From a virus: a DNA stretch of 64,000 nt. How positions within the stretch are numbered: the stretch's first letter is position 1; each line of letters opens with the position of its first letter. The notes under the pieces were generated by a model. The model saw nothing but the letters and a program-made list of their open reading frames with translations, made no database searches and was not told the DNA's origin. The stretch lies in IMG/VR virus record IMGVR_UViG_3300025693_000002; one strand, 5' to 3'. Below are positions 1 to 64,000 of the stretch, piece by piece. Both the position numbers and the translations under genes were made by a program.

Positions 1-107
1 AATCCGCTTTCCCAAAGCCAAGCTACGATAGATTTATATTACTCAAAAACAAAACAAGTATTTACTATGCAGGGGAGCAGGCTGTTCCCAACCCACTCCC
101 CTACTCT

Positions 108-860
108 TCACTTCCGGTAAGCCATCAAGACTTCACGAACGACCGGATCACGAGTGATATCCTCGTCGGTGAACTCCACCCGGCCAAACTGCTTGGACTT
201 GTCGAATCGGCGCAGCGCATCCACCAAGCCGCTCTCGCCGTTCAGATCGTGCTGATCCGGGTCGCCGTTGACGACTACGCGGGTGCCTTCGCCAATCCGA
301 GTCAGGAACATCTTCATTTGGCCTGTGGTGGTGTTCTGCGCTTCGTCCAGAATTACGAAGGCGTTACGGAAGGTCACGCCACGCATCATCATCAGCGGTC
401 GCGCGACGATCTTGCCGAACTTGAGATAGGTGGCGACCTTCTTCGGCCCCAGCTTACCTTCCAACACATCCAGGAACGGCTCCAGCCAGGGCTGATACTT
501 CTCGTACTCGTCGCCCGGGAGAAAGCCCATTTCTTCGTCACAACCAACCATAGGGCGAGCAATAACGATGCGCTCGATGGCGCCGGCTTCCAGCAGTTCA
601 GCTGCGTAGGATGTTGCAACAAAAGTCTTGCCTGTGCCGGCCGGCCCGTTCACGAAGACAATGCGCTTCGTGTTCATCTGGCTGATCATCTGGCCCTGAG
701 TCTGGCCCCGAGCCTCCAGCTTGCCGAACCGAATCTTGTTCATTTCTCGCTCGACATGAGCCTCGAAATCGTTGTGAGCCGCAGACTGAGCCTCGAAATC
801 GTTGGAACGTCTGCTGTTGCGCCGTTGACTCTTGCTTGCCTTGCCTTGCTTACCCTTCAT
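108..860 (-). CDS. phoH: PhoH-like P-loop ATPase
   Basis: Walker A GPAGTGKT, Walker B-like FVILDEAQN and PhoH-type block VVNGDPDQHDL. ORF-track 108..905 trimmed to ATG 860: GAGG lies 5 nt upstream and this start clears the stop of the upstream gene at 871. Confidence 0.85.
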   Translation of the reverse strand: MKGKQGKASKSQRRNSRRSNDFEAQSAAHNDFEAHVEREMNKIRFGKLEARGQTQGQMISQMNTKRIVFVNGPAGTGKTFVATSYAAELLEAGAIERIVIARPMVGCDEEMGFLPGDEYEKYQPWLEPFLDVLEGKLGPKKVATYLKFGKIVARPLMMMRGVTFRNAFVILDEAQNTTTGQMKMFLTRIGEGTRVVVNGDPDQHDLNGESGLVDALRRFDKSKQFGRVEFTDEDITRDPVVREVLMAYRK

Positions 861-870
861 AAAACCTCGC

Positions 871-2160
871 TTACTCACCCGGCGCACGGTGAAAGTACAC
901 GCCACCTACTACTGCCTGATCCGTCACCTGAACGTATTCCATGTTTACGGACTTCGTTTCGGTGTTGACGTGACAGACGTTGAAACCCATCGACCAGAAC
1001 TCGCCTTCGGTGTACGAAGCGCGCAGACGGTGGCCGCAACCAAGCTGCATCCAGGGGTAGGAGCCGCGGAGCGCATGCTTGCAGTGATCGACCTTCCAAG
1101 AGTGGTGATGCCCGTTCCAGCCAGGCAGACCCCACGACTTTGCATGCGGGTGGTGATGCACCAGAACCGCCTCGTCGTAGATCACATAGGACTTGAGAAC
1201 TTCTTTGGCTTGATCCTGCTTTGACCAGGCAGCGAGGTCGGCCCGGGCGATGTAGTTGACCTCGAACTGATCCAGGCCCAGCAGCTTCGGTACAGTCAGG
1301 CCCAGCAGATCACCCAGAATGGCTTTCATGGCCGGCGTTGCATCAGCCAAGTGTCGCAGCAGGCGGAACTCGTGGTTGCCTTCAACGAAGTCGATCTGAG
1401 CGTTGGGGCAGGCTTCTCGCAGCGGACGCAGAATGTGGTCGTGAACGAAGCGGATTCGGCCTACCACGTCCCACTCTCGCGGATCGATGGTGTACTTGCC
1501 GAACTCTGGCAGGTCGAAGATATCTCCACCCAGGTTGATCACGTCCGGCTGGATCATGCGGCAGCTCTCGATCAGCACTCGCAGGTAGAACCGATCGATC
1601 TCCTCGTCGTGAAGATCGGAACAGCCTACGATAACCTTCATCTTCTTGCCGGAATCTCGAATGTACCGGGTGTCCAGCTCGCGACGGTCGTTGAACGATC
1701 GGTAGTGATCCGCTGATACATGCTTGGCTAACTGACGCTCAATCGCATGTTGGTTGCGATTCATTTCCAAGCCAGCTTGGCGCCTGAACTCAAGAAAGGT
1801 GCCGAAGTGACGATTCCAGGTCGAGTCTGACAAACCAGTCTCGTCGCGGAACCGCTGACGGGTGATCTGCTTGCTGGGATCGGCATGCCAGATGGCCTGC
1901 ATTTTTGAAATAAGCTCTTGCGGTGTCATATCCGCATACTGGTTCTGCATCTCCGGCAGCGTCGAACGCTCTTGCGGAGCCAGTGTGCGATCAATCAAAG
2001 CGGGCAGTTTCTCTCCGGCTGACAGTCGCTTGCGGTGAAGTGATGCGCGGTTTTTGATCGTCTGATACGCCAAGCCGGTGTGAACAGCCAGGTCGTTCAG
2101 GGTTGGAAAGGTCGCGCTGTTATTCCACAGCGACGCAAACTGCTGGTCAGTGAGTGCCAT
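871..2160 (-). CDS. calcineurin-like metallophosphoesterase with N-terminal HTH-like region
   Basis: Ordered MPE motifs GCSDLHD, GGDIFD and GNHEF. The N-terminal ~60 aa looks like a DNA-binding helix-turn-helix. Confidence 0.65.
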   Translation of the reverse strand: MALTDQQFASLWNNSATFPTLNDLAVHTGLAYQTIKNRASLHRKRLSAGEKLPALIDRTLAPQERSTLPEMQNQYADMTPQELISKMQAIWHADPSKQITRQRFRDETGLSDSTWNRHFGTFLEFRRQAGLEMNRNQHAIERQLAKHVSADHYRSFNDRRELDTRYIRDSGKKMKVIVGCSDLHDEEIDRFYLRVLIESCRMIQPDVINLGGDIFDLPEFGKYTIDPREWDVVGRIRFVHDHILRPLREACPNAQIDFVEGNHEFRLLRHLADATPAMKAILGDLLGLTVPKLLGLDQFEVNYIARADLAAWSKQDQAKEVLKSYVIYDEAVLVHHHPHAKSWGLPGWNGHHHSWKVDHCKHALRGSYPWMQLGCGHRLRASYTEGEFWSMGFNVCHVNTETKSVNMEYVQVTDQAVVGGVYFHRAPGE

Positions 2161-2632
2161 TCAGAAGCTCTACCAGTTTGTTGTGCTCGATCATCAAGGC
2201 GTTGTAGCGCTCAATTACATCGAGGTTGTGGTCGTTGAAGTCTGTTGCGGAATAACCGGAAGGGGTTCGGCCTTCTTCAACAGTTGAGGGGGAATCTGAG
2301 GACAGCTCGGGGCGACGTGCGGCGTTGAACATGCTGATAACGCCAGTGCTAGGCCCGCAATACAAATCTTTGTCAGGCTCGACATAGACTTTTACCTGCT
2401 CGCGGATGGTTTGAATTTTCGTCGAGGATTCATTTAGCTGCTTGGCGAGGTCTTCTTGAGCGAAGATGGCGGCCTTGAGTTGCAGTTCAACCTGAAACTG
2501 CTTTTCTACGGCCGCCTGCAGCCTCTCGACTTCGTACTTGTCCTTAGCGCCCTGGAAGCCCAGGTAAAACGCTCCACCCAAGGCTGCGATCAGTCCTGCG
2601 GACTTGAGTAGAAGAAGGACTTTTTCAATCAT
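2147..2632 (-). CDS. Rz: i-spanin (Rz-like)
   Basis: N-terminal TM helix (LLLLKSAGLIAALGGAFYLGF), long coiled coil and Pro-rich C-terminus. ATGA overlap with the holin stop. Contains an embedded +1-frame lipoprotein ORF. Confidence 0.8.
   Translation of the reverse strand: MIEKVLLLLKSAGLIAALGGAFYLGFQGAKDKYEVERLQAAVEKQFQVELQLKAAIFAQEDLAKQLNESSTKIQTIREQVKVYVEPDKDLYCGPSTGVISMFNAARRPELSSDSPSTVEEGRTPSGYSATDFNDHNLDVIERYNALMIEHNKLVELLNGTH
2215..2385 (-). CDS. Rz1: o-spanin (Rz1-like) embedded in Rz
   Basis: Hand translation of the +1 frame gives MSSLTKICIAGLALALSAC-STPHVAPSCPQIPPQLLKKAEPLPVIPQQTSTTTTSM. Lipobox LSAC, Pro-rich 56-aa product, entirely inside the i-spanin gene. It falls below the 60-aa ORF-track cutoff. 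Confidence 0.8.
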   Translation of the reverse strand: MSSLTKICIAGLALALSACSTPHVAPSCPQIPPQLLKKAEPLPVIPQQTSTTTTSM

Positions 2633-2958
2633 CAGTTAGGCCACTTCTCAGCGGCCGGCGCTGGACTGTCTCTGTTCAAAGCGCTGTCAAACGCATAACC
2701 AATGGTGAAAACCGTAATCAACCCTTGAATGCTGTCTGGTATCTGCCCAGCGACGAACATGGTTATAACGGTGCCGAGCACCGCGAGGGTGGCTTGCGCC
2801 GTGTTTCGCCAGGTTCCATTGGCAAACAGATACTCGGTCAAGGTGTTGTGAGTCTCGCCGCGTAACCACTTCTTGACGTAGTGACAAGTCATGCCCAGCA
2901 AGGCGAAGAAGACGGTGATCGCGAGATTTACCCAGTTCAGTGATTGCAGCGCTTCCAT
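2632..2958 (-). CDS. holin (three predicted TM helices)
   Basis: 108 aa starting at MEALQSLNW, with three hydrophobic helices and a charged C-terminus. Sits between endolysin and spanins. ORF-track start 3063 trimmed to ATG 2958 (GAGG 6 nt upstream; no overlap with endolysin). Confidence 0.75.
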   Translation of the reverse strand: MEALQSLNWVNLAITVFFALLGMTCHYVKKWLRGETHNTLTEYLFANGTWRNTAQATLAVLGTVITMFVAGQIPDSIQGLITVFTIGYAFDSALNRDSPAPAAEKWPN

Positions 2959-2966
2959 ATCAACCT

Positions 2967-3428
2967 CTATGCATTGACGTAAACGGTCTTGCCGTTTTGC
3001 TTGATTGCTTTCAAGAACTGCTTGCGCAGACCTTTGCTCCCTGGCAGGCCGATGTGAACCCACCGACCAAACTCATGAATTACTTGGTCAACGGGCAGGT
3101 CAGTCATCCGTTCTTTGATAAAGGCAAAGAGGTCGTCCACAGAAACGCCGGAGGCGTTGATATCCGCAGCGAGACCGCTCATGTGAACCGACGTACTGGA
3201 GCCGCCAACCTTGCGGTTCAGGGCTGGCGATCGGTAGCCGGAGCTGATGTTGATCGAGACCTTTCGTCCGTAGTGTTCGCACAGCCGATCACGCAGGGTC
3301 TGCAGCCACTCTGCGAGCTTGCGAACATTAGGCATAAGGGTTTGAGGAACGCTGTTGCGCAGACCGTTTCTCTCGGCGGTTTCAGAGCGTTCAAATTCGG
3401 AAAGGGAGAAATTGGTGGTCAGTTTCAC
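2967..3428 (-). CDS. endolysin, peptidase M15 (VanY / L-Ala-D-Glu peptidase-like)
   Basis: SGYRSPALN, SVHMSGLAADI and WVHIG zinc-ligand pattern of the M15 family. Start set to GTG 3428, which forms a GTGA overlap with the stop of the upstream gene. Confidence 0.8.
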   Translation of the reverse strand: MKLTTNFSLSEFERSETAERNGLRNSVPQTLMPNVRKLAEWLQTLRDRLCEHYGRKVSINISSGYRSPALNRKVGGSSTSVHMSGLAADINASGVSVDDLFAFIKERMTDLPVDQVIHEFGRWVHIGLPGSKGLRKQFLKAIKQNGKTVYVNA

Positions 3429-3883
3429 TGCCCGCCCTCCATCGCTTGAGCAGTGACCTGGCGATCCACTGGTGACTTTTGAACAATTGCCGGCAGCTGA
3501 GCGCCAGAGCCGAGCCAACCAACGAAGCCGATTGTTGCGAGCGCCTTGATGATGTTCGACCAGACGGTGCGGTTTACCGTCCGGTAGGTGCTGACAATCT
3601 CGTTGAGCTGGCGGTGCTGTTGGACATGATCATCGCGACTCATGCCCAGGTTTTCCCGGATAGAAAGATCAATTCGCTCCCGCAGCCGCATCTCCATTTT
3701 CTGCATGTTGCTATTCAGCTCTGCAGAAATTTTGCTCGCCATCAGCTCAGCCGATGACTCGGAGATTTGGCGCATTTCGGATCGAAGAGCTTCGGTTTGC
3801 ATGCCGACGGCTCGCGACGCTGCTGCTTCGGCAATGACTTGCATCACTTGGATGTCCCTCTCATTCAAGGGTGTAGCGGTCAT
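3425..3883 (-). CDS. hypothetical protein with C-terminal TM helix, first gene of the lysis cassette
   Basis: Helical N-terminal part plus hydrophobic WSNIIKALATIGFVGWLGSG. Translationally coupled to the endolysin. Preceded by palindrome motif 3938..3953. Function (antiholin or lysis regulator) is only guessed. Confidence 0.5.
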   Translation of the reverse strand: MTATPLNERDIQVMQVIAEAAASRAVGMQTEALRSEMRQISESSAELMASKISAELNSNMQKMEMRLRERIDLSIRENLGMSRDDHVQQHRQLNEIVSTYRTVNRTVWSNIIKALATIGFVGWLGSGAQLPAIVQKSPVDRQVTAQAMEGGQ

Positions 3884-3937
3884 AGCTCTTCGGCACTCTC
3901 TTGCGAAGTTGGCTTAATAGGGCTTTATTTTATCATT

Positions 3938-3953
3938 AACTAACCAGTTAGTG
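3938..3953. promoter_or_regulatory. ACTAAC/GTTAGT palindrome motif
   Basis: AACTAAC-CA-GTTAGTG, 55-70 nt upstream of the lysis cassette. Followed by AT-rich TAATGAT on the sense strand. Confidence 0.5.
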
Positions 3954-4119
3954 ATATTGCCTAGCGAGAATTTCCCCTGATTCGATTGATCTGCTTCGAC
4001 GGGTTCAAAATTGATACGCAGGGACGCGAGATATCGCGCTGGTGCAACGCTCGCTTGTTTTCGCTACCCGAATCAATGTGAAAGCGAAAAGAGCAGCAGC
4101 GAGCGTTTAAGCGGCTGGC

Positions 4120-5064
4120 TTAGACGTAGCCGTTCACCGTCCAATCAACGATTCGCTCAGCGATGGCGGCGGGGTTTCTCACCGCCTGGTTCAAGAAAAC
4201 CCTCAGCTGGTCTCCGTCCCCGAATGTACTCAGCTGCACCTTGACGATCTGGTGTTTTGCGAAAAACTCGATCCGGCGCTTGAACGTGTAGTCTACATCG
4301 CCCAGAGGGAATGACCCGACGAAGGCGGTGCCCATCTTGTCATTGATGCCATGCTTCATCAGAACTCGGGTGAAGTTCTCGTAACTGCAATCCTGACGGT
4401 AACGACCATCTTCTCCGAGCGACCCTATTGCGTACTGCGTGTAGTGACCAACACTGTCAAAATAGCCTTCCGGGACTCTCGCTGTGATGACGGACGGATT
4501 GTTTACCGTTCGACCAACCGCTGTCGCGAGCAGTTCTTGAACCTTCATTCCGACATGCTTTGCTCTTGCTTGAACCAAACCTTTGGGCAGGTCGAAACTG
4601 ATTTCTCGCGCAAGCCCCTGGATGCCGTTAAACGGTTTCAGGTTCGACAAGTCCATCGGACCGGCCGGTCTGATTCTCGGGTAGGGCGTGTTCGTCTTGA
4701 AAGTTGGCGTCTTGCCGTGCTTTAGCAAATCCATTACCGCGTGGCGAATCTGAATCATCGACCAACCATCGATCAGATCGTGTCGAGTGAAAAGCTCAAA
4801 CCCATCCTCAGCCTGCACCGCTTTTACGCAGGTAGGGGCGGAAACGTGCTGCTCTGCCCTGCCCTGACCTGTATGTACGCGGTCAGCCAGGACGATCTCC
4901 CCGTTTTCGATCCTTCCGCGCATCAGAGGGGCGTGATGACTGACCTCTTGGACTGCATCGACGAACTCTGCCCAGCTCACCGGAAACTTGAAGTTCAAAC
5001 TGGTGCCGAACGTCATGTCGGCGCCTTTGACTGAAAACGCCTTTTGTATCGGGTGTAACTTCAT
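4120..5064 (-). CDS. HxxxDG-motif acyltransferase-like protein (condensation / WS-DGAT / CAT superfamily-like)
   Basis: TRHDLIDGWS motif about 95 aa from the N-terminus in a soluble 314-aa protein. ATGA overlap with the upstream desaturase. ORF-track start 5112 trimmed to ATG 5064. Confidence 0.5.
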   Translation of the reverse strand: MKLHPIQKAFSVKGADMTFGTSLNFKFPVSWAEFVDAVQEVSHHAPLMRGRIENGEIVLADRVHTGQGRAEQHVSAPTCVKAVQAEDGFELFTRHDLIDGWSMIQIRHAVMDLLKHGKTPTFKTNTPYPRIRPAGPMDLSNLKPFNGIQGLAREISFDLPKGLVQARAKHVGMKVQELLATAVGRTVNNPSVITARVPEGYFDSVGHYTQYAIGSLGEDGRYRQDCSYENFTRVLMKHGINDKMGTAFVGSFPLGDVDYTFKRRIEFFAKHQIVKVQLSTFGDGDQLRVFLNQAVRNPAAIAERIVDWTVNGYV

Positions 5065-5819
5065 CGCTTGATTAGCCTTACGAACCAGGAAGCCGGGTCG
5101 AACTCCCACCACTGATGCGCGAAGTTCCAGCCATTCGGCTTTTTATGGTGATTGTTGTGATAACCCTCGCCACCGAAAAGAACGCCAAGCAGCCAGACGT
5201 TGCGCGATTTGTCGCCAACATCGTAGGTCTGATAGCCGAATTTAGGGTTGTGAGGAATGATGACCAGAATGTACTTGCGCAACAGCTGCATCACAGAGAC
5301 TGGGATTGCCCACAGGTAGATCAGCGCCTCTGGCGATATCGCCAGCAGAGTTAGCGCAGTCAGAATTGGGTAGGCGATATACAGCTCATGCACCCGCTTC
5401 ATAGTTGGCGTGAGAAAGAACCGCTTCTTGGCGCTGACAGTCAGCTTAACGCCAGCCAATTTTGTCGCTGGAAACACCACGTCTTTGTAATGGGTGTGCG
5501 GGTCTTGATCGGTGTCAGAGTGAAGGTGATGCTGCAGGTGAATGGCTGCGAACGCCCCTGGATGACCAGACAACGAAGCGCAGCCTGCAAACAGCATGAC
5601 TTCTTCCCAGAACCGATTGGTCTGGAAGGACTTATGGCAGAAGTAGCGATGCCAGCCTACTGTCAGGCCGACGATCCAGTAGAACTGGAAGGCGAGGAAC
5701 CCACCGACGATCCATCCGATGCTCGGCGGGAACAAGAACGCCCCCACCAAGCCGACCAGTGCTGCCGTTTGAATCATCCGCGAGTTGCGAAAGTGAGACG
5801 CTTCAAATGGCTTCTTCAT
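5061..5819 (-). CDS. membrane fatty-acid desaturase (Delta9 / stearoyl-CoA desaturase family), copy 2
   Basis: His boxes HRYFCH, HLQHHLHSDTDQDPH and GEGYHNNHH, with hydrophobic segments between them. ATGA overlaps on both sides. Start trimmed to ATG 5819. Confidence 0.85.
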   Translation of the reverse strand: MKKPFEASHFRNSRMIQTAALVGLVGAFLFPPSIGWIVGGFLAFQFYWIVGLTVGWHRYFCHKSFQTNRFWEEVMLFAGCASLSGHPGAFAAIHLQHHLHSDTDQDPHTHYKDVVFPATKLAGVKLTVSAKKRFFLTPTMKRVHELYIAYPILTALTLLAISPEALIYLWAIPVSVMQLLRKYILVIIPHNPKFGYQTYDVGDKSRNVWLLGVLFGGEGYHNNHHKKPNGWNFAHQWWEFDPASWFVRLIKR

Positions 5820-6604
5820 TGGCGAATCGCCCGGATGAACCACCACGTCGGGTCGATCTCCCACCAACGCTCACCCATCTTGGCTCTGAACGGGTAGGCA
5901 TGATGGTTGTTATGCCACCCTTCCCCGCCCGAGATCAGCGAAGCGAACCACCAGTTGTTACTCGTATCCGGGATTTCATGGTTGCGATAGCCAAGTTTTC
6001 GCAGATGCCCCGTCCACAAGATGAACCGCAAAGTGATCTGGCTTAGTCCCGCGGGGACTAAGTAGAACCAGAAAAGCGCTGCAAGCGGGTTAATTGCAAA
6101 AAGAACGCCGATTGAAACTACAACAACCGCGTGCGCAATCACGAAGCCCCAGTACCAACGCAGCGTGATTCGGTGCAGAGAGTCTTTGGTCGCAACACGC
6201 AGGAACTTGGCCGTTACCCTGGTCGTATGATCAATCGCAGAGCCACCCCCGATAGCGAATCGGGCGTAAGGGTCGTCTGGCTTATCTGATCGCAGGTGGT
6301 GTCGAACATGCGCCTCTGCCCAGATGCAAGGAGGTCCAACTAGGCTGACCATGCACAAGTGCGCCATCACCCATTGCCAGAATCGATTGCACTTGAATGC
6401 ACCGTGCGAGAAGTAACGGTGGGCGCCGGCGCTGATTCCGACGATGTTGAACACCTGCCAGATCACAAGGGCGTGAATCCAGTAGGCGCCTGCCCAGTAC
6501 AGATGTGGGGCAAAAAACATGAGACTTACCCCGATCAAGGCGCAGGCCATGACCAGGGAGTTAGCCGCGACCATCGTCGGGTTGGTTGCTTTCAGTAGGG
6601 CCAT
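5816..6604 (-). CDS. membrane fatty-acid desaturase (Delta9 / stearoyl-CoA desaturase family), copy 1
   Basis: His boxes HRYFSH, HVRHHLRSDKPDDP and GEGWHNNHH. Multiple TM helices. Confidence 0.85.
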   Translation of the reverse strand: MALLKATNPTMVAANSLVMACALIGVSLMFFAPHLYWAGAYWIHALVIWQVFNIVGISAGAHRYFSHGAFKCNRFWQWVMAHLCMVSLVGPPCIWAEAHVRHHLRSDKPDDPYARFAIGGGSAIDHTTRVTAKFLRVATKDSLHRITLRWYWGFVIAHAVVVVSIGVLFAINPLAALFWFYLVPAGLSQITLRFILWTGHLRKLGYRNHEIPDTSNNWWFASLISGGEGWHNNHHAYPFRAKMGERWWEIDPTWWFIRAIRQ

Positions 6605-6606
6605 TG

Positions 6607-7266
6607 TTAGCTCCAGTAGGCGTCACTGAGGATCGGGATAGTCTTATACTTGGCTTCTGGCACGTTCTCGTCTCGTACCGCGCTGATAAATTCTTCTGGC
6701 GTCACCTGGTAGACGTACATCAGAAAAGCGTCGCCAGTGCCGTTATTGGTGAACGTGTAGTCTTTGGCTTGGCCTAACTTCAAATACTTGAACAAGTCGA
6801 AGGTGTTCTCATCGACCGTCACCTGGCCCTCCAGCACAAACACGTTTCGCTCCAGCGCGCGGTTCGGTATGGTCACAGACTGGCCCGGGGCAAGCGGGAA
6901 GTTCTGCTGCAGATAGATGCCCGAAGCTGGGTCGCGCAGAGTTACGCACCAGAATTCGTTGTACTCATCCAGGCCAGTGAAGCTGGCCCCACCCTGAGTG
7001 GCCCATCGGCCGGCGACCATTTCGTCTCCACGATATCGGTCAAACGGAGTGCTGTTGCGCGGTTTGACCGTGAAGCTGCCTCGAACGAAAGCGTTCGCTC
7101 GATAGGTGTTTACCCCAAGAGTTTCTTCTGGAGCCGGCAGCCTGCAGACCTCGGGCAGCGTCGCGTCAACGATGACGTACTGGTTCTGCCCGAGAGTCAG
7201 ACGAGAGATAACGAACTTGTTAGCCGCAAGTTTTACCGTCCAGGGGTTTGTGATGTGTTCACGCAT
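6607..7266 (-). CDS. hypothetical protein (beta-rich, possibly cupin-like)
   Basis: 219-aa ORF with a 2-nt gap to the desaturase start and a 1-nt overlap upstream. No diagnostic motif. Confidence 0.5.
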   Translation of the reverse strand: MREHITNPWTVKLAANKFVISRLTLGQNQYVIVDATLPEVCRLPAPEETLGVNTYRANAFVRGSFTVKPRNSTPFDRYRGDEMVAGRWATQGGASFTGLDEYNEFWCVTLRDPASGIYLQQNFPLAPGQSVTIPNRALERNVFVLEGQVTVDENTFDLFKYLKLGQAKDYTFTNNGTGDAFLMYVYQVTPEEFISAVRDENVPEAKYKTIPILSDAYWS

Positions 7267-7808
7267 TACTCAAGCTCCACTACAATGTTTGCCCCAGAAA
7301 CGAGAAGGCTGTAGATTCCACTAACCGTTGTTGTTGAAACGCTGTAAAAGTGAGATTTTGACGGAGTAAAAGCGGCAGCCGACCAAGCCCCTAAAGTATG
7401 TTGAACTCCGTTTATTCTCACCTTTGTGTACGGAGGATCGCCGTTTTCGTAAACGTAAGCCAGGACGATAGTCAGCTCGTTTACTGAGTTTGAACGACCT
7501 CTGAACTGTTCAATCGTGTGCCCGTCTTTTGCCACTTTGTTGTCTATAGAACCTATGTTTATGGTTCTCTCCCAAGGCGCAACGTCGCCCCTTGTGTATC
7601 CGCGCCAAATCGGATTACTACCGCCTTGACCAGAAACGATGTTATGAACAACGCCAGATGATTTACCTCGCAACGCAGCGAGAGAGATTGGCCCGGAAGC
7701 TATCCCGGCCAAAGATCGGACCATCGGGTCGTTGAGCGAAATAGCGCCTGTCACGCCAAGCTCGATGCGAACATCGTTGAGCGAAATAGCGCCTGTTGGG
7801 GTGGCCAT
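7266..7808 (-). CDS. hypothetical protein with duplicated GAISLND N-terminal motif
   Basis: 180-aa ORF, tightly coupled to its neighbours. Near-identical ~22-nt direct repeat at about 7731 and 7776 encodes TGAISLND twice. Confidence 0.5.
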   Translation of the reverse strand: MATPTGAISLNDVRIELGVTGAISLNDPMVRSLAGIASGPISLAALRGKSSGVVHNIVSGQGGSNPIWRGYTRGDVAPWERTINIGSIDNKVAKDGHTIEQFRGRSNSVNELTIVLAYVYENGDPPYTKVRINGVQHTLGAWSAAAFTPSKSHFYSVSTTTVSGIYSLLVSGANIVVELE

Positions 7809-8029
7809 TAAATTACCTCCCCTTCGACAACCGCTATCGCCGCGCTTTGATTAAGGGCGCCATTCAGGCGGGCGTGAGCGAAGCCTGCGAGGAACGCTTT
7901 GGCCAGGTCTGGAAACTCAGCTATGTTCTCCGGCAGATCGCACTTCAGCGTGGTGATCTGGTCTTCACCGAACGTCACAACAAACCGACCGTCCTCCAGG
8001 ACGGTCAGCACTTCTTTAATCAGAGCCAT
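7808..8029 (-). CDS. hypothetical protein
   Basis: 73-aa ORF exactly filling the gap between neighbours (1-nt overlaps). Confidence 0.45.
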   Translation of the reverse strand: MALIKEVLTVLEDGRFVVTFGEDQITTLKCDLPENIAEFPDLAKAFLAGFAHARLNGALNQSAAIAVVEGEVI

Positions 8030-9453
8030 TAAGCAATACCTCGATTTTCCAGAGCCTCGACCTTGCTCGACAGCTCCTTGACAGCCTCAACCAAAAGCCC
8101 GACCAAGTTGCCGTAAGCAACACTCAAGTAACCCTCTTTCTCGTCTCCGGTAACCGCCTCCGGGATTGCGGCTTTAACTTCCTGAGCGATCAAGCCCGTT
8201 TGGCGAGCGCCAGATTTGATACGAGTAAACTTCACGCCGCGCATCTTCTTAACTGTCGCCAGCGCATTCTCAATAACCTCGATATCGGTCTTGAGGCGTC
8301 TGTCGGATGTAATGCCAACGTCATCCTGTGCGTATAGCGCTCCACCAACGCCTACCCCGCCTGCAATCTTCAAAGCGCCGGTAGTCGGGCTTGTGGATGC
8401 AGTCGTGCTGGAAACAATCAGGTCGCCAGAAACCGTGCCGCCGGCCAGAGGTAGGTAATCGTGAGCGTGAGATTCGGCGGCAGCCCCGATCTCGGCGAGG
8501 GTCCAGGAGACGTTGCTGGTGCCATTGAACGATTTGCCAGTGGAACCAATAGTCAGGGTACGGGCATTCGCCAAAGCAGTAGCTGAACCGGCATTGCCTG
8601 TGGTGTCCTGATTGAACGTGGGCCAGGTTTGCCCGGCGGCAAAAGTAATTGCGCCAGTCATAGTTCCACCTGCCAACGGCAGCTTGGTTGCATCCTCCAC
8701 CGTAATGTTCGCACTGCCGTCAAAGCCCACGCCGTTAATGGTGCGGGCAGTGGCCAGCTTGGTCGCTGTCGCTGCGTTTCCTGTGGTGTCCTGATTGAAT
8801 GTCGGCCAGGTCTGTCCAGCGGCAAAAGTAATTGCACCAGTCATGGTGCCACCGGCCAGGGGCAGCTTGGTTGCATCTGCTACGGTAATGTTCGCTGTAC
8901 CGTTAAAGCTCACACCATTGATGGTACGGGCCGTCTGCAACCGAGTTGCTGTAGCTGCGTTTCCAGTAGTGCTCTGATTGAACGTGGGCCAGGTTTGCCC
9001 GGCTGCAAAAGTAATTGCGCCGGTCATGGTGCCACCAGCGAGGGGTAGTGCCCCCACGTCTGCAGCAGTAAACGTAATGTTGGCATTGGTGCCAGTGGAG
9101 GAGGCAATGGTGCGGGTGTTACCAGTACCAGTGACACTGAGGTTCGTTGCTACGTTTACCTGCGCACCCGCCTGGATACCGTCCAGTTTGGTCTTCTCAG
9201 CTGAACCAGCCCACCACGCGGCAATCGCCTGACGGACTCGCTGAGCCGTCCACTTACGGGACGTAGTGGCAGTGCCCGCCTCGGCTTCGGCCTGAGTAAC
9301 CTCAGAGGCAGTCCACTCCCGAGCATCAGTGAAGCGGGCGTCAGTGAGAAGCGCCCGCTCGTCGAGTGAGTCCTCCACGTTCTTGCCTGCTACCGTCAGG
9401 CTTCTGGTTACCGTCAGGTCACCGTAAACTCGGGTCGATCCAAGATCAGCCAT
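8029..9453 (-). CDS. tail fibre with C-terminal intramolecular chaperone (peptidase S74-like) domain
   Basis: C-terminus SDRRLKTDIEVIENALATVKKMRGVKFTRI...GLIAQEVKAAIPEAV...YGNLVGLLVEAVKEL matches S74 autoproteolytic chaperone domains. N-terminal TDAREWTASEVTQAEAEAGT..RKWTAQRVRQAI adaptor motif. Three 61-aa tandem repeats. Confidence 0.85.
   Translation of the reverse strand: MADLGSTRVYGDLTVTRSLTVAGKNVEDSLDERALLTDARFTDAREWTASEVTQAEAEAGTATTSRKWTAQRVRQAIAAWWAGSAEKTKLDGIQAGAQVNVATNLSVTGTGNTRTIASSTGTNANITFTAADVGALPLAGGTMTGAITFAAGQTWPTFNQSTTGNAATATRLQTARTINGVSFNGTANITVADATKLPLAGGTMTGAITFAAGQTWPTFNQDTTGNAATATKLATARTINGVGFDGSANITVEDATKLPLAGGTMTGAITFAAGQTWPTFNQDTTGNAGSATALANARTLTIGSTGKSFNGTSNVSWTLAEIGAAAESHAHDYLPLAGGTVSGDLIVSSTTASTSPTTGALKIAGGVGVGGALYAQDDVGITSDRRLKTDIEVIENALATVKKMRGVKFTRIKSGARQTGLIAQEVKAAIPEAVTGDEKEGYLSVAYGNLVGLLVEAVKELSSKVEALENRGIA
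8500..9050. repeat. three tandem 183-bp (61-aa) repeats inside the S74 fibre gene
   Basis: LPLAGGTMTGAITFAAGQTWPTFNQ.TTGNA..AT.L..ART..G..F.G..N occurs three times. Antisense ORFs at 8612, 8795 and 8978 are spaced exactly 183 nt apart. Confidence 0.9.
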
Positions 9454-9827
9454 TAGACCGCCTCCCCTTGTTCAGCGATAGGGTCTTCCACGATAACCTC
9501 TTCAGGCTCGGGGTTATCCCGTTTTTCAGCCGCTTGCAGGTAGGCAGAGAAGATAGCTGCGTACAGAGCGCCAAAAGTCACTTGCTGTCCCAGTGGCTCC
9601 CGGGTGATTGGGTCGATCACGTCAATGACCTCGCCCATATCCTTCTGGTCAAGGGTCAGCTCAAGGATGCCTTCGTCCTGTGCCAAATGGCTCTCGCCGA
9701 GCACCACGACTTTTTCTTCAACGAACTTGACCCGGATGGCATCGCTCAGAGGGTGCTCGATGACGATGCGCTTGGCACGGACCCAAGACTCTCCTGCTAC
9801 CTCAGTTTGGCGGTAGTTGTTACTCAT
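9453..9827 (-). CDS. hypothetical protein
   Basis: 124-aa acidic ORF between two fibre genes, tightly coupled. Confidence 0.5.
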   Translation of the reverse strand: MSNNYRQTEVAGESWVRAKRIVIEHPLSDAIRVKFVEEKVVVLGESHLAQDEGILELTLDQKDMGEVIDVIDPITREPLGQQVTFGALYAAIFSAYLQAAEKRDNPEPEEVIVEDPIAEQGEAV

Positions 9828-12517
9828 GCTATTACCTCTTTGAATTGGCCTTGGATGAAGGTCCGACCTTCACTAATTGAGACCTTGTTCGGGCCTGTAC
9901 GCTGATACTCGATGGCGATTTCCTCGGGGGTGAGGGCGCGGTTGAAGATTTTGAGGTTGGCCATATCCCCGAAAAAGGGGGAAGCTCCCCCAGCGTAACG
10001 TCCGCCAATAGTCATGTGGGGGTAAGTGGGGCTACCCACTTGTAACCCGCCGGATTCTAGGGATAGGTACGCTTCTGTACCGTCTATATAAACCCGCCGA
10101 CTGGATGAAGCATGTACATACGCGACCATGTGCCAAGTCCCAGTCTGCAAAGTACGGCTGGTAACTGTTCGCCAGGCCCAGGGCGCAGATGCGTACTTAA
10201 CCATTGAGGTAAGCCCGCTGTTGTTGATGGCTATCTCAAAAGTGTTCTCGATAGTCAGCAAGTTCTGATCTGAGGAGGAACTGGCCGGCAAGGGTTTTAC
10301 CCAAAACGTAAATGTAGCCTCGGGAAACTGCCATGTACCTCCGCTTAGCGGAGCAGAGGTTACCCGGATGAATTGCCCATCCCCACTAAAACCAAACGCA
10401 CCCTTACCATCAAACCCACCAGCAACCGGCACAGCTCCATTCGCTACGCCGTGGTGCCCATTACCGGAGTAGTCATCCGCATTGGCAGTCAACGGGTAGT
10501 AAGCCACCAAACCATCTGTGATGCCGACTTCGGAGTATGCCCCCGAAGCCACTGTAGAAATAACTTGCCCAGGCATGGCCCCTGCTTTAGCTCTGAATAA
10601 CGCCTCATTGCGAGAGTCGAAACCAGCCAACAACTCAGCAATAGAAGGCTCAGTGCCATCGCAAATATCCATGCGCGGGTAGCACCACTGCTGGCGTGTG
10701 TTCACGTCCGTGGAGTAGTACAGATAGCTCCTGTGTCTTGCAGCAGTCGTCCCCTCAGCGAACACGCAGTCGCCCCCTGTGTTACCAAGAACATTCGCTA
10801 TCCGGCCTGCTGCAACTGTGTAAACTCCAGAGTCCGGATGCACTGCGCCCGCGCCGCTGCCTATGGGCCAAATATGCCCAACCACCAAAATCCACTCGGA
10901 ATCAAGCCCGCCGCGGTAATCAAAGTACGGGTTTCCGTTAGTCGCCCCGTTTGACCGGTTTAGGACGGCTGGCGACCCATAACAGCCAAAGTAGAACGTA
11001 CCATTCCCCGTGACCGTTCTCCGCACCCATGTTGAAAGGCGGTAAAACTTGGTTGGATCGACAGGAAACCAGTCACTATTCCACCCACCATCCGGCCCGC
11101 TCACTGCATCCGGTCTTGCCTCCCAGACGACAGTAGGCTTACCCCAAGGATCAGTGTCTATAACGCGGTAGTCCTCCCCCGCGCTACCAATTTTGCGAAA
11201 CATACCAACATCACCAATCTGCCCGTCTTCCCATTGGGTGTAATCCAACAAGAGCGATTGCTTAATGCCTGTGTCGTTGATCATGGCAGCGTAAAAGTTG
11301 CCTTGGTCGTCAATGGACCCACGGCAGTGGTACAGGTTTTTTATATCGGCAGCTGAGAGTTCGCCGGCATAAAGCGATACTTCACCAACAACGCCAGCCC
11401 AATAGCCACCCGCCCAGTCCCCGATTCTGTTAATCGGGTTAACGGTAAGATCAAGGGATGTCGCTACAGTTGAAAGGAAGTTTCCGTCAACATAAAAACT
11501 TGCATTACCGTTGCCGTGTATCACCGTTACATAAAGATGAGCCTTGCCGTCATCAGGAGAGATATACCCTGATTCCCTGAAAGACCCATCAAAAAGACCA
11601 AATACATTTGACCCACTGCTGAATATCGCCGGGTGAATGTTCGCGCTACACCCTAAAACCGTTCTCCAGTTTGCAGCGGCTATCGCGTCATCACGCTTAT
11701 ACCAGAAGGCAAGCGTTGCTTTTGGTGCGGAGAACGGCTCAATATCCATCCGCTTGCCGGCAGAGCTGAACACGGCACAGTTGCGTCCATCTACGGTCGT
11801 AAAGCCAACATCGCCAACTGGAGTGCCTGAGATATACCGGGCCGCATCATAAAGGTCATTGTTGAATTTGTGGTTAACGGCCAAACCCTTCGCCAAATCC
11901 CTCACTTCATGCTCAGAGAGGGCGTGGTCGTAGACGCGAACGTCGTCAACAATGGCAGCCGGAATATAATACGCAGTATTATAACCAGTTGACCATTTAA
12001 ACAGTTGCAGCTTGTCCGGTACGCACTTCATTGCGTAAGTAATTTCAAATTCTTTAATACCATCAACCCAAAGACTCAGGTTATTATTCGATGCGTCATA
12101 ACGGACAATCAGGTGCGCCCACCTGTCCTTTATATTCGATGTTCCATAATAGGAATGGTATGTCCTACTTGTGCCGGTTCCGGTATTGCAGCTGATTCTA
12201 TAGTCGGTTGCTGAAATATACCGGACAGTTATACCTGCTCCTGTATTTGTGGCATGGTTGTGATTTGTTACAAGCCCATTCGCGGACGCCATTGCATCAG
12301 TGACGTATGCCCAACATGCCATAGTGAAGCTTGACGAAAGGTAGATGTCTTCGATCGTTCCAAAATAGTCTGATCCTGTATTGAGTGCGAGTCTCTTATA
12401 AGCTCCACCCAGTTTACCAACTTCCGGCACCAACTGTCCGCTATTGTTAAAATAGGTTAGCTTAGGTCCAATAATATTTGTCAAATCTTCCAGCCTGTAA
12501 TGTGCAATCAAAGCCAT
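9824..12517 (-). CDS. LamG / concanavalin-A-like lectin-domain tail protein
   Basis: Two LamG-type segments: N-terminal ALIAHYRLEDL... and C-terminal LVAYYPLTANADDYSGNGHHG...LKIFNRALTPEEI. Start trimmed to ATG 12517 (AGGAG 8 nt upstream). Confidence 0.7.
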   Translation of the reverse strand: MALIAHYRLEDLTNIIGPKLTYFNNSGQLVPEVGKLGGAYKRLALNTGSDYFGTIEDIYLSSSFTMACWAYVTDAMASANGLVTNHNHATNTGAGITVRYISATDYRISCNTGTGTSRTYHSYYGTSNIKDRWAHLIVRYDASNNNLSLWVDGIKEFEITYAMKCVPDKLQLFKWSTGYNTAYYIPAAIVDDVRVYDHALSEHEVRDLAKGLAVNHKFNNDLYDAARYISGTPVGDVGFTTVDGRNCAVFSSAGKRMDIEPFSAPKATLAFWYKRDDAIAAANWRTVLGCSANIHPAIFSSGSNVFGLFDGSFRESGYISPDDGKAHLYVTVIHGNGNASFYVDGNFLSTVATSLDLTVNPINRIGDWAGGYWAGVVGEVSLYAGELSAADIKNLYHCRGSIDDQGNFYAAMINDTGIKQSLLLDYTQWEDGQIGDVGMFRKIGSAGEDYRVIDTDPWGKPTVVWEARPDAVSGPDGGWNSDWFPVDPTKFYRLSTWVRRTVTGNGTFYFGCYGSPAVLNRSNGATNGNPYFDYRGGLDSEWILVVGHIWPIGSGAGAVHPDSGVYTVAAGRIANVLGNTGGDCVFAEGTTAARHRSYLYYSTDVNTRQQWCYPRMDICDGTEPSIAELLAGFDSRNEALFRAKAGAMPGQVISTVASGAYSEVGITDGLVAYYPLTANADDYSGNGHHGVANGAVPVAGGFDGKGAFGFSGDGQFIRVTSAPLSGGTWQFPEATFTFWVKPLPASSSSDQNLLTIENTFEIAINNSGLTSMVKYASAPWAWRTVTSRTLQTGTWHMVAYVHASSSRRVYIDGTEAYLSLESGGLQVGSPTYPHMTIGGRYAGGASPFFGDMANLKIFNRALTPEEIAIEYQRTGPNKVSISEGRTFIQGQFKEVIA

Positions 12518-12521
12518 GTCA

Positions 12522-15500
12522 TTACTCCTGGAACACAAAGTCTATGGACTTGGTGGTGGCGTTGTACTGAATAGACGCCTTTACGTCGCTCAGACCGGTG
12601 CCGCCCATCTTGAAAGCCCCCGAGTCTCGCACACGCACGTCTCCGGTAACGTCCAGCCGATGAGTAGGGCTGTCATTGCCGAAGCCTGTGTTGCCGCGCA
12701 GGGAAGCGTCTCCACCAACTTGCAGAGCGTTAGTGCCGTCATCGGTAGTACCTACCAGCACCTTGGCAGTCGAAACAAGCGAGGCGATTCCTGCCACGAT
12801 AGCTTGACGGACCCGCTGCGCGGTCCACTTCCTGGAAGTAGTAGAGGTTCCAGCTTCCGCTTCGGCCTGCGTTACTACGCTAGCGGTCCATTCCCGCGCG
12901 TCGGTGAGGCGAGAATCTGTGTTGTCCACCTTCTCGGCGAGCGCAGTATCCAATCCTGTGACTGTGCTAATCGGCAGAGTGGGGATGCGGGCAGCGCTGA
13001 TGGTGCCTGTCGCAATGTTGCTTGCGTTCAAGCCAGTCAAGGCCGCGCCATCACCCGAGAACTTGGGAGCGACCAGAACGCCGGTTGAGCCGGTAAAGGT
13101 TACGTTCGCGTGGCTGTAAAGCACGCCACTGGCGTTGATAACCATCGGGTACGTCCCACTGAAGGAAGTGCCGATACTGGCCAGCTTGGTGGCAGTTGCA
13201 GCGTTGCCTGTGGTGTCCTGGTTTAAGATGGGAATACGCGCAGCATCAATAGTGCCTGTTGTAATTTTGGACGCATCCAGGCTTGGGATATCAGAAGCAG
13301 CCAGCGCTGCGCCGCCGGTCACAATACCCTTGGCGTTGACAGTGACTTTCCCGTACTCACCCGCAGATACGCCAGACGCTGCCAGCGTAAGCACTCCTGA
13401 GGCGTTCCCTGAGCCGTCAAACGACGTAGACCAAGTGCCGTCCCCTGTCATCGAGATCGTGCGAGCTGTGGTCAACTTGGCGGCAGAGCCGGTGGTGTTC
13501 TGGTTCAGCGTTGGAATGCGCGCTGCTGCGAACGTGCCGGTGGTGATCTTGGAAGCGTCGAGACTTGGAATGTCGGCAGCGACGAGAGCCGCCCCTCCCG
13601 TTACGACACCCTTGCTGTTTACTGTGACCTTGGCGTAGGTGCCTGCAGTGACGCCTGAGTTTGCCAATGTCAGAGCAAAGGAAGCGTTTGCGGAGCCGTC
13701 AACAACGGCCGATCCTGTCGCATCGCCGGTAAAGCTGAGAGTTCTAGGGGTGCCCCAGCTAACTGTAGTGATGCCGAAAGAGCCGTCAAAGCTCCTACCA
13801 TTGATCGTAACCGGCGTTGCCAGGCGACTTGCGGTCGCCGCATTGCCGTCAGTGTCGATATTGGAGGTTGCGTTTGGGATGAAACTGGTGAGGCCGGAGA
13901 AGCCACTGAGGTCTGTCACAAGCTCAGTTGTCCAACCCTTCGTGTAAGCCGTAGAGACACCGGAAAACGTCAGCAGCGCCCTTGAGATCGCGACTTGAGG
14001 GTAGTTCCAAACAGTCGTTTCGTCGCCCAGGACAATACAGTTTTTCCCGTTTGCATCGATGCCAAGACGAACCTTAATGTCCATCGAGCCAAACGCAACC
14101 TTGGTTGGGGTGAGCCAGCCAGAGCCGTAGCGGTAGCCGGCCACCAGAATCTTCTCAACCTTGGCCGGGTTGTAGTTGTAGGCGTCGATTTCAAACTGGT
14201 GCATTACCGCGGTGTTCGCACTAGGAGCGCTGAAAACGATGGCGCCAGTGACGTTGCTGTCAGCCTTGAAAAGAGCAACGCCATGTACGTTGAAGTCGAG
14301 AACTGATGGCGAGCCTGGGCTTGCGCCAGACCGGAGGGTGTCGCCGTTTTCCAGAGCAACCGGAACGGTTATCTCGCCGCCAGTAATTTTCGAGGCGTCC
14401 AGGTTCGGAATATCGGACTCAGACAGAGCGAGTCCACCAATCACGATACCTTTCGCGTCAACCTGAACCTTCGCGTACTGACCTGCAGTCACGCCCGAAT
14501 TCTTCAACGTAAAGGCAATTGCGGCGTTAGCGGTGCCGTTGAAACTCGCGGAACCTGTGCCGTCGCCAGTGATCGAGATCGTTCTGGATGTAGCCAGCTT
14601 TGTCGCTGCAGCAGCTGTGCCGGTTGTCGAGACGGCCCCAACGTCAGCAGCCGTCAGCGTAATCGCGCCCCCAGACTTGCCGTTGACGCTGGTGATCGAC
14701 TCGGTGTTGTCGATCTTGTAGAACTCGGTCAAGTTCTTGGAGTACATCAGCGTGTCGCCGACCGCGTAGTCGATACCGGATACAGTGCCGCCTACAGTAA
14801 CCTTCCAGAAACCACTTGCAGATGGCACAGGCGGGTACGCGCCACCCGAGAGATCAACGCCGCCGTACTCAACCAGGCCACCAACCACGCTCGCTGCTGC
14901 CTGCATTACCTCTGCATGCGCGTCTTCAATTTCGGAGTGCATGGTGGTGACTTGCGAGTGCATGGTGGTGACTTGCGAGTGCTTAGTGTCAACTGACGCT
15001 TTCGAGCTGGCTGCGGAGGACGCCGAGCTGGCTGCTTCGCCAGCTTTGGTTGTAGCGGTAGAAGCCGAGCTGGACGCGGAGGACGCGGAACTCGCAGCGG
15101 CTGACGCCGAGCTGGCTGCTTCACTCGCTTTGGTCGAGGCGGTGGCGGCTGACGCAGCTGCTTCACTCGCTTTGGTCGTTACCAGTGACTCGGAACCTGC
15201 CGCTGCCGACGCGCTTGCAGCCGCTTTCAAGGCATGATGCTTGGCGGAATACTTGCCCGTCTCAACTGCAGTGTTTTCCGGGTTGTCAGCCCACTTGCTC
15301 GCTTTCAGCTCTGACGCTGAGGCGTTGGTTGCGGAAGTAGACGCCTCACTTGCTTTGGTTGTTGCCGTAGCGGCAGAAGTGGACGCCTCACTTGCTTTGG
15401 TTGTTGCTGTAGCGGCAGAAGTGGACGCCTCACTTGCTTTGGTTGTTGCCGTCGTGCGCGCCGTCTCAGCGGCAGTCTTGGCGGTCTCAGCGGCAGTCTT

Positions 15501-16724
15501 GGCGGTCTCAGCGGCAGTCTTGGCGGTCTCAGCGGCGGTCTTAGCGGCCTGAGTGGACTCTTCCAGGGAAATGACATTGGTGTGCCGAGTTACAACGTCG
15601 GCTTGCTTCGACGTTACATCGACCTGAATTGACGCCACATCAGCTTGCGACGCTGCCACCAGGCTCTGCTTTTCTGCCACATCAGCTTGCGACGCTGCCG
15701 CCTTGATTGCGTGGTGCTTGGCGGAATACTTGCCCGCCTCAACTGCAGTGTTTTCCGGGTTGTCAGCCCACTTCTGAGCTTTCGCGGACGATGCGCTCGC
15801 TTCACTCGCTTTGGTTGTGGCAGTAGTCGCGGACGCGGCGGCGTTGGTAGCCGACGTTGCGGCATTGGTAGCGCTGGTTGCTGCGGCGCTTTCACTCGAC
15901 GCGGCGCTGGTTGCAGACGATTCCGCGCTGGTCTTAGCAGCCTGGGCTGCTGACTCCAGGGAAACGACATTGCTTTGACGACTTGTCACATCGGCCAAGG
16001 CTGCGTCGGCGGCAACCCGGGAGGTTTCTGCGGCCAACGCATGATGCTTAGCTGAATATTTGCCAGTAGTTACGACGCCGGTAGTCTTCTCGGCCCAATC
16101 GCCAGCTAGGTTTGCTTTAGTGGTCGCAGTAGCAGCGCTAGTTGCGGCAGAGTTTTTGGCCGCTTCCGCCGCCGTCTTGGCCGCTTCCGCCGCCGTCTTA
16201 TAACCCAGAATCTGATCGGCCCATACCTGCTGATCCCCCAGCGCATCCCATTGGGCTTGGGCTTGTGCTTGAAGAGACTCGGTATTCGCTCGCAGCTCGT
16301 CTGTCAGGCTGATCAGGTGATCCGGGCTGTAGATCAGCGTGGTGACGCCGTAGCGATCAGTCAGCGGGAACTTGCCATCGCTCGCCTCACCGCCGTTGCG
16401 AGGGCCATTGATCCACTGGACAAACTCGTCCAGGGACCGTTGACGGTCGGTCATGAACTCGTCGATTTGGAGCATGAGTTCAAAGTTGCTGGCGTTGGTC
16501 AGGTTACGGATAACCGCAAACGCCACGTTCGTCAGGGAAGTGCCTGTGTACACCTCTCCGATGGTGAGCTGAGTGTCCGAGTCTACCCGTGCAATCTCAA
16601 AGAGTCGGCCGTTGACCAGAAGGATGTTACCTACTCGGACTTCGGTCTTAAAAAGAGTGCCGACGCCGGTAACTACGGCGCTGTTGTTAGCGAGACTGAT
16701 TGTCCCGACTCGATACCATGACAT
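12522..16724 (-). CDS. long tail fibre (1400 aa) with Ala/Thr/Ser-rich repeats
   Basis: Recurrent KWADNPENTAVE.GKYSAKHHA fibre motif, repeated TARTI...DGSGNA...GVTAG.Y.KVTV..KG.V.GG units, and a C-terminal TDAREWTASVVTQAEAEAGT..RKWTAQRVRQAI motif shared with ORF 8029..9453. Confidence 0.85.
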   Translation of the reverse strand: MSWYRVGTISLANNSAVVTGVGTLFKTEVRVGNILLVNGRLFEIARVDSDTQLTIGEVYTGTSLTNVAFAVIRNLTNASNFELMLQIDEFMTDRQRSLDEFVQWINGPRNGGEASDGKFPLTDRYGVTTLIYSPDHLISLTDELRANTESLQAQAQAQWDALGDQQVWADQILGYKTAAEAAKTAAEAAKNSAATSAATATTKANLAGDWAEKTTGVVTTGKYSAKHHALAAETSRVAADAALADVTSRQSNVVSLESAAQAAKTSAESSATSAASSESAAATSATNAATSATNAAASATTATTKASEASASSAKAQKWADNPENTAVEAGKYSAKHHAIKAAASQADVAEKQSLVAASQADVASIQVDVTSKQADVVTRHTNVISLEESTQAAKTAAETAKTAAETAKTAAETAKTAAETARTTATTKASEASTSAATATTKASEASTSAATATTKASEASTSATNASASELKASKWADNPENTAVETGKYSAKHHALKAAASASAAAGSESLVTTKASEAAASAATASTKASEAASSASAAASSASSASSSASTATTKAGEAASSASSAASSKASVDTKHSQVTTMHSQVTTMHSEIEDAHAEVMQAAASVVGGLVEYGGVDLSGGAYPPVPSASGFWKVTVGGTVSGIDYAVGDTLMYSKNLTEFYKIDNTESITSVNGKSGGAITLTAADVGAVSTTGTAAAATKLATSRTISITGDGTGSASFNGTANAAIAFTLKNSGVTAGQYAKVQVDAKGIVIGGLALSESDIPNLDASKITGGEITVPVALENGDTLRSGASPGSPSVLDFNVHGVALFKADSNVTGAIVFSAPSANTAVMHQFEIDAYNYNPAKVEKILVAGYRYGSGWLTPTKVAFGSMDIKVRLGIDANGKNCIVLGDETTVWNYPQVAISRALLTFSGVSTAYTKGWTTELVTDLSGFSGLTSFIPNATSNIDTDGNAATASRLATPVTINGRSFDGSFGITTVSWGTPRTLSFTGDATGSAVVDGSANASFALTLANSGVTAGTYAKVTVNSKGVVTGGAALVAADIPSLDASKITTGTFAAARIPTLNQNTTGSAAKLTTARTISMTGDGTWSTSFDGSGNASGVLTLAASGVSAGEYGKVTVNAKGIVTGGAALAASDIPSLDASKITTGTIDAARIPILNQDTTGNAATATKLASIGTSFSGTYPMVINASGVLYSHANVTFTGSTGVLVAPKFSGDGAALTGLNASNIATGTISAARIPTLPISTVTGLDTALAEKVDNTDSRLTDAREWTASVVTQAEAEAGTSTTSRKWTAQRVRQAIVAGIASLVSTAKVLVGTTDDGTNALQVGGDASLRGNTGFGNDSPTHRLDVTGDVRVRDSGAFKMGGTGLSDVKASIQYNATTKSIDFVFQE
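14900..16230. repeat. low-complexity tandem repeats inside the long fibre gene
   Basis: 21-bp x4 at 15460..15543 (TAAETAK), 42-bp x3 at about 15331..15456 (TTKASEASTSAATA), 21-bp x2 at about 14930..14975 (HSQVTTM), and Ala/Ser/Thr-rich runs. Confidence 0.85.
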
Positions 16725-16759
16725 TGCACGACCCCGAAAAATGACCAGGCATTATTATA

Positions 16760-16779
16760 ACTAACTAACGGGTTAGTGA
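16760..16779. promoter_or_regulatory. ACTAAC/GTTAGT palindrome motif
   Basis: ACTAAC-GG-GTTAGTGA. On the sense strand it is followed by TATAAT. Lies 40-55 nt upstream of the long fibre gene. Confidence 0.55.
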
Positions 16780-16809
16780 GCCACAATGCCTAGCCATTTT
16801 TCGATCAGC

Positions 16810-17166
16810 TTAAATCGCTTTTGGCCAAGCTGCGCTTTCGAGATCGCGAAGGGTTACTGTGTCTTTTTCCTTCAATTGTCTTGCAACAAGGAAGGCTTGC
16901 GATATTACTTTCCCAGCCTCAACCGCGGCCGCATTGATAAGCTCCTCAAACTCTGCGTTCGAGAATGTGCGCTCAGAGTTATCTGCCATTCTCCAGGTTA
17001 CAGAATCGCCGGAGGACAGAGCGAGTCGCATCCGGCGTTCGCTTTCGGCGTCGAACTGAACCGCTAAGATACCCACCTTCACGACGCTCTCGACCTTCTG
17101 ACGGTAGCTATCGATATCGGCTTTAGAGACGATTACGCTTTGTTTGGGATCATGCACCAGCTTCAT
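16810..17166 (-). CDS. hypothetical protein
   Basis: 118-aa ORF in the tail module. Confidence 0.5.
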   Translation of the reverse strand: MKLVHDPKQSVIVSKADIDSYRQKVESVVKVGILAVQFDAESERRMRLALSSGDSVTWRMADNSERTFSNAEFEELINAAAVEAGKVISQAFLVARQLKEKDTVTLRDLESAAWPKAI

Positions 17167-17548
17167 TGAACACCTCGACTTTGATTCGACAGGGCTTGTA
17201 GTGACCGTTAAACATCATCAGCTCAGTGACTCCTGGCTCCAGCGAAGACCAAGAAAGCTCGCCATCGTCGATCACGCAAATGCCGTTCGGGTGGTGCAGC
17301 TCGGTTCCTTCGGGAATGCCCGAGACGATCAATTCTTCACCTGGCTTCAATCGGTACACGCCTGATGGTGCGATCTCCGGTCTCGGCTTGACCTCTCCGT
17401 CAATGATCAGGCAGTTCATAGCTGAAATCTCGCCTTCGATTGCAGCCTCCCCCTCCCCTACGTTTATCTCCAGGACGCGCTGATCGTCGGACGTGACAGT
17501 CATGCGGATAACGCCTGTCATCAAGTCGTAAATACTGTAGGTCTTCAT
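17150..17548 (-). CDS. hypothetical protein
   Basis: 132-aa ORF in the tail module. Confidence 0.5.
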   Translation of the reverse strand: MKTYSIYDLMTGVIRMTVTSDDQRVLEINVGEGEAAIEGEISAMNCLIIDGEVKPRPEIAPSGVYRLKPGEELIVSGIPEGTELHHPNGICVIDDGELSWSSLEPGVTELMMFNGHYKPCRIKVEVFNEAGA

Positions 17549-18207
17549 CTCAACCTCTCTGAAATCAATGCCTTCATCTCGTAGTCATACGGATACGTTG
17601 TTGGGCTGTCCGGGGCCAAGTATTTGACCGGCTCCACGGCGCAGTGCTGTCTGTTGGCGAACCAGCCGGCGGTGTTGGTGAATACGGTATATGTGACTTG
17701 ATATGTGACCGCACTCGTTCCGGGGTTCATATCCAGGATTCGCATCATGAATGGGATCGTGTGACCGTAATGCTCCATATCCGAGTCTTGATCGACGTAC
17801 TCCGACATGCCTGTGATGGTGATCGTTTCAGAACCCAGAGAAACGCCATTTCTCGTTACCGAAAGAGGCAGGCCAACCAACGGGTTTACCTGGCCTTCCG
17901 CCCATGCCCGGAACGGTATCTGAATTTCCAAATACGAACCTGGGAAGAGTGGAGGTGGTACTTGAAACGAATGGACGTAAGTCTTTAGGGTTCCGCCGCT
18001 GATAGATTGTGTAGAGGTCGGGGTTGAGTTGATATCCACCCCCAAGAATGTGTCTCTGGACACCGCTCCATTGCGCACGTTGATGGTATCGACAACTTCA
18101 ACAGCCTCAGCCGAAAAAACACCTGAGAAGGTGCCTCCAGCAGCGTCCATTCGACCCCTGAAAACTGCGTCAGAGTTAAACTCCGCCCACCCAGACGGTA
18201 GCGTCAT
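17545..18207 (-). CDS. receptor-binding-like tail protein, paralog 3
   Basis: N-terminus MTLPSGWAEFNSDAVFRGRMDAAGGTFSGVFSAEAVEVVDTINV is shared with ORFs 18204..18653 and 18650..19315. ATGA coupling. Confidence 0.55.
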   Translation of the reverse strand: MTLPSGWAEFNSDAVFRGRMDAAGGTFSGVFSAEAVEVVDTINVRNGAVSRDTFLGVDINSTPTSTQSISGGTLKTYVHSFQVPPPLFPGSYLEIQIPFRAWAEGQVNPLVGLPLSVTRNGVSLGSETITITGMSEYVDQDSDMEHYGHTIPFMMRILDMNPGTSAVTYQVTYTVFTNTAGWFANRQHCAVEPVKYLAPDSPTTYPYDYEMKALISERLR

Positions 18208-18653
18208 GCTCCTGTCTCCCTGATATACCGAACAAGGATATAACCCGAATCAGACCAGCCAGTTGAATTGGCCATGAGGTCAATCGTGTGACTGCCAGCG
18301 TCAACATCAACAAGCGCGACAAGAGGTCTGAATTGAACCAGCCCGGTTACTCCAGATCGGATCGGGATGGTTACGCCGTCAAGACGAAGACCGTTGCACA
18401 GACTCCCGTATGCAACGATCTCGACCTTCTTCCAGGAATCCGGCATCACGAAATTAAAACTAAGTGCGGGCTGTCCCGAAGTAACGGATTTGCCAGAGTG
18501 AGCCGCCCTCTCTTGGAATGTGATCTGGTTTGTCTTGATGTTGATCGTGTCTACCGCGTCGATAGCTTCGACGGTGAAACGGCCTTTGAATACGCCCGTT
18601 GCGGCAACCAGGTCTCCTCTAAACATGACGGAACCAAACTCGACGAAACTCAT
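18204..18653 (-). CDS. receptor-binding-like tail protein, paralog 2
   Basis: N-terminus VEFGSVMFRGDLVAATGVFKGRFTVEAIDAVDTINI aligns with paralogs 1 and 3. ATGA coupling on both sides. Confidence 0.55.
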   Translation of the reverse strand: MSFVEFGSVMFRGDLVAATGVFKGRFTVEAIDAVDTINIKTNQITFQERAAHSGKSVTSGQPALSFNFVMPDSWKKVEIVAYGSLCNGLRLDGVTIPIRSGVTGLVQFRPLVALVDVDAGSHTIDLMANSTGWSDSGYILVRYIRETGA

Positions 18654-19315
18654 TTTCGGATGTACTCCGCCAGCAGGGTCACGTTATTGAAGGTCGAAGA
18701 GAACGACCCTGGCGACTTCAAGCACTCGTAATCGACGTGAATCGCCACGGTGTACACGCCCGGGGTTTCAACCTCAAACAAGTAGTCTCTCGCCACTCTT
18801 GGGTGGGAGTTCACGATGTTGTTGAAAAGCGACCACATTACAAAAAACTCAACGTCCGAGGCGATCTGGTTTCCATTTGGGTCGAGCAGAACCAGAGCCA
18901 GTCTCTCCATCAATCTGGTGTTCCCAGCTGTATTTAGAACTCGATCCATGTGCGCTGAGCACCGAATCTTCCCTCCCGTTGCGTCAGAGACGTTTACCGC
19001 TACCGACGCGACGTAAGGGATGTTGTCTACGATGTACCTGTAGCCCGTGTTCGTCAGCGTCCCTGAGTTGACGTTCACATTTCTCGAAGCGACCGTCGCC
19101 AGAGACGTGATTGCTACCGCGCCTTTGACGAAGTTGATACCGCTAACCGCGTTGACGGCGCCGGCAGTCAATTTTCCAGAGAACGTCCCCTCCATCGCCT
19201 GAATCTCACCAGCGAACTTGGCGTTGTTGAACTCTGCTTGATAGGCGTCTGAAACCATCACCCCGTCGCCACGGTCGTACTCAAGGGTGATGGTTCCTAC
19301 TTTTTTATGCACCAC
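18650..19315 (-). CDS. receptor-binding-like module, paralog 1; probably the -1 frameshift extension of J
   Basis: No ATG and no spaced SD; only GTG 19315. The frame is exactly -1 relative to J at the A_AAA_AAG site. Contains AEFNNAKFAGEIQAMEGTFSGKLTAGAVNAVSGINF. Confidence 0.6.
   Translation of the reverse strand: MVHKKVGTITLEYDRGDGVMVSDAYQAEFNNAKFAGEIQAMEGTFSGKLTAGAVNAVSGINFVKGAVAITSLATVASRNVNVNSGTLTNTGYRYIVDNIPYVASVAVNVSDATGGKIRCSAHMDRVLNTAGNTRLMERLALVLLDPNGNQIASDVEFFVMWSLFNNIVNSHPRVARDYLFEVETPGVYTVAIHVDYECLKSPGSFSSTFNNVTLLAEYIRK
19253..19306 (-). promoter_or_regulatory. candidate -1 programmed ribosomal frameshift signal (A_AAA_AAG plus 11-bp stem-loop)
   Basis: Heptamer 19306..19300 lies in the J frame directly before TAG 19299..19297. 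A perfect stem 19295..19285 / 19263..19253 starts 4 nt downstream. GGGGUGG lies 5 nt upstream. Confidence 0.6.
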
Positions 19316-22300
19316 CCCGATACGCCGGCCACATAGTTGTCACTCTGGATATCACCAACCACCGCGTTACGCAGGACGACATTTCCGCTGTTGGCGTCCA
19401 CAGTGAAAACCGGAACGACGGTTGTCGCGCCAGGCTTAATCACGTTGAATTTGTCAGCGACAATGTTGAACGCGCTGGTGGAGCCACTGCCTGTTGCTGG
19501 GGTGGATAGCAAGTCAAAACCGACGATATGCCCGTTGGTGTTGATCTTGACCGCGTACTGCGCTTTCAAACCGTCAATTGAGGTTGCCGCCTGAGTGATT
19601 GAGGTTTCTGCGTTGCCCACTCGGGTAGTCAGGGTGTTGACGGACGAAGTGATCGCGCTATCACCGTTGGCTCGGGCGGTTTGCTCGCTGGTAATTGCAG
19701 ACTCTGCATCCTCGACTCTGCTCACCAAAGTGGACAGCTGATTGCTTAACGCAGTGTCGGCGTTTGCGCGCGTGGTTTGCTCAGTCGTGATGGCAGACTC
19801 TGCGCTGCCAACCCTGCTTGTTAGGGCGTTCAGCTGATTTGTCAGAGCGGTGTCAGCGTTGGCCCGGGTGGTTTGCTCAGTCGTGATGGCAGACTCTGCA
19901 GTGCCTACCCGAGTTGTCAGCGTGTTCAGCTGATTTGTCAGAGCGGTATCGGCATTCGCACGGGTGGTCGCCTCGGACGTGATCGCCGCGTCAGCGTCGT
20001 CAACCCGACTAACCAGTTCGGTAATGTCCGTCGCCATTGCCGCATCAGCGTTGGCCCGAGTAGTAGCTTCTGAGGTAATTGACGATTCTGCAGCGCCTAC
20101 CCGAGTTGTCAGTGCGTTCAGCTGAGTTGTCAAAGCTGAGTCGGCATTCGCCCGAGTAGTAGCTTCTGAGGTAATTGAAGACTCTGCGGTGCCTACCCGA
20201 GTTGTCAGCGCACTAAGTTGGGTGCTCAAAGCTGAGTCAGCGTTGGCCCGAGTAGTAGCTTCTGAGGTAATTGACGACTCTGCGTCATCAACTCGGCTGG
20301 TCAGTGTATTCAGTTGGGTACTCAACGCTGAGTCGGCATTCGCTCGCGTAGTAGCTTCTGAGGTAATTGACGACTCTGCGTCATCAACTCGGCTGGTCAG
20401 TGTATTCAGTTGGCTAGTCAGAGCGCTGTCAGCGTCCGCCCGGGCCGACTGCTCCTGCAGAATGGCCGCCTCAACATCATCAGTGACCTTCGCTGAAAGC
20501 TGGTTGATTTGCGCTGTCAGCGCGCTATCAGCGTCTGCGCGGGCGATCTGCTCTTGAGCGATACTCGCTTCGATATCGTCAGTAACCTTTGCAGACAGAG
20601 CGTTGAGCTGGGTCGTCAAAGCACTGTCAGCGTCTGCGCGGGCGATCTGTTCTTGCGCGATCTGGGCTTGGATATCCTCACCAACCTGCGCTTGAAGAGC
20701 GCTGATCTGCTGGGCCAAGGCCGAGTCAGCAGTTGCGCGAACCTGCGCCTCGTCGTAAACGCTGGACTGAATTTCATCACCCACCCGGGCTTCCAGCTCA
20801 GTGATCAGAACTGCCGCAGCCTCGTCGGCGTCAACGAGCGTCCCGATCTGCTGATTGACGTATGCCTCAAGATTGTTGAACGCCTCTTTGCGCTCAAAAA
20901 CCTCTGTCTTGGCAATGTCATTTGCGGTCTGAATGTCGGCAGTGAGGCGACTGACAACCTGAGAAACGGTCTCGACATTCTCGAAGGTGTCCTGCCACTC
21001 GTTCTCCAGGTTGGAGAACCGATCAAGCACGTCTTCACCAAGATCGGTCTCTTTAATCCCATCAGGGATCAGATCGATCAGCTCGATTGGATCAGGCTCA
21101 GCAGTCTTAACCGAGATACCGGCCGCGCTCGGGGCGAAATCAGACACCATGTCGTTAGACAGGATGTTCACTGCCCTAACCCAATAGGTGTACCAGGTAT
21201 TCGCTTTAAGGCTGACGTGTGGATAGTGGTTGTTACCTGTGATCGCGAGAAGGCTTGCGACTGAGAAGTCCTGGCTCTGACCCTCGGCGCCCCATACCTC
21301 GTATCGATACAGGTTCTTGTTCGCAGCCCACTCGTCGATGTTGCCCCACTTGATCTCAATCAGATTGGCGCCGGCTTCTGCAGTAACGCTGGAAGGCGGT
21401 GCAGGCGCATTCGGAGCGCCGGAGGCGACGACATACTCATGAGTCGTGACAGACGCAAGCGACGGCTTGTTTCCTCGGATATCAACGGGGACGAGCTTGA
21501 CCCTGATGGTCCCTTGAGGGACCGTCACGGAAAACGCGGAAGCGTTTGCTCCACGCAGCTCCCAGCTGGAGTCATCAATCGAAACGTGAACCTCGGAGTA
21601 AAGGTATTCGCCGCTCGTATGCTGCCAGGAGAAAGACACTTCCGATCGGTATACAGCGCCCTCAAGGTAACGTCGCTCGTTAAAGCCGTTGAACGCTACA
21701 TTGCCTAAAACATTGTTAGAAATAGGTGGCGTCGGCTTGTAGCCGATAACAGCGTCGCTGTATGCCTCGTCGCTGTACTCGATGGCAGAAATCTTCCGCC
21801 ACAAATCGTCTGTACCGGAAATGTTGATTACAGTGAAATTCTGGATCGAGGTGTTTTTCAGGCCAAACGCCCAAACCGTTTCCTCGCGCGGAGCGCTGCT
21901 TAGCGGCGAGGCTAAATGAAGGTCGAAAACATCGCCTTCGGCTTCGACGAGAACATCGCGAGTCTCGATAACGTCTGTATCGACCAGCTGGATAGTGTCT
22001 CCAGGCATGATGCCTGTTGCGCCGTCCAGAATCAGACCATGCCGACCGTAACTATCGATAATCGGCTCTTCGATTCGGAAATCTCTGCCGGTGCTGACAT
22101 GACGCAGACGACGGAATCGGTCGAAGTTTTCCACATTGAAGCCGAAGCTCGGGAATACCGTGTTGCCAAGAATTGACTCAGCCTCGCCCATCCACTGAAC
22201 AACGGTGTCATGACGAACCATCGCCACAAACTGTTGACCTGGATTCACAGGCACCGATCGGTCCAGCTTTAGCAGCGTGTTGGTGGAGCCGGGTGCGAGC

Positions 22301-24255
22301 AGACCGCCAAAACCCCAGTCAGGCATGTCGTGCTGCAGAGCGATCACGTCGCCAATGGTGCAAGCAATAGCCTCAAGGGGCGCTTCAAAGCTAACCGTTT
22401 TCAGCAGTCGGTTGACGTTCAGAGCGAGCGTACCTTCGCGTGTCGCTTGCTCGACGTTATCGACCCCGTACATCGTCATTTCAGAAATGCGCTGCTCGTC
22501 GCCACGCTCACGCGCTTTCTTGTCGTCAACAATGACGGTCTTCTTCTTGCCCAGGTCGTCGCGGTCGAAGTAGCTGACGTGAACCTCGTTGGCTCGGTCT
22601 TCGGCATCCATCCAGTCGATGCCCATTGAGCCTTTCTTGATGTTGCCAACCGAGAAAAGCTGAACCGGCCGTTTGATGCCGATTGTCGCTACCTGCATGC
22701 GAGTGCCAGAGCGAACCGGGTATGCCCGCCCTACCTTAAAAATCGGCAGCAGCGCGTCCCAGACGTTCGTTTTCTGGTCAATGACGCCGTTGAACTTGAG
22801 GTTGTTCTCGACGCAGAAAGCTGCCCACTGGCGGAAGTAGCTGAGCTGGATTCGGCTCATCTTCATCTTTCCGCCGTAGCGACTGTTTGTCAGCGCATCA
22901 AGCGCGATCCATGCCGGGTTGTCGCTCCACTCTTCCTTGAAGTCCCCGGTCAGCGCGTCCCAAACCTTAACCTTGCGACCTTTCACTCTGCTCAATACGG
23001 TGGGAATGCCGTTGAGCTGGTCGTTCATCTTGATCCGCAGACCCAGGAGCGCCGTGTAGCGATAGGAAATATCGTCCAGCAGAATCTCGTTTACGTCGGT
23101 CAGGGTAATCGAGTTGGAAACATCATCCCTTTCGTCTTCCTGCGTATGAGTGAAGCGCATGGTGTAGCGCTTGGACTTATCCAGGTCGCGAGAGTAGTAA
23201 GACCGGCGTAAAGGCGCTGTCGATTTTTTGTAAATCGAGATCGTCCGCTGCTCGGTAATAAGGGTGGTGCCGTTCAGCTGCTCGGTAACGAGGTCTGGAA
23301 GGAGCGGAAGCCACCCTTCAGTTCCTTCCTCCTGAATTTCGGCGATGAAGGCAGTTCCGAAAGGCTTGATGCCGTCTTCATCGTCAAGGCGGTGCAGGCC
23401 GCGAGGCAGCGTTATATCGATTCTTACTCGATCAACAGGGTCTGTCAGGGTGTGATATGTGTAAACCGTCTTCTTGAGAGCCGCGCCTTTGTTCACAGGG
23501 CGGACGATATCGCTGAAATACGGGATTACGTCCTGATCACGGTCGCCAAATCGCTTGAAAACTTGGACTTCACTGTAGTTCTCGATAGGCTGGCCGTTGA
23601 TGTGGATATCTTCGATACCCTCGATCGGCCCCTCGCCCAAGTTGATCAGTGCATTCAAATACTGGTCGTCACCGTCGTTTTCGGTGTACAGCTGCAGGTA
23701 GTTACCCGCCTGCCAGGCTTCGCCATAAACAACCTGAACCGGGATATCTACGGTTGACTGGTTCTTTGGGCCGTCGATGCCGTAGGAAACACTGTTGCCC
23801 ATGCTGTTGTTGGGCATTTCAGGCGTTGGAGGTGGGAGCAGCGCGTTAATCAGAAGCGTTCCCGCGACTGTAACGCCTACAGTCACGGCCGTTGCGGCTG
23901 CGCCCGCCAGCCCAAAGTAGCTTGTGGCTAACCAGGGGGCAAAGATAGCCAAGGCTACCAGTGCAACGATTCGCATGATCTGCTTACCACCGCCGTCACC
24001 CCCGCCAAGCATGATTGGGGCAACAACAACACAGTCGTCAGCGTTCAGGTAGGTTTTCGACCATTCAGATCGATGAACCATGCGCCCAGAGACTGACACA
24101 GCCCACTCACCCTGGAGCGGCCCGAGATACTTGGCCAGGCTTCGTTTTGGATTGTACTTCTTGTGAACAAGGTTCCGGGACTCCGCCGGCGTCAGCGGGT
24201 TCGCGATAAAAACAAACGGAACTTTATTCTTCTTCAGAATCGACACTTCCGACAT
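19297..24255 (-). CDS. tail tip host-specificity protein (lambda J-like) fused to an N-terminal gpI-like tail assembly domain
   Basis: gpI-like segment: ...VVAPIMLGGGDGGGKQIM + TM helices + IPVQVVYGE. J-like blocks: LINLGEGPIEGI, NPAWIALDALTNSRYGG and the C-terminal KAQYAVKINTNGHIVGF...FNIVADKF. About 13 tandem 32-aa repeats. Start trimmed from 24351 to ATG 24255. Confidence 0.85.
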   Translation of the reverse strand: MSEVSILKKNKVPFVFIANPLTPAESRNLVHKKYNPKRSLAKYLGPLQGEWAVSVSGRMVHRSEWSKTYLNADDCVVVAPIMLGGGDGGGKQIMRIVALVALAIFAPWLATSYFGLAGAAATAVTVGVTVAGTLLINALLPPPTPEMPNNSMGNSVSYGIDGPKNQSTVDIPVQVVYGEAWQAGNYLQLYTENDGDDQYLNALINLGEGPIEGIEDIHINGQPIENYSEVQVFKRFGDRDQDVIPYFSDIVRPVNKGAALKKTVYTYHTLTDPVDRVRIDITLPRGLHRLDDEDGIKPFGTAFIAEIQEEGTEGWLPLLPDLVTEQLNGTTLITEQRTISIYKKSTAPLRRSYYSRDLDKSKRYTMRFTHTQEDERDDVSNSITLTDVNEILLDDISYRYTALLGLRIKMNDQLNGIPTVLSRVKGRKVKVWDALTGDFKEEWSDNPAWIALDALTNSRYGGKMKMSRIQLSYFRQWAAFCVENNLKFNGVIDQKTNVWDALLPIFKVGRAYPVRSGTRMQVATIGIKRPVQLFSVGNIKKGSMGIDWMDAEDRANEVHVSYFDRDDLGKKKTVIVDDKKARERGDEQRISEMTMYGVDNVEQATREGTLALNVNRLLKTVSFEAPLEAIACTIGDVIALQHDMPDWGFGGLLAPGSTNTLLKLDRSVPVNPGQQFVAMVRHDTVVQWMGEAESILGNTVFPSFGFNVENFDRFRRLRHVSTGRDFRIEEPIIDSYGRHGLILDGATGIMPGDTIQLVDTDVIETRDVLVEAEGDVFDLHLASPLSSAPREETVWAFGLKNTSIQNFTVINISGTDDLWRKISAIEYSDEAYSDAVIGYKPTPPISNNVLGNVAFNGFNERRYLEGAVYRSEVSFSWQHTSGEYLYSEVHVSIDDSSWELRGANASAFSVTVPQGTIRVKLVPVDIRGNKPSLASVTTHEYVVASGAPNAPAPPSSVTAEAGANLIEIKWGNIDEWAANKNLYRYEVWGAEGQSQDFSVASLLAITGNNHYPHVSLKANTWYTYWVRAVNILSNDMVSDFAPSAAGISVKTAEPDPIELIDLIPDGIKETDLGEDVLDRFSNLENEWQDTFENVETVSQVVSRLTADIQTANDIAKTEVFERKEAFNNLEAYVNQQIGTLVDADEAAAVLITELEARVGDEIQSSVYDEAQVRATADSALAQQISALQAQVGEDIQAQIAQEQIARADADSALTTQLNALSAKVTDDIEASIAQEQIARADADSALTAQINQLSAKVTDDVEAAILQEQSARADADSALTSQLNTLTSRVDDAESSITSEATTRANADSALSTQLNTLTSRVDDAESSITSEATTRANADSALSTQLSALTTRVGTAESSITSEATTRANADSALTTQLNALTTRVGAAESSITSEATTRANADAAMATDITELVSRVDDADAAITSEATTRANADTALTNQLNTLTTRVGTAESAITTEQTTRANADTALTNQLNALTSRVGSAESAITTEQTTRANADTALSNQLSTLVSRVEDAESAITSEQTARANGDSAITSSVNTLTTRVGNAETSITQAATSIDGLKAQYAVKINTNGHIVGFDLLSTPATGSGSTSAFNIVADKFNVIKPGATTVVPVFTVDANSGNVVLRNAVVGDIQSDNYVAGVSGWCIKK
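19590..20780. repeat. about 13 tandem 96-bp (32-aa) repeats in the C-terminal third of J
   Basis: The unit TQLNTLTSRVDDAESSITSEATTRANADSALS occurs with variants. An identical 56-nt segment recurs at 20261 and 20357. Confidence 0.9.
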
Positions 24256-24622
24256 ACCTGTAGAAACCCTCAATGCGTTTTTGCCAAGCGTCAATTCGTT
24301 CAACGACCGGAGTTGTTGTGCCTTCCCAGGCGTGGATGAACTCGTACTCATTGATGACGAAGCCGATGTGGCACAAATGGCCCATAATGCGAATAAGCGC
24401 TACTGCGCCTGGCTGGCACTCGCAGCGCTCCCACTCGTCCATCTGGGTCGCCATCAGTGCGTGATTTACAGCCAGGTTTTCAGAAAACTGTCTAGGCGGA
24501 AGCTCGATGCCATTGCGACGATGCATTTCGACCACAACCCCATAACAGTCGAGGCCGCCGTCACTTAGCGACCTGCCGCCGTATTTGAAAGGGGCTTGAA
24601 GAATGTCGAGGTAGTCCATCAA
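24224..24622 (-). CDS. NlpC/P60-type tail assembly protein (gpK-like, C40 peptidase half only)
   Basis: GGLDCYGVV...HIGFVI...IHAW Cys-His pattern. Positioned between the L-like and I/J-like genes. Confidence 0.75.
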   Translation of the reverse strand: MMDYLDILQAPFKYGGRSLSDGGLDCYGVVVEMHRRNGIELPPRQFSENLAVNHALMATQMDEWERCECQPGAVALIRIMGHLCHIGFVINEYEFIHAWEGTTTPVVERIDAWQKRIEGFYRYVGSVDSEEE

Positions 24623-25248
24623 CCCCTCACGATGATCGCTGGATACCCGCCATAATTCTTTGAGTTGCCTTTGGCTCTGCAGCCGCTGGGGCCGTTCAGA
24701 GTGAGGTCGCAGTAATCTTCCGGCCCTGAATACGAGCAGGTGTCAGGGTCTTTGTATCGAAAAGAGCATTGGTCTGAGTTCTGCCGGCGCGATGGGAACG
24801 TCTGTCTAAGAGGGTTCTCGGCGCCGAGAGTCCAGGAAACCGCGTAGTCCTTAACCCCTGACTTGGTGATCTCGAAAAACTCAACAAGCTCTGGGTCTAA
24901 GTCTGTTTCTTCGGCTGTTTTCGCTCGAACGACCTTCAGTTCTACCTCGGAGCCAACTGCGCCGGCGTACCGCTGCATGTAGGACTGAACAATCTTGGTT
25001 TGGTCTTGGATCGTGACAGTCAGAGTAGGCAGCTCGTTGGCTGCCTGCTCCAGCTGGATCGAAAAAGGGAAAGGCTCGTAAGGCTCGCCCTCGATAGTGG
25101 TCAGCTCGGTGTTGCGAACCACCCTGACAATATCGACGATGCCACCTGTTTCCGGGTCGCGAATGTAGACTTTTAGAGCGACCAGCCACGCCTCATCAGA
25201 TTGAAGACTGTTCTTCTCGATGATCGAGGCGATGGAAAGGTTCTTCAT
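24619..25248 (-). CDS. minor tail protein L-like
   Basis: Lambda order M-L-K. C-terminal Cys cluster CSFRYKDPDTCSYSG...CDLTLNGPSGCRAKGN. Confidence 0.8.
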   Translation of the reverse strand: MKNLSIASIIEKNSLQSDEAWLVALKVYIRDPETGGIVDIVRVVRNTELTTIEGEPYEPFPFSIQLEQAANELPTLTVTIQDQTKIVQSYMQRYAGAVGSEVELKVVRAKTAEETDLDPELVEFFEITKSGVKDYAVSWTLGAENPLRQTFPSRRQNSDQCSFRYKDPDTCSYSGPEDYCDLTLNGPSGCRAKGNSKNYGGYPAIIVRG

Positions 25249-25260
25249 GGCTTTGGCAAC

Positions 25261-25280
25261 CTAACTAACGAGATAGTTAT
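25261..25280. promoter_or_regulatory. TAACTAAC-N4-TAGTTA palindrome motif
   Basis: CTAACTAACGAGATAGTTAT between the M-like and L-like genes. Confidence 0.45.
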
Positions 25281-25288
25281 TTTACCGC

Positions 25289-25654
25289 CTAAACCTCCTG
25301 CAATTCAATGCTGGTGAGCGTATACAGGCGCGTTGGCCCCATTCCTTCGTACTTGGCCTTGAGTTGCTTATCGAAGCGCACGACAAACACCTCTCCGGTT
25401 GCCGGGTTAGTCCAGTCAAACTTGGTGTAAGTGCCGACCTGATCGTAGAACGCCTCAAGCAGATTGAACTCTGCTTGAGTGATCTCGGTAAACCCGGTCG
25501 TAAATTTTCGACGTGGACGGCGGGTGTGTCGCGGGCGGGTGTGGGTATAACCACCCTCAACCTCGCCTTTGACTGCTTTGTCTTCGTACTCGATGGTTAG
25601 GTACTTAGAATCCTGGATGGCTGCAAGCGCAACAGGGAAAACTGGATTGGCCAT
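25289..25654 (-). CDS. minor tail protein M-like
   Basis: 121 aa, immediately after the tape measure gene and before the L-like gene. Confidence 0.7.
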   Translation of the reverse strand: MANPVFPVALAAIQDSKYLTIEYEDKAVKGEVEGGYTHTRPRHTRRPRRKFTTGFTEITQAEFNLLEAFYDQVGTYTKFDWTNPATGEVFVVRFDKQLKAKYEGMGPTRLYTLTSIELQEV

Positions 25655-25658
25655 TCTA

Positions 25659-28600
25659 TTAAGCTCCTCTTACCGCTTCGCGAAGCGGGCCTGGTTTGGA
25701 GACCGCGCTCAACACTACGTCGATGATGTACTGCTTGCCGTCAAACTTCGCCTCTCCCTGCTGCTTGCCGTCTACCTGCTGCCCAGATTGGTTGATGACG
25801 TTCACCTGAACAGCCGGAGCCATTTGCTTCTGCTCGCCGCCAGCGCCTGTGAGCTGGCCATTCAGCGTAACTGGAATCGTCCGGCCGTCCGGCAGCGGGA
25901 CATAGGCTTCTGGCATCGACCCTTCGCCAAACACTGCGACCTGCGGGCTGTTTGCGATTCCGCCGTTGGCGTACTGCTTGAGCTGAGCAACGCCCCACTC
26001 GGTCATGATCCCGCCGTTTGCGAATCCGTATGCCCCCGCGTACCCGCTGGTGCTGTAGCCGGCATTGCCTGCTGCTGAGCTGACGTTCTGCTGGCCTCCA
26101 CCAAAGCCGGAAAATCCAGCTGAAAACGCGCCGATCGCTGTCTCGGCAATGCCGGCGGCCATCTTGGCCATCTGAATTTTCAGAATCTCTTTCAGGACGT
26201 GGGCAACGAAGTCCGAGATTTCCAACTTACCCGTGACCATGCCGTCAACCAGCGTGTCAACGAAGCTGTCCATCGAGGACTTCCACAGCTGCTTGTACGA
26301 CTCGGAGGCATCCTTGTTTGCTCTGATCCACTCCTGGAGACCACTCTCCTGCTGACGCTTGTATCTCGCATCAAGCGCCTCTTTGTAAGCAATATACGCT
26401 GCGTAGTCGTCACCGCCCTTGGCAAGCAGTTCTTCGTTTTTGGCGTAATACTCTTCCAACCATGCGATCTGGCGGTCGTACTCGGTCTTTGCCAGTTCAG
26501 ACTGGGTTTTCAGAGAGTCCTGAATCTGCCGGGTTTGCTCGTTCAAGCGCTTGCTGGTATCGCTAACAGCTAGTTCATCGAGACGAGCGTTGGTGTCGGC
26601 AAAGTTCTTGATGGTCTGCTCGATCTTGCCGGCCAGCTCGGTGTCGCCCAGGCTCAATGCAGTCGCCATGTGCTTCTGCAGTGTCTCGGTCAGCTTCTCC
26701 AGCTCGTCGCGATACCGCTGAGCGTCGGCAGAAGCGTTCAGCCAGGGGTTTTCGTTCTCGACCTTGTTCAGCTTGGCGCCGACCTGAGTCTCGATCTCCC
26801 CTACCCGCTCAATCGCTTCCTTGTAGCCGTTCGCAGCTTCCTTGAGGTTCTTGATCTTCTGATCAGCCTCGTAAGCTGCGGCCGCCAGCTGGGTTCCCTG
26901 CGCAACCAGCGCGTCGAAGTTGGCCGGCTTGGTATCCAGATTCTCGACGGTGGCGAACAGCTGCGCCAGGTACGGGTTGGTTTCGTCGATGTTCGCTCGC
27001 AGTCGCGCAACCTTGACGTTCAGACTGTCAACAAACTTGCTGAGCGGGTCGAACGAAGGTTTACCCTCCCCTCCTGGATTGACAAGCGTATCGTCAAGGG
27101 TCAGGCGCTTCTGGTTGTCCAGACTTTCTCTGGCTCTGTTAAGACCGTCCGTAAATGCAGCAATAAGCCGATCTTGCTTCTCAACCTCTTGGCGAAGATT
27201 CAGATTGGCGTCATTGCCCATCAGGTCAAAAACGCGCTGCGCTCGTGCCTTGGCCAGCTCCGCCTTCTCCAAAGCGGCCTCGTATGACTCAATCTGCTCC
27301 TCTATCAGAACCATGCCGATCTGACCAAGGCCGGCGTTGAACTGCTCCTGGTTGATCTCGCCCGAATCCCGCTGCTCGTAAAGCCGGCGCTTATTCAGGT
27401 TGTAATTGTTGCTGATCTGAGCGAACGCTTTTTCCTGGGCTAGAATTTCAGCCTGAGCGAACCGCTCGCCATTGATTTTTGCAATATTTTCTCTTGCAGT
27501 GATGAGATCGGCTTCAATCTTTTCGATGTTGGCGATAGCCCTGAGCTTCGCCTCTTCCGACCGACTCTGTTGAGCCTCGTTGAATCCGGTCGATGTGTCG
27601 AACAGCCCATCAAACCTTTTCTTGAAATCATCCTGAGCGCGCTCGTAAGCGCGCTCCAGAACGCCAAGCTCGTCAATATTGGTCAGAGCGCCATTGAGGT
27701 CAAGAACCGCCTTTTCAGCTTCCTTTAGGGACTCCTTGTAGCTCTGCCACGCAGCGACCCCAGCAATTGCAGCTGTCGCGGCCAGACCGATTGGGCCGGC
27801 TATGACGCCTGCAGCTGCGCCCAGACCAGACAGGCTGACTCGGGCAACTCCTGCAGCTGCGCCTGTCGATGTAATGGATCGGCTCGCGACTGCCAAAGGG
27901 TTGTTCAGCCCAAGAGCGCTATCGCTAAGAGCCTTCATCCCCTGACCCATAGTCAGGCTTCTCGCTCCCGCGCTACCCAAGGCTGTGGTCATGACCGCAA
28001 GTCCACCACTTACCGCGCCAATAGCTCCGCGCGCAATGCTCAAGAGCTTCATGGCGCCGTAGAGATACAGAATCGCCTTACCCCACTCGTAGATTTCCTT
28101 GCGGTTTTCCGCAATCCACTTCACGCCAGTCGCGGCAACCTTCACCAACTCGGCCAGCGCAAGGCCAAGATCGCGAGCGCTGGCCAGCACTTCCGGTCGG
28201 TTTAGAATTTCGGTGATTTCGTTCAGTTCGTGGGTGAGGGTTTTGAAGTACCCACCCTCCGCATAGCCGTCAGCTTCAAGACCGCCAATTGCCAGGGCGA
28301 TTCGACGAGCGCCGGTTTCAAACTGAGCTACAGCCCCGCCCCAGGTGTCCATCATCGCCGCAGCTCGACCGCGGAAACTCCGCTCAAGCTCTTCCATCAT
28401 CGCCTGAACTGCAGGTTTTGCTGAAACGCGACCCAAACTGATCTGTTTTACGAGGTCAGAATATGTAGTGCTCAAAGCATCTGCCATCGCGTTAATTGCG
28501 GTTGGCACGCTCTCGCCGAGCTGCTGTCTGAGTTCTTCCATACTGACAACGCCCTTGCCGCTCATCTGTTGCAAGGCTACAGCTGCGCGCTCAAGGTTTT

Positions 28601-29105
28601 GGTCGGTGCCGCCGAACGCCGCTACAGAGTCCAAAAGCGTGTTTAAACTATTTTGAGCTGGATTCATTCCAGCTACCCGGAGCTTAACGAAGGCGTTGGT
28701 GATTGAGTTCAGGTTGAATGGCGCGGAGGCCGCTCTGTTGAGAAGGGCTTGAACGTCTTGAATCGCTTCGGCGGTTGCCGCAGCCCCGTCTCTCTGACTA
28801 GAGAAGTTGCGCATCAGCTGAATGGATCGCTCCATGTCGCTGTTTACGCGAACAATCGACTTCTGCCACCCAATAGTTACGTCGGATACGGTCTGAATCG
28901 CAGATCGAATCAGACCCAGCGTGATTACCGTATCGCGAAACGCCCGGCCCCAGCTGCGCTGCCCAGCCTCTGCTTTGCGAACAACCTTGTCGGCTTCTTC
29001 TGCGCCTCGAATGAAGCGGCGAAGTTCGCCGTCCGCCTTCTTGATGTTGAAAGAAAACTCGTCGCCGTCAACCGAAAGCTCAACAACCAACCGACCCAGA
29101 CTCAT
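25659..29105 (-). CDS. tape measure protein
   Basis: 1148 aa, helical, with Gly/Ala-rich hydrophobic stretches. Follows the G/T chaperone pair. Confidence 0.9.
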   Translation of the reverse strand: MSLGRLVVELSVDGDEFSFNIKKADGELRRFIRGAEEADKVVRKAEAGQRSWGRAFRDTVITLGLIRSAIQTVSDVTIGWQKSIVRVNSDMERSIQLMRNFSSQRDGAAATAEAIQDVQALLNRAASAPFNLNSITNAFVKLRVAGMNPAQNSLNTLLDSVAAFGGTDQNLERAAVALQQMSGKGVVSMEELRQQLGESVPTAINAMADALSTTYSDLVKQISLGRVSAKPAVQAMMEELERSFRGRAAAMMDTWGGAVAQFETGARRIALAIGGLEADGYAEGGYFKTLTHELNEITEILNRPEVLASARDLGLALAELVKVAATGVKWIAENRKEIYEWGKAILYLYGAMKLLSIARGAIGAVSGGLAVMTTALGSAGARSLTMGQGMKALSDSALGLNNPLAVASRSITSTGAAAGVARVSLSGLGAAAGVIAGPIGLAATAAIAGVAAWQSYKESLKEAEKAVLDLNGALTNIDELGVLERAYERAQDDFKKRFDGLFDTSTGFNEAQQSRSEEAKLRAIANIEKIEADLITARENIAKINGERFAQAEILAQEKAFAQISNNYNLNKRRLYEQRDSGEINQEQFNAGLGQIGMVLIEEQIESYEAALEKAELAKARAQRVFDLMGNDANLNLRQEVEKQDRLIAAFTDGLNRARESLDNQKRLTLDDTLVNPGGEGKPSFDPLSKFVDSLNVKVARLRANIDETNPYLAQLFATVENLDTKPANFDALVAQGTQLAAAAYEADQKIKNLKEAANGYKEAIERVGEIETQVGAKLNKVENENPWLNASADAQRYRDELEKLTETLQKHMATALSLGDTELAGKIEQTIKNFADTNARLDELAVSDTSKRLNEQTRQIQDSLKTQSELAKTEYDRQIAWLEEYYAKNEELLAKGGDDYAAYIAYKEALDARYKRQQESGLQEWIRANKDASESYKQLWKSSMDSFVDTLVDGMVTGKLEISDFVAHVLKEILKIQMAKMAAGIAETAIGAFSAGFSGFGGGQQNVSSAAGNAGYSTSGYAGAYGFANGGIMTEWGVAQLKQYANGGIANSPQVAVFGEGSMPEAYVPLPDGRTIPVTLNGQLTGAGGEQKQMAPAVQVNVINQSGQQVDGKQQGEAKFDGKQYIIDVVLSAVSKPGPLREAVRGA

Positions 29106-29112
29106 TCACACC

Positions 29113-29364
29113 TCATTCAATCAGCTTCAAAAACTTCGCTCTCGCGCCTGGCTCGGGTGCTACACGAATGTTCCGCCGAAGCCTCGACGTTTCGCCTATT
29201 TCCAGCGTCAGTCGGCTGATGTAGTCATTCACGTTGTTCAGCTTTGCTTGGCTGTCCGGTGGTGAAGTGACGAGATTTGCCTGGACCGCGCGGAGTTCCG
29301 ATTCAGCTCGGATGCGTTCAATTTGGCGGTTCATCGACCAGAACCGCCGAGCTGGCATCTGCAA
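29113..29364 (-). CDS. tail assembly chaperone frameshift extension (gpT-like)
   Basis: Frame is -1 relative to ORF 29442..29780 and stays open from 29484 downward with no stop. No SD before ATG 29364. Confidence 0.55.
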   Translation of the reverse strand: MQMPARRFWSMNRQIERIRAESELRAVQANLVTSPPDSQAKLNNVNDYISRLTLEIGETSRLRRNIRVAPEPGARAKFLKLIE

Positions 29365-29441
29365 AACGTGGGTGTCAGTCCACCCGTAGAACCAGCAAAA
29401 TCGGGAGAAGAGAAAGGCGAAGTCGATAGCCTCGACGGCTT

Positions 29442-29780
29442 CTACTCCCCCGCTTTGGTTTCCTTCACGCCTTCGTCGGCTTGGCTAGCCGCCTCAGCAA
29501 CAAGCGCTTCCGGGTCTTGATTGGCGAACTGCAGCAGCGCAACCATTTGGCGCAGTGACATAGAGCGGATAACCGAAACTTCGCAGTCCGGGATTACCGC
29601 TTGTACAGTCGCAACCATCGAATTCAGGAAGTCTTCTTCGGTGCTGGTGCTTGCGCGCTTGGCGATATTGATCGACTCGATCATCTGCCCAACGCTGCGG
29701 TCATTTACGGCATAGCGTTTGCCGCGCAGATTCACGAAGCGCTCGATAGTGGTCAGCTCGTCAAGGTTCAGAAGTTCCAT
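29442..29780 (-). CDS. tail assembly chaperone (gpG-like)
   Basis: 112-aa acidic protein between the major tail and tape measure genes. Confidence 0.7.
   Translation of the reverse strand: MELLNLDELTTIERFVNLRGKRYAVNDRSVGQMIESINIAKRASTSTEEDFLNSMVATVQAVIPDCEVSVIRSMSLRQMVALLQFANQDPEALVAEAASQADEGVKETKAGE
29445..29484 (-). promoter_or_regulatory. G/T frameshift window (no canonical heptamer; G GGG GAG run)
   Basis: The -1 frame is open only from 29484 and the G stop is at 29444..29442. The only homopolymeric run is GGGGG at 29451..29447. Confidence 0.35.
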
Positions 29781-29794
29781 TTTGTTCTCCAGTC

Positions 29795-29815
29795 AGCGGC
29801 TCTCTGGGAGCCGCT
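29795..29815 (-). terminator. strong hairpin after the major tail gene (no U run)
   Basis: AGCGGCTC-CCAGA-GAGCCGCT. May act as an attenuator or mRNA stabiliser. Confidence 0.35.
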
Positions 29816-29837
29816 TATCTAAGTAGTTAGTGAGGTG

Positions 29838-30377
29838 TTAGGGGTTGGTGACAGTCTTGTCGCCGTACAGGAACAGAACGCCATCGGCGTCCGGGTAGCC
29901 TTTGAAGTCGCAGTTGAAAACCCGCTCCTGATCGTACTTGTACGCGAAGTTCATCGCGCCGGCAGTAGCGGCCAGGGGGATAGTCAGGTCTTCGCTTACG
30001 TCGGAATCAGGACGATCGATCGGGTGCAGAACCAGCTCGGCTGCGATATCCAGCAGAGAGGTGCCCACGCCAGTTTTGACCACGACCTTCTTCTTCGGGT
30101 TTTGCGGGTCAGTGTTGTCGGTGATCAACTCTGCCGCCGGCATTACTGCGGCCATACGCTCCAGAGTCGTTTCGGCCAACGGAGCCTTAACGACAATGTT
30201 GCGACCCATGATGCGCTCGTTGACGATAGTGTCGCCAAATTGGTCAACCTTGGTTTCGTGGGTTGAGGTGGTGACCTCGACCTCGACGCCACCCATAGTC
30301 AAACCAAGATCGGCGCCACCCAGGCTGATCTTGCAAGTACCCATCTTGATATTTTCGGTGGATTGGTTTGCTGCCAT
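29838..30377 (-). CDS. major tail (tube) protein
   Basis: 179 aa, position upstream of G/T, followed by a strong hairpin at 29795..29815. Confidence 0.65.
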   Translation of the reverse strand: MAANQSTENIKMGTCKISLGGADLGLTMGGVEVEVTTSTHETKVDQFGDTIVNERIMGRNIVVKAPLAETTLERMAAVMPAAELITDNTDPQNPKKKVVVKTGVGTSLLDIAAELVLHPIDRPDSDVSEDLTIPLAATAGAMNFAYKYDQERVFNCDFKGYPDADGVLFLYGDKTVTNP

Positions 30378-30380
30378 TAC

Positions 30381-30764
30381 TTACTCCCAGTTGTCAGCTA
30401 CGAATTGGTAGTTGACGGAAGCCTCAAACTGGCCGCCGTCTGAACGCGGATAAACGAGAGGGTCGTGCTTGGGTTGAATGAACTTGAACCGTACCCCACC
30501 GATCTCCACACCTTTCAATCGCAACACACGTTTGATTGCGACGGCTTGATCGCCAGCCTCGTCGCCAGTGTCGGCGCGGCAAACGACCTGAAAGGAGCCT
30601 TTTCTCATGCCGGTATACGGGTCTTCATCGATAGTAGTCCGAACCAACACGACAGAGCCGACTTCCACCTCTGCCGGCATGTAACCTCTGAAAAGCGTCT
30701 TTCCTCTCACACCAAGACCGTTTGACTCCAGGTGCAAAAGAATGGCTTGAAGCAGAATTTTCAT
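30381..30764 (-). CDS. tail terminator / tail completion protein (by position)
   Basis: 127 aa, directly upstream of the major tail gene. Confidence 0.4.
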   Translation of the reverse strand: MKILLQAILLHLESNGLGVRGKTLFRGYMPAEVEVGSVVLVRTTIDEDPYTGMRKGSFQVVCRADTGDEAGDQAVAIKRVLRLKGVEIGGVRFKFIQPKHDPLVYPRSDGGQFEASVNYQFVADNWE

Positions 30765-31204
30765 CGCAGTAGCGCCTTATGAATAACTTCGCGCGCCGCC
30801 TCGCGAATCTGATCCGCGTTGTCTTCGATTGCGCGCTCAAGGTATTTTGCACCTACGCCCACGTCGACCATCGCGTCCTTCTTCTGAGATTTCGGCCCGA
30901 GGTTGTATATGCCTTCATGCATTTCCATCGCGTAGTCAAAGCCGTCTCTGGAGTCCAGGTCGAGCCTTTCCAGATCGACATACACGTCAACCGTCTTGCG
31001 ATTGAAGCCGTCGCGATGCGCGTTATCCTCAGAGACGATGGCGTTTTCAAGGTCGTAGGTATCAACCGGGGCGCGGAGCTTGGCTTGGCCGGCGATAAAC
31101 TTGCCCGCATCACGCAGAAAAGCGAGGGACGCCTTGTCCACTCGCTCTTGAGTCCTGCTGAGGTTTGCCAGCAGCCCTGCGCCGCCTTTGATCTTTACGC
31201 CCAC
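30761..31204 (-). CDS. HK97 gp10-like head-tail connector protein
   Basis: 147 aa; the AKLRAPVDTYDLENAI region resembles the gp10 family. Confidence 0.5.
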   Translation of the reverse strand: MGVKIKGGAGLLANLSRTQERVDKASLAFLRDAGKFIAGQAKLRAPVDTYDLENAIVSEDNAHRDGFNRKTVDVYVDLERLDLDSRDGFDYAMEMHEGIYNLGPKSQKKDAMVDVGVGAKYLERAIEDNADQIREAAREVIHKALLR

Positions 31205-31542
31205 TACAACTCCACTTGGTAGTGATCCAGAACGCCGTCCATCGCGAAGACCTTGCGAACCCCGGTGATCTTGAATCGGTCGCCTGCGATCTCCAGCAGG
31301 TCATCTTCCTTCGGAACAACGCGCGGGTGCATCAACACTCGTCCCTTCTCCAGCTGCTCGTCCGCATAGCTCTTGGTGCCTGAGCGGTCAGCCCGAACAG
31401 AGGTTGGGTCTACGTTGGTCGCCAGGCGGACGATACTGATCCCAACGTCGATGGCCGGGAGCCAGGTTCTATTACCTGACTCGTCGTACTCACCCGAAGC
31501 TCGAATCAACTTGGCCTTGCTTACTGGAATAAAAACTGTCAT
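31204..31542 (-). CDS. head-tail adaptor / head closure protein (by position)
   Basis: 112 aa in the connector block. Confidence 0.35.
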   Translation of the reverse strand: MTVFIPVSKAKLIRASGEYDESGNRTWLPAIDVGISIVRLATNVDPTSVRADRSGTKSYADEQLEKGRVLMHPRVVPKEDDLLEIAGDRFKITGVRKVFAMDGVLDHYQVEL

Positions 31543-31560
31543 GCCTAATTATACCACGGA

Positions 31561-31582
31561 ACTAACTAACGGAATAGTTAGG
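31561..31582. promoter_or_regulatory. TAACTAAC-N4-TAGTTA palindrome motif
   Basis: ACTAACTAACGGAATAGTTAGG, overlapping the stop of ORF 31562..32272. Confidence 0.45.
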
Positions 31583-32272
31583 CTGCAGAAGCGACTTGGA
31601 GTTGTGGTGAAAAATGGAAGGTTGGATAGCGTCGAAATTATCGAGCTTGATCACCGTTCCGTTTTTGCTTCCACCGCTTGCAACCCCTTCCTCGATCCCA
31701 GAACTAACAAGCGCGTAAACCAGAGACGTATTGAACAGCTGCCGATACGCCCAATTCACTTCGCGGAACACATGAACTTCCGATTTGATATGGCGATCCG
31801 CTTTGTCCAGGTGCGAGAAGGTCAGATCAGTGGACAACTGCTCAGTTGTCGCAAAGAACCGGCCCTGTACCAGTTGATTGCGCACGAACGTGTCGGTTTT
31901 CCGCACGTCTGCTGCTGCTTGCTTCTCGAATACACTCATAAGCTGGGTCGAGAAGCCCGCTGTGAGCGATTCTGACACCGCCACCACTCGATCATCGACA
32001 GAGACTTCGGGAACAGTCGAAGCGCGCTCTCGCGCGATTACAGACGTATAGGCGAGGTCTTGGGAGACGATATCGGCGATGTTGTCCAGGAAGCGGTCTT
32101 TGATCGCGTCCAGGTTGCTCTTGATGCTCAAGAACGACTTGGTGCCTGCAGACAGGCCGGCCATGATATCTGCGGCCGACCCGCGCAGTGCGGTGGTGAA
32201 GTATTGATAGTTCTCGACGGCTCGCTGAACCATCGCGGCTACTTGGGCGTTATCTTGAGATTCGTACTGCAT
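31562..32272 (-). CDS. hypothetical structural protein
   Basis: 236-aa ORF in the head-to-connector block. Confidence 0.5.
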   Translation of the reverse strand: MQYESQDNAQVAAMVQRAVENYQYFTTALRGSAADIMAGLSAGTKSFLSIKSNLDAIKDRFLDNIADIVSQDLAYTSVIARERASTVPEVSVDDRVVAVSESLTAGFSTQLMSVFEKQAAADVRKTDTFVRNQLVQGRFFATTEQLSTDLTFSHLDKADRHIKSEVHVFREVNWAYRQLFNTSLVYALVSSGIEEGVASGGSKNGTVIKLDNFDAIQPSIFHHNSKSLLQPNYSVS

Positions 32273-33032
32273 AAGAAATCAATCCCCATAGCGCCTGAGC
32301 GGTCTTCCGAGAAACCGGAAGGTCGAGGGGCTTGGTTGTACGGTAGAAGTGAGTGGATTCGCCGGCACTGTGCGACAGCAGACCCATCATGCGGTGACGT
32401 TCAATCGGGTTGCCACCCAACAGACTTTCAGCCTCGATCAGCTGAGCCTGCATGAGCTGCGACTGAACGCGGTTGTTCAGACTGGCAATATCGTCTTCGG
32501 TCAGATCAAGGGTTGTCTTGATTTCAGCGATGCGCTCCAGAGGCAGCAGCGGCTCGCGGTATCGAGTTGGCCCAGAGAGATTGACCGACAGTCGGCCGAT
32601 GTTGTGATACGCGCTGATCAGTGCGGCAATCTGCTCTTCCCGGGAGGCGTTCATGAACACCGGGAGGTCAGCTCGATTCATGGCTTCCAGCAGCAGATCG
32701 CGAATCGGGGCAAACGAGTTGACCGCCACGCGCAGCAGACTGTCTGAGCTGATCACCATTTCTTCGTGAACGGTGGTCACGACGGCGCCGATGGCGTCTT
32801 TGAAGGTGAAGGTGAAATCAGCGAACGAGCGGATCGCTTCGATGGTTGTTGCGCTGCCAGGAACAACAATGCCGGTGGCCAGCACTTCGGAGAATGGGAG
32901 GGATTGTGACCAGACTTCAACACCGTCAACCACCACGACCGCATCGACAGTATCAGCGGCTACAGGGTAGCCGCTAACACCAGCTTCAACGGGGAAGGTG
33001 ATAGAGGTGCCGGACTTTACGACACTCACCAT
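32250..33032 (-). CDS. hypothetical structural protein
   Basis: 260-aa ORF in the head-to-connector block. Confidence 0.5.
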   Translation of the reverse strand: MVSVVKSGTSITFPVEAGVSGYPVAADTVDAVVVVDGVEVWSQSLPFSEVLATGIVVPGSATTIEAIRSFADFTFTFKDAIGAVVTTVHEEMVISSDSLLRVAVNSFAPIRDLLLEAMNRADLPVFMNASREEQIAALISAYHNIGRLSVNLSGPTRYREPLLPLERIAEIKTTLDLTEDDIASLNNRVQSQLMQAQLIEAESLLGGNPIERHRMMGLLSHSAGESTHFYRTTKPLDLPVSRKTAQALWGLISYAVRISR

Positions 33033-33037
33033 CAGCC

Positions 33038-33526
33038 TTACTCCTGTTCAGCAGCCGCTTTCAGAGCCATCAGCTCAGTGATGATTTCGGCAATGGCGCG
33101 GCCTTTGATGCCGTAGGGTTCGGCAAAGCTACGCAGACCGGCGATGCCCTGGCTATCGGCCAGCGATTCCAGTTGCTCCTGAGTGAAGTCAAACACCAGC
33201 GAAGCCGGGCCGGAGACCGGGGCTTGCTCAGTTTCGACCTTCTCTTCGACAACCGGGACTGCTTGAGCTTGTTCGCTGTTCGGCTGGGTCGCGCCAGATA
33301 CGCCCTTGCCTGCCTTGATCAGATCGTCAACCCCATGACCTTTCACGTCGATCATGCGCTGGGTGGCGGACGGGTTCACGCCTTCCAGGGTTTCGCACTT
33401 GATGATGCAGCCAAGGCGCTCAGCTTCGGCGATACTGATGTTCTCAGATACGCCGTCAACGAACTGAACAGAGCCAAGCAGACCAGTCAGATTGGCAAAG
33501 CCGGGATCAGTAATTCGTACTTGCAT
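33038..33526 (-). CDS. hypothetical head-associated protein (possible decoration protein, SAP/Rho-N-like C-terminus)
   Basis: 162 aa, directly after the major capsid terminator hairpin. C-terminal LRSFAEPYGIKGRAIAEIITEL motif. Confidence 0.4.
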   Translation of the reverse strand: MQVRITDPGFANLTGLLGSVQFVDGVSENISIAEAERLGCIIKCETLEGVNPSATQRMIDVKGHGVDDLIKAGKGVSGATQPNSEQAQAVPVVEEKVETEQAPVSGPASLVFDFTQEQLESLADSQGIAGLRSFAEPYGIKGRAIAEIITELMALKAAAEQE

Positions 33527-33540
33527 TCTTTTCTCCTGAC

Positions 33541-33570
33541 AAAAAGGGGCGCGGTCGCCCGCACCCCTTT
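33541..33570 (-). terminator. intrinsic terminator after the major capsid gene
   Basis: Minus strand GGGGTGCGG-GCGA-CCGCGCCCC-TTTTT. Confidence 0.75.
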
Positions 33571-33576
33571 ATAACA

Positions 33577-33595
33577 CACTAACCGCTTAGTGAGG
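33577..33595. promoter_or_regulatory. ACTAAC/TTAGTG palindrome motif
   Basis: CACTAA-CCGC-TTAGTGAGG between the capsid stop and its terminator. Confidence 0.45.
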
Positions 33596-33598
33596 CGA

Positions 33599-34504
33599 TT
33601 AGACGTTGGTGACACCGCGAGTCGCGGCCAGCGACTTGGTGGCTTTCAGAGCGGCACCGCAGTACCACTTCAGACGGGTGCGGGTCGCGTCCTTGTTCTG
33701 GACGGTGCCGATATCTTCAACACGGATACCCGCGCTGGAGCCACCGAACAGACCGTGCAGACCGTCCACTTCGTTCAGGCGCATTGCGTAGATGGAAGTG
33801 GTGTCGGTAGCCGAACCCTGAGCAACGCCCTTCGGAATGAAGTCGTTGATGATGATCGGAATACCGTCGTGGGCCGGAACCGCCAGGCCGAAGTTGTCGA
33901 TCTGCAGCATGCCACCAGTGTTACCACCAGCTGCGCGCCACAGGGTTTTCAGTGCGCGGAAGGTGCCAGAACGCATCATCAGAGCGTCGGGGCGACCGTT
34001 TACCATGTCGATCAGCTCGTCGATCATGGACAGGGACAGCGCGGAGCCGTTGGCGCCGGCCTCGAAGAAGTTGCCGGTGTCGCTGACCAGCTTGCCAATA
34101 CCGTCGAAAGACTTCGGATTGACGGTGCTGTCACCCTGAACCAGAGCGCGACGGAAAGCGGTGGACATACCCTTCGCCTTGAGAGCGATCTGGGTAGCCA
34201 GCTGGTCGTGCTTGTCGGACATGGTTTCGTCGAGGAACTTGTCCACGTCTACGTCACCAGCGATGATGCGCAGCTTGGTGGTCACTTCTTCGACTTCGGA
34301 TGCTTCTTCCGGGATGACTTCGTTCACATCCAGGAACACGCCTTCGCTGTTGGTCTTCTCACGGATGTAGACCAGCGCCTTGCCGTCGGTTCGTTGGAAC
34401 GGCAGCAGAGCCAGCAGATCGTCCTTATGGACGATTTCTTCAATCACGCCGCGAATCATGTCCTCTTGGGACAGAGTTTCGGCTACTTCACGCATCAATG
34501 GCAT
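33599..34504 (-). CDS. major capsid protein
   Basis: 301 aa after the scaffold gene. SD AAGGAG sits in the loop of motif 34509..34527. Followed by an intrinsic terminator. Confidence 0.75.
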   Translation of the reverse strand: MPLMREVAETLSQEDMIRGVIEEIVHKDDLLALLPFQRTDGKALVYIREKTNSEGVFLDVNEVIPEEASEVEEVTTKLRIIAGDVDVDKFLDETMSDKHDQLATQIALKAKGMSTAFRRALVQGDSTVNPKSFDGIGKLVSDTGNFFEAGANGSALSLSMIDELIDMVNGRPDALMMRSGTFRALKTLWRAAGGNTGGMLQIDNFGLAVPAHDGIPIIINDFIPKGVAQGSATDTTSIYAMRLNEVDGLHGLFGGSSAGIRVEDIGTVQNKDATRTRLKWYCGAALKATKSLAATRGVTNV

Positions 34505-34508
34505 ATTT

Positions 34509-34527
34509 CACTAACTCCTTAGTTAGT
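34509..34527. promoter_or_regulatory. palindrome motif enclosing the capsid SD
   Basis: Sense strand ACTAACT-AAGG-AGTTAGT-GAAAT-ATG: the SD AAGGAG lies in the loop and 3-prime arm. Confidence 0.5.
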
Positions 34528-34568
34528 TTGAACTTGGGATAACCAGCAAGCCCCGGCCCGTAGACCCC

Positions 34569-35459
34569 TTACTGATTCTGAGACATTTTGGTCAGCGCAT
34601 GACTGATGCGACCTACCCCGGATGCCACCTGCTTGGCCGGCTCAGGCTTCTTGCCTGTATCCACGTTGCTCGATGCGGCGCCTGGCTTGCCTTGAGCGCG
34701 CAGAAGCGCAGCAGAGTCAGGGTGAGAGGCGTACAGAACGCCAATTGCGTCGTCGAACTTGCGGAATTTGCCTTCGGCATCAACCAGCGGAGTTCGATCT
34801 GCCGCACCACGCGGTTTGTCGTACACGACGACAGTGCCGTCAACCAGGTCAACGTAGTCGCCAAACTCCTTGCGAGCGATGCTGGCAGGGATCAGGCTCT
34901 TTTCACGGATGTAGGCGCTTTCTGCAAACGCGCGACCGACGGTCATTTCGTTGACAGCGCCGTCCTTCTCTGCCAGGGCGGCACGCAGCGAAGCGATTTC
35001 GTCCATCAGGCTTTGCTTTTCGCGCTGACTTTCGGTCTTTACTTGCTCCAGAATGCGGTCGTATTCTCCGCGCTTTTCCATCGCAATGCGGTCAGCTTCT
35101 TTCCGCTCAGCGATCAGCGCAGCAACGTCTTCCGGCTTCATATCGCCCAGCACGCCAGTGATCTTGGACAGTTGATCTTCCAAGTCCTTAGTGCGCTGCT
35201 TGAACTTCATGGTGTCACGAAGCAACTGGTGCTCGGTGTCACTCATGCCGGGTTTCGCATCCTTGTCTGCGGGCTTGCCGTCGCCCTCAGCGCCTTCACC
35301 TTTGTCGGCAGTTCCTGCCGGCTTATCAGTGGTTTCTGGCTTTTCTGAGGCTGGGTCGGCCGCGGCGGGGGTTTGACCTGGCAGGTCATTACCATTGCCG
35401 TCGTTCGCTTCCATTACGACATTCGCTCGCTTGAGGAGCCATACGAGGTGTTGGGGCAT
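34569..35459 (-). CDS. scaffolding protein
   Basis: Acidic, Pro/Ala-rich N-terminus plus a long coiled coil, between portal and capsid. TAATG coupling to the portal stop; an alternative start is ATG 35414. Confidence 0.65.
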   Translation of the reverse strand: MPQHLVWLLKRANVVMEANDGNGNDLPGQTPAAADPASEKPETTDKPAGTADKGEGAEGDGKPADKDAKPGMSDTEHQLLRDTMKFKQRTKDLEDQLSKITGVLGDMKPEDVAALIAERKEADRIAMEKRGEYDRILEQVKTESQREKQSLMDEIASLRAALAEKDGAVNEMTVGRAFAESAYIREKSLIPASIARKEFGDYVDLVDGTVVVYDKPRGAADRTPLVDAEGKFRKFDDAIGVLYASHPDSAALLRAQGKPGAASSNVDTGKKPEPAKQVASGVGRISHALTKMSQNQ

Positions 35460-37120
35460 TAGTCTTTACTCTCCTGGTCTGTCTCTCGACCTTTGGTTTT
35501 GCCTGTCTCTCGGCTAAGGGTTGCGGTCTTCTTTTCAGCAGCCTGACTGCGATTGCGTTTGGCTTCTTCGAGAACCCGCTTGGACTCGTTGGTGCCTGGC
35601 TCGGTATCGTCAGCGTTCTCTTGCGACTCTTCCGACCAGTCCTTGAGTTGCTTGCGCATTTTCTCGATCAGCTCTGAACCCAAATCTGGGAACAGCTTCT
35701 CGACTACTCGACCCATCTGCTCTTCCATCAACATCGCCGGCACGCCCATCAGGCGCAGCTTCATGGCAATATCGAGTTCGTCGTAGAGGGAGCGCACGTC
35801 GAAGTTGTCCTCTACCGGGTAGGACACCAACTCGCTCTCTGGCTCGTCGATTTCCGCCCAGGCACAAACAACCTTGACGATTCGGTTTTCGACAATCTCC
35901 AAAGACTCTGCTTTTGATGCCAGCAGAGCGACGACGCGCTCAAAGTCCTTGCTTTTGGCAACGCCCGAACTGTTGTCGATGCCCTTGGAGTTGTCTTGCT
36001 TGGTTCGCTCGCCGGCCAAGCCGACAGAGTGATAAATCTCGTTGATCAGCTGCTGGATGGCGCTGATGATCAGCGTGGCTTGGCGCGGGTCTGGACTGAG
36101 GTAAGCCGGGGCAATGCCGGACTCGCCGTCGTACAGGAACACTCGCTTGGTGCCCATTTCCAGCAGCTTGTTGTACGCATCGTCGCCCGGGAGGACGTTC
36201 TGAGCCGGCATCGCCAGCTGGGAGAACGTCTGATCCTGAATGATCGCGTCCAGGTTCGATGCATAGTTGGCGACCGCACGGTCGAGGTAAGCGGTATCTG
36301 CGATCATTGCGGGGCAATCCCACTGGTCGCTCGCAGACGAGTTGTTCGCGGGAATCACCGGAACCAGGCCGAGGTCGTGGCGACCCTGGCTGTCCAGAAC
36401 CCACTGACCGCCGCCTTTCATGCGGTTGTTCTTCTCAAAGCCGAACAGGAACCACTCTTCTCGCGTCCACAGACGGAACCGGGAGTACAGGTCGCCTGTT
36501 GAGTCGAGCGGGTCTTTGTCGTCGCGGCAATGCTCCTCGATCATGACCCACAGCAGCTCGCCGTATTCGTCAACGGCCCAGTCGCGAACCTGTTGAGGCG
36601 GCACGAGGTAGGCGTAAAGATCGACACCTACGTTGTCCTGCTTGGACTCGTCGCCTTCAACGCTGGTAACGCGGTTGTCGATGACGATCCAGGGACGGCC
36701 AAAGATCGATGACTTGAGGGAAACGGTGCGCATGAACTCGTTGATATCCATGCCGTTAGAGTTGACCTTCGCCCAGAAGTCTTTGACTTCCTGCGGAGCG
36801 TCCTCAGTCTTGCGGCGGATTTCAGCGCGGAAAAGGTACTTGTTGATCAGGTCAACAACTTCGCGAGTGTGATTGAAACGGTATGCTCGCTTTACGCGGT
36901 CGCTATACTCGCCATCACCCTCTTTGATGTAGCGGAAGATGTTGCTCTTGAACCAAGCACGGCCCCCTCGATAGCTTTGATCCAGGAAGTTCCAGTGCGG
37001 AACCAGCTCGTCGTAGAGCGGGTGCTTGCGTTCGACGATTTTGGTCACAGCATTGCTTTTCACGAGCGCACCTAATCTTGAAGAGCCTATATAATAACTA
37101 ACCGCATAGTTAGTTGGCAA
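35459..37120 (-). CDS. portal protein
   Basis: ~550 aa directly after terL. The ORF-track start is TTG 37120 and runs through promoter-like motif 37095..37115, so the real start may be GTG 37063. Confidence 0.7.
   Translation of the reverse strand: MPTNYAVSYYIGSSRLGALVKSNAVTKIVERKHPLYDELVPHWNFLDQSYRGGRAWFKSNIFRYIKEGDGEYSDRVKRAYRFNHTREVVDLINKYLFRAEIRRKTEDAPQEVKDFWAKVNSNGMDINEFMRTVSLKSSIFGRPWIVIDNRVTSVEGDESKQDNVGVDLYAYLVPPQQVRDWAVDEYGELLWVMIEEHCRDDKDPLDSTGDLYSRFRLWTREEWFLFGFEKNNRMKGGGQWVLDSQGRHDLGLVPVIPANNSSASDQWDCPAMIADTAYLDRAVANYASNLDAIIQDQTFSQLAMPAQNVLPGDDAYNKLLEMGTKRVFLYDGESGIAPAYLSPDPRQATLIISAIQQLINEIYHSVGLAGERTKQDNSKGIDNSSGVAKSKDFERVVALLASKAESLEIVENRIVKVVCAWAEIDEPESELVSYPVEDNFDVRSLYDELDIAMKLRLMGVPAMLMEEQMGRVVEKLFPDLGSELIEKMRKQLKDWSEESQENADDTEPGTNESKRVLEEAKRNRSQAAEKKTATLSRETGKTKGRETDQESKD
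37095..37115. promoter_or_regulatory. TAACTAAC-N4-TAGTTAGTT palindrome motif
   Basis: On the sense strand it is followed by TTATTATATAGG. Lies between terL and the portal gene. Confidence 0.5.
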
Positions 37121-38404
37121 CTACAAAGAACGACCCGCAATAACAATTTGGCGAGTTGGGAACTCAAGTTCGATGGGATAACCCAGAGCATCGGTGATGT
37201 GTTCCATGCCGGCCGCTTTATCGATATCGCGAGAACCTGATTTGTAGAGCGTCTGTTCCAGCGACTCGATCACGTTGCGGCAACCACTGCCAACATACAA
37301 ACGACTGGCGCCATCGGCGCTGCGCAGCAGACGGTTTACAGAGTTCACACGGTCGGCAACGAACGGGTGCTTCTTGCGGAACTTGATGCGCTTAAAGCCC
37401 TTCTGGCGGAAGATATCCAAGTCAGACTCACCCCGAGCATGCTGTCTCGCGCCGCCTGCAGGGTCAGGGTAGATGGTGATTTGACCCATTTGGCGCCAAT
37501 ACCGGCGCTCCAACTCCTCACACATTTCTTCGGTGTTGGAGTTATGCAGGAAAATCTCGTCAACGATCCACAATTGCCCGTTAGTTTGCGGCTGAATAAT
37601 CGCCGCCGACATTGGGTCGATGTTGAAGTCCACCCCTACCCAAATTGGCAGTGATGGGTTGAACTTGATATCGGACTTCACATGGAAGTTGCGGTCGAAC
37701 GGGTAATACACCCGACCACTCATTGTCTCGAAACTGGCCTCGAACTCCTGACGGAAAGTTCTGGGGTCCATATCACGACGAGCGTCGGCAATCTCTTCTT
37801 CCGGGATGAACGGCGAAGTGATGGTTGGGAACTGGTAACTCGACCAGGCGGTGCGAGTGCTGTCCTGGCCCAACGCATAGACTTCGTACAGCTGGTTGTA
37901 GGCTTTCGGGGTGCCGATAAACAGCGCTTCGCCGCGGTCTTTTGCCAACGTCGGACGAATAATCGTCGTCCAGGTCTCAACCCGCATATCCTGGAACTCG
38001 TCCATGACCACGAAGTTAAGACCAACACCCCGCAGGGTATCCGGGTTATCTGCGCCCTTACACTCGATGACAGTGCCGTTGATCAGCGTGACCGACATTT
38101 CCGTTTCGTGCATACGCACGATCCAGTCACGCGGAATCGACTCTTTGAGGTCGTTCCACATGATCTGCTTCGCCATACGGTAGGTCGGCGCGATGTACCA
38201 GATTTTCTGGTTCGGCACCTTAGCCCGAGTGATGATCTCGGTCTTGGACAGGTTGGTCTTGCCCCAGCGTCGGCCGGCGACTACGACCCTGAAACGAGTG
38301 GTATCGAGGTAAACCTCGGCCTGTTTCGGGTGAAGACTGAGGTTGGTGGCGAATTGACTGAGCTTAGGGCGCTTGGCTTTCGCCTTAGCAAAGTTCACCC
38401 CCAT
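37121..38404 (-). CDS. terL: terminase large subunit
   Basis: Walker A VVVAGRRWGKT and Walker B LNFVVMDEF, with a C-terminal nuclease-like half. ATGA-type coupling with terS. Confidence 0.85.
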   Translation of the reverse strand: MGVNFAKAKAKRPKLSQFATNLSLHPKQAEVYLDTTRFRVVVAGRRWGKTNLSKTEIITRAKVPNQKIWYIAPTYRMAKQIMWNDLKESIPRDWIVRMHETEMSVTLINGTVIECKGADNPDTLRGVGLNFVVMDEFQDMRVETWTTIIRPTLAKDRGEALFIGTPKAYNQLYEVYALGQDSTRTAWSSYQFPTITSPFIPEEEIADARRDMDPRTFRQEFEASFETMSGRVYYPFDRNFHVKSDIKFNPSLPIWVGVDFNIDPMSAAIIQPQTNGQLWIVDEIFLHNSNTEEMCEELERRYWRQMGQITIYPDPAGGARQHARGESDLDIFRQKGFKRIKFRKKHPFVADRVNSVNRLLRSADGASRLYVGSGCRNVIESLEQTLYKSGSRDIDKAAGMEHITDALGYPIELEFPTRQIVIAGRSL

Positions 38405-39093
38405 CAGGTGTCGCCCTCTACACCCTCTTCGATGATATCGTCCAGCTGAGCCAGTTCTTCTTCGGTCAGGCCGATATCGTCCTCGTCAACCATTTCCCCG
38501 TTCGCTTCTGCCAACTCACGACGCTGCTTCTCACGAAGCTCGGCCACGTCGTTCTCGGTCATGATGCTGACTCGCAGTTCTGGCAGGTCGTCCTCGTCAC
38601 CGATCTCCTGATCGAAACCGAGGATCAGGGCGCCAGTGTTGTAGTTCTGGGAAATGATCTTGGACGCTTCGTTGAGCGCCTTGAGGTCGCCCAGCTTCTC
38701 ACCAACCGGCACCCCGTCGCGGACTGCCTGAGCAACGTCCGTGTACGCCTTCTTGTTGAAAAGATCGATCGCCTTGAGGGCGTTCATCTTGAAGGTATGG
38801 GCAAAGGCGGCAAGCTCTTCTGCCTGGCCGGCTGCGGTGCGCTCGATGGACTTCTGGACGGCTGCGGCAACCTTTTTGGCGTTGGAGCCACGCTCAACAC
38901 CGTCGCGCTTGAACCGGCGACTCAAAGCGGTAACAGAAACGCCGACTTGAGTGGAGATTTCACCAAGAGAGTAGTCACCGGACTGCCACATGGTTTTAGC
39001 ACGGGCGTATTCCCGGGGTGTCAGTCGCTTCTGAGCTGATACCGGGGTGTCCTGCGTGTTTTCAACAACTTCTGAGGAAGAGGCTTCTGTCAT
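38404..39093 (-). CDS. terS: terminase small subunit
   Basis: N-terminal HTH (YSLGEISTQVGVSVTALSRRFKRDG) and acidic C-terminus, located upstream of terL. ATG 39093 is preferred to TTG 39096. Confidence 0.7.
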   Translation of the reverse strand: MTEASSSEVVENTQDTPVSAQKRLTPREYARAKTMWQSGDYSLGEISTQVGVSVTALSRRFKRDGVERGSNAKKVAAAVQKSIERTAAGQAEELAAFAHTFKMNALKAIDLFNKKAYTDVAQAVRDGVPVGEKLGDLKALNEASKIISQNYNTGALILGFDQEIGDEDDLPELRVSIMTENDVAELREKQRRELAEANGEMVDEDDIGLTEEELAQLDDIIEEGVEGDT

Positions 39094-39129
39094 CAAAAAA
39101 ACGCGACTCCGCTGGGGAGCTAGAGTCGC
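39094..39129 (-). terminator. terminator-like hairpin plus U7 abutting the terS start codon
   Basis: Minus strand GCGACTC-(13 nt)-GAGTCGC-GTTTTTTTG-ATG. Confidence 0.5.
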
Positions 39130-39200
39130 TGCACCTACAAGGAAATAGGAAAATGTTGAGAACCGGACAACATTGTTTCACGCCGCCGCTTCCGGTGTCA

Positions 39201-39220
39201 ATAACTAAACCGTTAGTGAT
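39201..39220. promoter_or_regulatory. palindrome motif (late leader, proximal)
   Basis: ATAACTAAACCGTTAGTGAT, about 110 nt upstream of terS. Confidence 0.5.
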
Positions 39221-39322
39221 CTTCCGGGGTGTGGAATCCGGGGTGTCTGTAACCGTCTGCTGTGTAAGAAAATTTTTTTCGATGCCGGGTTGCGCTAAGT
39301 ATATTTATTATCTAAATTATAA

Positions 39323-39339
39323 TACTAACTTGTTAGTTA
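39323..39339. promoter_or_regulatory. palindrome motif (late leader, distal)
   Basis: Sense strand TAACTAAC-AA-GTTAGTA followed directly by TTATAAT. Confidence 0.55.
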
Positions 39340-39343
39340 ATAA

Positions 39344-39388
39344 CTCTCCCCTCTCTACCCCCTATAGTCCCCCTTCTCTCCCCTCTCT
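39344..39388. repeat. two 13-mers CTCTCCCCTCTCT (32 bp apart) in a polypyrimidine tract upstream of the late promoter motif
   Basis: Copies at 39344..39356 and 39376..39388. They read as purine-rich AGAGAGGGGAGAG on the late-operon sense strand. Confidence 0.8.
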
Positions 39389-39498
39389 TTACAACCCGGA
39401 ACAAAAAATTTCTCGCCGCGCCGCCGCAAAAAATCGCTCAACCCAGTCCGGGAAGCAGCGCTTGCTGATCGATCTGAGATTCAAACGAAAAACGCAGC

Positions 39499-39519
39499 GG
39501 GAAGCTGTCAGATTTCGCG
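39499..39519. repeat. 21-bp repeat GGGAAGCTGTCAGATTTCGCG (copy 1)
   Basis: Identical to 47132..47152. Both copies lie about 70-80 nt past the stop of a minus-strand gene. Confidence 0.85.
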
Positions 39520-39596
39520 TATACGCAACGATCTGTTTTTCTGCATGCGATGACTGCAGTAAACCCGGTTCGTCGCGTATACGCGATTTTAGAGCG

Positions 39597-39935
39597 TCAG
39601 TCCTGAGCTACCAGCTCGACAATATCGTCGTCGCCAATCAGCTCGTCGTAGGTTGCCGGCGCCTTGCGAGGGGCTAGAATCCGGGTGGCGAGTGGTGTCG
39701 GGGCGATCACCTGCTTCATTCGACCGTCGCGCAGCTCCTTGCCTTCCCGTGTAATCCACCCCTGATTGACCAGGATGCGGATCGAGCACATCAGCGATTC
39801 CCTGGATGTTTCGTAGGACAGGCGGCCCAGAATCTGCTGGTAGTCGCACCAGCCGACCCGGTTGCCCTTCACGTCCAGGTTTCCAGTCATGACCACGCGC
39901 ATCAGTTCGCGCTGTTTTGTTGTCAGTGGCTTCAT
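39597..39935 (-). CDS. winged-helix DNA-binding protein (candidate regulator)
   Basis: 112 aa. CDYQQILGRLSYETSRESLMCSIRILVNQGWITREGKE resembles a MarR/wHTH recognition helix plus wing. Confidence 0.45.
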   Translation of the reverse strand: MKPLTTKQRELMRVVMTGNLDVKGNRVGWCDYQQILGRLSYETSRESLMCSIRILVNQGWITREGKELRDGRMKQVIAPTPLATRILAPRKAPATYDELIGDDDIVELVAQD

Positions 39936-40816
39936 AGCAAATCCAGTCTCAGAGGTTGGTTCGGCAGCTGCAGGTCAAACGCAGAAAGAGGCAGACGATC
40001 CGGTATCTCGCGGCCCAGGTCTGGGTTCTCCCAAATCCCGTAAACCGGGCTGGCAAACACCAGCTGCTGAAACTCGCGGATCAGCTGCTCTGCTGGCATG
40101 GCGTCTACTCGCCCGGTGCCGGCGTGAAGATTCGAGCCTGTCTTTTCGCGGCTCGAATGTCGGTAGTAAAACTCGCGGATGTCTTTTAGCATTTTTGATT
40201 TATGGCTCTTGCTGAAGCCATTTAGCTCTTCCAGGACAGCCTGGTGATCCGCGGGGTGAGCCTTGAACCGCTGACGCATGAATTTCAGGCCCATTTCGTA
40301 GGCCGCCGCCGACTTCAAATGCGCATGCTTGAACCCTGATTTCACGTCGAACGGGTTGAACTTGGACATAGAGGACTGAATCTCGACAAACCGGAAGCCT
40401 TCCATGCGCATCGCCAGGTTCACCATTCGATAACTGACGCCGACGCCGCGGTACATGGTGTCGGTTACGATGCGTGACGCGCGGCGAAAGTTTGCATTCA
40501 AGAAGGTTGCACGATGGACGTTGGTAAAGTGCGAGTCCTGGCCAGGCTTGAGCTTCGGAAACACTTGATGACGAGGGCCGAGCAGCAGCGACACCGAACT
40601 CAGTACGACGACGCCCACCAGTTCACCTCGCCCAGTCACGCAGCGCCAGTAGTGAGGCCCGGCCGGGAGACTTTCAGCCTTGTAGTGCAGATCGTGCAGC
40701 GCATCCCAGTCGGCCTTGGTGCCGCGCTCCACCCACATATCGTCCATCAGGGCGAAACGAGGTTCACAGACCCGGCGCTCCACCAAAATGTCGTCGGTGT
40801 CGATCAGCGCGGTCAT
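39932..40816 (-). CDS. GNAT-fold acyltransferase-like protein
   Basis: ELVGVVVLS...RASRIVTDTMYRGVGVSYRMVNLAMRMEGFRFVE resembles GNAT beta4-alphaA (R/Q-x-x-G-x-G/A). Followed by a ~130-aa C-terminal extension. Confidence 0.45.
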   Translation of the reverse strand: MTALIDTDDILVERRVCEPRFALMDDMWVERGTKADWDALHDLHYKAESLPAGPHYWRCVTGRGELVGVVVLSSVSLLLGPRHQVFPKLKPGQDSHFTNVHRATFLNANFRRASRIVTDTMYRGVGVSYRMVNLAMRMEGFRFVEIQSSMSKFNPFDVKSGFKHAHLKSAAAYEMGLKFMRQRFKAHPADHQAVLEELNGFSKSHKSKMLKDIREFYYRHSSREKTGSNLHAGTGRVDAMPAEQLIREFQQLVFASPVYGIWENPDLGREIPDRLPLSAFDLQLPNQPLRLDLL

Positions 40817-41136
40817 ACTGCCTCCGGGTCTGGCCGCTGCAGCTCCAGCTTGTCAGCGAACGCGCGCAGGCTGGCGACCACTTCGTTGATACTCAGCACG
40901 TCCTGGTTGAAGCCGCCAAATACCTGCTCGGGATGTTCGCCAATCACGATGGTCATCATGCGATCCGGGGCAATACAGACCTCGTTTGCCATTTCGGCGA
41001 GTGCCATTGCGTCGCGGGTGTACTCTTTGAAGAGCGGGCATTGCGTCGCGGAGTAAGCCGGCGGAGCAGTCTCGCCAGGTTCCCGACGTACAAGCGTTTT
41101 CTTTGCAAAATCAACATGCAAAATATCAGCGGTCAT
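40813..41136 (-). CDS. hypothetical protein
   Basis: 107 aa from ATG 41136 (MTADILHVDF...). The ORF-track N-terminus overlaps the ATPase gene and is Arg/Ser-rich, so it was trimmed. Confidence 0.45.
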   Translation of the reverse strand: MTADILHVDFAKKTLVRREPGETAPPAYSATQCPLFKEYTRDAMALAEMANEVCIAPDRMMTIVIGEHPEQVFGGFNQDVLSINEVVASLRAFADKLELQRPDPEAV

Positions 41137-41806
41137 CTTTGCTTTCCTCGATGCGGACTTTTTCCTTGAAGCGCTTCTCGACGTAGAGCGTCGGGGCCAG
41201 CTCTTCCAGCATGTCCGAGTGTGTGGTGGCGACAATCAGGGTGGCGCCGCAGAGCTTGGCGAACTTACGCACGTTGAACGCGACAACCCTGGCGGTGGTT
41301 CTATCCAGCACGGCGCCAAACTCGTCCGCTACCCAGACCTTGCAGCCCGACTCCATCAGCTTCGCGACCTTGAATCGGTAGCGCTGACCATCAGACAGCT
41401 CGCTTGGCTTGCGAATGAACAAGTAGGCGTCGTTCAGGCCGGCGAGGTTCAAGATGCGAATCGCTTCGTCAGTGGTTTTGCCAACCTGATCGATCAGCGG
41501 CACATCCTGCAGCTCGATCTTGTCGATATCTGCCACGTCTTGAGTTAGCGCGATTTGCGCGGCAAGCTCCTTGAGCAGCAGTGACTTGCCGGAGCCGGAC
41601 TGGCCGGTGATGTACACCACGTCGCCCTGTCGAACCTCTATTCTCAGGTTGTCGTAGACCGTGAAGTCTTTCTCTTCCAGGCCCAAACCAAATGCTTCCG
41701 CACACTCAAGCACCCGCTGGGAGCGGGTGACAGTTGAGCGGAATGACTTATTGATCGTGTAGACCGTCACTCTGCTTCCTCCACAAACGGGGCAATGAAC
41801 GCGCAC
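41126..41806 (-). CDS. ABC-type ATPase (stand-alone nucleotide-binding domain)
   Basis: Walker A GQSGSGKS, signature LSDGQ, Walker B VWVADEF and H-loop TTHS. An alternative start, GTG 41770, forms a GTGA overlap with the ParB-like stop. Confidence 0.8.
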   Translation of the reverse strand: MRVHCPVCGGSRVTVYTINKSFRSTVTRSQRVLECAEAFGLGLEEKDFTVYDNLRIEVRQGDVVYITGQSGSGKSLLLKELAAQIALTQDVADIDKIELQDVPLIDQVGKTTDEAIRILNLAGLNDAYLFIRKPSELSDGQRYRFKVAKLMESGCKVWVADEFGAVLDRTTARVVAFNVRKFAKLCGATLIVATTHSDMLEELAPTLYVEKRFKEKVRIEESKDDR

Positions 41807-42450
41807 AGAGCGTTGGCGCCAACTTGGTTGGACTCACTCTCGATCATCGATAGGAAACGACGCAGGTCGCGCGCCTGACTGCTGGATACCGAGTTGAAAC
41901 CAAACACCTTTGACAGCGGCACCTGATCAGAGTCGGCGTTATCGATCTCCAGCGCAGTGCGTTCGGTCTGCTCCAGAACCTCGCTGGAAATGTCGTCAGA
42001 CAGTGCGCCCAGATCGATAAGACCCAGATCGTCGATGGCGAAGTTCAGATCGCGCGCATCGAAGTACATATCCATGTTCATGTTCAGATCGACAACCAGC
42101 GAGCGCAGCTCCTGTGACAGCAGATCGGTGTCATAGCCGCCTTCCTGCACCTTGTTGTCTACCAGACGCAGCTTGCGGGCCTGCTCTTTCGTGATGCCAT
42201 TGAGGACGGTGACAGGTACATGCTCACGACCGAGCGACAGCGCGGCCAGGCGCCGGCCGTGACCAGCGATGATGGTGCCATCAGGTTCAACGACGATCCG
42301 GGTTGTCCAGCCATGCTCTTTGATCGACTCGGCGATCTTCTTGACCTGCGCCTTATCGTGCTTTTTGGCGTTCAGCTCGTAGGGAATGAGTCGGGAAATC
42401 TCCCACCGCTCATCAACGGCGTCGATCTTGGTGTTACTCGTAGTAGTCAT
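41767..42450 (-). CDS. ParB/Sulfiredoxin-fold (ParB-like nuclease domain) protein 2
   Basis: IIAGHGRRLAA motif within an N-terminal ParB-N-like domain. Confidence 0.7.
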   Translation of the reverse strand: MTTTSNTKIDAVDERWEISRLIPYELNAKKHDKAQVKKIAESIKEHGWTTRIVVEPDGTIIAGHGRRLAALSLGREHVPVTVLNGITKEQARKLRLVDNKVQEGGYDTDLLSQELRSLVVDLNMNMDMYFDARDLNFAIDDLGLIDLGALSDDISSEVLEQTERTALEIDNADSDQVPLSKVFGFNSVSSSQARDLRRFLSMIESESNQVGANALCAFIAPFVEEAE

Positions 42451-42598
42451 GATCTTCGTCCATATTCATATCGAGGAAATCCTCGGCCAGCCGTTCAAAC
42501 GACAGGTCGCGGTCGGGATTGAGCGACCGGACTCGCTCTTGCTGGGATTTGTCGTTGCGAACCCGCTCGGCCGCTTCTTCAACAATGTTGCGCCGCAT
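42434..42598 (-). CDS. small hypothetical protein (54 aa)
   Basis: Hand translation gives MRRNIVEEAAERVRNDKSQQERVRSLNPDRDLSFERLAEDFLDMNMDEDHDYYE. Fills the gap between the two ParB-like genes. Below the ORF-track cutoff. Confidence 0.4.
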   Translation of the reverse strand: MRRNIVEEAAERVRNDKSQQERVRSLNPDRDLSFERLAEDFLDMNMDEDHDYYE

Positions 42599-42619
42599 AA
42601 CTCACCGCTTAGTTAGTTG
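42599..42619. promoter_or_regulatory. degenerate palindrome motif
   Basis: AACTCACCGCTTAGTTAGTTG at the end of the ParB-like gene. Confidence 0.3.
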
Positions 42620-43333
42620 AGAAAGCAGATATACCAGTGCGTCACCGTCATTGGTCATATCGTCAGATTCTGTAAAGCCCTGCTCTGCCCGGGTGGCTTT
42701 CATCAGCTCGGCGATGTTCGCGCTGTCTTCAATGGACACTCTGAACCGAATGATCTGGTGAGTGCGGGCCGGCGTTGCCAGATCAATCTTGGCTTCTTCG
42801 GGCTTGTCTTCCAGAGCGGCGTCGATATCGACCGAAAGATCATCGGAGGTCAGGTGCGAGAAGTAGCTGGCCAGCTCTTCCTCGTCGATAGGCATGGTCG
42901 CCAGCAGTTCGTCGGCGCTGCCCAGGTCGGGGTCTTGCAACAGTTCAGTGAACTTGAAGATATCGTCAGAGCCGTAGCGGTAGTTATCCAGCAGCGTCTC
43001 TTTCTTGGCTTGGGCATCTGAGATTTCGCCGCGGTTGATAATCGGCACCAACTCCATGCGCAAGTTGATCGCAGCCAAAGTGCGATGTTGGCCGCCAATA
43101 ATTTCCAAACTTCCATCAGCCAAAGTGCGAACAACAACCGGGCGTTTGATGCCGTCCTTCTTGATTGACGCTTCCAACTTCATCTGATTGATCGGGTCAA
43201 CCGAGTTGGGATTCCAGGGGTTCGCTTTGAGGGTGCGAGGGTCGGCGTATTCCACCGCCATTTCGTACTCGATGCCTTCTACTTTGTCGAAACTTTCGAG
43301 GTCATCGAACAGATTATCCAAGTCTTCGCTCAT
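42602..43333 (-). CDS. ParB/Sulfiredoxin-fold (ParB-like nuclease domain) protein 1
   Basis: NPNSVD...IIGGQHRTLAA motif. Confidence 0.7.
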   Translation of the reverse strand: MSEDLDNLFDDLESFDKVEGIEYEMAVEYADPRTLKANPWNPNSVDPINQMKLEASIKKDGIKRPVVVRTLADGSLEIIGGQHRTLAAINLRMELVPIINRGEISDAQAKKETLLDNYRYGSDDIFKFTELLQDPDLGSADELLATMPIDEEELASYFSHLTSDDLSVDIDAALEDKPEEAKIDLATPARTHQIIRFRVSIEDSANIAELMKATRAEQGFTESDDMTNDGDALVYLLSQLTKR

Positions 43334-43352
43334 AAATACCTATCCGAAATAG

Positions 43353-43370
43353 TAACTAACCACATAGTTA
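43353..43370. promoter_or_regulatory. TAACTAAC-N4-TAGTTA palindrome motif in the divergent intergenic region
   Basis: TAACTAACCACATAGTTA between the ParB-like gene (minus) and the helicase gene (plus). Confidence 0.5.
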
Positions 43371-43411
43371 TTGTGTAAGATAACTGTTAATGAACCTCAG
43401 TGGAATAGAAC

Positions 43412-45103
43412 ATGGCCAAAACTATCAAGATCGTCTTCAACCCGGTAAAAGCGGCGCTTGTAGACCCTGATCGAGACGCCAGGTTGCTCGTCAATGAGTG
43501 GCTGTCTTACAAGATCGAGACGGGCCAAAAAGGCATGGGTATCGCACACGGCTCCATGTTCGATATGACGACCAATCGATTCCCTGCCGGCTTCGTGCGC
43601 ATGGTCACGAAAAAGCTGGAGACTGCAGGTTATCGCGTGTTGGCGGTCGGCAAGCCGGCTCCAGACCCGAAAGGGTATGAATCTCCCGTTGTTGACGGGA
43701 ACGCCCCTGACGCGCGTTACGACTATCAAGAAGAAACGATGCGCAGACTGGTCGTACTCAAGCGCATGATCGCTCAGATCGCAACCGGGGGCGGTAAGAG
43801 TCGGGTGTTCAAGCTCTGCTCTGAACGCTTGAAGCTGCCCACGCTGTTTCTGACTACCCGCAAGTCGCTGATGTACCAGATGGCCGAGAGTTACAGCAGC
43901 GTCCACTCAGAACGACCGATCGGTATTATTGGCGACGGTCACTGGAACCCGCAGCCTGATGGTATCAACTTCGCCATCGTTGACACCCTGACCTCCCGGA
44001 TCGAGGAAATGTCCTTCGAGTCTGAGCTGAACAAGGCGCTCGACAAGCACGTCGAGAAGGTCGAAGCCCAGATTCTCAAAGCCCTTGAGAAGAAAAAGCT
44101 CCCTTCCTCTCCTCAGCTGCTGCGTTCGGCGCCGGCCGACGTGAAAGCAAAGGTCAAGGTCGTGCGCAGTCAGGTCGAACTGGCAATGAAGATCGACGAG
44201 AAGGCGCTGGTAGCGAAGATTCAGGCGAAGGTAGACCGTCAGACCGCGATCCGCGCCGAGACGGTCAAGTTCCTGGAGAACATTCAGTTCCTGTGCCTGG
44301 AAGAAGCGCACGAGGTCAGCGGTAACGGGTTTTTCGACCTCTGCAACGCGATGAAGAACGCACACTATCGCCTGGCTCTGACCGCGACACCGAACATGAA
44401 GGATTCCGAAGAGGCGAACATGCGACTCGTCGCTGTGACCGGGCCAATCGGTATCAAGGTCAGCGAGAAGCTGCTGATTGATCGCGGCATTCTGGCAAAG
44501 CCCTACTTCAAGATCGTTCAGACCACCCCAGGCAAAGGCGTGACTCGCGGAACAGCCTGGTCAACTGCGTATGAGCGCGGGATCGTCAACAACGCTTCGC
44601 GGAACATGCAGATCGTTAGCATGGTGCAGGAAGGCCGGCGCTGGGGTCTGACGGCGATGATTCTGGTGCAGCGCACAAAGCACGGCGAACTGCTCAAGAA
44701 CATGCTGGAGACGGTCGGTATTCGCGCTGAGTTCATCAAGGGTGAAGATGATCAGACGGCAAGACAAGCGGCGCTGAATCGACTCGCTGCAGGCGAAATT
44801 GACGCTCTGATCGGCACCACGATTCTCGACGTGGGCGTCGATGTGCCGTCTGTGGGTATGATCATTCTGGCTGGCGGCGGGAAAGCTGAGGTTGCTCAAC
44901 GTCAGCGCATCGGTCGTGGACTGCGGGCCAAGAAATTCGGACCTAACGTGTGTTTCGTCTACGACTTCTTGGATAACTGGAACAACCACACCTCTGCTCA
45001 CTCGCGCGAACGTCTGCGGATTATCGAGTCCACCCCTGGATTCGCTGAAAACATCGTCACGGCCTTTGACTTCGCCGCGTTGGGATTTGAAAAAGCAGCC
45101 TGA
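43412..45103 (+). CDS. superfamily-2 DNA helicase (DEAD/DEAH box, res-subunit-like)
   Basis: Motif I ATGGGKS, motif II LEEAHE, motif III LTATP and motif VI QRIGRGLR. Confidence 0.85.
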   Translation: MAKTIKIVFNPVKAALVDPDRDARLLVNEWLSYKIETGQKGMGIAHGSMFDMTTNRFPAGFVRMVTKKLETAGYRVLAVGKPAPDPKGYESPVVDGNAPDARYDYQEETMRRLVVLKRMIAQIATGGGKSRVFKLCSERLKLPTLFLTTRKSLMYQMAESYSSVHSERPIGIIGDGHWNPQPDGINFAIVDTLTSRIEEMSFESELNKALDKHVEKVEAQILKALEKKKLPSSPQLLRSAPADVKAKVKVVRSQVELAMKIDEKALVAKIQAKVDRQTAIRAETVKFLENIQFLCLEEAHEVSGNGFFDLCNAMKNAHYRLALTATPNMKDSEEANMRLVAVTGPIGIKVSEKLLIDRGILAKPYFKIVQTTPGKGVTRGTAWSTAYERGIVNNASRNMQIVSMVQEGRRWGLTAMILVQRTKHGELLKNMLETVGIRAEFIKGEDDQTARQAALNRLAAGEIDALIGTTILDVGVDVPSVGMIILAGGGKAEVAQRQRIGRGLRAKKFGPNVCFVYDFLDNWNNHTSAHSRERLRIIESTPGFAENIVTAFDFAALGFEKAA

Positions 45104-45106
45104 AAA

Positions 45107-45130
45107 CACCCCGCCAAGTGCGGGGTTTTG
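45107..45130 (+). terminator. intrinsic terminator after the helicase gene
   Basis: ACCCCGC-CAAGT-GCGGGGT followed by TTTTGG. Confidence 0.75.
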
Positions 45131-45199
45131 GTTACCTCAGAAAAAATCATCAAAAGCAGTTGCACCCCAGCGCTTGTATGTGTAAATTTTCTTCGTGTT

Positions 45200-45215
45200 C
45201 AGTAATCAGTTAGTG
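45200..45215. promoter_or_regulatory. degenerate palindrome motif
   Basis: AGTAATCAGTTAGTGA, 15-30 nt upstream of ORF 45230. Confidence 0.3.
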
Positions 45216-45229
45216 AACGGGGGAGAATC

Positions 45230-45766
45230 ATGAAAAAGTTCTATGTGGGTTGCGGCTCCACCAATACCCCTGCCCCTATTCTCAAGCTGATGACTCTGTT
45301 GGCTCAGGTGATGGCTCAACGCGGTGTGACTCTTTACACCTCCGAGCAGCCAGGAGCTGACAAAGCGTTTGTGCGAGGGTCGCAAGGCTTGTTCTTCACG
45401 TTCATTCCCGACAACGATGCAGGCGAATCAATGTGCGGGATCACCTCCGATCTGACCCCGGGCGGTGCTGCCGTGACCCTCGCACGGAGATTGAATCCGA
45501 CTTTTGTCGCAATGACGCTCCAAGAAAAACGCTGGGAGATTGCTGCGAACAACATCCTGCTTGGTTTGAGCGGCGTTGGTCAGGCAAAACTGCTGATTAC
45601 CTGGACGCCGGATGGCGCTACGCGGCCGAGCGAGTTCACTGAGAACACCGGCAACGTGGCTCGATATTTGCGAATTGCGCACAAATACGGAATCCCGGTT
45701 CTAAATCTTGCGCGCAGAGAGCATCGAGACAAAGTGAAGCCTTGGCTGGCCGATCTTTCTCACTAA
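45230..45766 (+). CDS. SLOG/DprA-like Rossmann-fold protein
   Basis: GCGSTNTP...LAQVMAQRGVTLYTSEQPGADKAF resembles the GSR..P / G.GAD.AF pattern of DprA/SLOG families. Confidence 0.4.
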   Translation: MKKFYVGCGSTNTPAPILKLMTLLAQVMAQRGVTLYTSEQPGADKAFVRGSQGLFFTFIPDNDAGESMCGITSDLTPGGAAVTLARRLNPTFVAMTLQEKRWEIAANNILLGLSGVGQAKLLITWTPDGATRPSEFTENTGNVARYLRIAHKYGIPVLNLARREHRDKVKPWLADLSH

Positions 45767-45777
45767 TCACTTAGTAA
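45761..45777. promoter_or_regulatory. palindrome motif
   Basis: CACTAA-TCAC-TTAGTAA, overlapping the stop of ORF 45230..45766. Confidence 0.35.
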
Positions 45778-45793
45778 CCTAAAGGAAATGCAA

Positions 45794-46231
45794 ATGTTTG
45801 GCAAACTGTTTGGCAAGAAAGCTCGTGAAGCCCGCGCTGCAATGGCAAAAATTGAAAACCGCGACCTGATGGAAGCTGCTGTTTACGGCGTCTTCTACGT
45901 TGCCGCGGCTGACGGCGAAATCGAGCCGCAAGAAGTTGACAAGATCGACCGTCTGCTGCGCAACGCACCTCAGCTGCAAGGTTTTGGCGGCGAGCTGGGC
46001 AACGTCATCGACCGCGCCAAGGCCGACTTCACCGAAGGCGGTGCTCGCATCATTCGCATGAACGCCGAGCGTGAGCTGACTGATCTGTCGAACAGCCCGG
46101 AACAGGCTGAAATCGTCCTGAACTTCATGCTGACCGTTGCCGAAGCGGATGGCGAAATCGAGCCGGAAGAAGTCACCGTGCTGGAGCGCGCCGCCAGCAA
46201 GATGAATCTGCGCTTGAAGGACTACCTGTAA
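45794..46231 (+). CDS. TerB-domain protein
   Basis: Two AADGEIEP.E blocks (AAADGEIEPQEVDKIDRLL and AEADGEIEPEEVTVLERAA). ATG 45794 is preferred to 45788 because of AGGA spacing. Confidence 0.7.
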   Translation: MFGKLFGKKAREARAAMAKIENRDLMEAAVYGVFYVAAADGEIEPQEVDKIDRLLRNAPQLQGFGGELGNVIDRAKADFTEGGARIIRMNAERELTDLSNSPEQAEIVLNFMLTVAEADGEIEPEEVTVLERAASKMNLRLKDYL

Positions 46232-46407
46232 TGATTGGCCGGATCATTTCGCAATTCCGCTTTGCGCTGGTGATCCTGCTGGCTATTGGGGTCGTCGTGA
46301 TCGACTCCATTAGCCGGACAATCTCCATGCTGGCCGACTTGGCTCTGATTGGCATGATGCTGGCTTTGGTCTGGCCTCTGCTGCAATCCAAGTCTGACGA
46401 AAACTGA
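46231..46407 (+). CDS. small membrane protein (58 aa, 2 TM)
   Basis: Hand translation gives MIGRIISQFRFALVILLAIGVVVIDSISRTISMLADLALIGMMLALVWPLLQSKSDEN. TAATG coupling to the TerB gene. Below the ORF-track cutoff. Confidence 0.5.
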   Translation: MIGRIISQFRFALVILLAIGVVVIDSISRTISMLADLALIGMMLALVWPLLQSKSDEN

Positions 46408-46420
46408 TCGCATCGAGGCG

Positions 46421-46756
46421 ATGATGACTGAACACAGCACCCCGGAACTTGACCTGTCGGTTGAAGCCCCTGCACTGCCGCTGAGTAACGCGATTGCGAC
46501 GCTGGTCGCGACCATCACCAATTACGAAAGCAACGCGATTGTTTTTGCCCGAGAAGGGCGCGAAGAGGACGCGCTTGACTCTCTGCGTTATGCAGAAGAC
46601 CTGCGTCTGGCTCTGACCATTTCGTATCAGTTCCAAAGTCAGGTTTGCGTCACCCCGAGCGCCCTGGAGCAGACCATTGCCTCGATCAACGACGGTGTTG
46701 ACAAGGCTCTTGAGCAAGTTCGCGCAATTGCTGCGCAAACCCCTGCGGTTCACTAA
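46421..46756 (+). CDS. hypothetical protein
   Basis: 111-aa ORF, the last CDS of the plus-strand block. Confidence 0.5.
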   Translation: MMTEHSTPELDLSVEAPALPLSNAIATLVATITNYESNAIVFAREGREEDALDSLRYAEDLRLALTISYQFQSQVCVTPSALEQTIASINDGVDKALEQVRAIAAQTPAVH

Positions 46757-46779
46757 CCCGAACCGGCCCTAACCAGACC

Positions 46780-47088
46780 TGAATGTTTACAGGTATCACC
46801 CGGAAACGGGAGTGGGCAAAGGCGCTTAAAGCGGCGCTACTGCCTCAGCAGTACAGAGCGTTTAAGCCAGGTTAAGTCGCTGGTCGATTGAACGCTCTCT
46901 AATGCTGAGGGGCTACGGTGGTGACATGGCGTACCTGATTGCTGGCGTCTCGTCTCGTCTTTGGGTATGGCCCGCCTTCTACCGTAGCAAGTTGCACCAA
47001 AAGGCGGGCGTCCTCCAAAACCGCACGGTCTAGCGGTAAACGAGACTGAATAGACCACGCAGCCCACTGTTATCAGTGGGCTTTTTTA
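46780..47088 (+). ncRNA. candidate structured ncRNA or 3-prime-UTR element with pseudoknot, ending in an intrinsic terminator
   Basis: Nested perfect helices 46843-50/46903-10, 46855-62/46891-98 and 46867-70/46880-83. An H-type pseudoknot is formed by 46912-19/46981-88 and 46970-78/47001-09. Further helix 47027-32/47051-56. Terminator 47061-69/47074-82 plus a T run. No credible ORF. Confidence 0.5.
47061..47088 (+). terminator. intrinsic terminator ending the plus-strand block
   Basis: AGCCCACTG-TTAT-CAGTGGGCT followed by TTTTTT. Confidence 0.85.
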
Positions 47089-47131
47089 TGCGTGTGAGAA
47101 AGTGCGCGAGAACTGCAGCAGAAACAACGCT

Positions 47132-47152
47132 GGGAAGCTGTCAGATTTCGCG
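47132..47152. repeat. 21-bp repeat GGGAAGCTGTCAGATTTCGCG (copy 2)
   Basis: Identical to 39499..39519. Confidence 0.85.
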
Positions 47153-47200
47153 CTGCTGACGACTTCACATTAAAGCGTAGTCATCACAGCGCGAAGCGCT

Positions 47201-47221
47201 AAAACGCGCTCATACGAGCGC
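47201..47221 (-). terminator. intrinsic terminator after the HslV-like gene
   Basis: Minus strand GCGCTC-GTAT-GAGCGC-GTTTT. Overlaps the stop codon. Confidence 0.55.
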
Positions 47222-47706
47222 TATGCGAGCGGGTCGAAAAACGCCCAGGCGTGGGTGTCGAACGCAGTCAGATCACCGCCAGAGAACACATCCATGTCGC
47301 AAGCGGTCAGCACAGCGTCGATAGCGTCTTGACCGATGCGCATCGAGGTCAGCGCATACTCAGTGCCACTGCCTTGCGCAACTGGAATCTCAACCGGCAT
47401 CGGAACCAGGTGGTCTTCCAGAGCGAACACTCGGCCGTCCTCCAGGATCAACAGACCAGAGAAGGACTCCGGCTCCAGCACGCCTGGACACCCGTCCAGG
47501 ATATTTTCGGAGTCTTCCATCGCCTTGACCGCCATAACCAGCGCTTGATACGACCCGGCGCCGGCCATCACCGCTCGATACTCCACACCGTTCGCGGCGA
47601 CAGTCAGCTCAAAGATTTTCTTCGACGACTTGGCGACAATCAGGTTTCCAGCGGTGGCCCGGCCGTCAGCGACCAGATTTTTCCCATCAAAAGCGATTGT
47701 GGTCAC
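47221..47706 (-). CDS. HslV-like proteasome-type Ntn peptidase (T1 family)
   Basis: N-terminus MTTIAFDGKNLVADGRATAGNLIVAKSSKKIFEL parallels HslV (TTIV...GDGQ.T.G..V.K...KKV). Also VMAGAGS and AQGSGTEYA (GSGG-like) motifs. Confidence 0.7.
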   Translation of the reverse strand: MTTIAFDGKNLVADGRATAGNLIVAKSSKKIFELTVAANGVEYRAVMAGAGSYQALVMAVKAMEDSENILDGCPGVLEPESFSGLLILEDGRVFALEDHLVPMPVEIPVAQGSGTEYALTSMRIGQDAIDAVLTACDMDVFSGGDLTAFDTHAWAFFDPLA

Positions 47707-48140
47707 ACTCTTACTCCCGCACGTTTCAGACGTTCCAACAGAACTGTTGCGTATCCATTCATAGCCATGATCTGAGTGCTCAGCAGATGCTGATCAGTCG
47801 GGTCAACTTTGGAGAAGCCGTCGGATTCGACGAAGCGATTGAGCTTGGTCAGTTTGTCCGTCAGCTGAACGTATTCACCAATCACGCGCTGAACGTGAGC
47901 TGGCAGACCTTCTACGTCGCCAATGGGCAGGTATGCGGCGTCGAACTGAGCTTTCGGACTCCAGCTGATATACCCGGCGTGACGCTCGTCGTTGGGCTGA
48001 CCACCGTCGGTATATTCAACCAGGTAGCCCTCGTCTTCACCCTGCTCATTTACAGGCAGCTGCCAACCGCGATAGTCGTTGTACTGACCGCGAGTCATCG
48101 GGTAGGCGATAACCGTTTTGGTGCCGATGTAGTGAGTCAT
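47703..48140 (-). CDS. conserved phage hypothetical protein
   Basis: 145 aa from MTHYIGTKTVIAYPMTRGQYNDYRGW. The ORF-track N-terminus was trimmed (1-nt overlap with the upstream stop). Confidence 0.5.
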   Translation of the reverse strand: MTHYIGTKTVIAYPMTRGQYNDYRGWQLPVNEQGEDEGYLVEYTDGGQPNDERHAGYISWSPKAQFDAAYLPIGDVEGLPAHVQRVIGEYVQLTDKLTKLNRFVESDGFSKVDPTDQHLLSTQIMAMNGYATVLLERLKRAGVRV

Positions 48141-48382
48141 CAGAAGCCCTCCGGTTGAGCGACAGCGCGCACCCAGCAGGAGATACCCTTCTGCAGATCG
48201 GTTCGGCCTTCGTTGAGCCAACGCATATCGACTTGGTGACCGCCCGTTTGCAAGTTGGTCACAGCCAGGTAGTCGTACATTTCGCCCAGCTTTTCGCCCA
48301 GCTCTTTGATCTTGTTGATGCAGTCGATTTCGTCCTGCGTCAGATCGCGGTAGTTCTTGATCAGCTTGTGCTGATTATCCAT
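48140..48382 (-). CDS. hypothetical protein
   Basis: 80-aa ORF, the first gene of a leftward unit. Confidence 0.5.
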   Translation of the reverse strand: MDNQHKLIKNYRDLTQDEIDCINKIKELGEKLGEMYDYLAVTNLQTGGHQVDMRWLNEGRTDLQKGISCWVRAVAQPEGF

Positions 48383-48395
48383 TGGCGATACCTAT

Positions 48396-48420
48396 TTAAC
48401 TAAGTGGTGAGTTATTATAT
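48396..48420. promoter_or_regulatory. palindrome motif plus TTATTATAT
   Basis: TTAACTAAGTGGTGAGTTATTATAT, 34 nt upstream of the glutaredoxin-like gene. Almost identical to the portal copy. Confidence 0.5.
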
Positions 48421-48453
48421 CGTTTTTCGGTTATACGCCACCAGGAGCCAACA

Positions 48454-48708
48454 TTGTTCACTGTTTATTCGATGCCAAACTGCCCGCACTGCGTCGGGGC
48501 AAAAGAACTGCTGAAAGCGCGCGGTTATGAGTTCAAGGAGAAGGTTGCTGGTGAGGATTTCACCAAAGACCAGCTGGAAGCGATCCTGGGTAAGCCGGTG
48601 CGTACCCTGCCGCAGATCGTCTTTGAAGCGAATGGCGTTCAACGCCACATTGGCGGGTTTGTTGACCTGCAAGCCCGACTGAAAGCGCCGGAATCACTGG
48701 CCGAGTAA
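48454..48708 (+). CDS. glutaredoxin-like protein
   Basis: CPHC active site at residues 10-13, with TLPQIVF and GGFVDL glutaredoxin-fold motifs. TTG start with AGGAG 7 nt upstream. Confidence 0.8.
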   Translation: MFTVYSMPNCPHCVGAKELLKARGYEFKEKVAGEDFTKDQLEAILGKPVRTLPQIVFEANGVQRHIGGFVDLQARLKAPESLAE

Positions 48709-48792
48709 AATTCTTGGTTGGGTTGCTTTGCAGTTAGTGATGAGTGGGCCTATAACAACGGTGAGAACCGAAACTATAAAGAGGCCCATCTC

Positions 48793-49014
48793 ATGCACTT
48801 TCTCATTAACCAGACACCTTCTGGTCACAAGCTGATCGATTACGGGGACGACATGAGCGTCTTGCACGCCGCCATGTCAAAAGAGCGAGGAAAGTCGGCA
48901 AATATAACACCGACAATCCTCAATCAACGAGTCGTTCGTGAAACCTATCTCTGCGACGAGTACGGGCGCCCCATCGAAGAAGATAGCTTCCTCATTGCGC
49001 TCGACGACCTCTGA
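48793..49014 (+). CDS. hypothetical protein
   Basis: 73 aa from ATG 48793 (AAAGAGG upstream). The 3-prime end overlaps the convergent gene by 23 nt. Confidence 0.4.
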   Translation: MHFLINQTPSGHKLIDYGDDMSVLHAAMSKERGKSANITPTILNQRVVRETYLCDEYGRPIEEDSFLIALDDL

Positions 49015-49660
49015 TACCCCGCTCCGCTCCCCGAGCATGTTCGGCTTTCGCACGAAGTTTCATACCCTCACGGACGAGGTTCGCGAATGCCGGACTGCTC
49101 ATGATCTTCTTCACTGCGTCCATTCGACCACTCGACCTCGCTTCCTCCCCTGTCACCTCGCGGAACGGGTCTTGATCGCCTGATTTGATTCGTTCGATGA
49201 AGGTCAGCGCTGTCAGCAAGCTCACGAAAGCCTTAGTCGTTTTCTCTTGATTGCCAAAGCTGGTGTCCGAACCGATGTGAATCTGCTTCTGCTTGCGGCC
49301 CAGAGGGTCGTAAACCACAGCGCGCAGCGTGGGAGTGGCGTTGACTACATACCAGCGCAGCCGCAGATCGTCAAAGAACGCAGAAGGGGTAGTTCCTTTG
49401 ATCTTCTTCGAGGTCTTGAGGTGGGCGCCTGACTTGATCAGCGCCTCTACCGCTTCTTCCAGCGCCTCTTGAGTGCCGCCGCACACCCCGTCAGCGAAGT
49501 TTCCGTCAGCGACAACCTCGTCGTAGCGGGTCACACGCAGCTGCCAGGACTGGTTGCGGTTGTTCCGTGCGATGCCACGCGGAACGATGTAGTGCTCGCC
49601 TTCCAGCTCGATGATCCGGGCCGGCAGATTGGCTTCTTTGTGTTCGTAGAAAATGGTCAT
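48992..49660 (-). CDS. hypothetical protein (possible DNA-binding)
   Basis: 222-aa ORF with a sigma70-like promoter at 49718..49747 and the CCAGCTAAAC leader motif. Confidence 0.5.
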   Translation of the reverse strand: MTIFYEHKEANLPARIIELEGEHYIVPRGIARNNRNQSWQLRVTRYDEVVADGNFADGVCGGTQEALEEAVEALIKSGAHLKTSKKIKGTTPSAFFDDLRLRWYVVNATPTLRAVVYDPLGRKQKQIHIGSDTSFGNQEKTTKAFVSLLTALTFIERIKSGDQDPFREVTGEEARSSGRMDAVKKIMSSPAFANLVREGMKLRAKAEHARGAERGIRGRRAQ

Positions 49661-49717
49661 ATCAGGGGTTTCTCGTTATAGGTGTTTAGCTGGTTTGTGT
49701 ATGTAAACGATCGGGGG

Positions 49718-49747
49718 TATTATACGCTTGCAAGCGTTTTAAATCAA
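49718..49747 (-). promoter_or_regulatory. sigma70-like promoter
   Basis: TTGATT-18-TATAAT on the minus strand. Overlaps the 14-bp palindrome ACGCTTGCAAGCGT (49724..49737). Confidence 0.45.
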
Positions 49748-49768
49748 AAACAACATGAACAGCACAAG

Positions 49769-50173
49769 TTACTTTTCCCGTTTATTTACGCTTAGTAATT
49801 TTACGTCGAAGGCGTCTTCTGGCACCTCGACACCCCACCACTCCAGAGCTTTGTCGCGAAACAGCTGCCAGTCCTCGATAGTCGCCTCTCCATGAGTGCA
49901 GAGACGGCACTGACTGGCGCCATTGAGCTGTTCCGTGACGGTGGTATGCAGGTCTACACCCTTTACTCCAAAACGACCCACTGTTGAGCCGTCAGAAGCG
50001 TGAATCCACACAGCGTTGCGGTTGTCCGCAAGCTGCAGTTCGTATTCCAGGTGAGCCAGCTTGCAGTGGTCGCACTCTTTCTTGAGGTAGCCACCCATTT
50101 CGTAGCCCAGTCGAACGGACCTGGTATTTGCTGCGGTGGCGTACACGCAGGTGCATTTGCTTTTGTCGGTCAT
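49769..50173 (-). CDS. hypothetical Cys-rich protein
   Basis: 134 aa with CTC...CDHC...CRLC cysteine pairs. Confidence 0.5.
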   Translation of the reverse strand: MTDKSKCTCVYATAANTRSVRLGYEMGGYLKKECDHCKLAHLEYELQLADNRNAVWIHASDGSTVGRFGVKGVDLHTTVTEQLNGASQCRLCTHGEATIEDWQLFRDKALEWWGVEVPEDAFDVKLLSVNKREK

Positions 50174-50451
50174 TTGAATGCGTCCTGCACCGAAGCGTGG
50201 ATGATCAGTGCGTTCTTGTATGCGCTTTCGGCGGCCCGGAGTCGAACCTGCTCGTCCGTCAGGTCGAGCTTGTTGATTTCGGTCATGGCCACCATCAGGT
50301 CAGTCATGATCTGTTGCCGTTCGCGCTTGAATCGCTTCTCTCGGTCACTGGCGAGCTGTCGCTTGATCGCAGCTTCCATCCCGTCCTCCTCTTCCTGTCT
50401 GTGTCGATCCAGCGCTTTACTCAAAGCTCCAAACATCGCGTGTACTCCCAT
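50170..50451 (-). CDS. hypothetical coiled-coil protein
   Basis: 93-aa ORF, ATGA-type coupling. Confidence 0.5.
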   Translation of the reverse strand: MGVHAMFGALSKALDRHRQEEEDGMEAAIKRQLASDREKRFKRERQQIMTDLMVAMTEINKLDLTDEQVRLRAAESAYKNALIIHASVQDAFK

Positions 50452-50624
50452 TGTTGATAGACCCGGAACCCGGTATTCCCGTAGTCCCCAGGCTGTGTAA
50501 GGGAAGAGGCACTAATCCCCTCCTCCCGGCTGTGTAAGGGCGTCTTTCCCCGGTACGGCTTTTAGGATTCTGTAGGGTGAGACTATAAAAATTAGTTCTA
50601 ATACTTTGACACTTAGAACAACTT

Positions 50625-50691
50625 GCGAAAGTTTGAAAGTTTCAAACTTCAAACTTCAAACTTCAAACTTTCGCAACTTTCAAACTTCAAC
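50625..50691. repeat. heptamer tandem repeat (TTCAAAC x4 plus 2 degenerate) inside a 13-bp inverted repeat
   Basis: GCGAAAGTTTGAA (50625..50637) pairs with TTCAAACTTTCGC (50662..50674). Perfect heptamers span 50641..50668. Confidence 0.85.
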
Positions 50692-50878
50692 TTAATATCA
50701 AGTCATTAATACACTTATTATAAAGCGCGTTATTAATAACTTTGAGCGCGCGCATCTTTACAACTTCAAAAACAATGCGCGCAACTTCATTGCTAACTTT
50801 AATAACAGTAACTTTGTTTACTGTTATTAAATACTCAACTTCACTTACTTGTTTAAAGTTTATATGTGCAACTTGCAT
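50687..50878 (-). CDS. hypothetical small protein in the AT-rich island
   Basis: 63 aa, AAGGTG 9 nt upstream of the ATG. Very AT-rich, so it could be spurious. Confidence 0.35.
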   Translation of the reverse strand: MQVAHINFKQVSEVEYLITVNKVTVIKVSNEVARIVFEVVKMRALKVINNALYNKCINDLILS

Positions 50879-50900
50879 AATATAAACACCTTAAAAGAGA

Positions 50901-50941
50901 AAAGAAAAAAGCGCTTAGTTATTAACTAAGCGCTTAGTTAA
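50901..50941 (-). terminator. intrinsic terminator with an alternative overlapping palindrome
   Basis: Minus strand AAGCGCTTAGTTA-A-TAACTAAGCGCTT-TTTTCTTTTC (50935..50901). The 20-bp perfect palindrome TTAACTAAGCGCTTAGTTAA (50922..50941) shares the central arm. Confidence 0.7.
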
Positions 50942-50943
50942 TC

Positions 50944-51495
50944 TTACTTGTAAATATCGAGCAGCGCTTTTAATACTGCACTGTCATAATTAAAAGTTAC
51001 TTTCTTTTCGTCTTTGTTGTAATTAGCAGCGTTATAGAAGACTGCGCAAGTTTTAAAGTATCCTGCTTGCGTGTCTGTTTTGTGCTGCATCTCACGTTGA
51101 ATTTGCGCGATTGTGAGCGACGCTTCACGCTTTGCAGCGATGCGCTGCAGCAGCGCGTCAAGCGCGTTGTCTTTGACGCGCTGCGAGTGCGCGATTGCTT
51201 CGAGAATCGCGATCGAGCGCTTTTTCAGTTCGCGCGATTGCGATGCTAGCGCGTTCGCATCTACTTTATACTTCGTCAGCAGTGCGAGCGCTTTGTCGCT
51301 CATGCTGCTAAGCGCTTCGTTGTAACGCTCATGAGTGCGAGCGCGCATGAATTGCTTTTCATGCTCTGCGCGCTCTTCGTCGTTTTGTGCAACTTCGATG
51401 CGCGCTTGCGCTTGCTCTTTAACGTCGCGTTCGTTTGTTGCTGCTGCTGCGAATGCGTTTTTCAGGGCTTCGATTGCTTTGTTAGTAGTAGTCAT
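50944..51495 (-). CDS. hypothetical helical protein (atypical composition)
   Basis: 183 aa with lower GC and different codon usage from neighbouring genes. ATCAGCTAAAC leader motif upstream and a strong terminator downstream. Confidence 0.6.
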   Translation of the reverse strand: MTTTNKAIEALKNAFAAAATNERDVKEQAQARIEVAQNDEERAEHEKQFMRARTHERYNEALSSMSDKALALLTKYKVDANALASQSRELKKRSIAILEAIAHSQRVKDNALDALLQRIAAKREASLTIAQIQREMQHKTDTQAGYFKTCAVFYNAANYNKDEKKVTFNYDSAVLKALLDIYK

Positions 51496-51539
51496 TTTTC
51501 GTTCTCACTTTGTTTAGCTGATTAGTTTTAGTTTTTACT

Positions 51540-51800
51540 GCTTTGCTGCTCTCACGACGTAGCATTATTTCAGCGCGTCTCGCGAGGTCAGACTTGATCA
51601 AGTTTTTAAAGAGCGTGTCGTTGTTCGACGTGACTATAGTCTCAAATGCTGCGATTCATTGCAAGCGTTATTTTGAAATTTTTTTAGGTTTTTTCGTCTT
51701 TTTTTCTGATCAAAAAATGATCAAAAATAATTCAAAAAAATTTCATTTCAGCGCTTGCGTTCTTCATTGCAAGCGCTATAATGAACACATAAACAGCAGA
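51540..51800. other. extremely AT-rich non-coding segment (candidate DNA unwinding element)
   Basis: Runs of A/T (ttttgaaatttttttaggttttttcgtctttttttctgatcaaaaaatgatcaaaaataattcaaaaaaatttc) directly abut the GC-rich iteron block. Confidence 0.4.
51755..51782 (+). promoter_or_regulatory. sigma70-like promoter firing into the GC-rich iteron block
   Basis: TTGCGT-16-TATAAT on the plus strand. Embedded in the inverted repeat AGCGCTTGC/GCAAGCGCT. Confidence 0.4.
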
Positions 51801-51994
51801 CAGCGAGACACTGAAATGAACGACACTAGCTAGCACGAACCTCGCGACGCGCGACGTGACATCGCGCGACTCCCGCCGAGACAGTCAATCCGGCGGCGAG
51901 ACCCTGGAACCAGCCCGGACGCTGCCGCCCCGACGCGAAAGACGGCGCCCCTGGCACCCCGACGGTGCGCAAGCGCGGCAGAGTGGTTTTTTGG

Positions 51995-52137
51995 CGGTGC
52001 GGAACCGGGTTCCATCTGGCGGAACCCAGGCCCGAAAAACCGCCGCGGCGCGCAGTTCCGCCTGGCGGAAAAACCGTCCATCTGGCGGAACCCGCCTGGC
52101 AAAACCCTTGACCGCCTGGCGGAACGGGTTTCCGCCT
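51995..52137. repeat. iteron-like CTGGCGGAA repeats, including the 15-bp palindrome TTCCGCCTGGCGGAA
   Basis: Copies at 52016, 52062, 52082 and 52117, with degenerate copies at 51997 and 52096. Inverted half-sites at 52056 and 52130. The perfect palindrome spans 52056..52070. Confidence 0.8.
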
Positions 52138-52283
52138 ATAGGGCCGGCGGCCCGATTGGGCCACGGCCCCCTGCCGCGGCGCGGGTGAGCGGAAAACCGG
52201 GCGCCAGTCCTATATGGCGCGCCATAGGCGGTCCCAGTCCTAAATCGGCCCCTATGGCGATCCCAAACTTCCCACGGCTGATA

Positions 52284-52317
52284 TAAACGGCAAAACAGCG
52301 AACACATGGCTCGCTGT
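52284..52317 (-). terminator. intrinsic terminator after ORF 52333..52569
   Basis: Minus strand ACAGCGA-GCCATGTGT-TCGCTGT-TTTGCCGTTT. Confidence 0.6.
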
Positions 52318-52332
52318 CTTGAGTGCGGCGGA

Positions 52333-52569
52333 TTAGAACTCGATGGGATGGTTGAGCATGTCTTGCGGCACTTCGTCGAAGTGGTTCTCGTACAGCTCGG
52401 CATAAGCAAGCTGTTCTGGCGACAGAGTAAGACTGTTCTGGCACTTTGCTTCGTACAAGACGGCAAACAAACTGGCATCGACGGTTTTGCGCTCAGTGGT
52501 GGTCACTTCAACGGTGAACTCGTCGGTGGCTTCATTGTAGTCAACGGCAATAATCTGGTTCTTTTGCAT
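52333..52569 (-). CDS. hypothetical protein
   Basis: 78 aa from ATG 52569. The upstream part of the ORF-track call covers promoter and leader elements. Confidence 0.45.
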   Translation of the reverse strand: MQKNQIIAVDYNEATDEFTVEVTTTERKTVDASLFAVLYEAKCQNSLTLSPEQLAYAELYENHFDEVPQDMLNHPIEF

Positions 52570-52733
52570 TTTCTGGTTCTCATTTAGCTGATGGCTGCAG
52601 TCTAGCGCTGCAGTAAGAGCATTATATAGCGCTGAGACTGGCAAATCTTGCGCTGGTGAGCTTTTCTTGATGTTTCCCAAGGGGATGTACTGGGTACAGC
52701 GCCACGGCTCTTATAGCGCTTTATACGAGTGCG

Positions 52734-52763
52734 CCCGTGGCCGGAATTTGGTGGACTGGACTC
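52734..52763. repeat. 30-bp repeat CCCGTGGCCGGAATTTGGTGGACTGGACTC (copy A)
   Basis: 28/30 identical to 55210..55239. A partial third copy GCCGGAATCTCAAGGACTGGACT lies at 52781..52803. Confidence 0.85.
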
Positions 52764-52801
52764 CGGCACACATGCGTGTAGCCGGAATCTCAAGGACTGG
52801 A

Positions 52802-53050
52802 CTATGCAGCCAGCTGATCGTCGAGGTAAGCGTTGATCTGGCCTTTTACAAAGGCGGTGGCAGCTGCCGGGTCAAGAAACTTTTCCTGGTGAACGATTTG
52901 ACGGTCACACACTTGATACTGGGTCACAAGGGTGCCTCCCAGCTCAAGGTGATCAACCAGGAAGCGATCCCCCATAAAATCGATCACGGTGTCAGCGTCA
53001 CTGGTCAGATCAGCGACTTCTTGTGCGGTGAGATAGACAAACTGGCTCAT
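52802..53050 (-). CDS. hypothetical protein
   Basis: 82 aa, GGGGGTG SD upstream. Confidence 0.5.
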   Translation of the reverse strand: MSQFVYLTAQEVADLTSDADTVIDFMGDRFLVDHLELGGTLVTQYQVCDRQIVHQEKFLDPAAATAFVKGQINAYLDDQLAA

Positions 53051-53051
53051 A

Positions 53052-53336
53052 TCACCCCCGAATCAGTGCAAAGCGTTCTTTGGTACGCGACACCGGCTCT
53101 TGCTTGAAGGTGTCAGCCTGGTAAGTGCCGTTTTCGACTTCTTTGAGGTAGTTTTCCCACTCTTCTTGCTTGAGGTTGTGAACCTTGTGGTGAACCCCCA
53201 GCTGTATCTTCTCCCGCACATTGCACGACGACAAACTGGCGTAGCGCACGACTTCGCGGCCGGACTCTTCAAATTGCTTGGTAGCAGTAGCCAGCAGATC
53301 ACGCAGCTCGGCTTTATTCATGGTGCAGATTCCCAT
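53052..53336 (-). CDS. hypothetical protein
   Basis: 94 aa, with the conserved leader (hairpin plus ATCAGCTAAAC) upstream. Confidence 0.5.
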   Translation of the reverse strand: MGICTMNKAELRDLLATATKQFEESGREVVRYASLSSCNVREKIQLGVHHKVHNLKQEEWENYLKEVENGTYQADTFKQEPVSRTKERFALIRG

Positions 53337-53496
53337 AATTCAGTTCCCATTTCTGTTTAGCTGATTGATGCCGCAGCGTCTAATGCGCTGCTGTGTGTAG
53401 TGTATCAAGTCAGTAACGGCATAGTTAGCTGGGATAGTGGCGTTTCACAATTGCCGTGGTCACAGATCAGCCGCGGCACATGACTGAGCAAGACAA

Positions 53497-53513
53497 ACCC
53501 GGTTATCCCGGGT
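53497..53513 (-). terminator. conserved hairpin ACCCGG-TTATC-CCGGGT after ORF 53526..53864
   Basis: The same element recurs at 54000..54014. The U-rich tail is weak. Confidence 0.35.
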
Positions 53514-53525
53514 CTGCTCTCTGGT

Positions 53526-53864
53526 TTAGGCGGCGAGCTGCTGCTGAATCTTTTCAAGGTGCTCAATGGCATGAGCGTGGCTGCGATGCTCTGCGTGGCT
53601 GCGCAGCAGCAAACTGGCTGCAGCAAACTCCCAGACAACAACGGGCCAGATCAGACCTCCCGTAAAACGACTGTCACGCAGAATCAGGTAAATACTGCCG
53701 TTGAACTCATGCCGGCTCAGACAATCGCTGTCGTTGGCGAGCATGTTGAACATCTGCTCTTCGCGGCTCTCTACGAGGTCTTCCCATTCACGCTCTTCTT
53801 GGCGGTCAAGCGCGTCGAGGTAAGCCAGGTCTTCGTCGGTAGGGATTTCGATTTGGTAGGACAT
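53526..53864 (-). CDS. hypothetical acidic protein
   Basis: 112 aa from ATG 53864 (GGGAGAG SD), with the conserved leader upstream. Confidence 0.5.
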   Translation of the reverse strand: MSYQIEIPTDEDLAYLDALDRQEEREWEDLVESREEQMFNMLANDSDCLSRHEFNGSIYLILRDSRFTGGLIWPVVVWEFAAASLLLRSHAEHRSHAHAIEHLEKIQQQLAA

Positions 53865-53999
53865 GGGACTCTCCCGGTTAGCTGATATACACGGCAGCTG
53901 TCTTGCTGCTCTGCGTGTATTGTCTCGCGCTAAACGTGGGGAGTCGGGCTTGGGACGTGGCAATCGTATATTTGCCGCGGCACGTTTTTGAGGCCAAGA

Positions 54000-54014
54000 C
54001 CCGGTTATCCCGGG
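54000..54014 (-). terminator. conserved hairpin CCCGG-TTATC-CCGGG after ORF 54029..54370
   Basis: Second copy of the 53497 element. Confidence 0.35.
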
Positions 54015-54028
54015 CCTGGTGTTACTGG

Positions 54029-54370
54029 TTACAAACCGTGCTGCTCACGCGCCTCTTCTTCGAGACTTTCGTGGTCGATCTTGACGATTTCAACCAAGCA
54101 ATCGAGCGCTTGAAACGGCGTCAAGAACTCAAGCGCGGTGTGCATGTGAACGTACTCACCGTCTGTCCCTGTGAACCAGAAAGCGAAGTAAGTGCCGTCG
54201 TATTCAACAACAAAGCCGTCATCGCCTTTGTCGCCAACTTTCATGACAATCTGGTTTTGCATTTCTGCGAGCCAAAACGCATAACGCGAGGCGGACAGCA
54301 TGTCGCAGTGGAAGTCTTTTACGGCCAGCGCAACAGCAATGTTTTTGGGGTTAGATTTGGCGTTTAGCAT
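54029..54370 (-). CDS. hypothetical protein
   Basis: 113 aa from ATG 54370, with the leader hairpin upstream. Confidence 0.5.
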   Translation of the reverse strand: MLNAKSNPKNIAVALAVKDFHCDMLSASRYAFWLAEMQNQIVMKVGDKGDDGFVVEYDGTYFAFWFTGTDGEYVHMHTALEFLTPFQALDCLVEIVKIDHESLEEEAREQHGL

Positions 54371-54741
54371 GATGTTCTCTCGGTTGTGTGCGCCGTCTCG
54401 TGCAGCGCATCTATGTATAGTGTGACTGAGCAAACACGGCATGTATCACGCGGGGCGTGGGAGCCGCTTAAATGCCGGAAACGTGATAGCCGTGGGATTA
54501 CCGGGTTATGGCGGAGCCACGGTTGAACCACGGCTAAGCCACACTCCGGGATTGCCACGGCAGGGTAATGGCTCAGCAGATCACGGTTGCGCCACGGTGG
54601 AGCCGCGGGACGTGATGGGAGACTGCGGGAACGTGGCAAATGGTTCTGCCTCAACCGCTCTGCTCGGGAAGGGCGCCATATAATAAAAGGCCGCCATAGG
54701 AATTTTCGAGCCACGGCTCTGCCAAGGTACACACGAGAACC

Positions 54742-54776
54742 AAAAAAAGACCCAATCAAGCAAGCTCAATTGGGTC
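54742..54776 (-). terminator. intrinsic terminator
   Basis: Minus strand GACCCAAT-(12 nt)-ATTGGGTC-TTTTTTT. Confidence 0.75.
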
Positions 54777-55045
54777 AAAGCCACTGTGAGAGTGACATCA
54801 GCTAAGTGACGGGTATTAACGCCCCGCGTCGGCGTGAATCCGGGTGTAACTGGTAAGCCTGGGATAAAACCTGGTTAAACAGTTTACGGGTTTTTCCTGG
54901 TTTCGTTTTTTTACTTTAAGTGCTTGCTAAGGCTCTTAGTCTAACCAATCTAACCTTCTCTACTCTATATCGGCTTTGTCCTATTCCCCGCTCTACTCTC
55001 CTTGACTTACCTAGTTCAGCGCTGTCTGTCTGCGCTCTCGATGAA
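54742..55045 (-). ncRNA. candidate ~300-nt non-coding transcript
   Basis: Bounded by a TATAGT -10 at 55055..55050, the early-leader-type hairpin at 55017..55037, and the intrinsic terminator at 54742..54776. The longest ORFs inside are 10 codons or fewer. Confidence 0.4.
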
Positions 55046-55049
55046 ATGA

Positions 55050-55055
55050 ACTATA
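55050..55055 (-). promoter_or_regulatory. -10 element TATAGT of the candidate ncRNA
   Basis: Same spacing to the leader hairpin as in the neighbouring early units. Confidence 0.3.
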
Positions 55056-55209
55056 CAGACTGACTACTGGTGAGTCTCGTAGAGGGTATGGGGAACAGTT
55101 GATTGCCGATGGCAGTAGTCTGGAGCCGCGGGAGAGGAACAATCCTATACTAGCCACGGCTAAACCTTGGCATAGGCACACACCACGGCAGGTAGGTAAT
55201 CAGGCGTCA

Positions 55210-55239
55210 CCCGTGGCCGGAATTTGCCGGACTGGACTC
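55210..55239. repeat. 30-bp repeat (copy C)
   Basis: CCCGTGGCCGGAATTTGCCGGACTGGACTC. Confidence 0.85.
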
Positions 55240-55384
55240 TTTGGAAAAGCCTGATATCGGAAGACCGTGGGTGTCTATAACCGTAAGAGAGAATGGGAGT
55301 GAGTGTGGGATGGTGTGTGGAATGGGAGCGTGGGTGTGTAAGAGAATTTCTGGGAGCGGTGAACGCACGATGATTTGAATACAA

Positions 55385-55575
55385 CCCCACCACAAATCCT
55401 TACTACGTTTCCTTACTCTCTTGCTTACCCCTTACCTACGTTCCCTAACCCACCACAAATCCTTACCCTCTTCTCTTACACGTTATCTACTCTCCCTATA
55501 CGCTACCCTTACCCTCTCCCTATGCCTTACCTTCTTCTCTCCTCTACCTATTCTTCACTCCCATACGTTCTATCC
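55385..55575. repeat. strand-asymmetric polypyrimidine tract with repeated CCTTAC and an 18-mer duplicated 63 bp apart
   Basis: CCCACCACAAATCCTTAC occurs at 55386..55403 and 55449..55466. CCTTAC occurs about 7 times. The left flank (55260..55365) is the G/T-rich partial complement (GTAAGAGA). Confidence 0.75.
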
Positions 55576-56112
55576 CTACTCCGGTATCCAGTTCTTTCTC
55601 AGAAGGTGGTTGATATCGATCACGTTGCTTTTGGTGTATTCTCCTTCGGAAATCCATACCGGGAGTGGATTTTCTTCATCGTCTTTTGGGTGTATCTGGC
55701 TCAAGAACATCAGATATTCTTCCGGGGTTTCGATTTCAATGTATTGAGCCAGAACTTCGTGGTATCCGAGTAATTCTCCTTCCTGTATGTCTTCTTTCCA
55801 TTGGGAGATTGGATAGACTTCATTGCCTTTGGGGTATTCACGAATCAAGTGATCCACGAACCGTTGGTGATTTGTGCGGAACGGGATCAGGGTTGTTGGG
55901 TTTGCAGCTGTTTCGAGAGGTATAAAGGATTCATCAGGTTCACCGCGTTTCAGCCAGAACCCCGGGGTTTCGTCTTTGACTGTTATAAATACGGGATAGG
56001 CTGTAGTTTCGCCTCCCGGCGTGTGTTCTTTGAGGAACCAGTATCCTTCGCCGAGGGTGTAGATTTTGTTTTCGAGGTCGAGTTCGACGAGGTCTCTTGC
56101 TTCTGTGCTCAT
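55576..56112 (-). CDS. hypothetical protein
   Basis: 178 aa, AAGGAG SD. Confidence 0.55.
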   Translation of the reverse strand: MSTEARDLVELDLENKIYTLGEGYWFLKEHTPGGETTAYPVFITVKDETPGFWLKRGEPDESFIPLETAANPTTLIPFRTNHQRFVDHLIREYPKGNEVYPISQWKEDIQEGELLGYHEVLAQYIEIETPEEYLMFLSQIHPKDDEENPLPVWISEGEYTKSNVIDINHLLRKNWIPE

Positions 56113-56196
56113 GGCTATCTCCTTGAGGTGGAGATAGCACAGAAGCTCAGATTTTGGCTGGAGTCAATCAAACTACACCCTTCCCAGGCATTTGCG

Positions 56197-56523
56197 TCAT
56201 GCGAAGGCTCCGAACGATGCCGGTCTTTCTGAGTTCAGGTATTTGATCTCATTGGTGATCCGGGTGATCTCTTGTTTGGCTGTTTCTGCTCTATCAGCCA
56301 TGACTCGATATTCTTCCTGGCATTCGTTGAGAACCTGTTTTGTGGCTTTGATCGCACCATATAGAGACGGAGCTTCTATGGTGCAGGCTTCTAGTCGTTT
56401 CAGGCATTCATCGATGTTTTGGGTTTCCAGGTACAGAACGCTTTGTTGGTCACTGCATTTTTTAAGGTAAGCGGTTGCGTCTTGTAGGCTTCTGGTTAGC
56501 TGCTTGATTCTTTCTTGGTTCAT
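56197..56523 (-). CDS. hypothetical coiled-coil protein ending in SFGAFA
   Basis: 108 aa, ATGA coupling upstream. Confidence 0.55.
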   Translation of the reverse strand: MNQERIKQLTRSLQDATAYLKKCSDQQSVLYLETQNIDECLKRLEACTIEAPSLYGAIKATKQVLNECQEEYRVMADRAETAKQEITRITNEIKYLNSERPASFGAFA

Positions 56524-56999
56524 GAGAAAGCTCCGAACGAGTCAGGTCGTTTTGCGGGCTTGGTTTTCGCAACCATAGGGTCTTTCATCTGCAGGATCGG
56601 CTGAGCTTCGAGTTTGGTTCTGACTTGTCCGTAGAGGGCGCTATCTACTCCCAGAAACGCACAGAAAGCGTGAACAGCGTCGGGTAGCGTCGGGTAAGAG
56701 CAGTGCTCTTCCGGTGCATCGAAGAGAAAGTCATCCAGGTCTGCGTACTTCAAGACCCAGAAGCCTTCTATGGCTGTCTCAACGGTGAAGACGCTCTTGT
56801 CTTCCATCTGAATAATGGCGATCAGGTTTGATTCGTCCGTCACTTCGCTGCGAAAGTGCGCGCTGCCGGGCGGGGTGAAGCGGTCGAAGATATCTTCAAC
56901 GACCTTCTCGTGGCCGTGCTCATTTCTGGTGATCAGCTGATCGAGCCAATAACAGCCGTCAGGCAGTCTTGGTAGGTAGTATCTAACGTCGGTAGTCAT
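56520..56999 (-). CDS. hypothetical protein ending in SFGAFS
   Basis: 159 aa, ATGA coupling on both sides. Confidence 0.55.
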   Translation of the reverse strand: MTTDVRYYLPRLPDGCYWLDQLITRNEHGHEKVVEDIFDRFTPPGSAHFRSEVTDESNLIAIIQMEDKSVFTVETAIEGFWVLKYADLDDFLFDAPEEHCSYPTLPDAVHAFCAFLGVDSALYGQVRTKLEAQPILQMKDPMVAKTKPAKRPDSFGAFS

Positions 57000-57451
57000 G
57001 AGAAGGCTCCAAACGATTCAGGTTTATTGGCTTGCTTGAGGGCGGCCGGGTCGTTGCTGGTGTAGTCGTAGTCCAGGTAAAGCCCTCTGAACGTATCGCC
57101 TTTTCTACGCATGAGCCTGAACAGGCTCTTGAGCGACCGGGTTTTGAACAGTGTGACGGCTTTTTCTCCACCCTTGATTCGGCGTATGAAGCTCCAATTG
57201 CCATCGCTGTCGCCAATCACCTCAACGGTGTAGGTGAAGTAGTTGCCGTAGCTGCGTATGTAGATCATGGACGCCTTGTCTTCGAGCATCCTGGGCGACC
57301 CGTCGTCGTATACGGGCCACAGCTCTCGCACTCCAACTTCGTCAGGACGAGGGTCGTCACCAAGCGTTAGATAGAGGCTCAGATAAAGGCGAAGCTCTTC
57401 GACGGCGCTTTCAGTTAGCTCAAGCCATCCGGGTTTTCTTAGTGGATTCAT
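56996..57451 (-). CDS. hypothetical protein ending in SFGAFS
   Basis: 151 aa from ATG 57451. The ORF-track N-terminus runs through palindrome motif 57501..57521. Confidence 0.5.
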   Translation of the reverse strand: MNPLRKPGWLELTESAVEELRLYLSLYLTLGDDPRPDEVGVRELWPVYDDGSPRMLEDKASMIYIRSYGNYFTYTVEVIGDSDGNWSFIRRIKGGEKAVTLFKTRSLKSLFRLMRRKGDTFRGLYLDYDYTSNDPAALKQANKPESFGAFS

Positions 57452-57500
57452 GATTGGTTCCGGGTATTGGGAGAAGCCAAGCTCCCAGTGTTTTATATAT

Positions 57501-57521
57501 CTACTAACTAACTTATTAGTA
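57501..57521. promoter_or_regulatory. palindrome motif
   Basis: Sense strand TACTAATAAGTTAGTTAGTAG followed by ATATATAAAAC, about 50 nt upstream of ATG 57451. Confidence 0.45.
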
Positions 57522-57879
57522 TTGTGACAGCTAGGTCTTGGGAAGTCATCACACCCGGATTTGGATGTGTAAATTGCCGACGCCCTAGAACGCTCTATAA
57601 GCGTCGGTAAACGCTGAGTGCTATCTGCGTATTCGTTTTGTGTTCCCGTTGCGTCAGCGAGCAAATTGAGCGCTTCCCGACGACGCAAAATAGCTTATCA
57701 GCGCTGAGCGAGCAGTTTGCTCCCGAGCATGAACATGGGATTAACATTTGTTGCGGTTTTGACGGGGGAAAGTCGAGTGATCATGCGGGTTACAGCCAAG
57801 AAACCGCTGACCTTTGTTATGTTCAAGGTCAACGGTTGTCGAGGGGTATTTCGAGGGTGAAAAGCTAGAGGTTATAACC

Positions 57880-58245
57880 TTAGAAGGTCATTTTTGAAAC
57901 TAATCGCTTGCAATCGGCAGCCAGGGCAGAAATCTTTCTCACTGTATTCTCATGCCCTTCTTCGGCATCACTGTAAAACGAGTAGCGAACCATATCAAAG
58001 CGGTCGTCAACGGTCAGTCTTTCGGTGTCGGCATCGATGGTAAACACTATCGTTTCAAACAGCAGAGGCAAGCCTGAGCCGAACTGGTGATTCAGTCCAA
58101 TGAAGACCGTCGAGACAAGGCAGTCGGAATCCGGGACAGTGGTCTGCTTGACCACTCGGTCTTCTGACGCCATGAAGATAGCCCACTCCATCAGGTCGTC
58201 GCACGGATAGGCGATCTTGTCTTTGAGGATGTATTTCAGGCTCAT
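57880..58245 (-). CDS. hypothetical protein
   Basis: 121 aa from ATG 58245 (GGAG 6 nt upstream). Confidence 0.5.
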   Translation of the reverse strand: MSLKYILKDKIAYPCDDLMEWAIFMASEDRVVKQTTVPDSDCLVSTVFIGLNHQFGSGLPLLFETIVFTIDADTERLTVDDRFDMVRYSFYSDAEEGHENTVRKISALAADCKRLVSKMTF

Positions 58246-58255
58246 GGCTGCTCCA

Positions 58256-58603
58256 TCACTGGCTGAACCGTTTAACGAGCTTGTCGTACACAGCTTGGCT
58301 CGTTGCGGGGCGATCACCGGCTAACCATTTAACCACCGGCTGTCGCATATCGTCGAGGTGATCCAGGTCTTCCCAGGCCCAGGCGTCAATCTCGTCATCG
58401 TCAGCCTCGAACGGATAGGCTCCGACCAGGCTGTACTTACCCTCGCATTCAGCGTCTGGAACCACAGCAAGCAGAAACTCAGCGTCGGCGATATGAGCGT
58501 ATCTCGGGCCTTCACCCATCATGAGAATTTCGGCAACCAGGAAGCACAAGTCTTGCTCGACTTTCGGCAGGTATTTGGCGTACTTGAATTGATCACTGGT
58601 CAT
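58256..58603 (-). CDS. hypothetical acidic protein
   Basis: 115-aa ORF. Confidence 0.5.
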   Translation of the reverse strand: MTSDQFKYAKYLPKVEQDLCFLVAEILMMGEGPRYAHIADAEFLLAVVPDAECEGKYSLVGAYPFEADDDEIDAWAWEDLDHLDDMRQPVVKWLAGDRPATSQAVYDKLVKRFSQ

Positions 58604-58604
58604 T

Positions 58605-58988
58605 TCAAACCCCTGCGGCTACTTCAATGCACGACTTTAAGGCTTCCGCCCAATCTTCAAAGCTCATACCGATTTCTTCGTGAGACACCGTACCGTCATC
58701 GCGAAACTCAAACCCGGCGTTGCGCATCACTTGAAACACCTCTTTGAGCTTGATAAGCCGGTCATCTTCGGCATTCGGGTCGAACCACTCGATCACTGTC
58801 CAGTCGTGGCTGACCTCAGAGTTGTCATCTGCGGTGCGCCAGGTGCAGTCGCTCTCGTCTACCGCAACCAGCTGATGCTCTTGAATGCCTTTGGTATGCC
58901 AGTGCTGCAGTCTGCACAACACTTTGGCACCGACTTGAGGCATGCGCTGATTGGCGTCAATCCAAGCGCCGATAATCAAATCGCTCAT
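58605..58988 (-). CDS. DUF551-like phage protein
   Basis: WIDANQRMPQVGAKVLC pattern typical of DUF551 N-termini. Confidence 0.45.
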   Translation of the reverse strand: MSDLIIGAWIDANQRMPQVGAKVLCRLQHWHTKGIQEHQLVAVDESDCTWRTADDNSEVSHDWTVIEWFDPNAEDDRLIKLKEVFQVMRNAGFEFRDDGTVSHEEIGMSFEDWAEALKSCIEVAAGV

Positions 58989-59446
58989 GACAGCACCACC
59001 AGAAGAGGCTGCGCAGCGTCAAAGCGAGCATGATCGAAGCCTTCTTCCCAGGGTAAATGCCCGTTGGCGTCTGACCACACCCACTGCACATACTGAGGCT
59101 TGTCCCAGCCAGCGTTCGCAGCGTAGACCTCGCCCTGAACCGCATACTTCGCAGCCTTTTCACGATCAGCGTTGATCACAGCCATCGGCAGGTTGAACCA
59201 GTCGTTGAGCGTACACGGCCCGGCGTCACGAACCTTCTGATTGACGATTTCGTCGTAGTATTGGTTGATCAGCGGCATGATCATCTGCGGCGGAAGCGAG
59301 AACACAATGACTTCCGGCAAGCCATGCTTGGCAAACCCAACGGTGTACACGAAACCCGGGCTGTCTTTGTCGCCACCGATCCCGAATACGCTCAGACCAC
59401 ATCGCTCGACGTTGGCGCGGATGACTTCTTGAGGGTTGTACGGCAT
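58985..59446 (-). CDS. DUF4262-like protein
   Basis: GFVYTVGFAKHGLPEVIVFSLP pattern. Confidence 0.45.
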   Translation of the reverse strand: MPYNPQEVIRANVERCGLSVFGIGGDKDSPGFVYTVGFAKHGLPEVIVFSLPPQMIMPLINQYYDEIVNQKVRDAGPCTLNDWFNLPMAVINADREKAAKYAVQGEVYAANAGWDKPQYVQWVWSDANGHLPWEEGFDHARFDAAQPLLVVLS

Positions 59447-59465
59447 GTGATTCTCTCTGTTGTGA

Positions 59466-59485
59466 TTAACTATGCGCTTAGTTTA
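59466..59485. promoter_or_regulatory. palindrome motif
   Basis: TTAACTATGCGCTTAGTTTA, 20-40 nt upstream of ORF 58985..59446. Confidence 0.4.
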
Positions 59486-59512
59486 CACAACAGAGAGTGG
59501 GGGTGGAGCTGG

Positions 59513-59806
59513 CTACTGCGAAGCCCGCTCGTTTGCCTCGATCAGCTGCTCGATCTTCATGGCGTCACTTTCAACCACGTCGAACCAGATGACCTGCTTG
59601 TCGTTGTTCAGGGAGAAGGATACCCGCCAGGCGTGAGGAAATGGGTTCACCGAGACAGTGAACCCCGATCGATCCCCCAGAGTGATCATTGGGCCGCCAA
59701 ACACACTCAGCAGCCAACTATCACCCAAAGGGCCGAATGCGATCTTCACCCCAGAGGTAGTGAAGAAGTGAACAATATCGGCGTCAATCCTTTGGTTGTC
59801 ATCCAT
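59513..59806 (-). CDS. hypothetical protein
   Basis: 97-aa ORF. Confidence 0.5.
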   Translation of the reverse strand: MDDNQRIDADIVHFFTTSGVKIAFGPLGDSWLLSVFGGPMITLGDRSGFTVSVNPFPHAWRVSFSLNNDKQVIWFDVVESDAMKIEQLIEANERASQ

Positions 59807-60242
59807 TTAGGTCTTCCGGGTCAATGATCTGATCGTGGCAGTCCTTGTTATGCTCTGGGTCGTATACGCCCAACCTCTGCATAACCTGCATCAACTGAGT
59901 CTTATGCCCCATTTTCTCAAGCAGAACAAGGCTCCCCACGCACTGCTGCTCATGGCCTGACTGGGTGTAGACCTCGTTGCCGTCTTCGTCCCAGCTGACA
60001 GTGCCGCCTTTGTTGCCGTACACAGTCTTATGGCACATGAAACTCGACGACTCGCCAGACAGCAGCTCCTCAACGATACCCGGCACTCGGCCGGGACTGA
60101 GTTGAATAGCCTGGCTCTTGTCCTTCAAGAACGGACAGTTTGCGCATGGCTTTTTCAGCGCGTAGGGATTCCATTTGCTCACATCATGCTCCCAGCGCCG
60201 CTCGATCACGCCAAGCGGCCCAATCTTGTTGAGGTCAACCAC
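59799..60242 (-). CDS. hypothetical Cys-rich protein
   Basis: 147 aa with CANCPF...CHK...C pattern. Confidence 0.5.
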   Translation of the reverse strand: MVDLNKIGPLGVIERRWEHDVSKWNPYALKKPCANCPFLKDKSQAIQLSPGRVPGIVEELLSGESSSFMCHKTVYGNKGGTVSWDEDGNEVYTQSGHEQQCVGSLVLLEKMGHKTQLMQVMQRLGVYDPEHNKDCHDQIIDPEDLNG

Positions 60243-60278
60243 CTCGTTGTCCGTGATTAGAGGTTAAAAAGACCACTC

Positions 60279-60788
60279 TCAGTCAAGAATGGTCAGGATG
60301 CTTTGAATTTCAGGGTGCTTGAACTGCTGGGTTTGAATGAACTGAAGCAGCTCCTCGTCAGTCGCTGGACGGCAGCCGTCAGTCGCCGAAGCGTCAATGA
60401 CGAAGTTCAACCGACCAAGCAGCCCGTCACGAACGGCGTGGAAGTGATCGTGAGCCAACTGATTCAGCCTACTATCCACGTCGTAGCTATTCTGACAGAG
60501 ACCGGACAGCGCCATCAGCCAGGCAGCGTAGGAGATAGCCTCAACGGTCGTTGTAACATGGCTTTGATTGCCGGCAACAATGCTTACTCGATCGGTCTCA
60601 GGGAAGACCATCGCAACACCGCCATTGGGGTATTTGCGATATTCCCAGGCACCGCCTTGATAATGGTCGGTGATCTTGCCAAGCATGTTGAAGGTTATGG
60701 TCTCAAGCCATACTGCAGACTCGCCGAATATCTTGCCGATCGGATTCTCTTGCTCCGGGATTACCTCGTAAGGCTTCTTGTCCTGCAT
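60279..60788 (-). CDS. KlcA/ArdB-like antirestriction protein
   Basis: The family pattern Y.GG.W.Y....NGG..M.P......I...GN......S.EA...A.L.AL..L......YH..R.......HPE......ILD is matched by HYQGGAWEYRKYPNGGVAMVFPETDRVSIVAGNQS...VEAISYAAWLMALSGL...HFHAVRDGL...HPEIQSILTILD. Confidence 0.6.
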   Translation of the reverse strand: MQDKKPYEVIPEQENPIGKIFGESAVWLETITFNMLGKITDHYQGGAWEYRKYPNGGVAMVFPETDRVSIVAGNQSHVTTTVEAISYAAWLMALSGLCQNSYDVDSRLNQLAHDHFHAVRDGLLGRLNFVIDASATDGCRPATDEELLQFIQTQQFKHPEIQSILTILD

Positions 60789-60867
60789 AACGCTCTCCTA
60801 AGCTGTGCGTCTTTCGATGCGTTGATTATCTCAAGCGCATCGAGGGGGAGATACAGCGGGAGGCGGC

Positions 60868-61251
60868 TTAGTCGCAGGAGCCAGTATTTACCCGATTGAT
60901 GTACTCAAGTGCCTCTGGTTTGCCAAACTTCTGCCGGGTGTAAACGTCAACCTGTGTACCGCCTTCAACGGGTCGGCCTTTAAACACATGGAAAACGCTG
61001 CTCATTGGATAGATGCCATAGGCAAGCGGGTACAGGTCAAGTTTGAAGGTCTTGTCTTCGTCGTAGTAGCGGCCTTGAGGCATGGTTGAGCCGCACCCAG
61101 GCATTGATTCAAGACTCTCAAGCACCTGCCGCGGCGACTGGTCGGCAATAAAATAGGAACCCAACATTGGTTCGCCATTACTGCCAGGGGGAGCGAGTGT
61201 ACAGCCAGTGGCGAAGGAGGCTACAGCCAACACAGCAAACAGCTTTTTCAT
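60868..61251 (-). CDS. lipoprotein
   Basis: Signal peptide MKKLFAVLAVASFATGC with lipobox ATGC. Confidence 0.75.
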   Translation of the reverse strand: MKKLFAVLAVASFATGCTLAPPGSNGEPMLGSYFIADQSPRQVLESLESMPGCGSTMPQGRYYDEDKTFKLDLYPLAYGIYPMSSVFHVFKGRPVEGGTQVDVYTRQKFGKPEALEYINRVNTGSCD

Positions 61252-61294
61252 GGTTCTCTTCCTTGTTGAGCGCTTCCCTGCGCCATTGTTTCAG

Positions 61295-61564
61295 TTACGA
61301 CAGCAGCTTTGTCAGGCGCGCTTCTTCGTCAGCCAGCAGTTCGCTGACGGCTTGAAGGTTGCGCGTGAAGTGAGTGACTTTGCCATTCGCCTTGTCGCAG
61401 AAGTTCGGATCACAACTGCCAGGCTCTTTGCAGGTGTCACACACTTTGGCGCAGGCATCATACAGCTGTTGCTGAGCCGCTTTCACCAAGCCTTTCAGCA
61501 TCTTGCGCTTGAACAGCACCGCAAGAATGATCGGCAGATTTGTCAGAATGCGGAAAGCTCTCAT
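61295..61564 (-). CDS. hypothetical Cys-rich protein
   Basis: 89-aa ORF. Confidence 0.45.
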   Translation of the reverse strand: MRAFRILTNLPIILAVLFKRKMLKGLVKAAQQQLYDACAKVCDTCKEPGSCDPNFCDKANGKVTHFTRNLQAVSELLADEEARLTKLLS

Positions 61565-61890
61565 GAGGCGACCACCGCTTCTAGCTGAACAGCGGCGCCG
61601 GCTGCAATCAGTTCGTCAGCCAACGGCTGCAGCTGCTCAACACTGGCGACGACACGAAGACCGACGGAGGTGCCGCTGTTGCTGCTGGCGTGGGTATAAC
61701 TGATAACGTCGAAGGATTCTTCCTCGTTGAGCGCCAGAGCGTTGTAGCCACCGCGAGGCTTGATCTTGTGAGTCACCAGCTTCAACTGCTCGAAAGTGCC
61801 TTTGGCTCGCAACAGAGCGACGGAGGTAGACGGCTTCTCTGCCTGTTCTGCCTGAGTAACAACGGTTTTACGACGGGGTTTTGTAGTCAT
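61561..61890 (-). CDS. hypothetical protein
   Basis: 109 aa from ATG 61890 (MTTKPRRKT...). Confidence 0.45.
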   Translation of the reverse strand: MTTKPRRKTVVTQAEQAEKPSTSVALLRAKGTFEQLKLVTHKIKPRGGYNALALNEEESFDVISYTHASSNSGTSVGLRVVASVEQLQPLADELIAAGAAVQLEAVVAS

Positions 61891-61897
61891 ATAGCAC

Positions 61898-62248
61898 CTA
61901 TGAAAATTGTCCAAAATGAGTGGCTGGATTGGCCGGAGTCTTGGGTTCTGACGCTTCCACTTCTGACGCCGACTCTGCAGTCCAATCCAAACCATGCTTG
62001 ATTGCGCAAGCCGGACAGAGTGATCTGTCCGACTCGTAGTGGTTGTTGGCCTTGTACAGCTTCACTGGTCGCTGCGCGCTGGTGCATTCACAGTCATCGC
62101 AGCGCAGCACCAGCTGATCCAGGATTTTCTGGGCGTTCGCCCTGGCCCGCTCTCGCTGGTTCTTCTTGGCCTTCTCGATGACCGAATCCAGTCGATACTT
62201 GGAGGCGGACGCACCCGGTGCGTAACCTCCTCTCTTATGCCTGCTCAT
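61898..62248 (-). CDS. hypothetical zinc-ribbon-like protein ending in HFGQFS
   Basis: 116 aa from ATG 62248 with CDDCEC...CPAC. TAATG coupling. Confidence 0.5.
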   Translation of the reverse strand: MSRHKRGGYAPGASASKYRLDSVIEKAKKNQRERARANAQKILDQLVLRCDDCECTSAQRPVKLYKANNHYESDRSLCPACAIKHGLDWTAESASEVEASEPKTPANPATHFGQFS

Positions 62249-62589
62249 TACGCCACCTTGAGCCTGCCGTCTTCGAGAAGTCCGGCAATGATGTACTGGA
62301 GCAGTTCGCTGGTGAACTGGGTTTCCTCGATCTTCACGGTGCAAGCCCGATTCGGGCAGCGAGCGAACGCTCGGGCATCGTTCAGTGCCTCGTTGAAGTC
62401 CTTAAAGAACACCGGGCACAAGACGCCATTTTCATCATGGCCAAGTCGAACATAGACCGGCTTCTTTGCCTCAAACCCAACGCGCACATAAAGCATTCCC
62501 TGGTCGAACTCGTCTTTCAGGTTGAAAACCTGAGCAATGAAGCTCACCGAATGATCGTGCTTGGAGGCACCTGATGATTTGTTTTTCAT
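62248..62589 (-). CDS. hypothetical protein
   Basis: 113-aa ORF downstream of motif 62631..62650. Confidence 0.5.
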   Translation of the reverse strand: MKNKSSGASKHDHSVSFIAQVFNLKDEFDQGMLYVRVGFEAKKPVYVRLGHDENGVLCPVFFKDFNEALNDARAFARCPNRACTVKIEETQFTSELLQYIIAGLLEDGRLKVA

Positions 62590-62630
62590 TTGTTCACCTG
62601 CTGATTTGTTTGTGTAAGATCAGCTTAAAT

Positions 62631-62650
62631 ATAACTAAGCGGTTAGTATA
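62631..62650. promoter_or_regulatory. palindrome motif flanked by TATA on both sides
   Basis: ATAACTAAGCGGTTAGTATA, 40-60 nt upstream of ORF 62248..62589. Confidence 0.45.
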
Positions 62651-62671
62651 TCGTCGGGGCAAGGCGAATAG

Positions 62672-62839
62672 TCAAGCCCATTTCCCATAGTTTGACCTGG
62701 CTTCGATTTCCTGGAAGGTCTTTACCGCGTCTTCAACTTCCTGCTTTTCTGCGGCCACCGCTTTAAGCAACCCAGCCAGTTCGGTAACAACAAAAGCCTT
62801 CAAGCGCTCTTGAAACGAAGGCAGCTCTTGCTCACTCAC
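62672..62839 (-). CDS. small hypothetical protein (55 aa)
   Basis: Hand translation from GTG 62839 (AAAGGAG 7 nt upstream) gives VSEQELPSFQERLKAFVVTELAGLLKAVAAEKQEVEDAVKTFQEIEARSNYGKWA. Below the ORF-track cutoff. Confidence 0.4.
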   Translation of the reverse strand: MSEQELPSFQERLKAFVVTELAGLLKAVAAEKQEVEDAVKTFQEIEARSNYGKWA

Positions 62840-62907
62840 GACAATCTCCTTTGGATCAAGCTCTCAGAACGCGCGGCATTGCGCGTTCTCTTTCAACGTG
62901 TGCGCTG

Positions 62908-63450
62908 TCAGCGCATCATCTGCAAAATGCTATCAGCGCGCGAATTACGCGCTTGCCGCTGCGCCCCCTCTGCTCGTTTCAGATACGCATCGATGTTGTC
63001 CAGCCAGGACAGATCAAGTCGATACTTCATCCGACTGCGAATTGCCCAAACTTCCAGGCTGCGCGCTGCGTATTCGTCAGCCAGCTCGATGGGCCAGCTG
63101 TTCACTTTCGCCAAGTGCTTGAGCGCCGGCATGAGGTAGCCCTGCTGCATAGCCAAGCCAATGTGCTTCACACGATGGCAAGACGGGCAGAGGGAAATCA
63201 GACCGTCGAGTCGCTGCACCCGGTTCTCGTCGTCGTAGTGCCAAATCTCATGACACTCAACGGGGTGTTTCTTCCCTACCCCGCCGCAAATCTCACAGCG
63301 GTTGCCAGCCAGCGCGTAGCAGGCTTTCTTGGTCGTCGTCCACTGAGCAGTCGTGAATCGGCTGCGCAGGTTGTCGTACCACTGCGATTCCGGCACCAAC
63401 TCGATAGTCAGCTTTGGCGGTTTGTATGGGTGAAACGGGTTGTGAGTCAT
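62908..63450 (-). CDS. HNH endonuclease
   Basis: CEICGG...HPVECHEIWHYDDE...CPSCHRVKH (HNH motif with Cys4 zinc site). Confidence 0.8.
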   Translation of the reverse strand: MTHNPFHPYKPPKLTIELVPESQWYDNLRSRFTTAQWTTTKKACYALAGNRCEICGGVGKKHPVECHEIWHYDDENRVQRLDGLISLCPSCHRVKHIGLAMQQGYLMPALKHLAKVNSWPIELADEYAARSLEVWAIRSRMKYRLDLSWLDNIDAYLKRAEGAQRQARNSRADSILQMMR

Positions 63451-63520
63451 GCGAAGGCTCCTGTGTAGTCAGTTTCGCCAGTTCAGACCTTGCTCCAGCC
63501 ATCTGGACGTGGAGCTTGCA

Positions 63521-63551
63521 GAAACAACAAAGCCTGCACGTCTGTGCAGGC
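63521..63551 (-). terminator. intrinsic terminator after ORF 63571..
   Basis: Minus strand GCCTGCAC-AGAC-GTGCAGGC-TTTGTTGTTTC. Confidence 0.65.
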
Positions 63552-63570
63552 TTAGTAAGTGGTTAGTGTA

Positions 63571-64000
63571 TCACTCGACCGCAAACATCGGCAGCAGAGT
63601 GCTATTGGGGTTGGCAACCAGCTTGCCCCCGTCATTGACAACCAGGTTCAGCACCTGAATCAGCTTCATCAGCTGAGTGCATTGGCTGTTGGAGGTGCCA
63701 ATGCTGTAGGGGCGAGCCAGATAGGCATCACGCAGCGTCCGGGAGGAAATCTCACCGTGCTTGACGAGGATATCCATCGCAATCGAGGTGTAGTTCGACA
63801 GTGACGCCCCATTCGCCAAGTGAGCGAAGAAGTTCACAGCCTTCTCCTGAATCTTCTTGGGCAAGCTGTCAATCTCGTTCAGCTTGGCTTCGATGCGAGC
63901 CTCAAAGTCGGCAGGGTCGAGAGCGGCGTCGTCCACGTCCAGCGCCAAGTAGTCGTTCAGCTTGGCACCCAGCGCAGTGCGCAGTGCTTCGGACTTCTTC
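63571..64000 (-). CDS. hypothetical protein, 5-prime end outside the window
   Basis: The frame stays open to the window edge (…KKSEALRTALGAKLNDYLALDVDD…). The ORF-track TTG 63948 is probably internal. Confidence 0.45.
   Translation of the reverse strand, partial: KKSEALRTALGAKLNDYLALDVDDAALDPADFEARIEAKLNEIDSLPKKIQEKAVNFFAHLANGASLSNYTSIAMDILVKHGEISSRTLRDAYLARPYSIGTSNSQCTQLMKLIQVLNLVVNDGGKLVANPNSTLLPMFAVE

Follow-up and report, generated by a model that had tools for sequence, protein, structure and literature searches.

Genome-wide control of lytic genes by a phage repressor is already known from phages P1 and L5. The C1 repressor of P1 acts at 22 operators (PMC8546580). The phage described here, of which a 64,000-nucleotide stretch was analysed (the window; IMG/VR record IMGVR_UViG_3300025693_000002), would resemble P1 as a phage-plasmid in which one immunity repressor governs its own gene and many separate lytic operons through about 20 or more sites spread over a genome of ~100 kb. 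P1 uses an asymmetric 17-mer (ATTGCTCTAATAAATTT) as its operator, and C1 is not known to be a Cro/CI-type helix-turn-helix protein, whereas the element described here is an 18-bp perfect-type palindrome with an XRE-family candidate binder, and the structural genes are unrelated. No analogues of Coi or Lxc, as found in P1, were identified here.

The Cluster A mycobacteriophages L5 and Bxb1 carry 20 to 30 repressor sites genome-wide, mostly in short intergenic gaps; many of these stoperators lie outside promoters and are thought to block elongation, and site consensus and repressor co-vary between related phages, defining immunity groups (PMC6550527). The window shares with them the intercistronic location of nine of its sites, and the three half-site variants in its relatives track the recognition helix of a putative XRE repressor. 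Cluster A stoperators are asymmetric 13-mers strictly oriented to transcription, however, whereas the sites here are palindromic with only a slight asymmetry in the flanks, and a larger share of them lies over recognisable sigma-70-type promoter boxes. The CIRs of Streptomyces phage phiC31 are also similar, being many intergenic palindromes of ~17 bp, often by promoters or terminators, and bound by the phage repressor c; the host, phage family and repressor family are different, and phiC31 integrates into the chromosome rather than being carried as a plasmid like the family described here. The candidate binder has the Cro/CI-type fold of the lambda repressors, and as in lambda there are two or three palindromic operators in a divergent region by the repressor gene, implying autoregulation, but operators of lambdoid phages do not occur outside the immunity region, whereas here one and the same operator recurs genome-wide, at the majority of operon boundaries. 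We found no description in the literature of genome-wide dispersed-operator control for SSU5-related phage-plasmids. We think it likely, although well short of certain, that the palindromes are the dispersed operators of a single prophage repressor, probably of the XRE family, that silences the lytic genes in the plasmid state.

A repeated intergenic palindrome

The repeated palindrome is real. It has a 14-bp core, ACTAA-N4-TTAGT, and a full 18-bp form, TAACTAA-N4-TTAGTTA, in which the half-sites are kept among copies and the central 4 bp vary. Allowing one mismatch, ACTAANNNNTTAGT matches 21 times in the window, compared with a mean of 0.48 and a maximum of 4 in 100 dinucleotide-preserving shuffles. 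The motif is present at all 20 positions given by an earlier sequence-only reading, and the reported location almost exclusively between genes is borne out, with 20 of the 21 matches outside called ORFs; the sole coding match, at 49224, looks like chance. The word TAACTAA likewise occurs 16 times in ~7 kb of intergenic DNA versus twice in ~57 kb of coding DNA. Two spacing classes had been proposed, but there is only one: the apparent N2 and N6 forms are the same 14-bp core in shifted register, an effect of the 4-nt periodicity of the flanks (TAAC-TAAC / TAGT-TAGT). These flanks are slightly asymmetric (A/C at position 0 versus T at position 15), and no position is conserved beyond +16 downstream.

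The sites are stable in position. All 10 window sites between 29.8 and 45.2 kb hold their position in one or both of the relatives L004 and L009, and more distant relatives have the same architecture with different half-sites (AGTCA or AGTAA).

Placement at promoters, leaders and gene boundaries

Judged against predicted promoter boxes, the palindromes occupy classical operator positions. Three lie within promoter spacers. In the terL-portal promoter (TTGCCA...TATTAT, - strand) the 18-nt spacer is filled by the core at 37097..37110; this promoter is the same in relatives with ACTAA sites, with AGTCA sites or, in nickie, without a palindrome. A lone core at 43355..43368, in the divergent ParB_N/helicase promoter region, is abutted on both sides by a -10-like hexamer (TACTAT on the - strand, TATTGT on the +) and lies in the spacer in both directions; it is kept in L004 at 4186 and L009 at 4968, with the same layout in AGTCA-type relatives. 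At 48399..48412 (one mismatch), between the divergent Acb2-like and glutaredoxin genes, the core is in the spacer on the + strand, where TATTAT abuts it ahead of the glutaredoxin gene, and on the transcription start on the - strand, where the TATAAT of the Acb2-like gene ends 1 nt before it. The core at 25264..25277 (one mismatch) is also placed on a start, since the -10 box of TTGAAT-18-TAAAAT (- strand) lies 1 nt ahead of it and an ATG follows after 15 nt, as is that at 57507..57520, since it directly follows TG-n-CACAAT (- strand). The same position is seen at 62634..62647, where the left arm overlaps the -10 of TTGACT-19-TATACT or, alternatively, TATATT abuts the core (- strand).

Other cores lie shortly upstream of a -10 box: 16764..16777, which precedes the 1400-aa tail gene and is centred near -22 (TATAAT 4 nt on, - strand); 39324..39337 (TATAAT 2 nt downstream, - strand; related site in L004 at 9057); and 3939..3952, with core ACTAACCAGTTAGT (TG-n-TAAAAT 6 nt on, on the sense [-] strand; same position and flank in L164 at 13741). 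The core at 31565..31578 (one mismatch) has an extended -10, TGgTATAAT, 11 nt downstream on the - strand, and the spacing is identical in L004 (16940) and L009 (16840). Before the small-terminase-like gene, the core at 39204..39217 is set against the -35 box, 2 nt 5' of TTGACA-18-AACAAT (with TG), and both core and TTGACA box are kept in L004 (9206) and L009 (9191). The three promoter classes of the window recur in AGTCA-type relatives, where the boxes are consensus TTGACA and TAnnnT.

Could the palindrome instead be an activator site or a promoter element replacing the -35, defining a phage-specific (late) promoter class like the Lpa-dependent late promoters of P1? The latter consist of a -10 box and an inverted repeat near -22, and the sites at 16764, 39324, 3939 and 48399 (+ strand) are similar in having a poor -35 and a core centred near -18 to -25. 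The -35 is weak at many window sites, and at several a -10 follows 2 to 6 nt downstream, which would also suit an activator taking over the -35 contacts. Among 58 sites pooled from the window and its relatives, a strong -10 (at least 5 of 6 positions) is present on the sense side at 17, seven of them perfect TATAAT, compared with 4 of 58 on the antisense side. The reported tendency of the right arm to run into a -10-like hexamer thus stands as a sense-side excess, but not as a general rule, as only those 17 are strong. The distance from palindrome to -10 is not fixed, ranging from a 1-nt overlap to 20 nt (mostly 0 to 13 nt), nothing is conserved past +16, and some sites begin 0 to 1 nt past the -10 or overlap it, which puts them on the transcription start. 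The claim that no properly spaced -35 is present does not hold generally, as seen from the boxes at 37097, 39204 and 25264, and at both the terL-portal promoter and the one after the capsid gene the palindrome is flanked by near-consensus -35 boxes. Moreover, the nickie clade keeps the terL-portal promoter without the palindrome, and this promoter therefore does not need it, and the palindrome is absent from lytic relatives even though late transcription is still required there. With dyads also on starts, 5' of a consensus -35 and between cistrons, a promoter class using the dyad as its -35 seems quite improbable; what survives of that proposal is a likely DNA site for a dimeric, phage-encoded regulator at or beside promoters.

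Nine window sites, which also count against an activator, are intercistronic or at ribosome-binding sites, stop codons or terminators. The intercistronic core at 29818..29831 (one mismatch) has a GC-rich hairpin after it and is kept in L004 at 18687 and L009 at 18580. That at 33578..33591 lies 7 nt past the capsid stop codon, followed by TGtTATAAA and a terminator hairpin (kept in L004 at 14802, L009 at 14795 and L094 at 4513), and the core at 42600..42613 (one mismatch) follows the stop codon of a ParB_N gene and precedes the ATG of a 54-aa ORF (L004 at 4979, L009 at 5760). The core at 45201..45214 (one mismatch; L009 at 3112) is between the helicase terminator and gene 45230, and the core at 45762..45775 overlaps the stop codon of 45230-45766, with the next ATG 18 nt on. 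An intercistronic core at 59469..59482 (one mismatch) lies between the two arms of a 12-bp inverted repeat (CTCTCTGTTGTG...CACAACAGAGAG), and the core at 63554..63567 (one mismatch) has a terminator hairpin (63553-63530) immediately after it.

Two further sites bear on the possibility that the element works as an RNA hairpin affecting processing, stability or the control of translation. The core at 34510..34523 (- strand), ACTAAGGAGTTAGT, surrounds the capsid Shine-Dalgarno sequence as had been described, with the ATG 5 nt on, placing it in a hairpin loop. It is kept in L004 and L009, and the inverted repeat is also present in the motif-less L005, L008, L022 and nickie, surviving in motif-less relatives with altered arms (TCTAAC-GAAGGA-GTTAGA in nickie); this site may additionally be an RNA or ribosome-binding feature. 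At 50906..50943 (- strand), the core 50925-50938 and an additional half-site make up one and a half operators. These pair into a 12-bp hairpin with a T-run behind it, and the hairpin (50909-50935) is genuinely terminator-like, as had been noted. Terminators directly follow several sites. Nonetheless, the hairpins are weak (mean minimum free energy of -3.1 kcal/mol, with two sites not folding at all), 10 of the 20 sites have an uncompensated single-arm change that breaks a pair, and there are no compensated double changes in the palindrome arms in intergenic DNA. A conserved stem with a variable loop is the opposite of a protein-bound RNA hairpin, divergent promoters are served in both orientations (43355 and 48399), and there is no match to an Rfam family. 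Apart from the capsid repeat, we regard an RNA-level role as highly improbable.

Candidate binding proteins and the proposed plasmid prophage

The relatives are SSU5-related phage-plasmids of about 100 to 113 kb, present as whole contigs in isolate genomes. Comparison among them points to a helix-turn-helix protein of the Cro/CI (XRE) type, about 176 to 182 aa long, as the most likely binder. In the closest motif-bearing relatives its gene lies beside parA/parB and divergent from cobT in an operator-rich region, and its own promoter bears operators. On a Cupriavidus plasmid that is closed and circular and has genes for TrfA, ParA and an XRE protein, 35 AGTCA sites are spread around the whole circle, the XRE promoter included. 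A 110-kb Pseudomonas mendocina contig has XRE-ParA-ParB with ACTAA sites, one of which lies 3 nt past the XRE gene's TATACT box. Examples of the XRE protein are encoded on P. mendocina contig UGUU01000002.1 (GCA_900455715.1) and, as WP_224446221.1, on plasmid NZ_CP090528.1. Neither palindrome nor XRE gene is present in nickie, whose genome is complete, or in the rest of its lytic clade. Over 75 non-redundant loci, 51 have both palindrome and XRE gene, 10 neither, 6 the motif only and 5 the XRE gene only, these being raw counts that ignore phylogeny and are confounded with temperate versus lytic lifestyle. No XRE gene was found within 10 kb of cobS at six motif-positive loci.

The predicted recognition helix of the XRE protein changes along with the half-site, reading xPN..(T/S)M with AGTCA, (A/R)N..(S/T)L with AGTAA and (S/A)N..(T/S)M with ACTAA. 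A structure model (pLDDT 88) matches the Cro/CI-type repressors Stl, ClgR, C.BclI, lambda cI and HigA, albeit weakly (E values of 4e-3 to 1e-1), and the Pfam matches to HTH_3, HTH_26 and HTH_31 are all below threshold. No XRE or ParA homolog is present in the window, and we infer that the repressor gene is in the 43 kb of contig beyond it. Database searches returned no such homologue from a JGI contig of about 108 kb, although this phage's CobS is apparently in that collection, and the repressor may be absent, divergent or unindexed.

The sequence-only reading had put forward the 112-aa winged-helix protein at 39597..39935 (- strand), and it is our second-best candidate, either as a repressor or as a dual regulator of morphogenesis genes. 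Its profile matches MarR/PadR-type regulators in the PDB (E=7e-4; the AlphaFold model from the single sequence is unusable at a pLDDT of 47), MarR dimers bind palindromes, and the gene is just 5' of a 503-bp region with two sites. Its helix reads ..CSIRIL in ACTAA phages versus ..CSL(A/P/G)IL in the motif-less nickie clade, but it fails to split AGTAA from AGTCA phages, with L225 (AGTAA) reading AGTCA-like. The gene is also kept in every motif-less lineage (the nickie clade, enterobacterial loci, L035 and L020), and its own promoter has no operators. Both the presence and the type of motif appear to be tracked much better by the XRE gene, and the winged-helix protein is thus an unlikely binder.

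Two ParB_N-domain proteins (41767-43333) are encoded next to sites 42600 and 43355, and proteins such as KorB and N15 SopB recognise palindromes scattered among promoter regions. However, both ParB_N genes are found at 58 to 64% identity in nickie, which lacks the palindrome, a helix-turn-helix domain is not detectable past the ParB_N domain, and 20 to 35 sites, mostly over promoter elements, are unlike known centromeres. Centromere-like or ParB/KorB-type loading sites are thus hardly credible here.

For a prophage repressor, we envisage that a homodimer of a single phage-encoded protein would bind TAACTAA-N4-TTAGTTA at about 20 places in the window, and probably at 35 to 40 sites in the whole genome. 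The sites lie over sigma-70-type promoters, in leaders or between cistrons, and their occupancy would therefore keep the lytic genes off while the phage is maintained as a plasmid prophage.

Distribution and conservation of the palindrome

The palindrome ACTAA-N4-TTAGT is present in the window at every position listed in the sequence-only reading, and at one mismatch or fewer it occurs 21 times against 0.48 expected from shuffled sequence. Its near-exclusive intergenic location also holds, with 20 of the 21 matches outside open reading frames and the sole coding match (49224) probably a chance occurrence; TAACTAA is similarly skewed (16:2 intergenic to coding), with intergenic DNA making up just ~11% of the window. 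Sites are found in 17 of the 33 intergenic gaps of at least 30 bp, a count that includes 31565 at a gap edge. The two spacing classes proposed earlier collapse into a single core, as the flanks have a 4-nt period (TAAC TAAC / TAGT TAGT) and one site can thus be read in shifted registers. A logo of 41 sites from the window and the related contigs L004 and L009, oriented by the downstream gene, reads T(A/C)ACTAA-CYRG-TTAGTTA-n-T, an 18-bp palindrome with a G+C-rich center and no conservation beyond about +16 to +18. A weaker possible extra operator, AGTAACGGCATAGT (2 mismatches), lies at 53412-53425 in the gap at 53322-53525.

The window (55% G+C, with genes mainly on the minus strand) corresponds to bases ~1330 to 65329 of the 108,090-bp JGI contig Ga0105357_10000005; 43 kb (65,330 to 108,090) lie beyond it, and the last gene of the window extends past its end. 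The closest cultured relatives, at ~112 kb each, are nickie, hairong, ZY21, and phiK7B1, all phages of Pseudomonas syringae, and nucleotide similarity to them is limited to the terminase and portal genes. The large terminase is 80 to 81% identical to those of the nickie clade and 56 to 59% identical to those of Salmonella phage SSU5, Klebsiella and E. coli phage-plasmids, Rhizobium phage RHEph10, Xanthomonas JGB6, and Stenotrophomonas BUCTxx99; SSU5-type elements are recognized phage-plasmids (PMC7969092). Other relatives are whole contigs of 100 to 113 kb within isolate genomes (among them Massilia, Chitinibacter, Yersinia pestis, Kluyvera, Magnetospirillum, Morganella, and Xenorhabdus), and that of Cupriavidus metallidurans is a closed circular plasmid of 106,308 bp (NZ_CP090528.1) encoding trfA, MipZ/ParA, and an XRE regulator (WP_224446221.1). 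Viral scans with a 183-aa early protein as the query gave no useful further relatives.

Conservation of the sites extends well beyond the window. In L004 and L009 (terminase 87 to 88% identical) the motif recurs at intergenic positions matching those of all ten sites that the window has between 29.8 and 45.2 kb, with different central bases and flanks. A pattern census of IMG/VR, in which most of the matches listed were single chance matches, revealed the contigs L094, L164, L193, and L142; site 3939 is conserved in L164, and the motif is also present in the far more divergent L094 (terminase 56%). The complete nickie genome (L001) contains neither the motif nor any other repeated palindrome, 5-mer palindromes included, and in its clade (L005, L007, L008, L010, and L022) the motif is absent except for a repeat at the capsid ribosome-binding site. 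More distant relatives (terminase 57 to 68% identical) share this architecture but differ in the half-site, which gives TAAGTCA-N4-TGACTTA in IMG/VR contigs, Massilia, Paraburkholderia, Chitinibacter, Photobacterium, Magnetospirillum, and Cupriavidus, and TAAGTAA-N4-TTACTTA in Acinetobacter and Halomonas. The complete Cupriavidus plasmid carries 35 AGTCA sites around its entire genome, including one in the XRE gene's own promoter. A site of the IHF type (IHF-like consensus WATCAANNNNTTR) was also considered and was rejected because the palindrome is symmetric and its variants track phage lineage rather than host.

Several further features of the window can be noted. The stretches at 51496-52332 and 54371-55575 have no convincing open reading frame and are rich in short repeats; neither they nor the rest of the window gave a tRNA or Rfam match. 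These include CTGGCGGAAC (four copies at 51992-52145), GCCACGG-containing 20-mers at 54514-55170, and a 30-mer, CCCGTGGCCGGAATTTG..GGACTGGACTC, at 52734, 52775, and 55210; the two stretches may represent iterons, an origin, or a binding array. At least four TTTCAAACTTCAA-like units lie at 50619-50770 within a 307-bp noncoding gap, with two copies of CCCTTACACAGCC close by (50488-50540), and the 503-bp gap ahead of a small-terminase-like gene (39340-39400 and 39518-39590) contains a purine-rich tract, GAGAGGGGAGAGAAGGGGGACTATAGGGGGTAGAGAGGGGAGAG, on the minus strand and two copies of the palindrome CGCGTATACGCG. Pfam searches of 40 window proteins identified ParB_N (two proteins), ABC ATPase, TerB, Acb2/Tad1, and ArdA-like domains. 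Accessory and counter-defense genes are located at 48140-48382, 60279-60788, 47703-48140, and 45794-46231; they encode an anti-CBASS protein resembling Acb2/Tad1 (E=6e-11), an antirestriction domain similar to ArdA (E=3e-5; 24.7 bits, slightly below the Pfam cutoff of 25), a crAss001_48-related protein, and TerB. Two neighboring fatty acid desaturase genes (PF00487) between the tail fiber and lysis genes (5061-6604, seen via L084 5557-7100) are an unusual auxiliary function in a phage, and an Hfq-like protein is encoded beside PhoH in this phage family (L084 13048-13377, just beyond the window start, and Cupriavidus plasmid 96401-96787).

Placement at promoters and the RNA-level alternative

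The sites are placed as operators are: in promoter spacers, against -35 boxes, at transcription starts, and between cistrons. We note that these promoter assignments are based on conserved examples and not on a sigma-70 scan alone, because the scan overall shows no enrichment over shuffles. Spacer sites are at 37097 (inside TTGCCA-18-TATTAT), 43355 (a divergent region in which a -10-like hexamer abuts each side), and 48399 on the plus strand. Those at 16764, 39324, and 3939 are a few nucleotides upstream of a -10 box, 31565 is 11 nt upstream of TGgTATAAT, and 39204 is 2 nt upstream of a consensus TTGACA, while 25264, 48399 (minus strand), 57507, and 62634 are at transcription starts, overlapping the -10 box or 0 to 1 nt past it. 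The nine sites that have no promoter signal (29818, 33578, 34510, 42600, 45201, 45762, 50925, 59469, and 63554) are at ribosome-binding sites, at stop codons, or directly before terminator hairpins.

This arrangement does not bear out the proposal that the dyad substitutes for a -35 box. Among 58 sites pooled from the window and relatives, strong -10 boxes are biased to the sense side (17/58 versus 4/58 antisense), but at variable distances, ranging from a 1-nt overlap to 20 nt downstream, or even upstream of the core; an activator needs fixed geometry and a repressor does not. Nor is a proper -35 box generally missing, as had been thought: at conserved promoters, a correctly spaced TTGCCA or TTGACA box borders the dyad. 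A dyad-dependent promoter class resembling the Lpa-type late promoters of P1 is likewise contradicted by the nickie orthologue of such a promoter, which has no dyad. In an alignment of the terL-portal promoter (window 37050-37135), the -35 and -10 boxes are kept in all lineages and the spacer holds ACTAA, AGTCA, or, in nickie, nothing; the promoter is thus predicted to work without the palindrome, which would then be an added negative control. The layout is unambiguous in the AGTCA phages, where the initial base of a consensus -35 box falls within the palindrome (AGTCAnnnnTGAC[TTGACA]-17-TATTGT), or the palindrome fills the spacer of TTGACA-(3-4 nt + 14)-TAnnAT or follows TGgTATAGT by ~5 to 10 nt.

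Other promoter-like elements were also observed. The heptamer TTACACA has nine intergenic copies, eight of them on the gene-sense minus strand (39261, 43372, 45179, 50494, 50531, 55335, 57566, and 62611) and one on the plus strand (59483), versus two coding copies; an AT-rich run often precedes it, and it may be the -35-like box (cTTACA) of another promoter set. A Sigma70_r2-domain protein of 197 to 199 aa is encoded between cobS and dnaE in ACTAA-type relatives (L386 5296-5889, L312 11251-11847, and L387 5124-5723), with no tblastn match in nickie; it may be a sigma factor of the phage that serves a different class of promoter.

The alternative that the repeats act in RNA predicts a stable stem kept by compensatory changes, and this is not what is seen. 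The predicted folds average -3.1 kcal/mol, with two sites not folding and several weaker than -2; 10 of 20 sites have a pair-breaking change in one arm, and among the sites with two mismatches there are no compensated double changes in intergenic DNA. Sequence is conserved in the stem and free to vary in the loop, a pattern that points to a dimeric DNA-binding protein and not to an RNA hairpin, and sites 43355 and 48399 serve divergent gene pairs in both orientations. The terminator hairpin described in the sequence-only reading was recovered, 50909-50935 being the only motif-arm stem to pass a terminator scan; the scan also lists a weak stem across 33579-33602.

Two structures are described separately. 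The inverted repeat around the capsid Shine-Dalgarno sequence (window 34505-34530; nickie 12030-12056; ~13912 in L005, L008, and L022) is retained in relatives that have no other motif copy, with altered arms in nickie (TCTAAC-GAAGGA-GTTAGA), and may have an RNA-level or ribosome-binding role of its own. A 12-bp inverted repeat at 59440-59510 (CTCTCTGTTGTG ... CACAACAGAGAG) has site 59469 in its loop.

A candidate repressor in the relatives

The ACTAA-type loci L312 and L313 encode an XRE protein of ~176 to 182 aa, with parA, parB, and a 402-aa gene next in order, and the same gene order is present in L386, a P. mendocina isolate contig of 110,248 bp (UGUU01000002.1). In all three the cluster is divergent from cobT, and the region between them holds two or three operators of the ACTAA type, one of which immediately follows the TATACT box belonging to the XRE gene. 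None of these genes is present in nickie or its clade. Relatives that are plasmids or whole isolate-genome contigs carry XRE and ParA genes. The 64-kb window has no XRE or ParA homologue, and there is no HTH_3-type regulator among the 40 window proteins searched with Pfam. Database searches for XRE and ParA homologues likewise gave none from a JGI contig of ~108 kb, although the presumed CobS of this phage (P0035, on a 108,094-bp contig) is in the collection searched; the phage may encode the repressor, have a divergent one, or carry orphan operators. We note that the distant ACTAA-type relative L362 (5160-7375) has a different plasmid module, encoding proteins of 360 aa (RepA-like) and 68 aa (ribbon-helix-helix-like), and an XRE gene co-oriented with cobT; plasmid modules are swapped and the operator type is kept.

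Of 75 nonredundant cobS-centered loci searched with an HMM, 51 have both motif and XRE gene, 10 neither, 6 the motif only, 5 the XRE gene only (mostly weak, distant HTH proteins), and 3 are borderline. An XRE gene is thus near cobS in 51 of 57 motif-positive loci, and a chi-square of ~21.7 was obtained for the co-occurrence, calculated by hand with loci treated without regard to shared ancestry. Site consensus and protein also co-vary, as the three half-site variants go with distinct motifs at the start of the recognition helix: xPN(V/I/M)(I/L)(T/S)M with AGTCA, (A/R)N..(S/T)L with AGTAA, and (S/A)N(V/M)(L/I)(T/S)M with ACTAA. The candidate is annotated as an XRE family regulator by IMG and UniRef, although the Pfam matches (HTH_3, HTH_26, and HTH_31) are below the gathering score. 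It has a five-helix Cro/CI-type HTH domain in the relatives, and the P. mendocina protein as modeled by AlphaFold (pLDDT 88) has only XRE-type repressors as top Foldseek matches (such as Stl, ClgR, C.BclI, lambda cI, and HigA; TM 0.6 to 0.77 relative to the target).

A competing candidate is the 112-aa winged-helix protein at 39597-39935, proposed in the sequence-only reading. It resembles MarR/PadR regulators in a profile search (E=7e-4) and has an Arg-to-Ala/Pro/Gly change in the nickie clade, but it is retained in all of the motif-less lineages and does not separate AGTAA from AGTCA phages; a single-sequence AlphaFold model (pLDDT 47) is unusable. Sites of the ParB-parS or KorB-OB type were rejected, as the ParB_N genes are kept in nickie, which has no site. 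The XRE protein is indirectly implicated as a candidate immunity repressor by its co-occurrence with the motif, by the operators at its promoter, and by the covariation of helix and site. From these sequence comparisons we consider the palindromes to be probable repressor operators and, with somewhat less confidence, the XRE protein to be the one that binds them.

Relation to known immunity systems

Among known systems, the nearest are the phage-plasmid P1, with its 22 dispersed C1 operators (PMC8546580), and the mycobacteriophage L5 group, whose members have 20 to 30 stoperators and in which site and repressor co-vary (PMC6550527). The copy number, placement, and site-repressor covariation seen here are of the P1 C1, L5 stoperator, and phiC31 CIR kind. 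In contrast to P1 and L5, the window family has a palindromic site and a Cro/CI-type candidate repressor, and is an unrelated phage family. We found no description in the searchable literature of lysis-lysogeny control in SSU5-related phage-plasmids or their lytic cousins.

It is conceivable, though we think it unlikely, that the window phage is a recently "escaped" lytic derivative that keeps a complete set of conserved operators without a gene for the matching repressor, and whose promoters resident phage-plasmids of the same immunity type could still silence in trans. The half-site variants AGTCA, AGTAA, and ACTAA, each accompanied by one or two substitutions where the XRE recognition helix begins, would then form a natural stepwise series of immunity-specificity switches in a widespread family, and the nickie clade, in which the operators would have decayed, would be its end point.

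SSU5-related phage-plasmids and their lytic cousins are common, and nickie-like P. syringae phages are being considered for biocontrol of kiwifruit canker. If the palindromes are indeed operators of the XRE protein, then one short palindrome and one small protein would constitute the immunity system of a family that spans Pseudomonas, Cupriavidus, Massilia, Magnetospirillum, Acinetobacter, Halomonas, and others. The presence or absence of the operators and the XRE gene would provide a sequence test for temperate and lytic members, the half-site would predict immunity groups, and the variants would offer a natural series for studying how repressor-operator specificity changes. The palindrome would also mark promoters and operon boundaries for annotation of genomes in this family.

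Follow-up and report, generated by a model that had tools for sequence, protein, structure and literature searches.

The window analysed here is a 64-kb stretch of the 108-kb genome of an uncultured Pseudomonas-type phage. On its minus strand, three genes (Des1, Des2 and ORFC, hereafter the trio) are found between a tail fibre region and the lysis genes. In the order in which they are read, the genes and features of this region are as follows.

8029-9453, minus strand: 474-aa tail fibre, the C-terminal domain of which is a Peptidase_S74 (intramolecular chaperone).
7808-8029, minus strand: p73, small and conserved, lying between the tail fibre gene and p180.
7266-7808, minus strand: p180, 180 aa, with N-terminal ~55 residues conserved (GAISLND repeat) and a variable C-terminus.
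6607-7266, minus strand: p219, a 219-aa orphan directly ahead of Des1.
5816-6604, minus strand: Des1, 262 aa, an integral membrane protein from the di-iron desaturase family, SCD1/DesC ("first desaturase") type.
5061-5819, minus strand: Des2, 252 aa from ATG, a Des1 paralogue with its own orthologue lineage.
4120-5064, minus strand: ORFC, 314 aa from ATG, soluble and standalone, with a predicted two-lobed condensation-domain (CAT-like) fold.
3884-4119: non-coding gap of 236 bp between ORFC and the lysis cassette.
2147-3883, minus strand: lysis cassette, made of a 152-aa protein and the endolysin, holin-like and spanin-like genes listed next.
2967-3518, minus strand: M15 endolysin (PF08291, E 2e-20; phrog_894 endolysin).
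2632-3063, minus strand: two-TM holin-like protein, with its TM segments.
2147-2632, minus strand: spanin-like gene, 161 aa, with a TM segment at the N-terminus.
2215-2385, inside the spanin-like gene: embedded lipobox ORF, with LALALSAC in its translation.

The initial annotation described the three minus-strand genes as coupled by ATGA overlaps, and this is borne out at both junctions, which read, on the minus strand, CGCCAATGAAGAAG for Des1/Des2 and AAGCGATGAAGTTA for Des2/ORFC. Upstream, TAATG overlaps are found at p180/p219, p73/p180 and fibre/p73, and the spacing between p219 and Des1 is 2 nt. The proposed position of the trio, after the tail fibre and before the lysis cassette, also stands: it is flanked on one side by the S74 fibre, which matches PF13884 (E 7e-16) and many PHROG tail-fibre families, and on the other side by the cassette containing the M15 endolysin. 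As judged from gene order alone, the trio would belong to a late operon. The gap at 3884-4119 contains no minus-strand ORF of at least 50 aa, and a scan of it for promoters and terminators gave no convincing candidate (fold z-score -0.69). At this position, relatives carry extra genes, two in the related locus L006 and one in L008, and the lysis cassette is kept in both.

Des1 and Des2 score 60.8 bits (E 2.2e-16) and 55.4 bits (E 9.7e-15) against the Pfam FA_desaturase model PF00487, the gathering score of which is 29.7 bits. The sole PDB sequence matches of Des1 are the SCD1 entries 4ymk/4zyo, and for Des2, too, SCD1 is the only PDB sequence match, aligned with residues 11-247. The His boxes are HRYFSH / HVRHH / GEGWHNNHH in Des1 and HRYFCH / HLQHH / GEGYHNNHH in Des2. 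Across 18 aligned phage and cellular sequences, nine His are invariant; they form the ordered boxes HX4H (H62/H67), HX2HH (H99/H102/H103) and HX2HH (H231/H234/H235), with the ninth His, H200, located before box 3. Kyte-Doolittle windows delineate hydrophobic segments at 17-35, 43-61, 153-171 and 174-192 of Des1, and broad hydrophobic regions equivalent to these in Des2; they may correspond to the four helices of the family, ordered TM1-TM2 / boxes 1-2 / TM3-TM4 / box 3. Thus, the idea of two paralogous His-box desaturases is upheld by the Pfam scores, the SCD1 matches and the nine His, and the motifs quoted in the initial annotation (HRYFSH, GEGWHNNHH, HRYFCH and GEGYHNNHH, as well as TRHDLIDGWS of ORFC) were all found as stated. 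Des1 and Des2 belong to the "first desaturase" (SCD1/DesC) family of membrane di-iron enzymes, and their catalytic sites, judged by the residues, are predicted to be intact. Between them, identity is 31% (E 1e-40). Des1 has orthologues of 43-65% identity in all related loci, and Des2 orthologues are 43-81% identical, as compared with 30-39% between Des2 and Des1-type proteins. These values indicate that Des1 and Des2 are old, non-redundant paralogues, each with its own orthologues. Paralogues that differ in positional specificity are well known, as in the case of cyanobacterial DesC1/DesC2.

The phage proteins share with SCD1 and bacterial DesC (4ymk, 4zyo) the His boxes, the ninth His, the GEGWHNNHH motif and, by hydropathy, a putative four-TM layout. 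They are, however, only 252-262 aa long and about 26-33% identical to cellular enzymes. They also reach only 61-62 bits with the NCBIfam DesA equivalog model, below its cut-off of 400 bits, and Des2 gives weak CrtR/CrtW matches. In SCD1, the Asn of an NxxxH motif holds the water ligand of the second metal. The corresponding column contains N in all six cellular homologues, but L in Des1-type and V or I in Des2-type proteins, a nearby gap making the column slightly uncertain. Moreover, a segment following His box 2, present in five of the six aligned cellular homologues, is missing in the phage proteins. Their short length, the missing segment and the missing Asn together suggest that substrate or regiochemistry may differ from those of cellular Delta9 enzymes. 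The Delta9 regiospecificity of Des1 and Des2, by which a cis-9 double bond would be introduced with O2 and an electron donor, is putative; hydroxylases, ketolases and oxidases of other kinds, including alkene-forming ones, are found in the same family.

ORFC has no TM-like segment (GRAVY -0.25) and no match in Pfam, PHROG, NCBIfam or PADLOC models. Four homologues were found in 5.8 billion proteins and about 10 among 1.84 billion representative proteins, none of which carries a name. The AlphaFold (AF2) model of ORFC, built from 11 sequences, has a pLDDT of 91.5 and a pTM of 0.90. Foldseek comparison of this model with the PDB gave 232 matches at E<=1e-3. The best 50 of these are all condensation-superfamily enzymes (C, E, Cy and dehydrating domains, and the standalone VibH, SgcC5, CmnI and AzeD) except one BAHD transferase, COSY. 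The top match is AzeD (8s6l; E 1.8e-13, TMq 0.69), and an earlier, poor model gave the same condensation-fold result. Consistently, the only PDB sequence-profile matches are three NRPS C domains (E 0.012-0.083), aligned on HHxxxDGWS. A short motif-centred NRPS match (E 2.3e-5) was obtained in the 1.84 billion proteins, and hhalign of ORFC with a C domain gave a P of 6.7e-5 over 35 columns, also centred on the motif. In the model, the H95-x3-D99-G100 motif sits between strand 88-93 and helix 100-116, as in C domains. In 14 ORFC relatives reaching 22% identity, H95, D99 and G100 are invariant and W101 nearly so; the first His of HHxxxDG is absent from the family, being replaced by R, S, T, N or D. 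Fold and profile searches therefore put the 314-aa protein inside the HxxxD superfamily; a placement outside it was what the initial annotation had named as refuting its proposal. On the strength of the model, ORFC is regarded as a free-standing and compact protein with the condensation-domain (CAT-like) fold.

A free-standing two-lobed CAT-like fold, with the catalytic His of (H)HxxxDG at the lobe interface, is also that of AzeD (8s6l), VibH (1l5a), SgcC5 (4znm), CmnI (9uay) and PapA5 (1q9j), and AzeD, like ORFC, is devoid of the first motif His. These standalone enzymes are, however, ~420-450 aa long, and the genes accompanying ORFC encode phage membrane desaturases instead of NRPS/PKS or carrier proteins. 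TM scores of ORFC are 0.61-0.66 to canonical C, Cy and E domains versus 0.69 to AzeD, with 9-14% identity to all, so near-equal that the fold cannot tell chemistries apart. C-fold proteins also work as epimerases or cyclases, and the closest fold neighbour, AzeD, is a dehydratase; the "acyltransferase" chemistry of ORFC is therefore putative.

Two better known families were considered for ORFC. WS/DGAT enzymes (wax-ester synthase / acyl-CoA:diacylglycerol acyltransferases) depend on acyl-CoA, act on lipids and carry HHxxxDG in the active site, and would be the most natural functional analogue of ORFC for a lipid substrate. Membership was rejected because of the absence of a Pfam match and the length of ORFC, 314 aa against about 450-480 aa; no WS/DGAT structure is present among the best 50 of the 232 fold matches. 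Members of the chloramphenicol acetyltransferase (CAT) family have a single lobe and about 220 aa, and their catalytic His lies close to the C-terminus. ORFC, having no match to this Pfam family either, its His at position 95 of 314 and two lobes in the model, was not assigned to it. More generally, none of the 14 ORFC family members matched Pfam acyltransferase models (including PF00668, WS/DGAT and CAT), even at E<=5.

The complete trio is present in the window and in loci L001, L002, L006, L008-L013, L015 and L016, and its synteny is kept in more than 12 loci. In L007, ORFC is broken by a frameshift, and in L017 the set is rearranged (Des2-like, ORFC, Des3-like, Des4). Third and fourth desaturase paralogues occur in L013, L015 and L017, giving two to four per locus overall, and ORFC accompanies the desaturases in every locus found. 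These loci belong to at least three backbones, among which are about 108-kb Nickievirus-like phages and 254-270-kb contigs. The dN/dS values of the trio are 0.03-0.08, with unsaturated dS. Taken together, the Pfam scores, the 31% identity of Des1 and Des2, the invariant HxxxDG and this purifying selection show that the trio is not a chance pattern. Comparative data show that the three genes are conserved as a single unit, coupled in translation and strongly constrained by purifying selection. This unit has been transferred among several phage backbones, with an S74 tail fibre ahead of it in each locus that has enough upstream DNA. The same data lead to the rejection of the idea that the genes are decaying passengers or gene-calling artefacts: the L007 frameshift and the lack of named ORFC homologues could be quoted for it, but the dN/dS values, the catalytic residues invariant to 22% identity, the confident fold obtained from 11 sequences and the synteny effectively refute it.

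The module of L017 has additional neighbours. An Asp_Arg_Hydrox protein (E 2e-27) belongs to the LpxO/OlsC hydroxylase family, which is involved in lipid A and ornithine-lipid modification. A Pantoate_ligase protein (E 1e-66) is a PanC homologue, a circumstantial pointer to a pantetheine-thioester donor. Further oxygenase, cupin and ligase genes are also carried by this locus.

The initial annotation also suggested that the two ORFs upstream of Des1 may belong to the module. Of these two, p219 co-occurs with the trio in almost all loci (homologues precede Des1 in L001, L002, L006/7, L009-L013 and L015-L017) but is replaced in L008, with no homologue ahead of Des1, and has a different history. 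Between L010 and L011, dS is 1.26 for p219 versus 0.26-0.32 for the trio. Thus, p219 evolves like a host-range gene and is probably to be grouped with the fibre genes instead of the enzymes. It has 18 relatives in 5.8 billion proteins, none of them named; sub-threshold Pirin_C cupin matches in six of seven members suggest that its C-terminal half is possibly cupin-like. In p180, the match to phrog_26817 is confined to residues 4-60; in L009-L013 and L015, identity to the N-terminus amounts to 44-65% and the remainder has no alignment, a pattern pointing to a likely fibre-attached or host-range protein. Homologues of p73 are found in L001 (59% identity) and L006 (45%), and same-sized genes occupy its position in L013, L015 and L017. 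A recombination boundary lies between p219 and Des1, which shows separate exchange of the fibre set and the enzyme genes.

The sharing of the trio by several unrelated phage types points to a virus-encoded lipid-tailoring pathway. We favour, with a probability somewhat below 0.6, the view that the phage carries here a cassette for tailoring the acyl chains of lipids, which would need host electron and acyl donors. Ferredoxin, reductase, carrier-protein, acyl-CoA ligase and PPTase domains were searched for among the 44 other ORFs of the window, and none was found. It can be proposed that the trio would share a transcript with the late structural genes. Each Des paralogue, located in the inner membrane, would have its own position or substrate among host fatty-acyl chains and oxidise it with O2 and host electron donors. 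In ORFC, His95 would serve as general base for acyl transfer, with a pantetheine thioester (host acyl-ACP or acyl-CoA) as the donor and a hydroxyl or amine as the acceptor, or for transfer from one lipid to another. Virion assembly would then be accompanied, ahead of lysis, by production of an unsaturated, re-tailored envelope lipid. The pay-off could be membrane properties at lysis, or a modified envelope recognised by the adjacent fibre.

Alternatively, Des1 and Des2 may be simple acyl-lipid Delta9 desaturases, for instance sn-1- and sn-2-specific like cyanobacterial DesC1/DesC2, that would maintain membrane fluidity as auxiliary metabolic genes while host fatty-acid synthesis is shut off, ORFC being unrelated or accessory. 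A precedent for this reading, as for the favoured one, is offered by the vFADs, which are single genes of cyanomyophages. Their Delta9 lipid desaturase activity was proven by experiment, and they were described as one fatty acid desaturase gene in two genotypes (Roitman et al., 2018; PMC5776448). Their interpretation in terms of fluidity, the Delta9-type His boxes of Des1 and Des2, the JGI names of distant Des homologues, which include sn-1 and sn-2 specific 9-desaturases, and the host of the nearest cultured relatives, the cool-environment Pseudomonas syringae, are all consistent with this possibility. The vFADs and the present proteins are alike as phage-encoded Delta9-family membrane desaturases, presumably served by host electron donors. 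In contrast with the vFADs, the present module combines two to four divergent paralogues with a condensation-fold enzyme behind tail fibres, in Pseudomonas-type siphophages and 254-270-kb phages. Close kinship of Des1 to the vFADs was rejected, since no cyanophage is among its tblastn matches in 50,697 INPHARED records; the three matches, at 26-27% identity, are two Acinetobacter phage MD-2021a records and one Pelagibacter phage Mosig. Against the fluidity reading, ORFC is coupled to Des2, present in every locus found and constrained as strongly as the desaturases; the distinct paralogues and the LpxO-type hydroxylase of L017 exceed what fluidity would need; and the module is fixed beside tail fibres, away from metabolic genes. 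A role restricted to fluidity is therefore considered unlikely.

Less credence is given to a small-molecule pathway, in which ORFC would not be an acyltransferase but an unorthodox member of the C family, catalysing dehydration (as AzeD does), isomerisation or cyclisation. With oxidising desaturase-family enzymes, it would yield a diffusible unsaturated or hydroxylated fatty-acid derivative (signal, toxin or volatile alkene). The top fold match is indeed a standalone dehydratase likewise lacking the first motif His, hydroxylation followed by dehydration is chemically plausible for such an enzyme pair, and the oxygenase, cupin and ligase genes of L017 resemble a biosynthetic cluster. It should, however, be noted that AzeD is hardly distinguished from C, Cy and E domains by TM score or identity, that HxxxDG keeps its Asp and Gly without exception, as transferases do, and that the surroundings of the module show no evident gene for export, regulation or immunity.

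A proposal considered about as doubtful ties the enzymes to the receptor-binding apparatus. In one version, a phage multi-enzyme pathway inherited with the tail-fibre module would rewrite an outer-envelope lipid late in infection; the lipid part of the receptor of the S74 fibre (LPS lipid A or an aminolipid) would be altered, and superinfection or trapping by debris blocked. In the other version, an acyl chain would be attached to a fibre-associated protein; to our knowledge, no C-fold enzyme acylates proteins, which counts against such virion lipidation. The linkage itself is constant, an S74 fibre with p180/p73/p219-type genes preceding the trio in 11 of the 11 loci with enough upstream DNA, on at least three backbones. 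An extra fibre-like gene follows the module in L015, and the LpxO/OlsC-family hydroxylase added in L017 would fit lipid editing. However, the linkage may only mean a cargo hot-spot between fibre and lysis genes, as the extra genes of L006 and L008 are unrelated; the p219/Des1 boundary shows that fibre set and enzymes were swapped independently, and there is no PADLOC match.

Lipid acyl-chain tailoring, as favoured above, would set the trio apart from phage lipid genes described so far, which are single desaturases read as membrane-fluidity helpers; here, a multi-enzyme unit is found, conserved yet confined to uncultured phages. The initial annotation did not recognise this gene combination, and its unfamiliarity is confirmed: no INPHARED entry (50,697 phage records) encodes an ORFC relative, BFVD contains no phage protein with the ORFC fold (the single match is a giant algal virus protein), and a literature search gave no publication describing the trio. 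The trio is thus a putative lipid-tailoring unit without earlier description, the kinds of enzymes themselves being known. ORFC represents a previously unrecognised minimal branch of the condensation-domain superfamily, of enzymological interest because it is ~110 residues shorter than its PDB C-fold matches with the HxxxDG site intact. Candidates for a new regiochemistry are the diverged, short paralogues Des1 to Des4, one of them having QxxHH as its third box. Should the enzymes act together, phages would synthesise or remodel specific lipids, beyond tuning unsaturation. Finally, with the trio constantly linked to tail fibres, it is a testable idea that editing of envelope lipids may be part of host recognition.

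Nearly all genes of the window, which belongs to a 108-kb phage contig (JGI 3300008252, Ga0105357_10000005), are carried by the minus strand. Two membrane desaturase-family proteins (Des1 and Des2) and a 314-aa HxxxDG protein (ORFC) are encoded there between tail-fibre and lysis genes.

Gene order around the Des1-Des2-ORFC module (window coordinates)
Ahead of the S74 fibre, minus strand: 904-aa fibre-like protein, then a 124-aa protein
8029-9453, minus strand: tail fibre, 474 aa, Peptidase_S74 chaperone domain
7808-8029, minus strand: small gene p73
7266-7808, minus strand: small gene p180
6607-7266, minus strand: small gene p219
5816-6604, minus strand: Des1
5061-5819, minus strand: Des2
4120-5064, minus strand: ORFC
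Between ORFC and the lysis cassette: 236-bp gap
After the gap, minus strand: lysis cassette (152-aa protein, M15 endolysin, two-TM protein, spanin-like gene)
Beyond the lysis cassette, minus strand: metallophosphoesterase, then PhoH

The ATGA overlaps at Des1/Des2 and Des2/ORFC, as well as the quoted His-box and HxxxDG motifs, are present as the initial annotation had described them. We read the trio as a lipid-tailoring module, with a probability of about 0.57; the enzyme-family assignments, taken alone, are highly probable. The G+C content of the module (0.54) equals that of the remainder of the window. In the 236-bp gap, neither a promoter and terminator scan nor RNA folding showed a signal over background, and the module DNA (3900-7900) has no similarity to 50,697 phage records. 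PADLOC finds no match in the module, so that a defence or anti-defence role receives no support. By eye, a unit of ~60 aa (LPLAGGTMTGAITFAAGQTWPTFNQ.TTGNAATAT.L.TARTINGV.F.G.ANITV.DATK) can be seen three times in tandem in the 474-aa fibre; it is also found in the fibres of two related loci, L006 and L008. A 161-aa protein with an N-terminal TM segment (2147-2632, minus strand) holds an out-of-frame 56-aa ORF (2215-2385) with the lipobox LALALSAC; together they look like a putative i-spanin/o-spanin pair.

PHROGs matches in the window comprise terminase, portal, scaffold, major head protein and several very large tail proteins. In its portal, the phage shares 67-70% identity with nickie, phiK7B1, ZY21 and hairong, siphophages of Pseudomonas syringae (about 112 kb), and 21 of the 30 records matching fragments of a 1400-aa tail protein are Pseudomonas phages. 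From these matches, the phage is classified as a Nickievirus-like siphophage, probably with a Pseudomonas-like host. The 429-aa metallophosphoesterase (871-2160, minus strand) is 80% identical to its copies in L006 and L008 and, among cultured phages, is matched best by those of Bordetella, Roseobacter, Stenotrophomonas and Xanthomonas rather than by Nickievirus; thus, the phage backbone is mosaic. In this phage (L005:15952-16281, same contig, just beyond the window start), as in L006 and L008, PhoH is followed by an Hfq-family gene. Among the early/accessory genes at 38404-63948 (44 ORFs), Pfam recognises an Acb2/Tad1 hairpin domain (anti-CBASS/anti-Thoeris sponge family), Antirestriction, two ParB_N, TerB, DUF4262, a crAss001_48-related protein and a DEAD/ResIII helicase. 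The same region also encodes an ABC-transporter-type ATPase (39932-40816, phrog_886).

Des1 and Des2 both score above the Pfam FA_desaturase gathering cut-off. Their sole PDB sequence matches are to mammalian stearoyl-CoA desaturase 1, Des2 being aligned over nearly its full length. In an alignment of seq­uences comprising seven of Des1 type, five of Des2 type and six cellular ones of Delta9 type, the eight histidines of the three boxes and a ninth one ahead of box 3 (H200 in Des1) are invariant in all 18; D-x3-DP and GEG-HNNHH elements are also conserved. Hydropathy indicates two plus two hydrophobic segments, as expected for the family. Compared with typical cellular enzymes, the phage proteins are short (252-262 aa), lack a stretch following box 2 that is present in all but one of the six cellular homologues aligned, and have Leu or Val/Ile in place of the NxxxH asparagine. 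With the NCBIfam DesA equivalog they reach 61-62 bits, far below the cut-off of 400, and PHROGs offers only phrog_35201 (unknown function) for the two of them. With 31% identity between them, and with orthologues specific to each (43-81% identity) in every related locus, the two proteins go back to an old duplication of which both copies have been retained. A recent tandem duplication was ruled out by the separate orthologues of each in distant phages. At the level of sequence, Des1 and Des2 are shown to be two intact, non-redundant membrane proteins of the di-iron desaturase family.

Close relatives of Des1 (at least 43% identity) form about 30 clusters, all metagenomic and none with an isolate-genome name; beyond them, identity is at most 38%, to cellular "stearoyl-CoA / acyl-lipid 9-desaturase" proteins. 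The absence of relatives of Des1, ORFC and p219 from isolate genomes rests on protein searches, in which all sources were jgi, lgn or ena. Phage desaturases as such are on record: cyanophage vFADs are Delta9 enzymes by experiment (PMC5776448), and single annotated desaturase genes occur in Pelagibacter phage Mosig and Acinetobacter phage MD-2021a. As a rival reading, the trio could be no more than a gene set for membrane fluidity, to which ORFC is incidental; we consider it unlikely.

ORFC has no match in Pfam, PHROGs, NCBIfam or PADLOC, and 14 members of its family gave none with Pfam acyltransferase models even at E<=5. Nor did tblastn of ORFC against phage records. The family is tiny, with four clusters in 5.8 billion proteins and, when 1.84 billion were searched exhaustively by HMM, about ten representatives; the next HMM match is a 5447-aa NRPS (E 2.3e-5), aligned on the condensation motif HHAVFDGWS. 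When the ORFC family was compared by hhalign with the five condensation (C) domains of this NRPS, P was 6.7e-5 across 35 columns. A PDB sequence search with a four-sequence profile gave no match; with 14 sequences, the sole matches were the condensation domains of bacitracin synthase 3, McyA and McyB, all marginal (E 0.012-0.083) and all falling on one strand-motif-helix element. H95, D99 and G100 never vary, and W101 hardly does, in relatives down to 22% identity.

With four sequences as input, AlphaFold gave a poor first model (pLDDT 54), which nevertheless matched C-family structures only. The second, from 11 sequences, is confident (pLDDT 91.5, pTM 0.90) and has 232 structure matches in the PDB at E<=1e-3. 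Apart from one BAHD transferase, the best 50 of these are condensation, epimerisation, heterocyclisation or dehydrating domains or the standalone relatives AzeD, VibH, SgcC5 and CmnI, with query-normalised TM-scores up to 0.69. The motif lies between strand 88-93 and helix 100-116 of the model, an arrangement as in C domains. In sum, ORFC is a soluble standalone C-fold member with its His/Asp/Gly motif intact, in keeping with the HxxxDG motif noted initially, and at 314 aa is compact compared with C-fold proteins of about 430 aa. Among predicted viral structures (BFVD), one match was obtained at E<=1e-3, a giant algal virus protein; no phage protein there matches the fold at this threshold.

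The best structural neighbour of ORFC is AzeD. This P. aeruginosa protein has recently been reported to be a standalone dehydrating C-family member with PHxxxDG instead of HHxxxDG (bioRxiv 10.64898/2026.07.17.738954), so that the fold alone leaves the chemistry of ORFC unfixed. A second rival is a small-molecule pathway in which ORFC would be a dehydratase-type C protein; it appears somewhat less probable again than a fluidity function.

Loci from other contigs were gathered via relatives of ORFC, Des1 and p219. The trio occurs in two short contigs (L001 and L002), in L006 (76 kb) and L008 (108 kb), which have lysis cassette, phosphoesterase, PhoH and Hfq in common with the window phage, and, with different neighbours, in IMG/VR or Logan contigs of 102-270 kb (L009-L012 and L016). 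In L013 and L015, a third paralogue (Des3), 25-30% identical to Des1 and Des2, is added after ORFC.

Additional desaturase paralogues in related loci
L013:10461-11234 and L015:10452-11231: Des3, directly after ORFC; His boxes HRWCTH / HYAHH / HNNHH
L017:7669-13026 (Logan SRR33871315, 13.8-kb contig): expanded, rearranged module behind an S74 fibre

The collection has the L013 Des1 protein (P0028) in 63 of its blocks; the Des3-bearing variant is thus common. One sample name for this variant resembles a sewage survey. The order in L017 is Des2-like, ORFC, Des3-like, Des4 (third His box QHTYHH), then a 191-aa protein, a small Cupin_2 protein, an Asp_Arg_Hydrox protein (PF05118, E 2e-27) and a pantoate-beta-alanine ligase (PanC) homologue (E 1e-66). 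PF05118 is the family to which LpxO and OlsC belong, hydroxylases of lipid A and ornithine lipids.

Wherever a locus has enough upstream DNA (11 of 11), the module lies behind a Peptidase_S74 fibre and small p180-like and p73-like genes. It had been suggested that the two ORFs upstream of Des1 might belong to the module; they are instead tentatively assigned to the fibre set. The orphan p219 (18 clusters in 5.8 billion proteins) has several invariant arginines, no conserved histidine and no match in PHROGs or the PDB, and its cupin assignment stems from sub-threshold Pfam matches only. It lies directly ahead of Des1 in almost all loci; in L008, an unrelated 185-aa gene takes its position, with homology undetectable by hhalign (probability <1%). 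Between L010 and L011, p219 is 74% identical (dS 1.26) versus 96-98% (dS about 0.3) for the adjoining trio, which places a recombination boundary between p219 and Des1. The replacement and this divergence argue against membership of p219 in the enzyme unit. Only the N-terminal ~55 residues of p180 are kept between loci, conserved across very different phages, whereas the C-terminal two-thirds are not, a pattern typical of fibre-attached host-range proteins. Within the p180 N-terminus, a short stretch is repeated (GAISLNDVRIELGVTGAISLND). A role of the module linked to the fibre, in envelope editing or lipidation, is a third rival and is rated unlikely, marginally below the small-molecule pathway.

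For L010/L011, where synonymous sites are unsaturated, dN/dS is 0.08 for Des1, 0.03 for Des2 and 0.04 for ORFC; other locus pairs give 0.03-0.14, and the idea of non-functional genes is effectively refuted. Compared with the near-identical L006, L007 (2258-3242) has a frameshift that breaks ORFC in two, which may be an assembly error or natural inactivation. Des1-Des2-ORFC is shown to be one coupled, conserved and selected unit.

The component enzyme kinds are already known, and no new mechanism is demonstrated. In the literature and the reference phage collection, we found no account of two to four diverged desaturase paralogues combined with a condensation-fold enzyme, of a phage-restricted minimal C-fold family, or of a unit fixed behind tail fibres in several phage lineages; literature on phage and desaturase with condensation domain, jumbo phage or tail fibre gave nothing relevant.

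Returning to lipid tailoring, it can be proposed that the trio would be co-expressed with the late genes, and that the Des paralogues, using O2 and host electron donors, would oxidise host acyl chains, differing from one another in position or substrate. Among 44 further ORFs of the window, no domain of a ferredoxin, carrier protein (ACP), acyl-CoA ligase or PPTase came to light. A host pantetheine thioester would be the acyl donor for ORFC, and a hydroxyl or an amine the acceptor; the chances of acyl transfer by ORFC are about even. Any particular biological role is doubtful at this stage; the outcome for the infected cell may be an unsaturated envelope lipid re-tailored prior to lysis.
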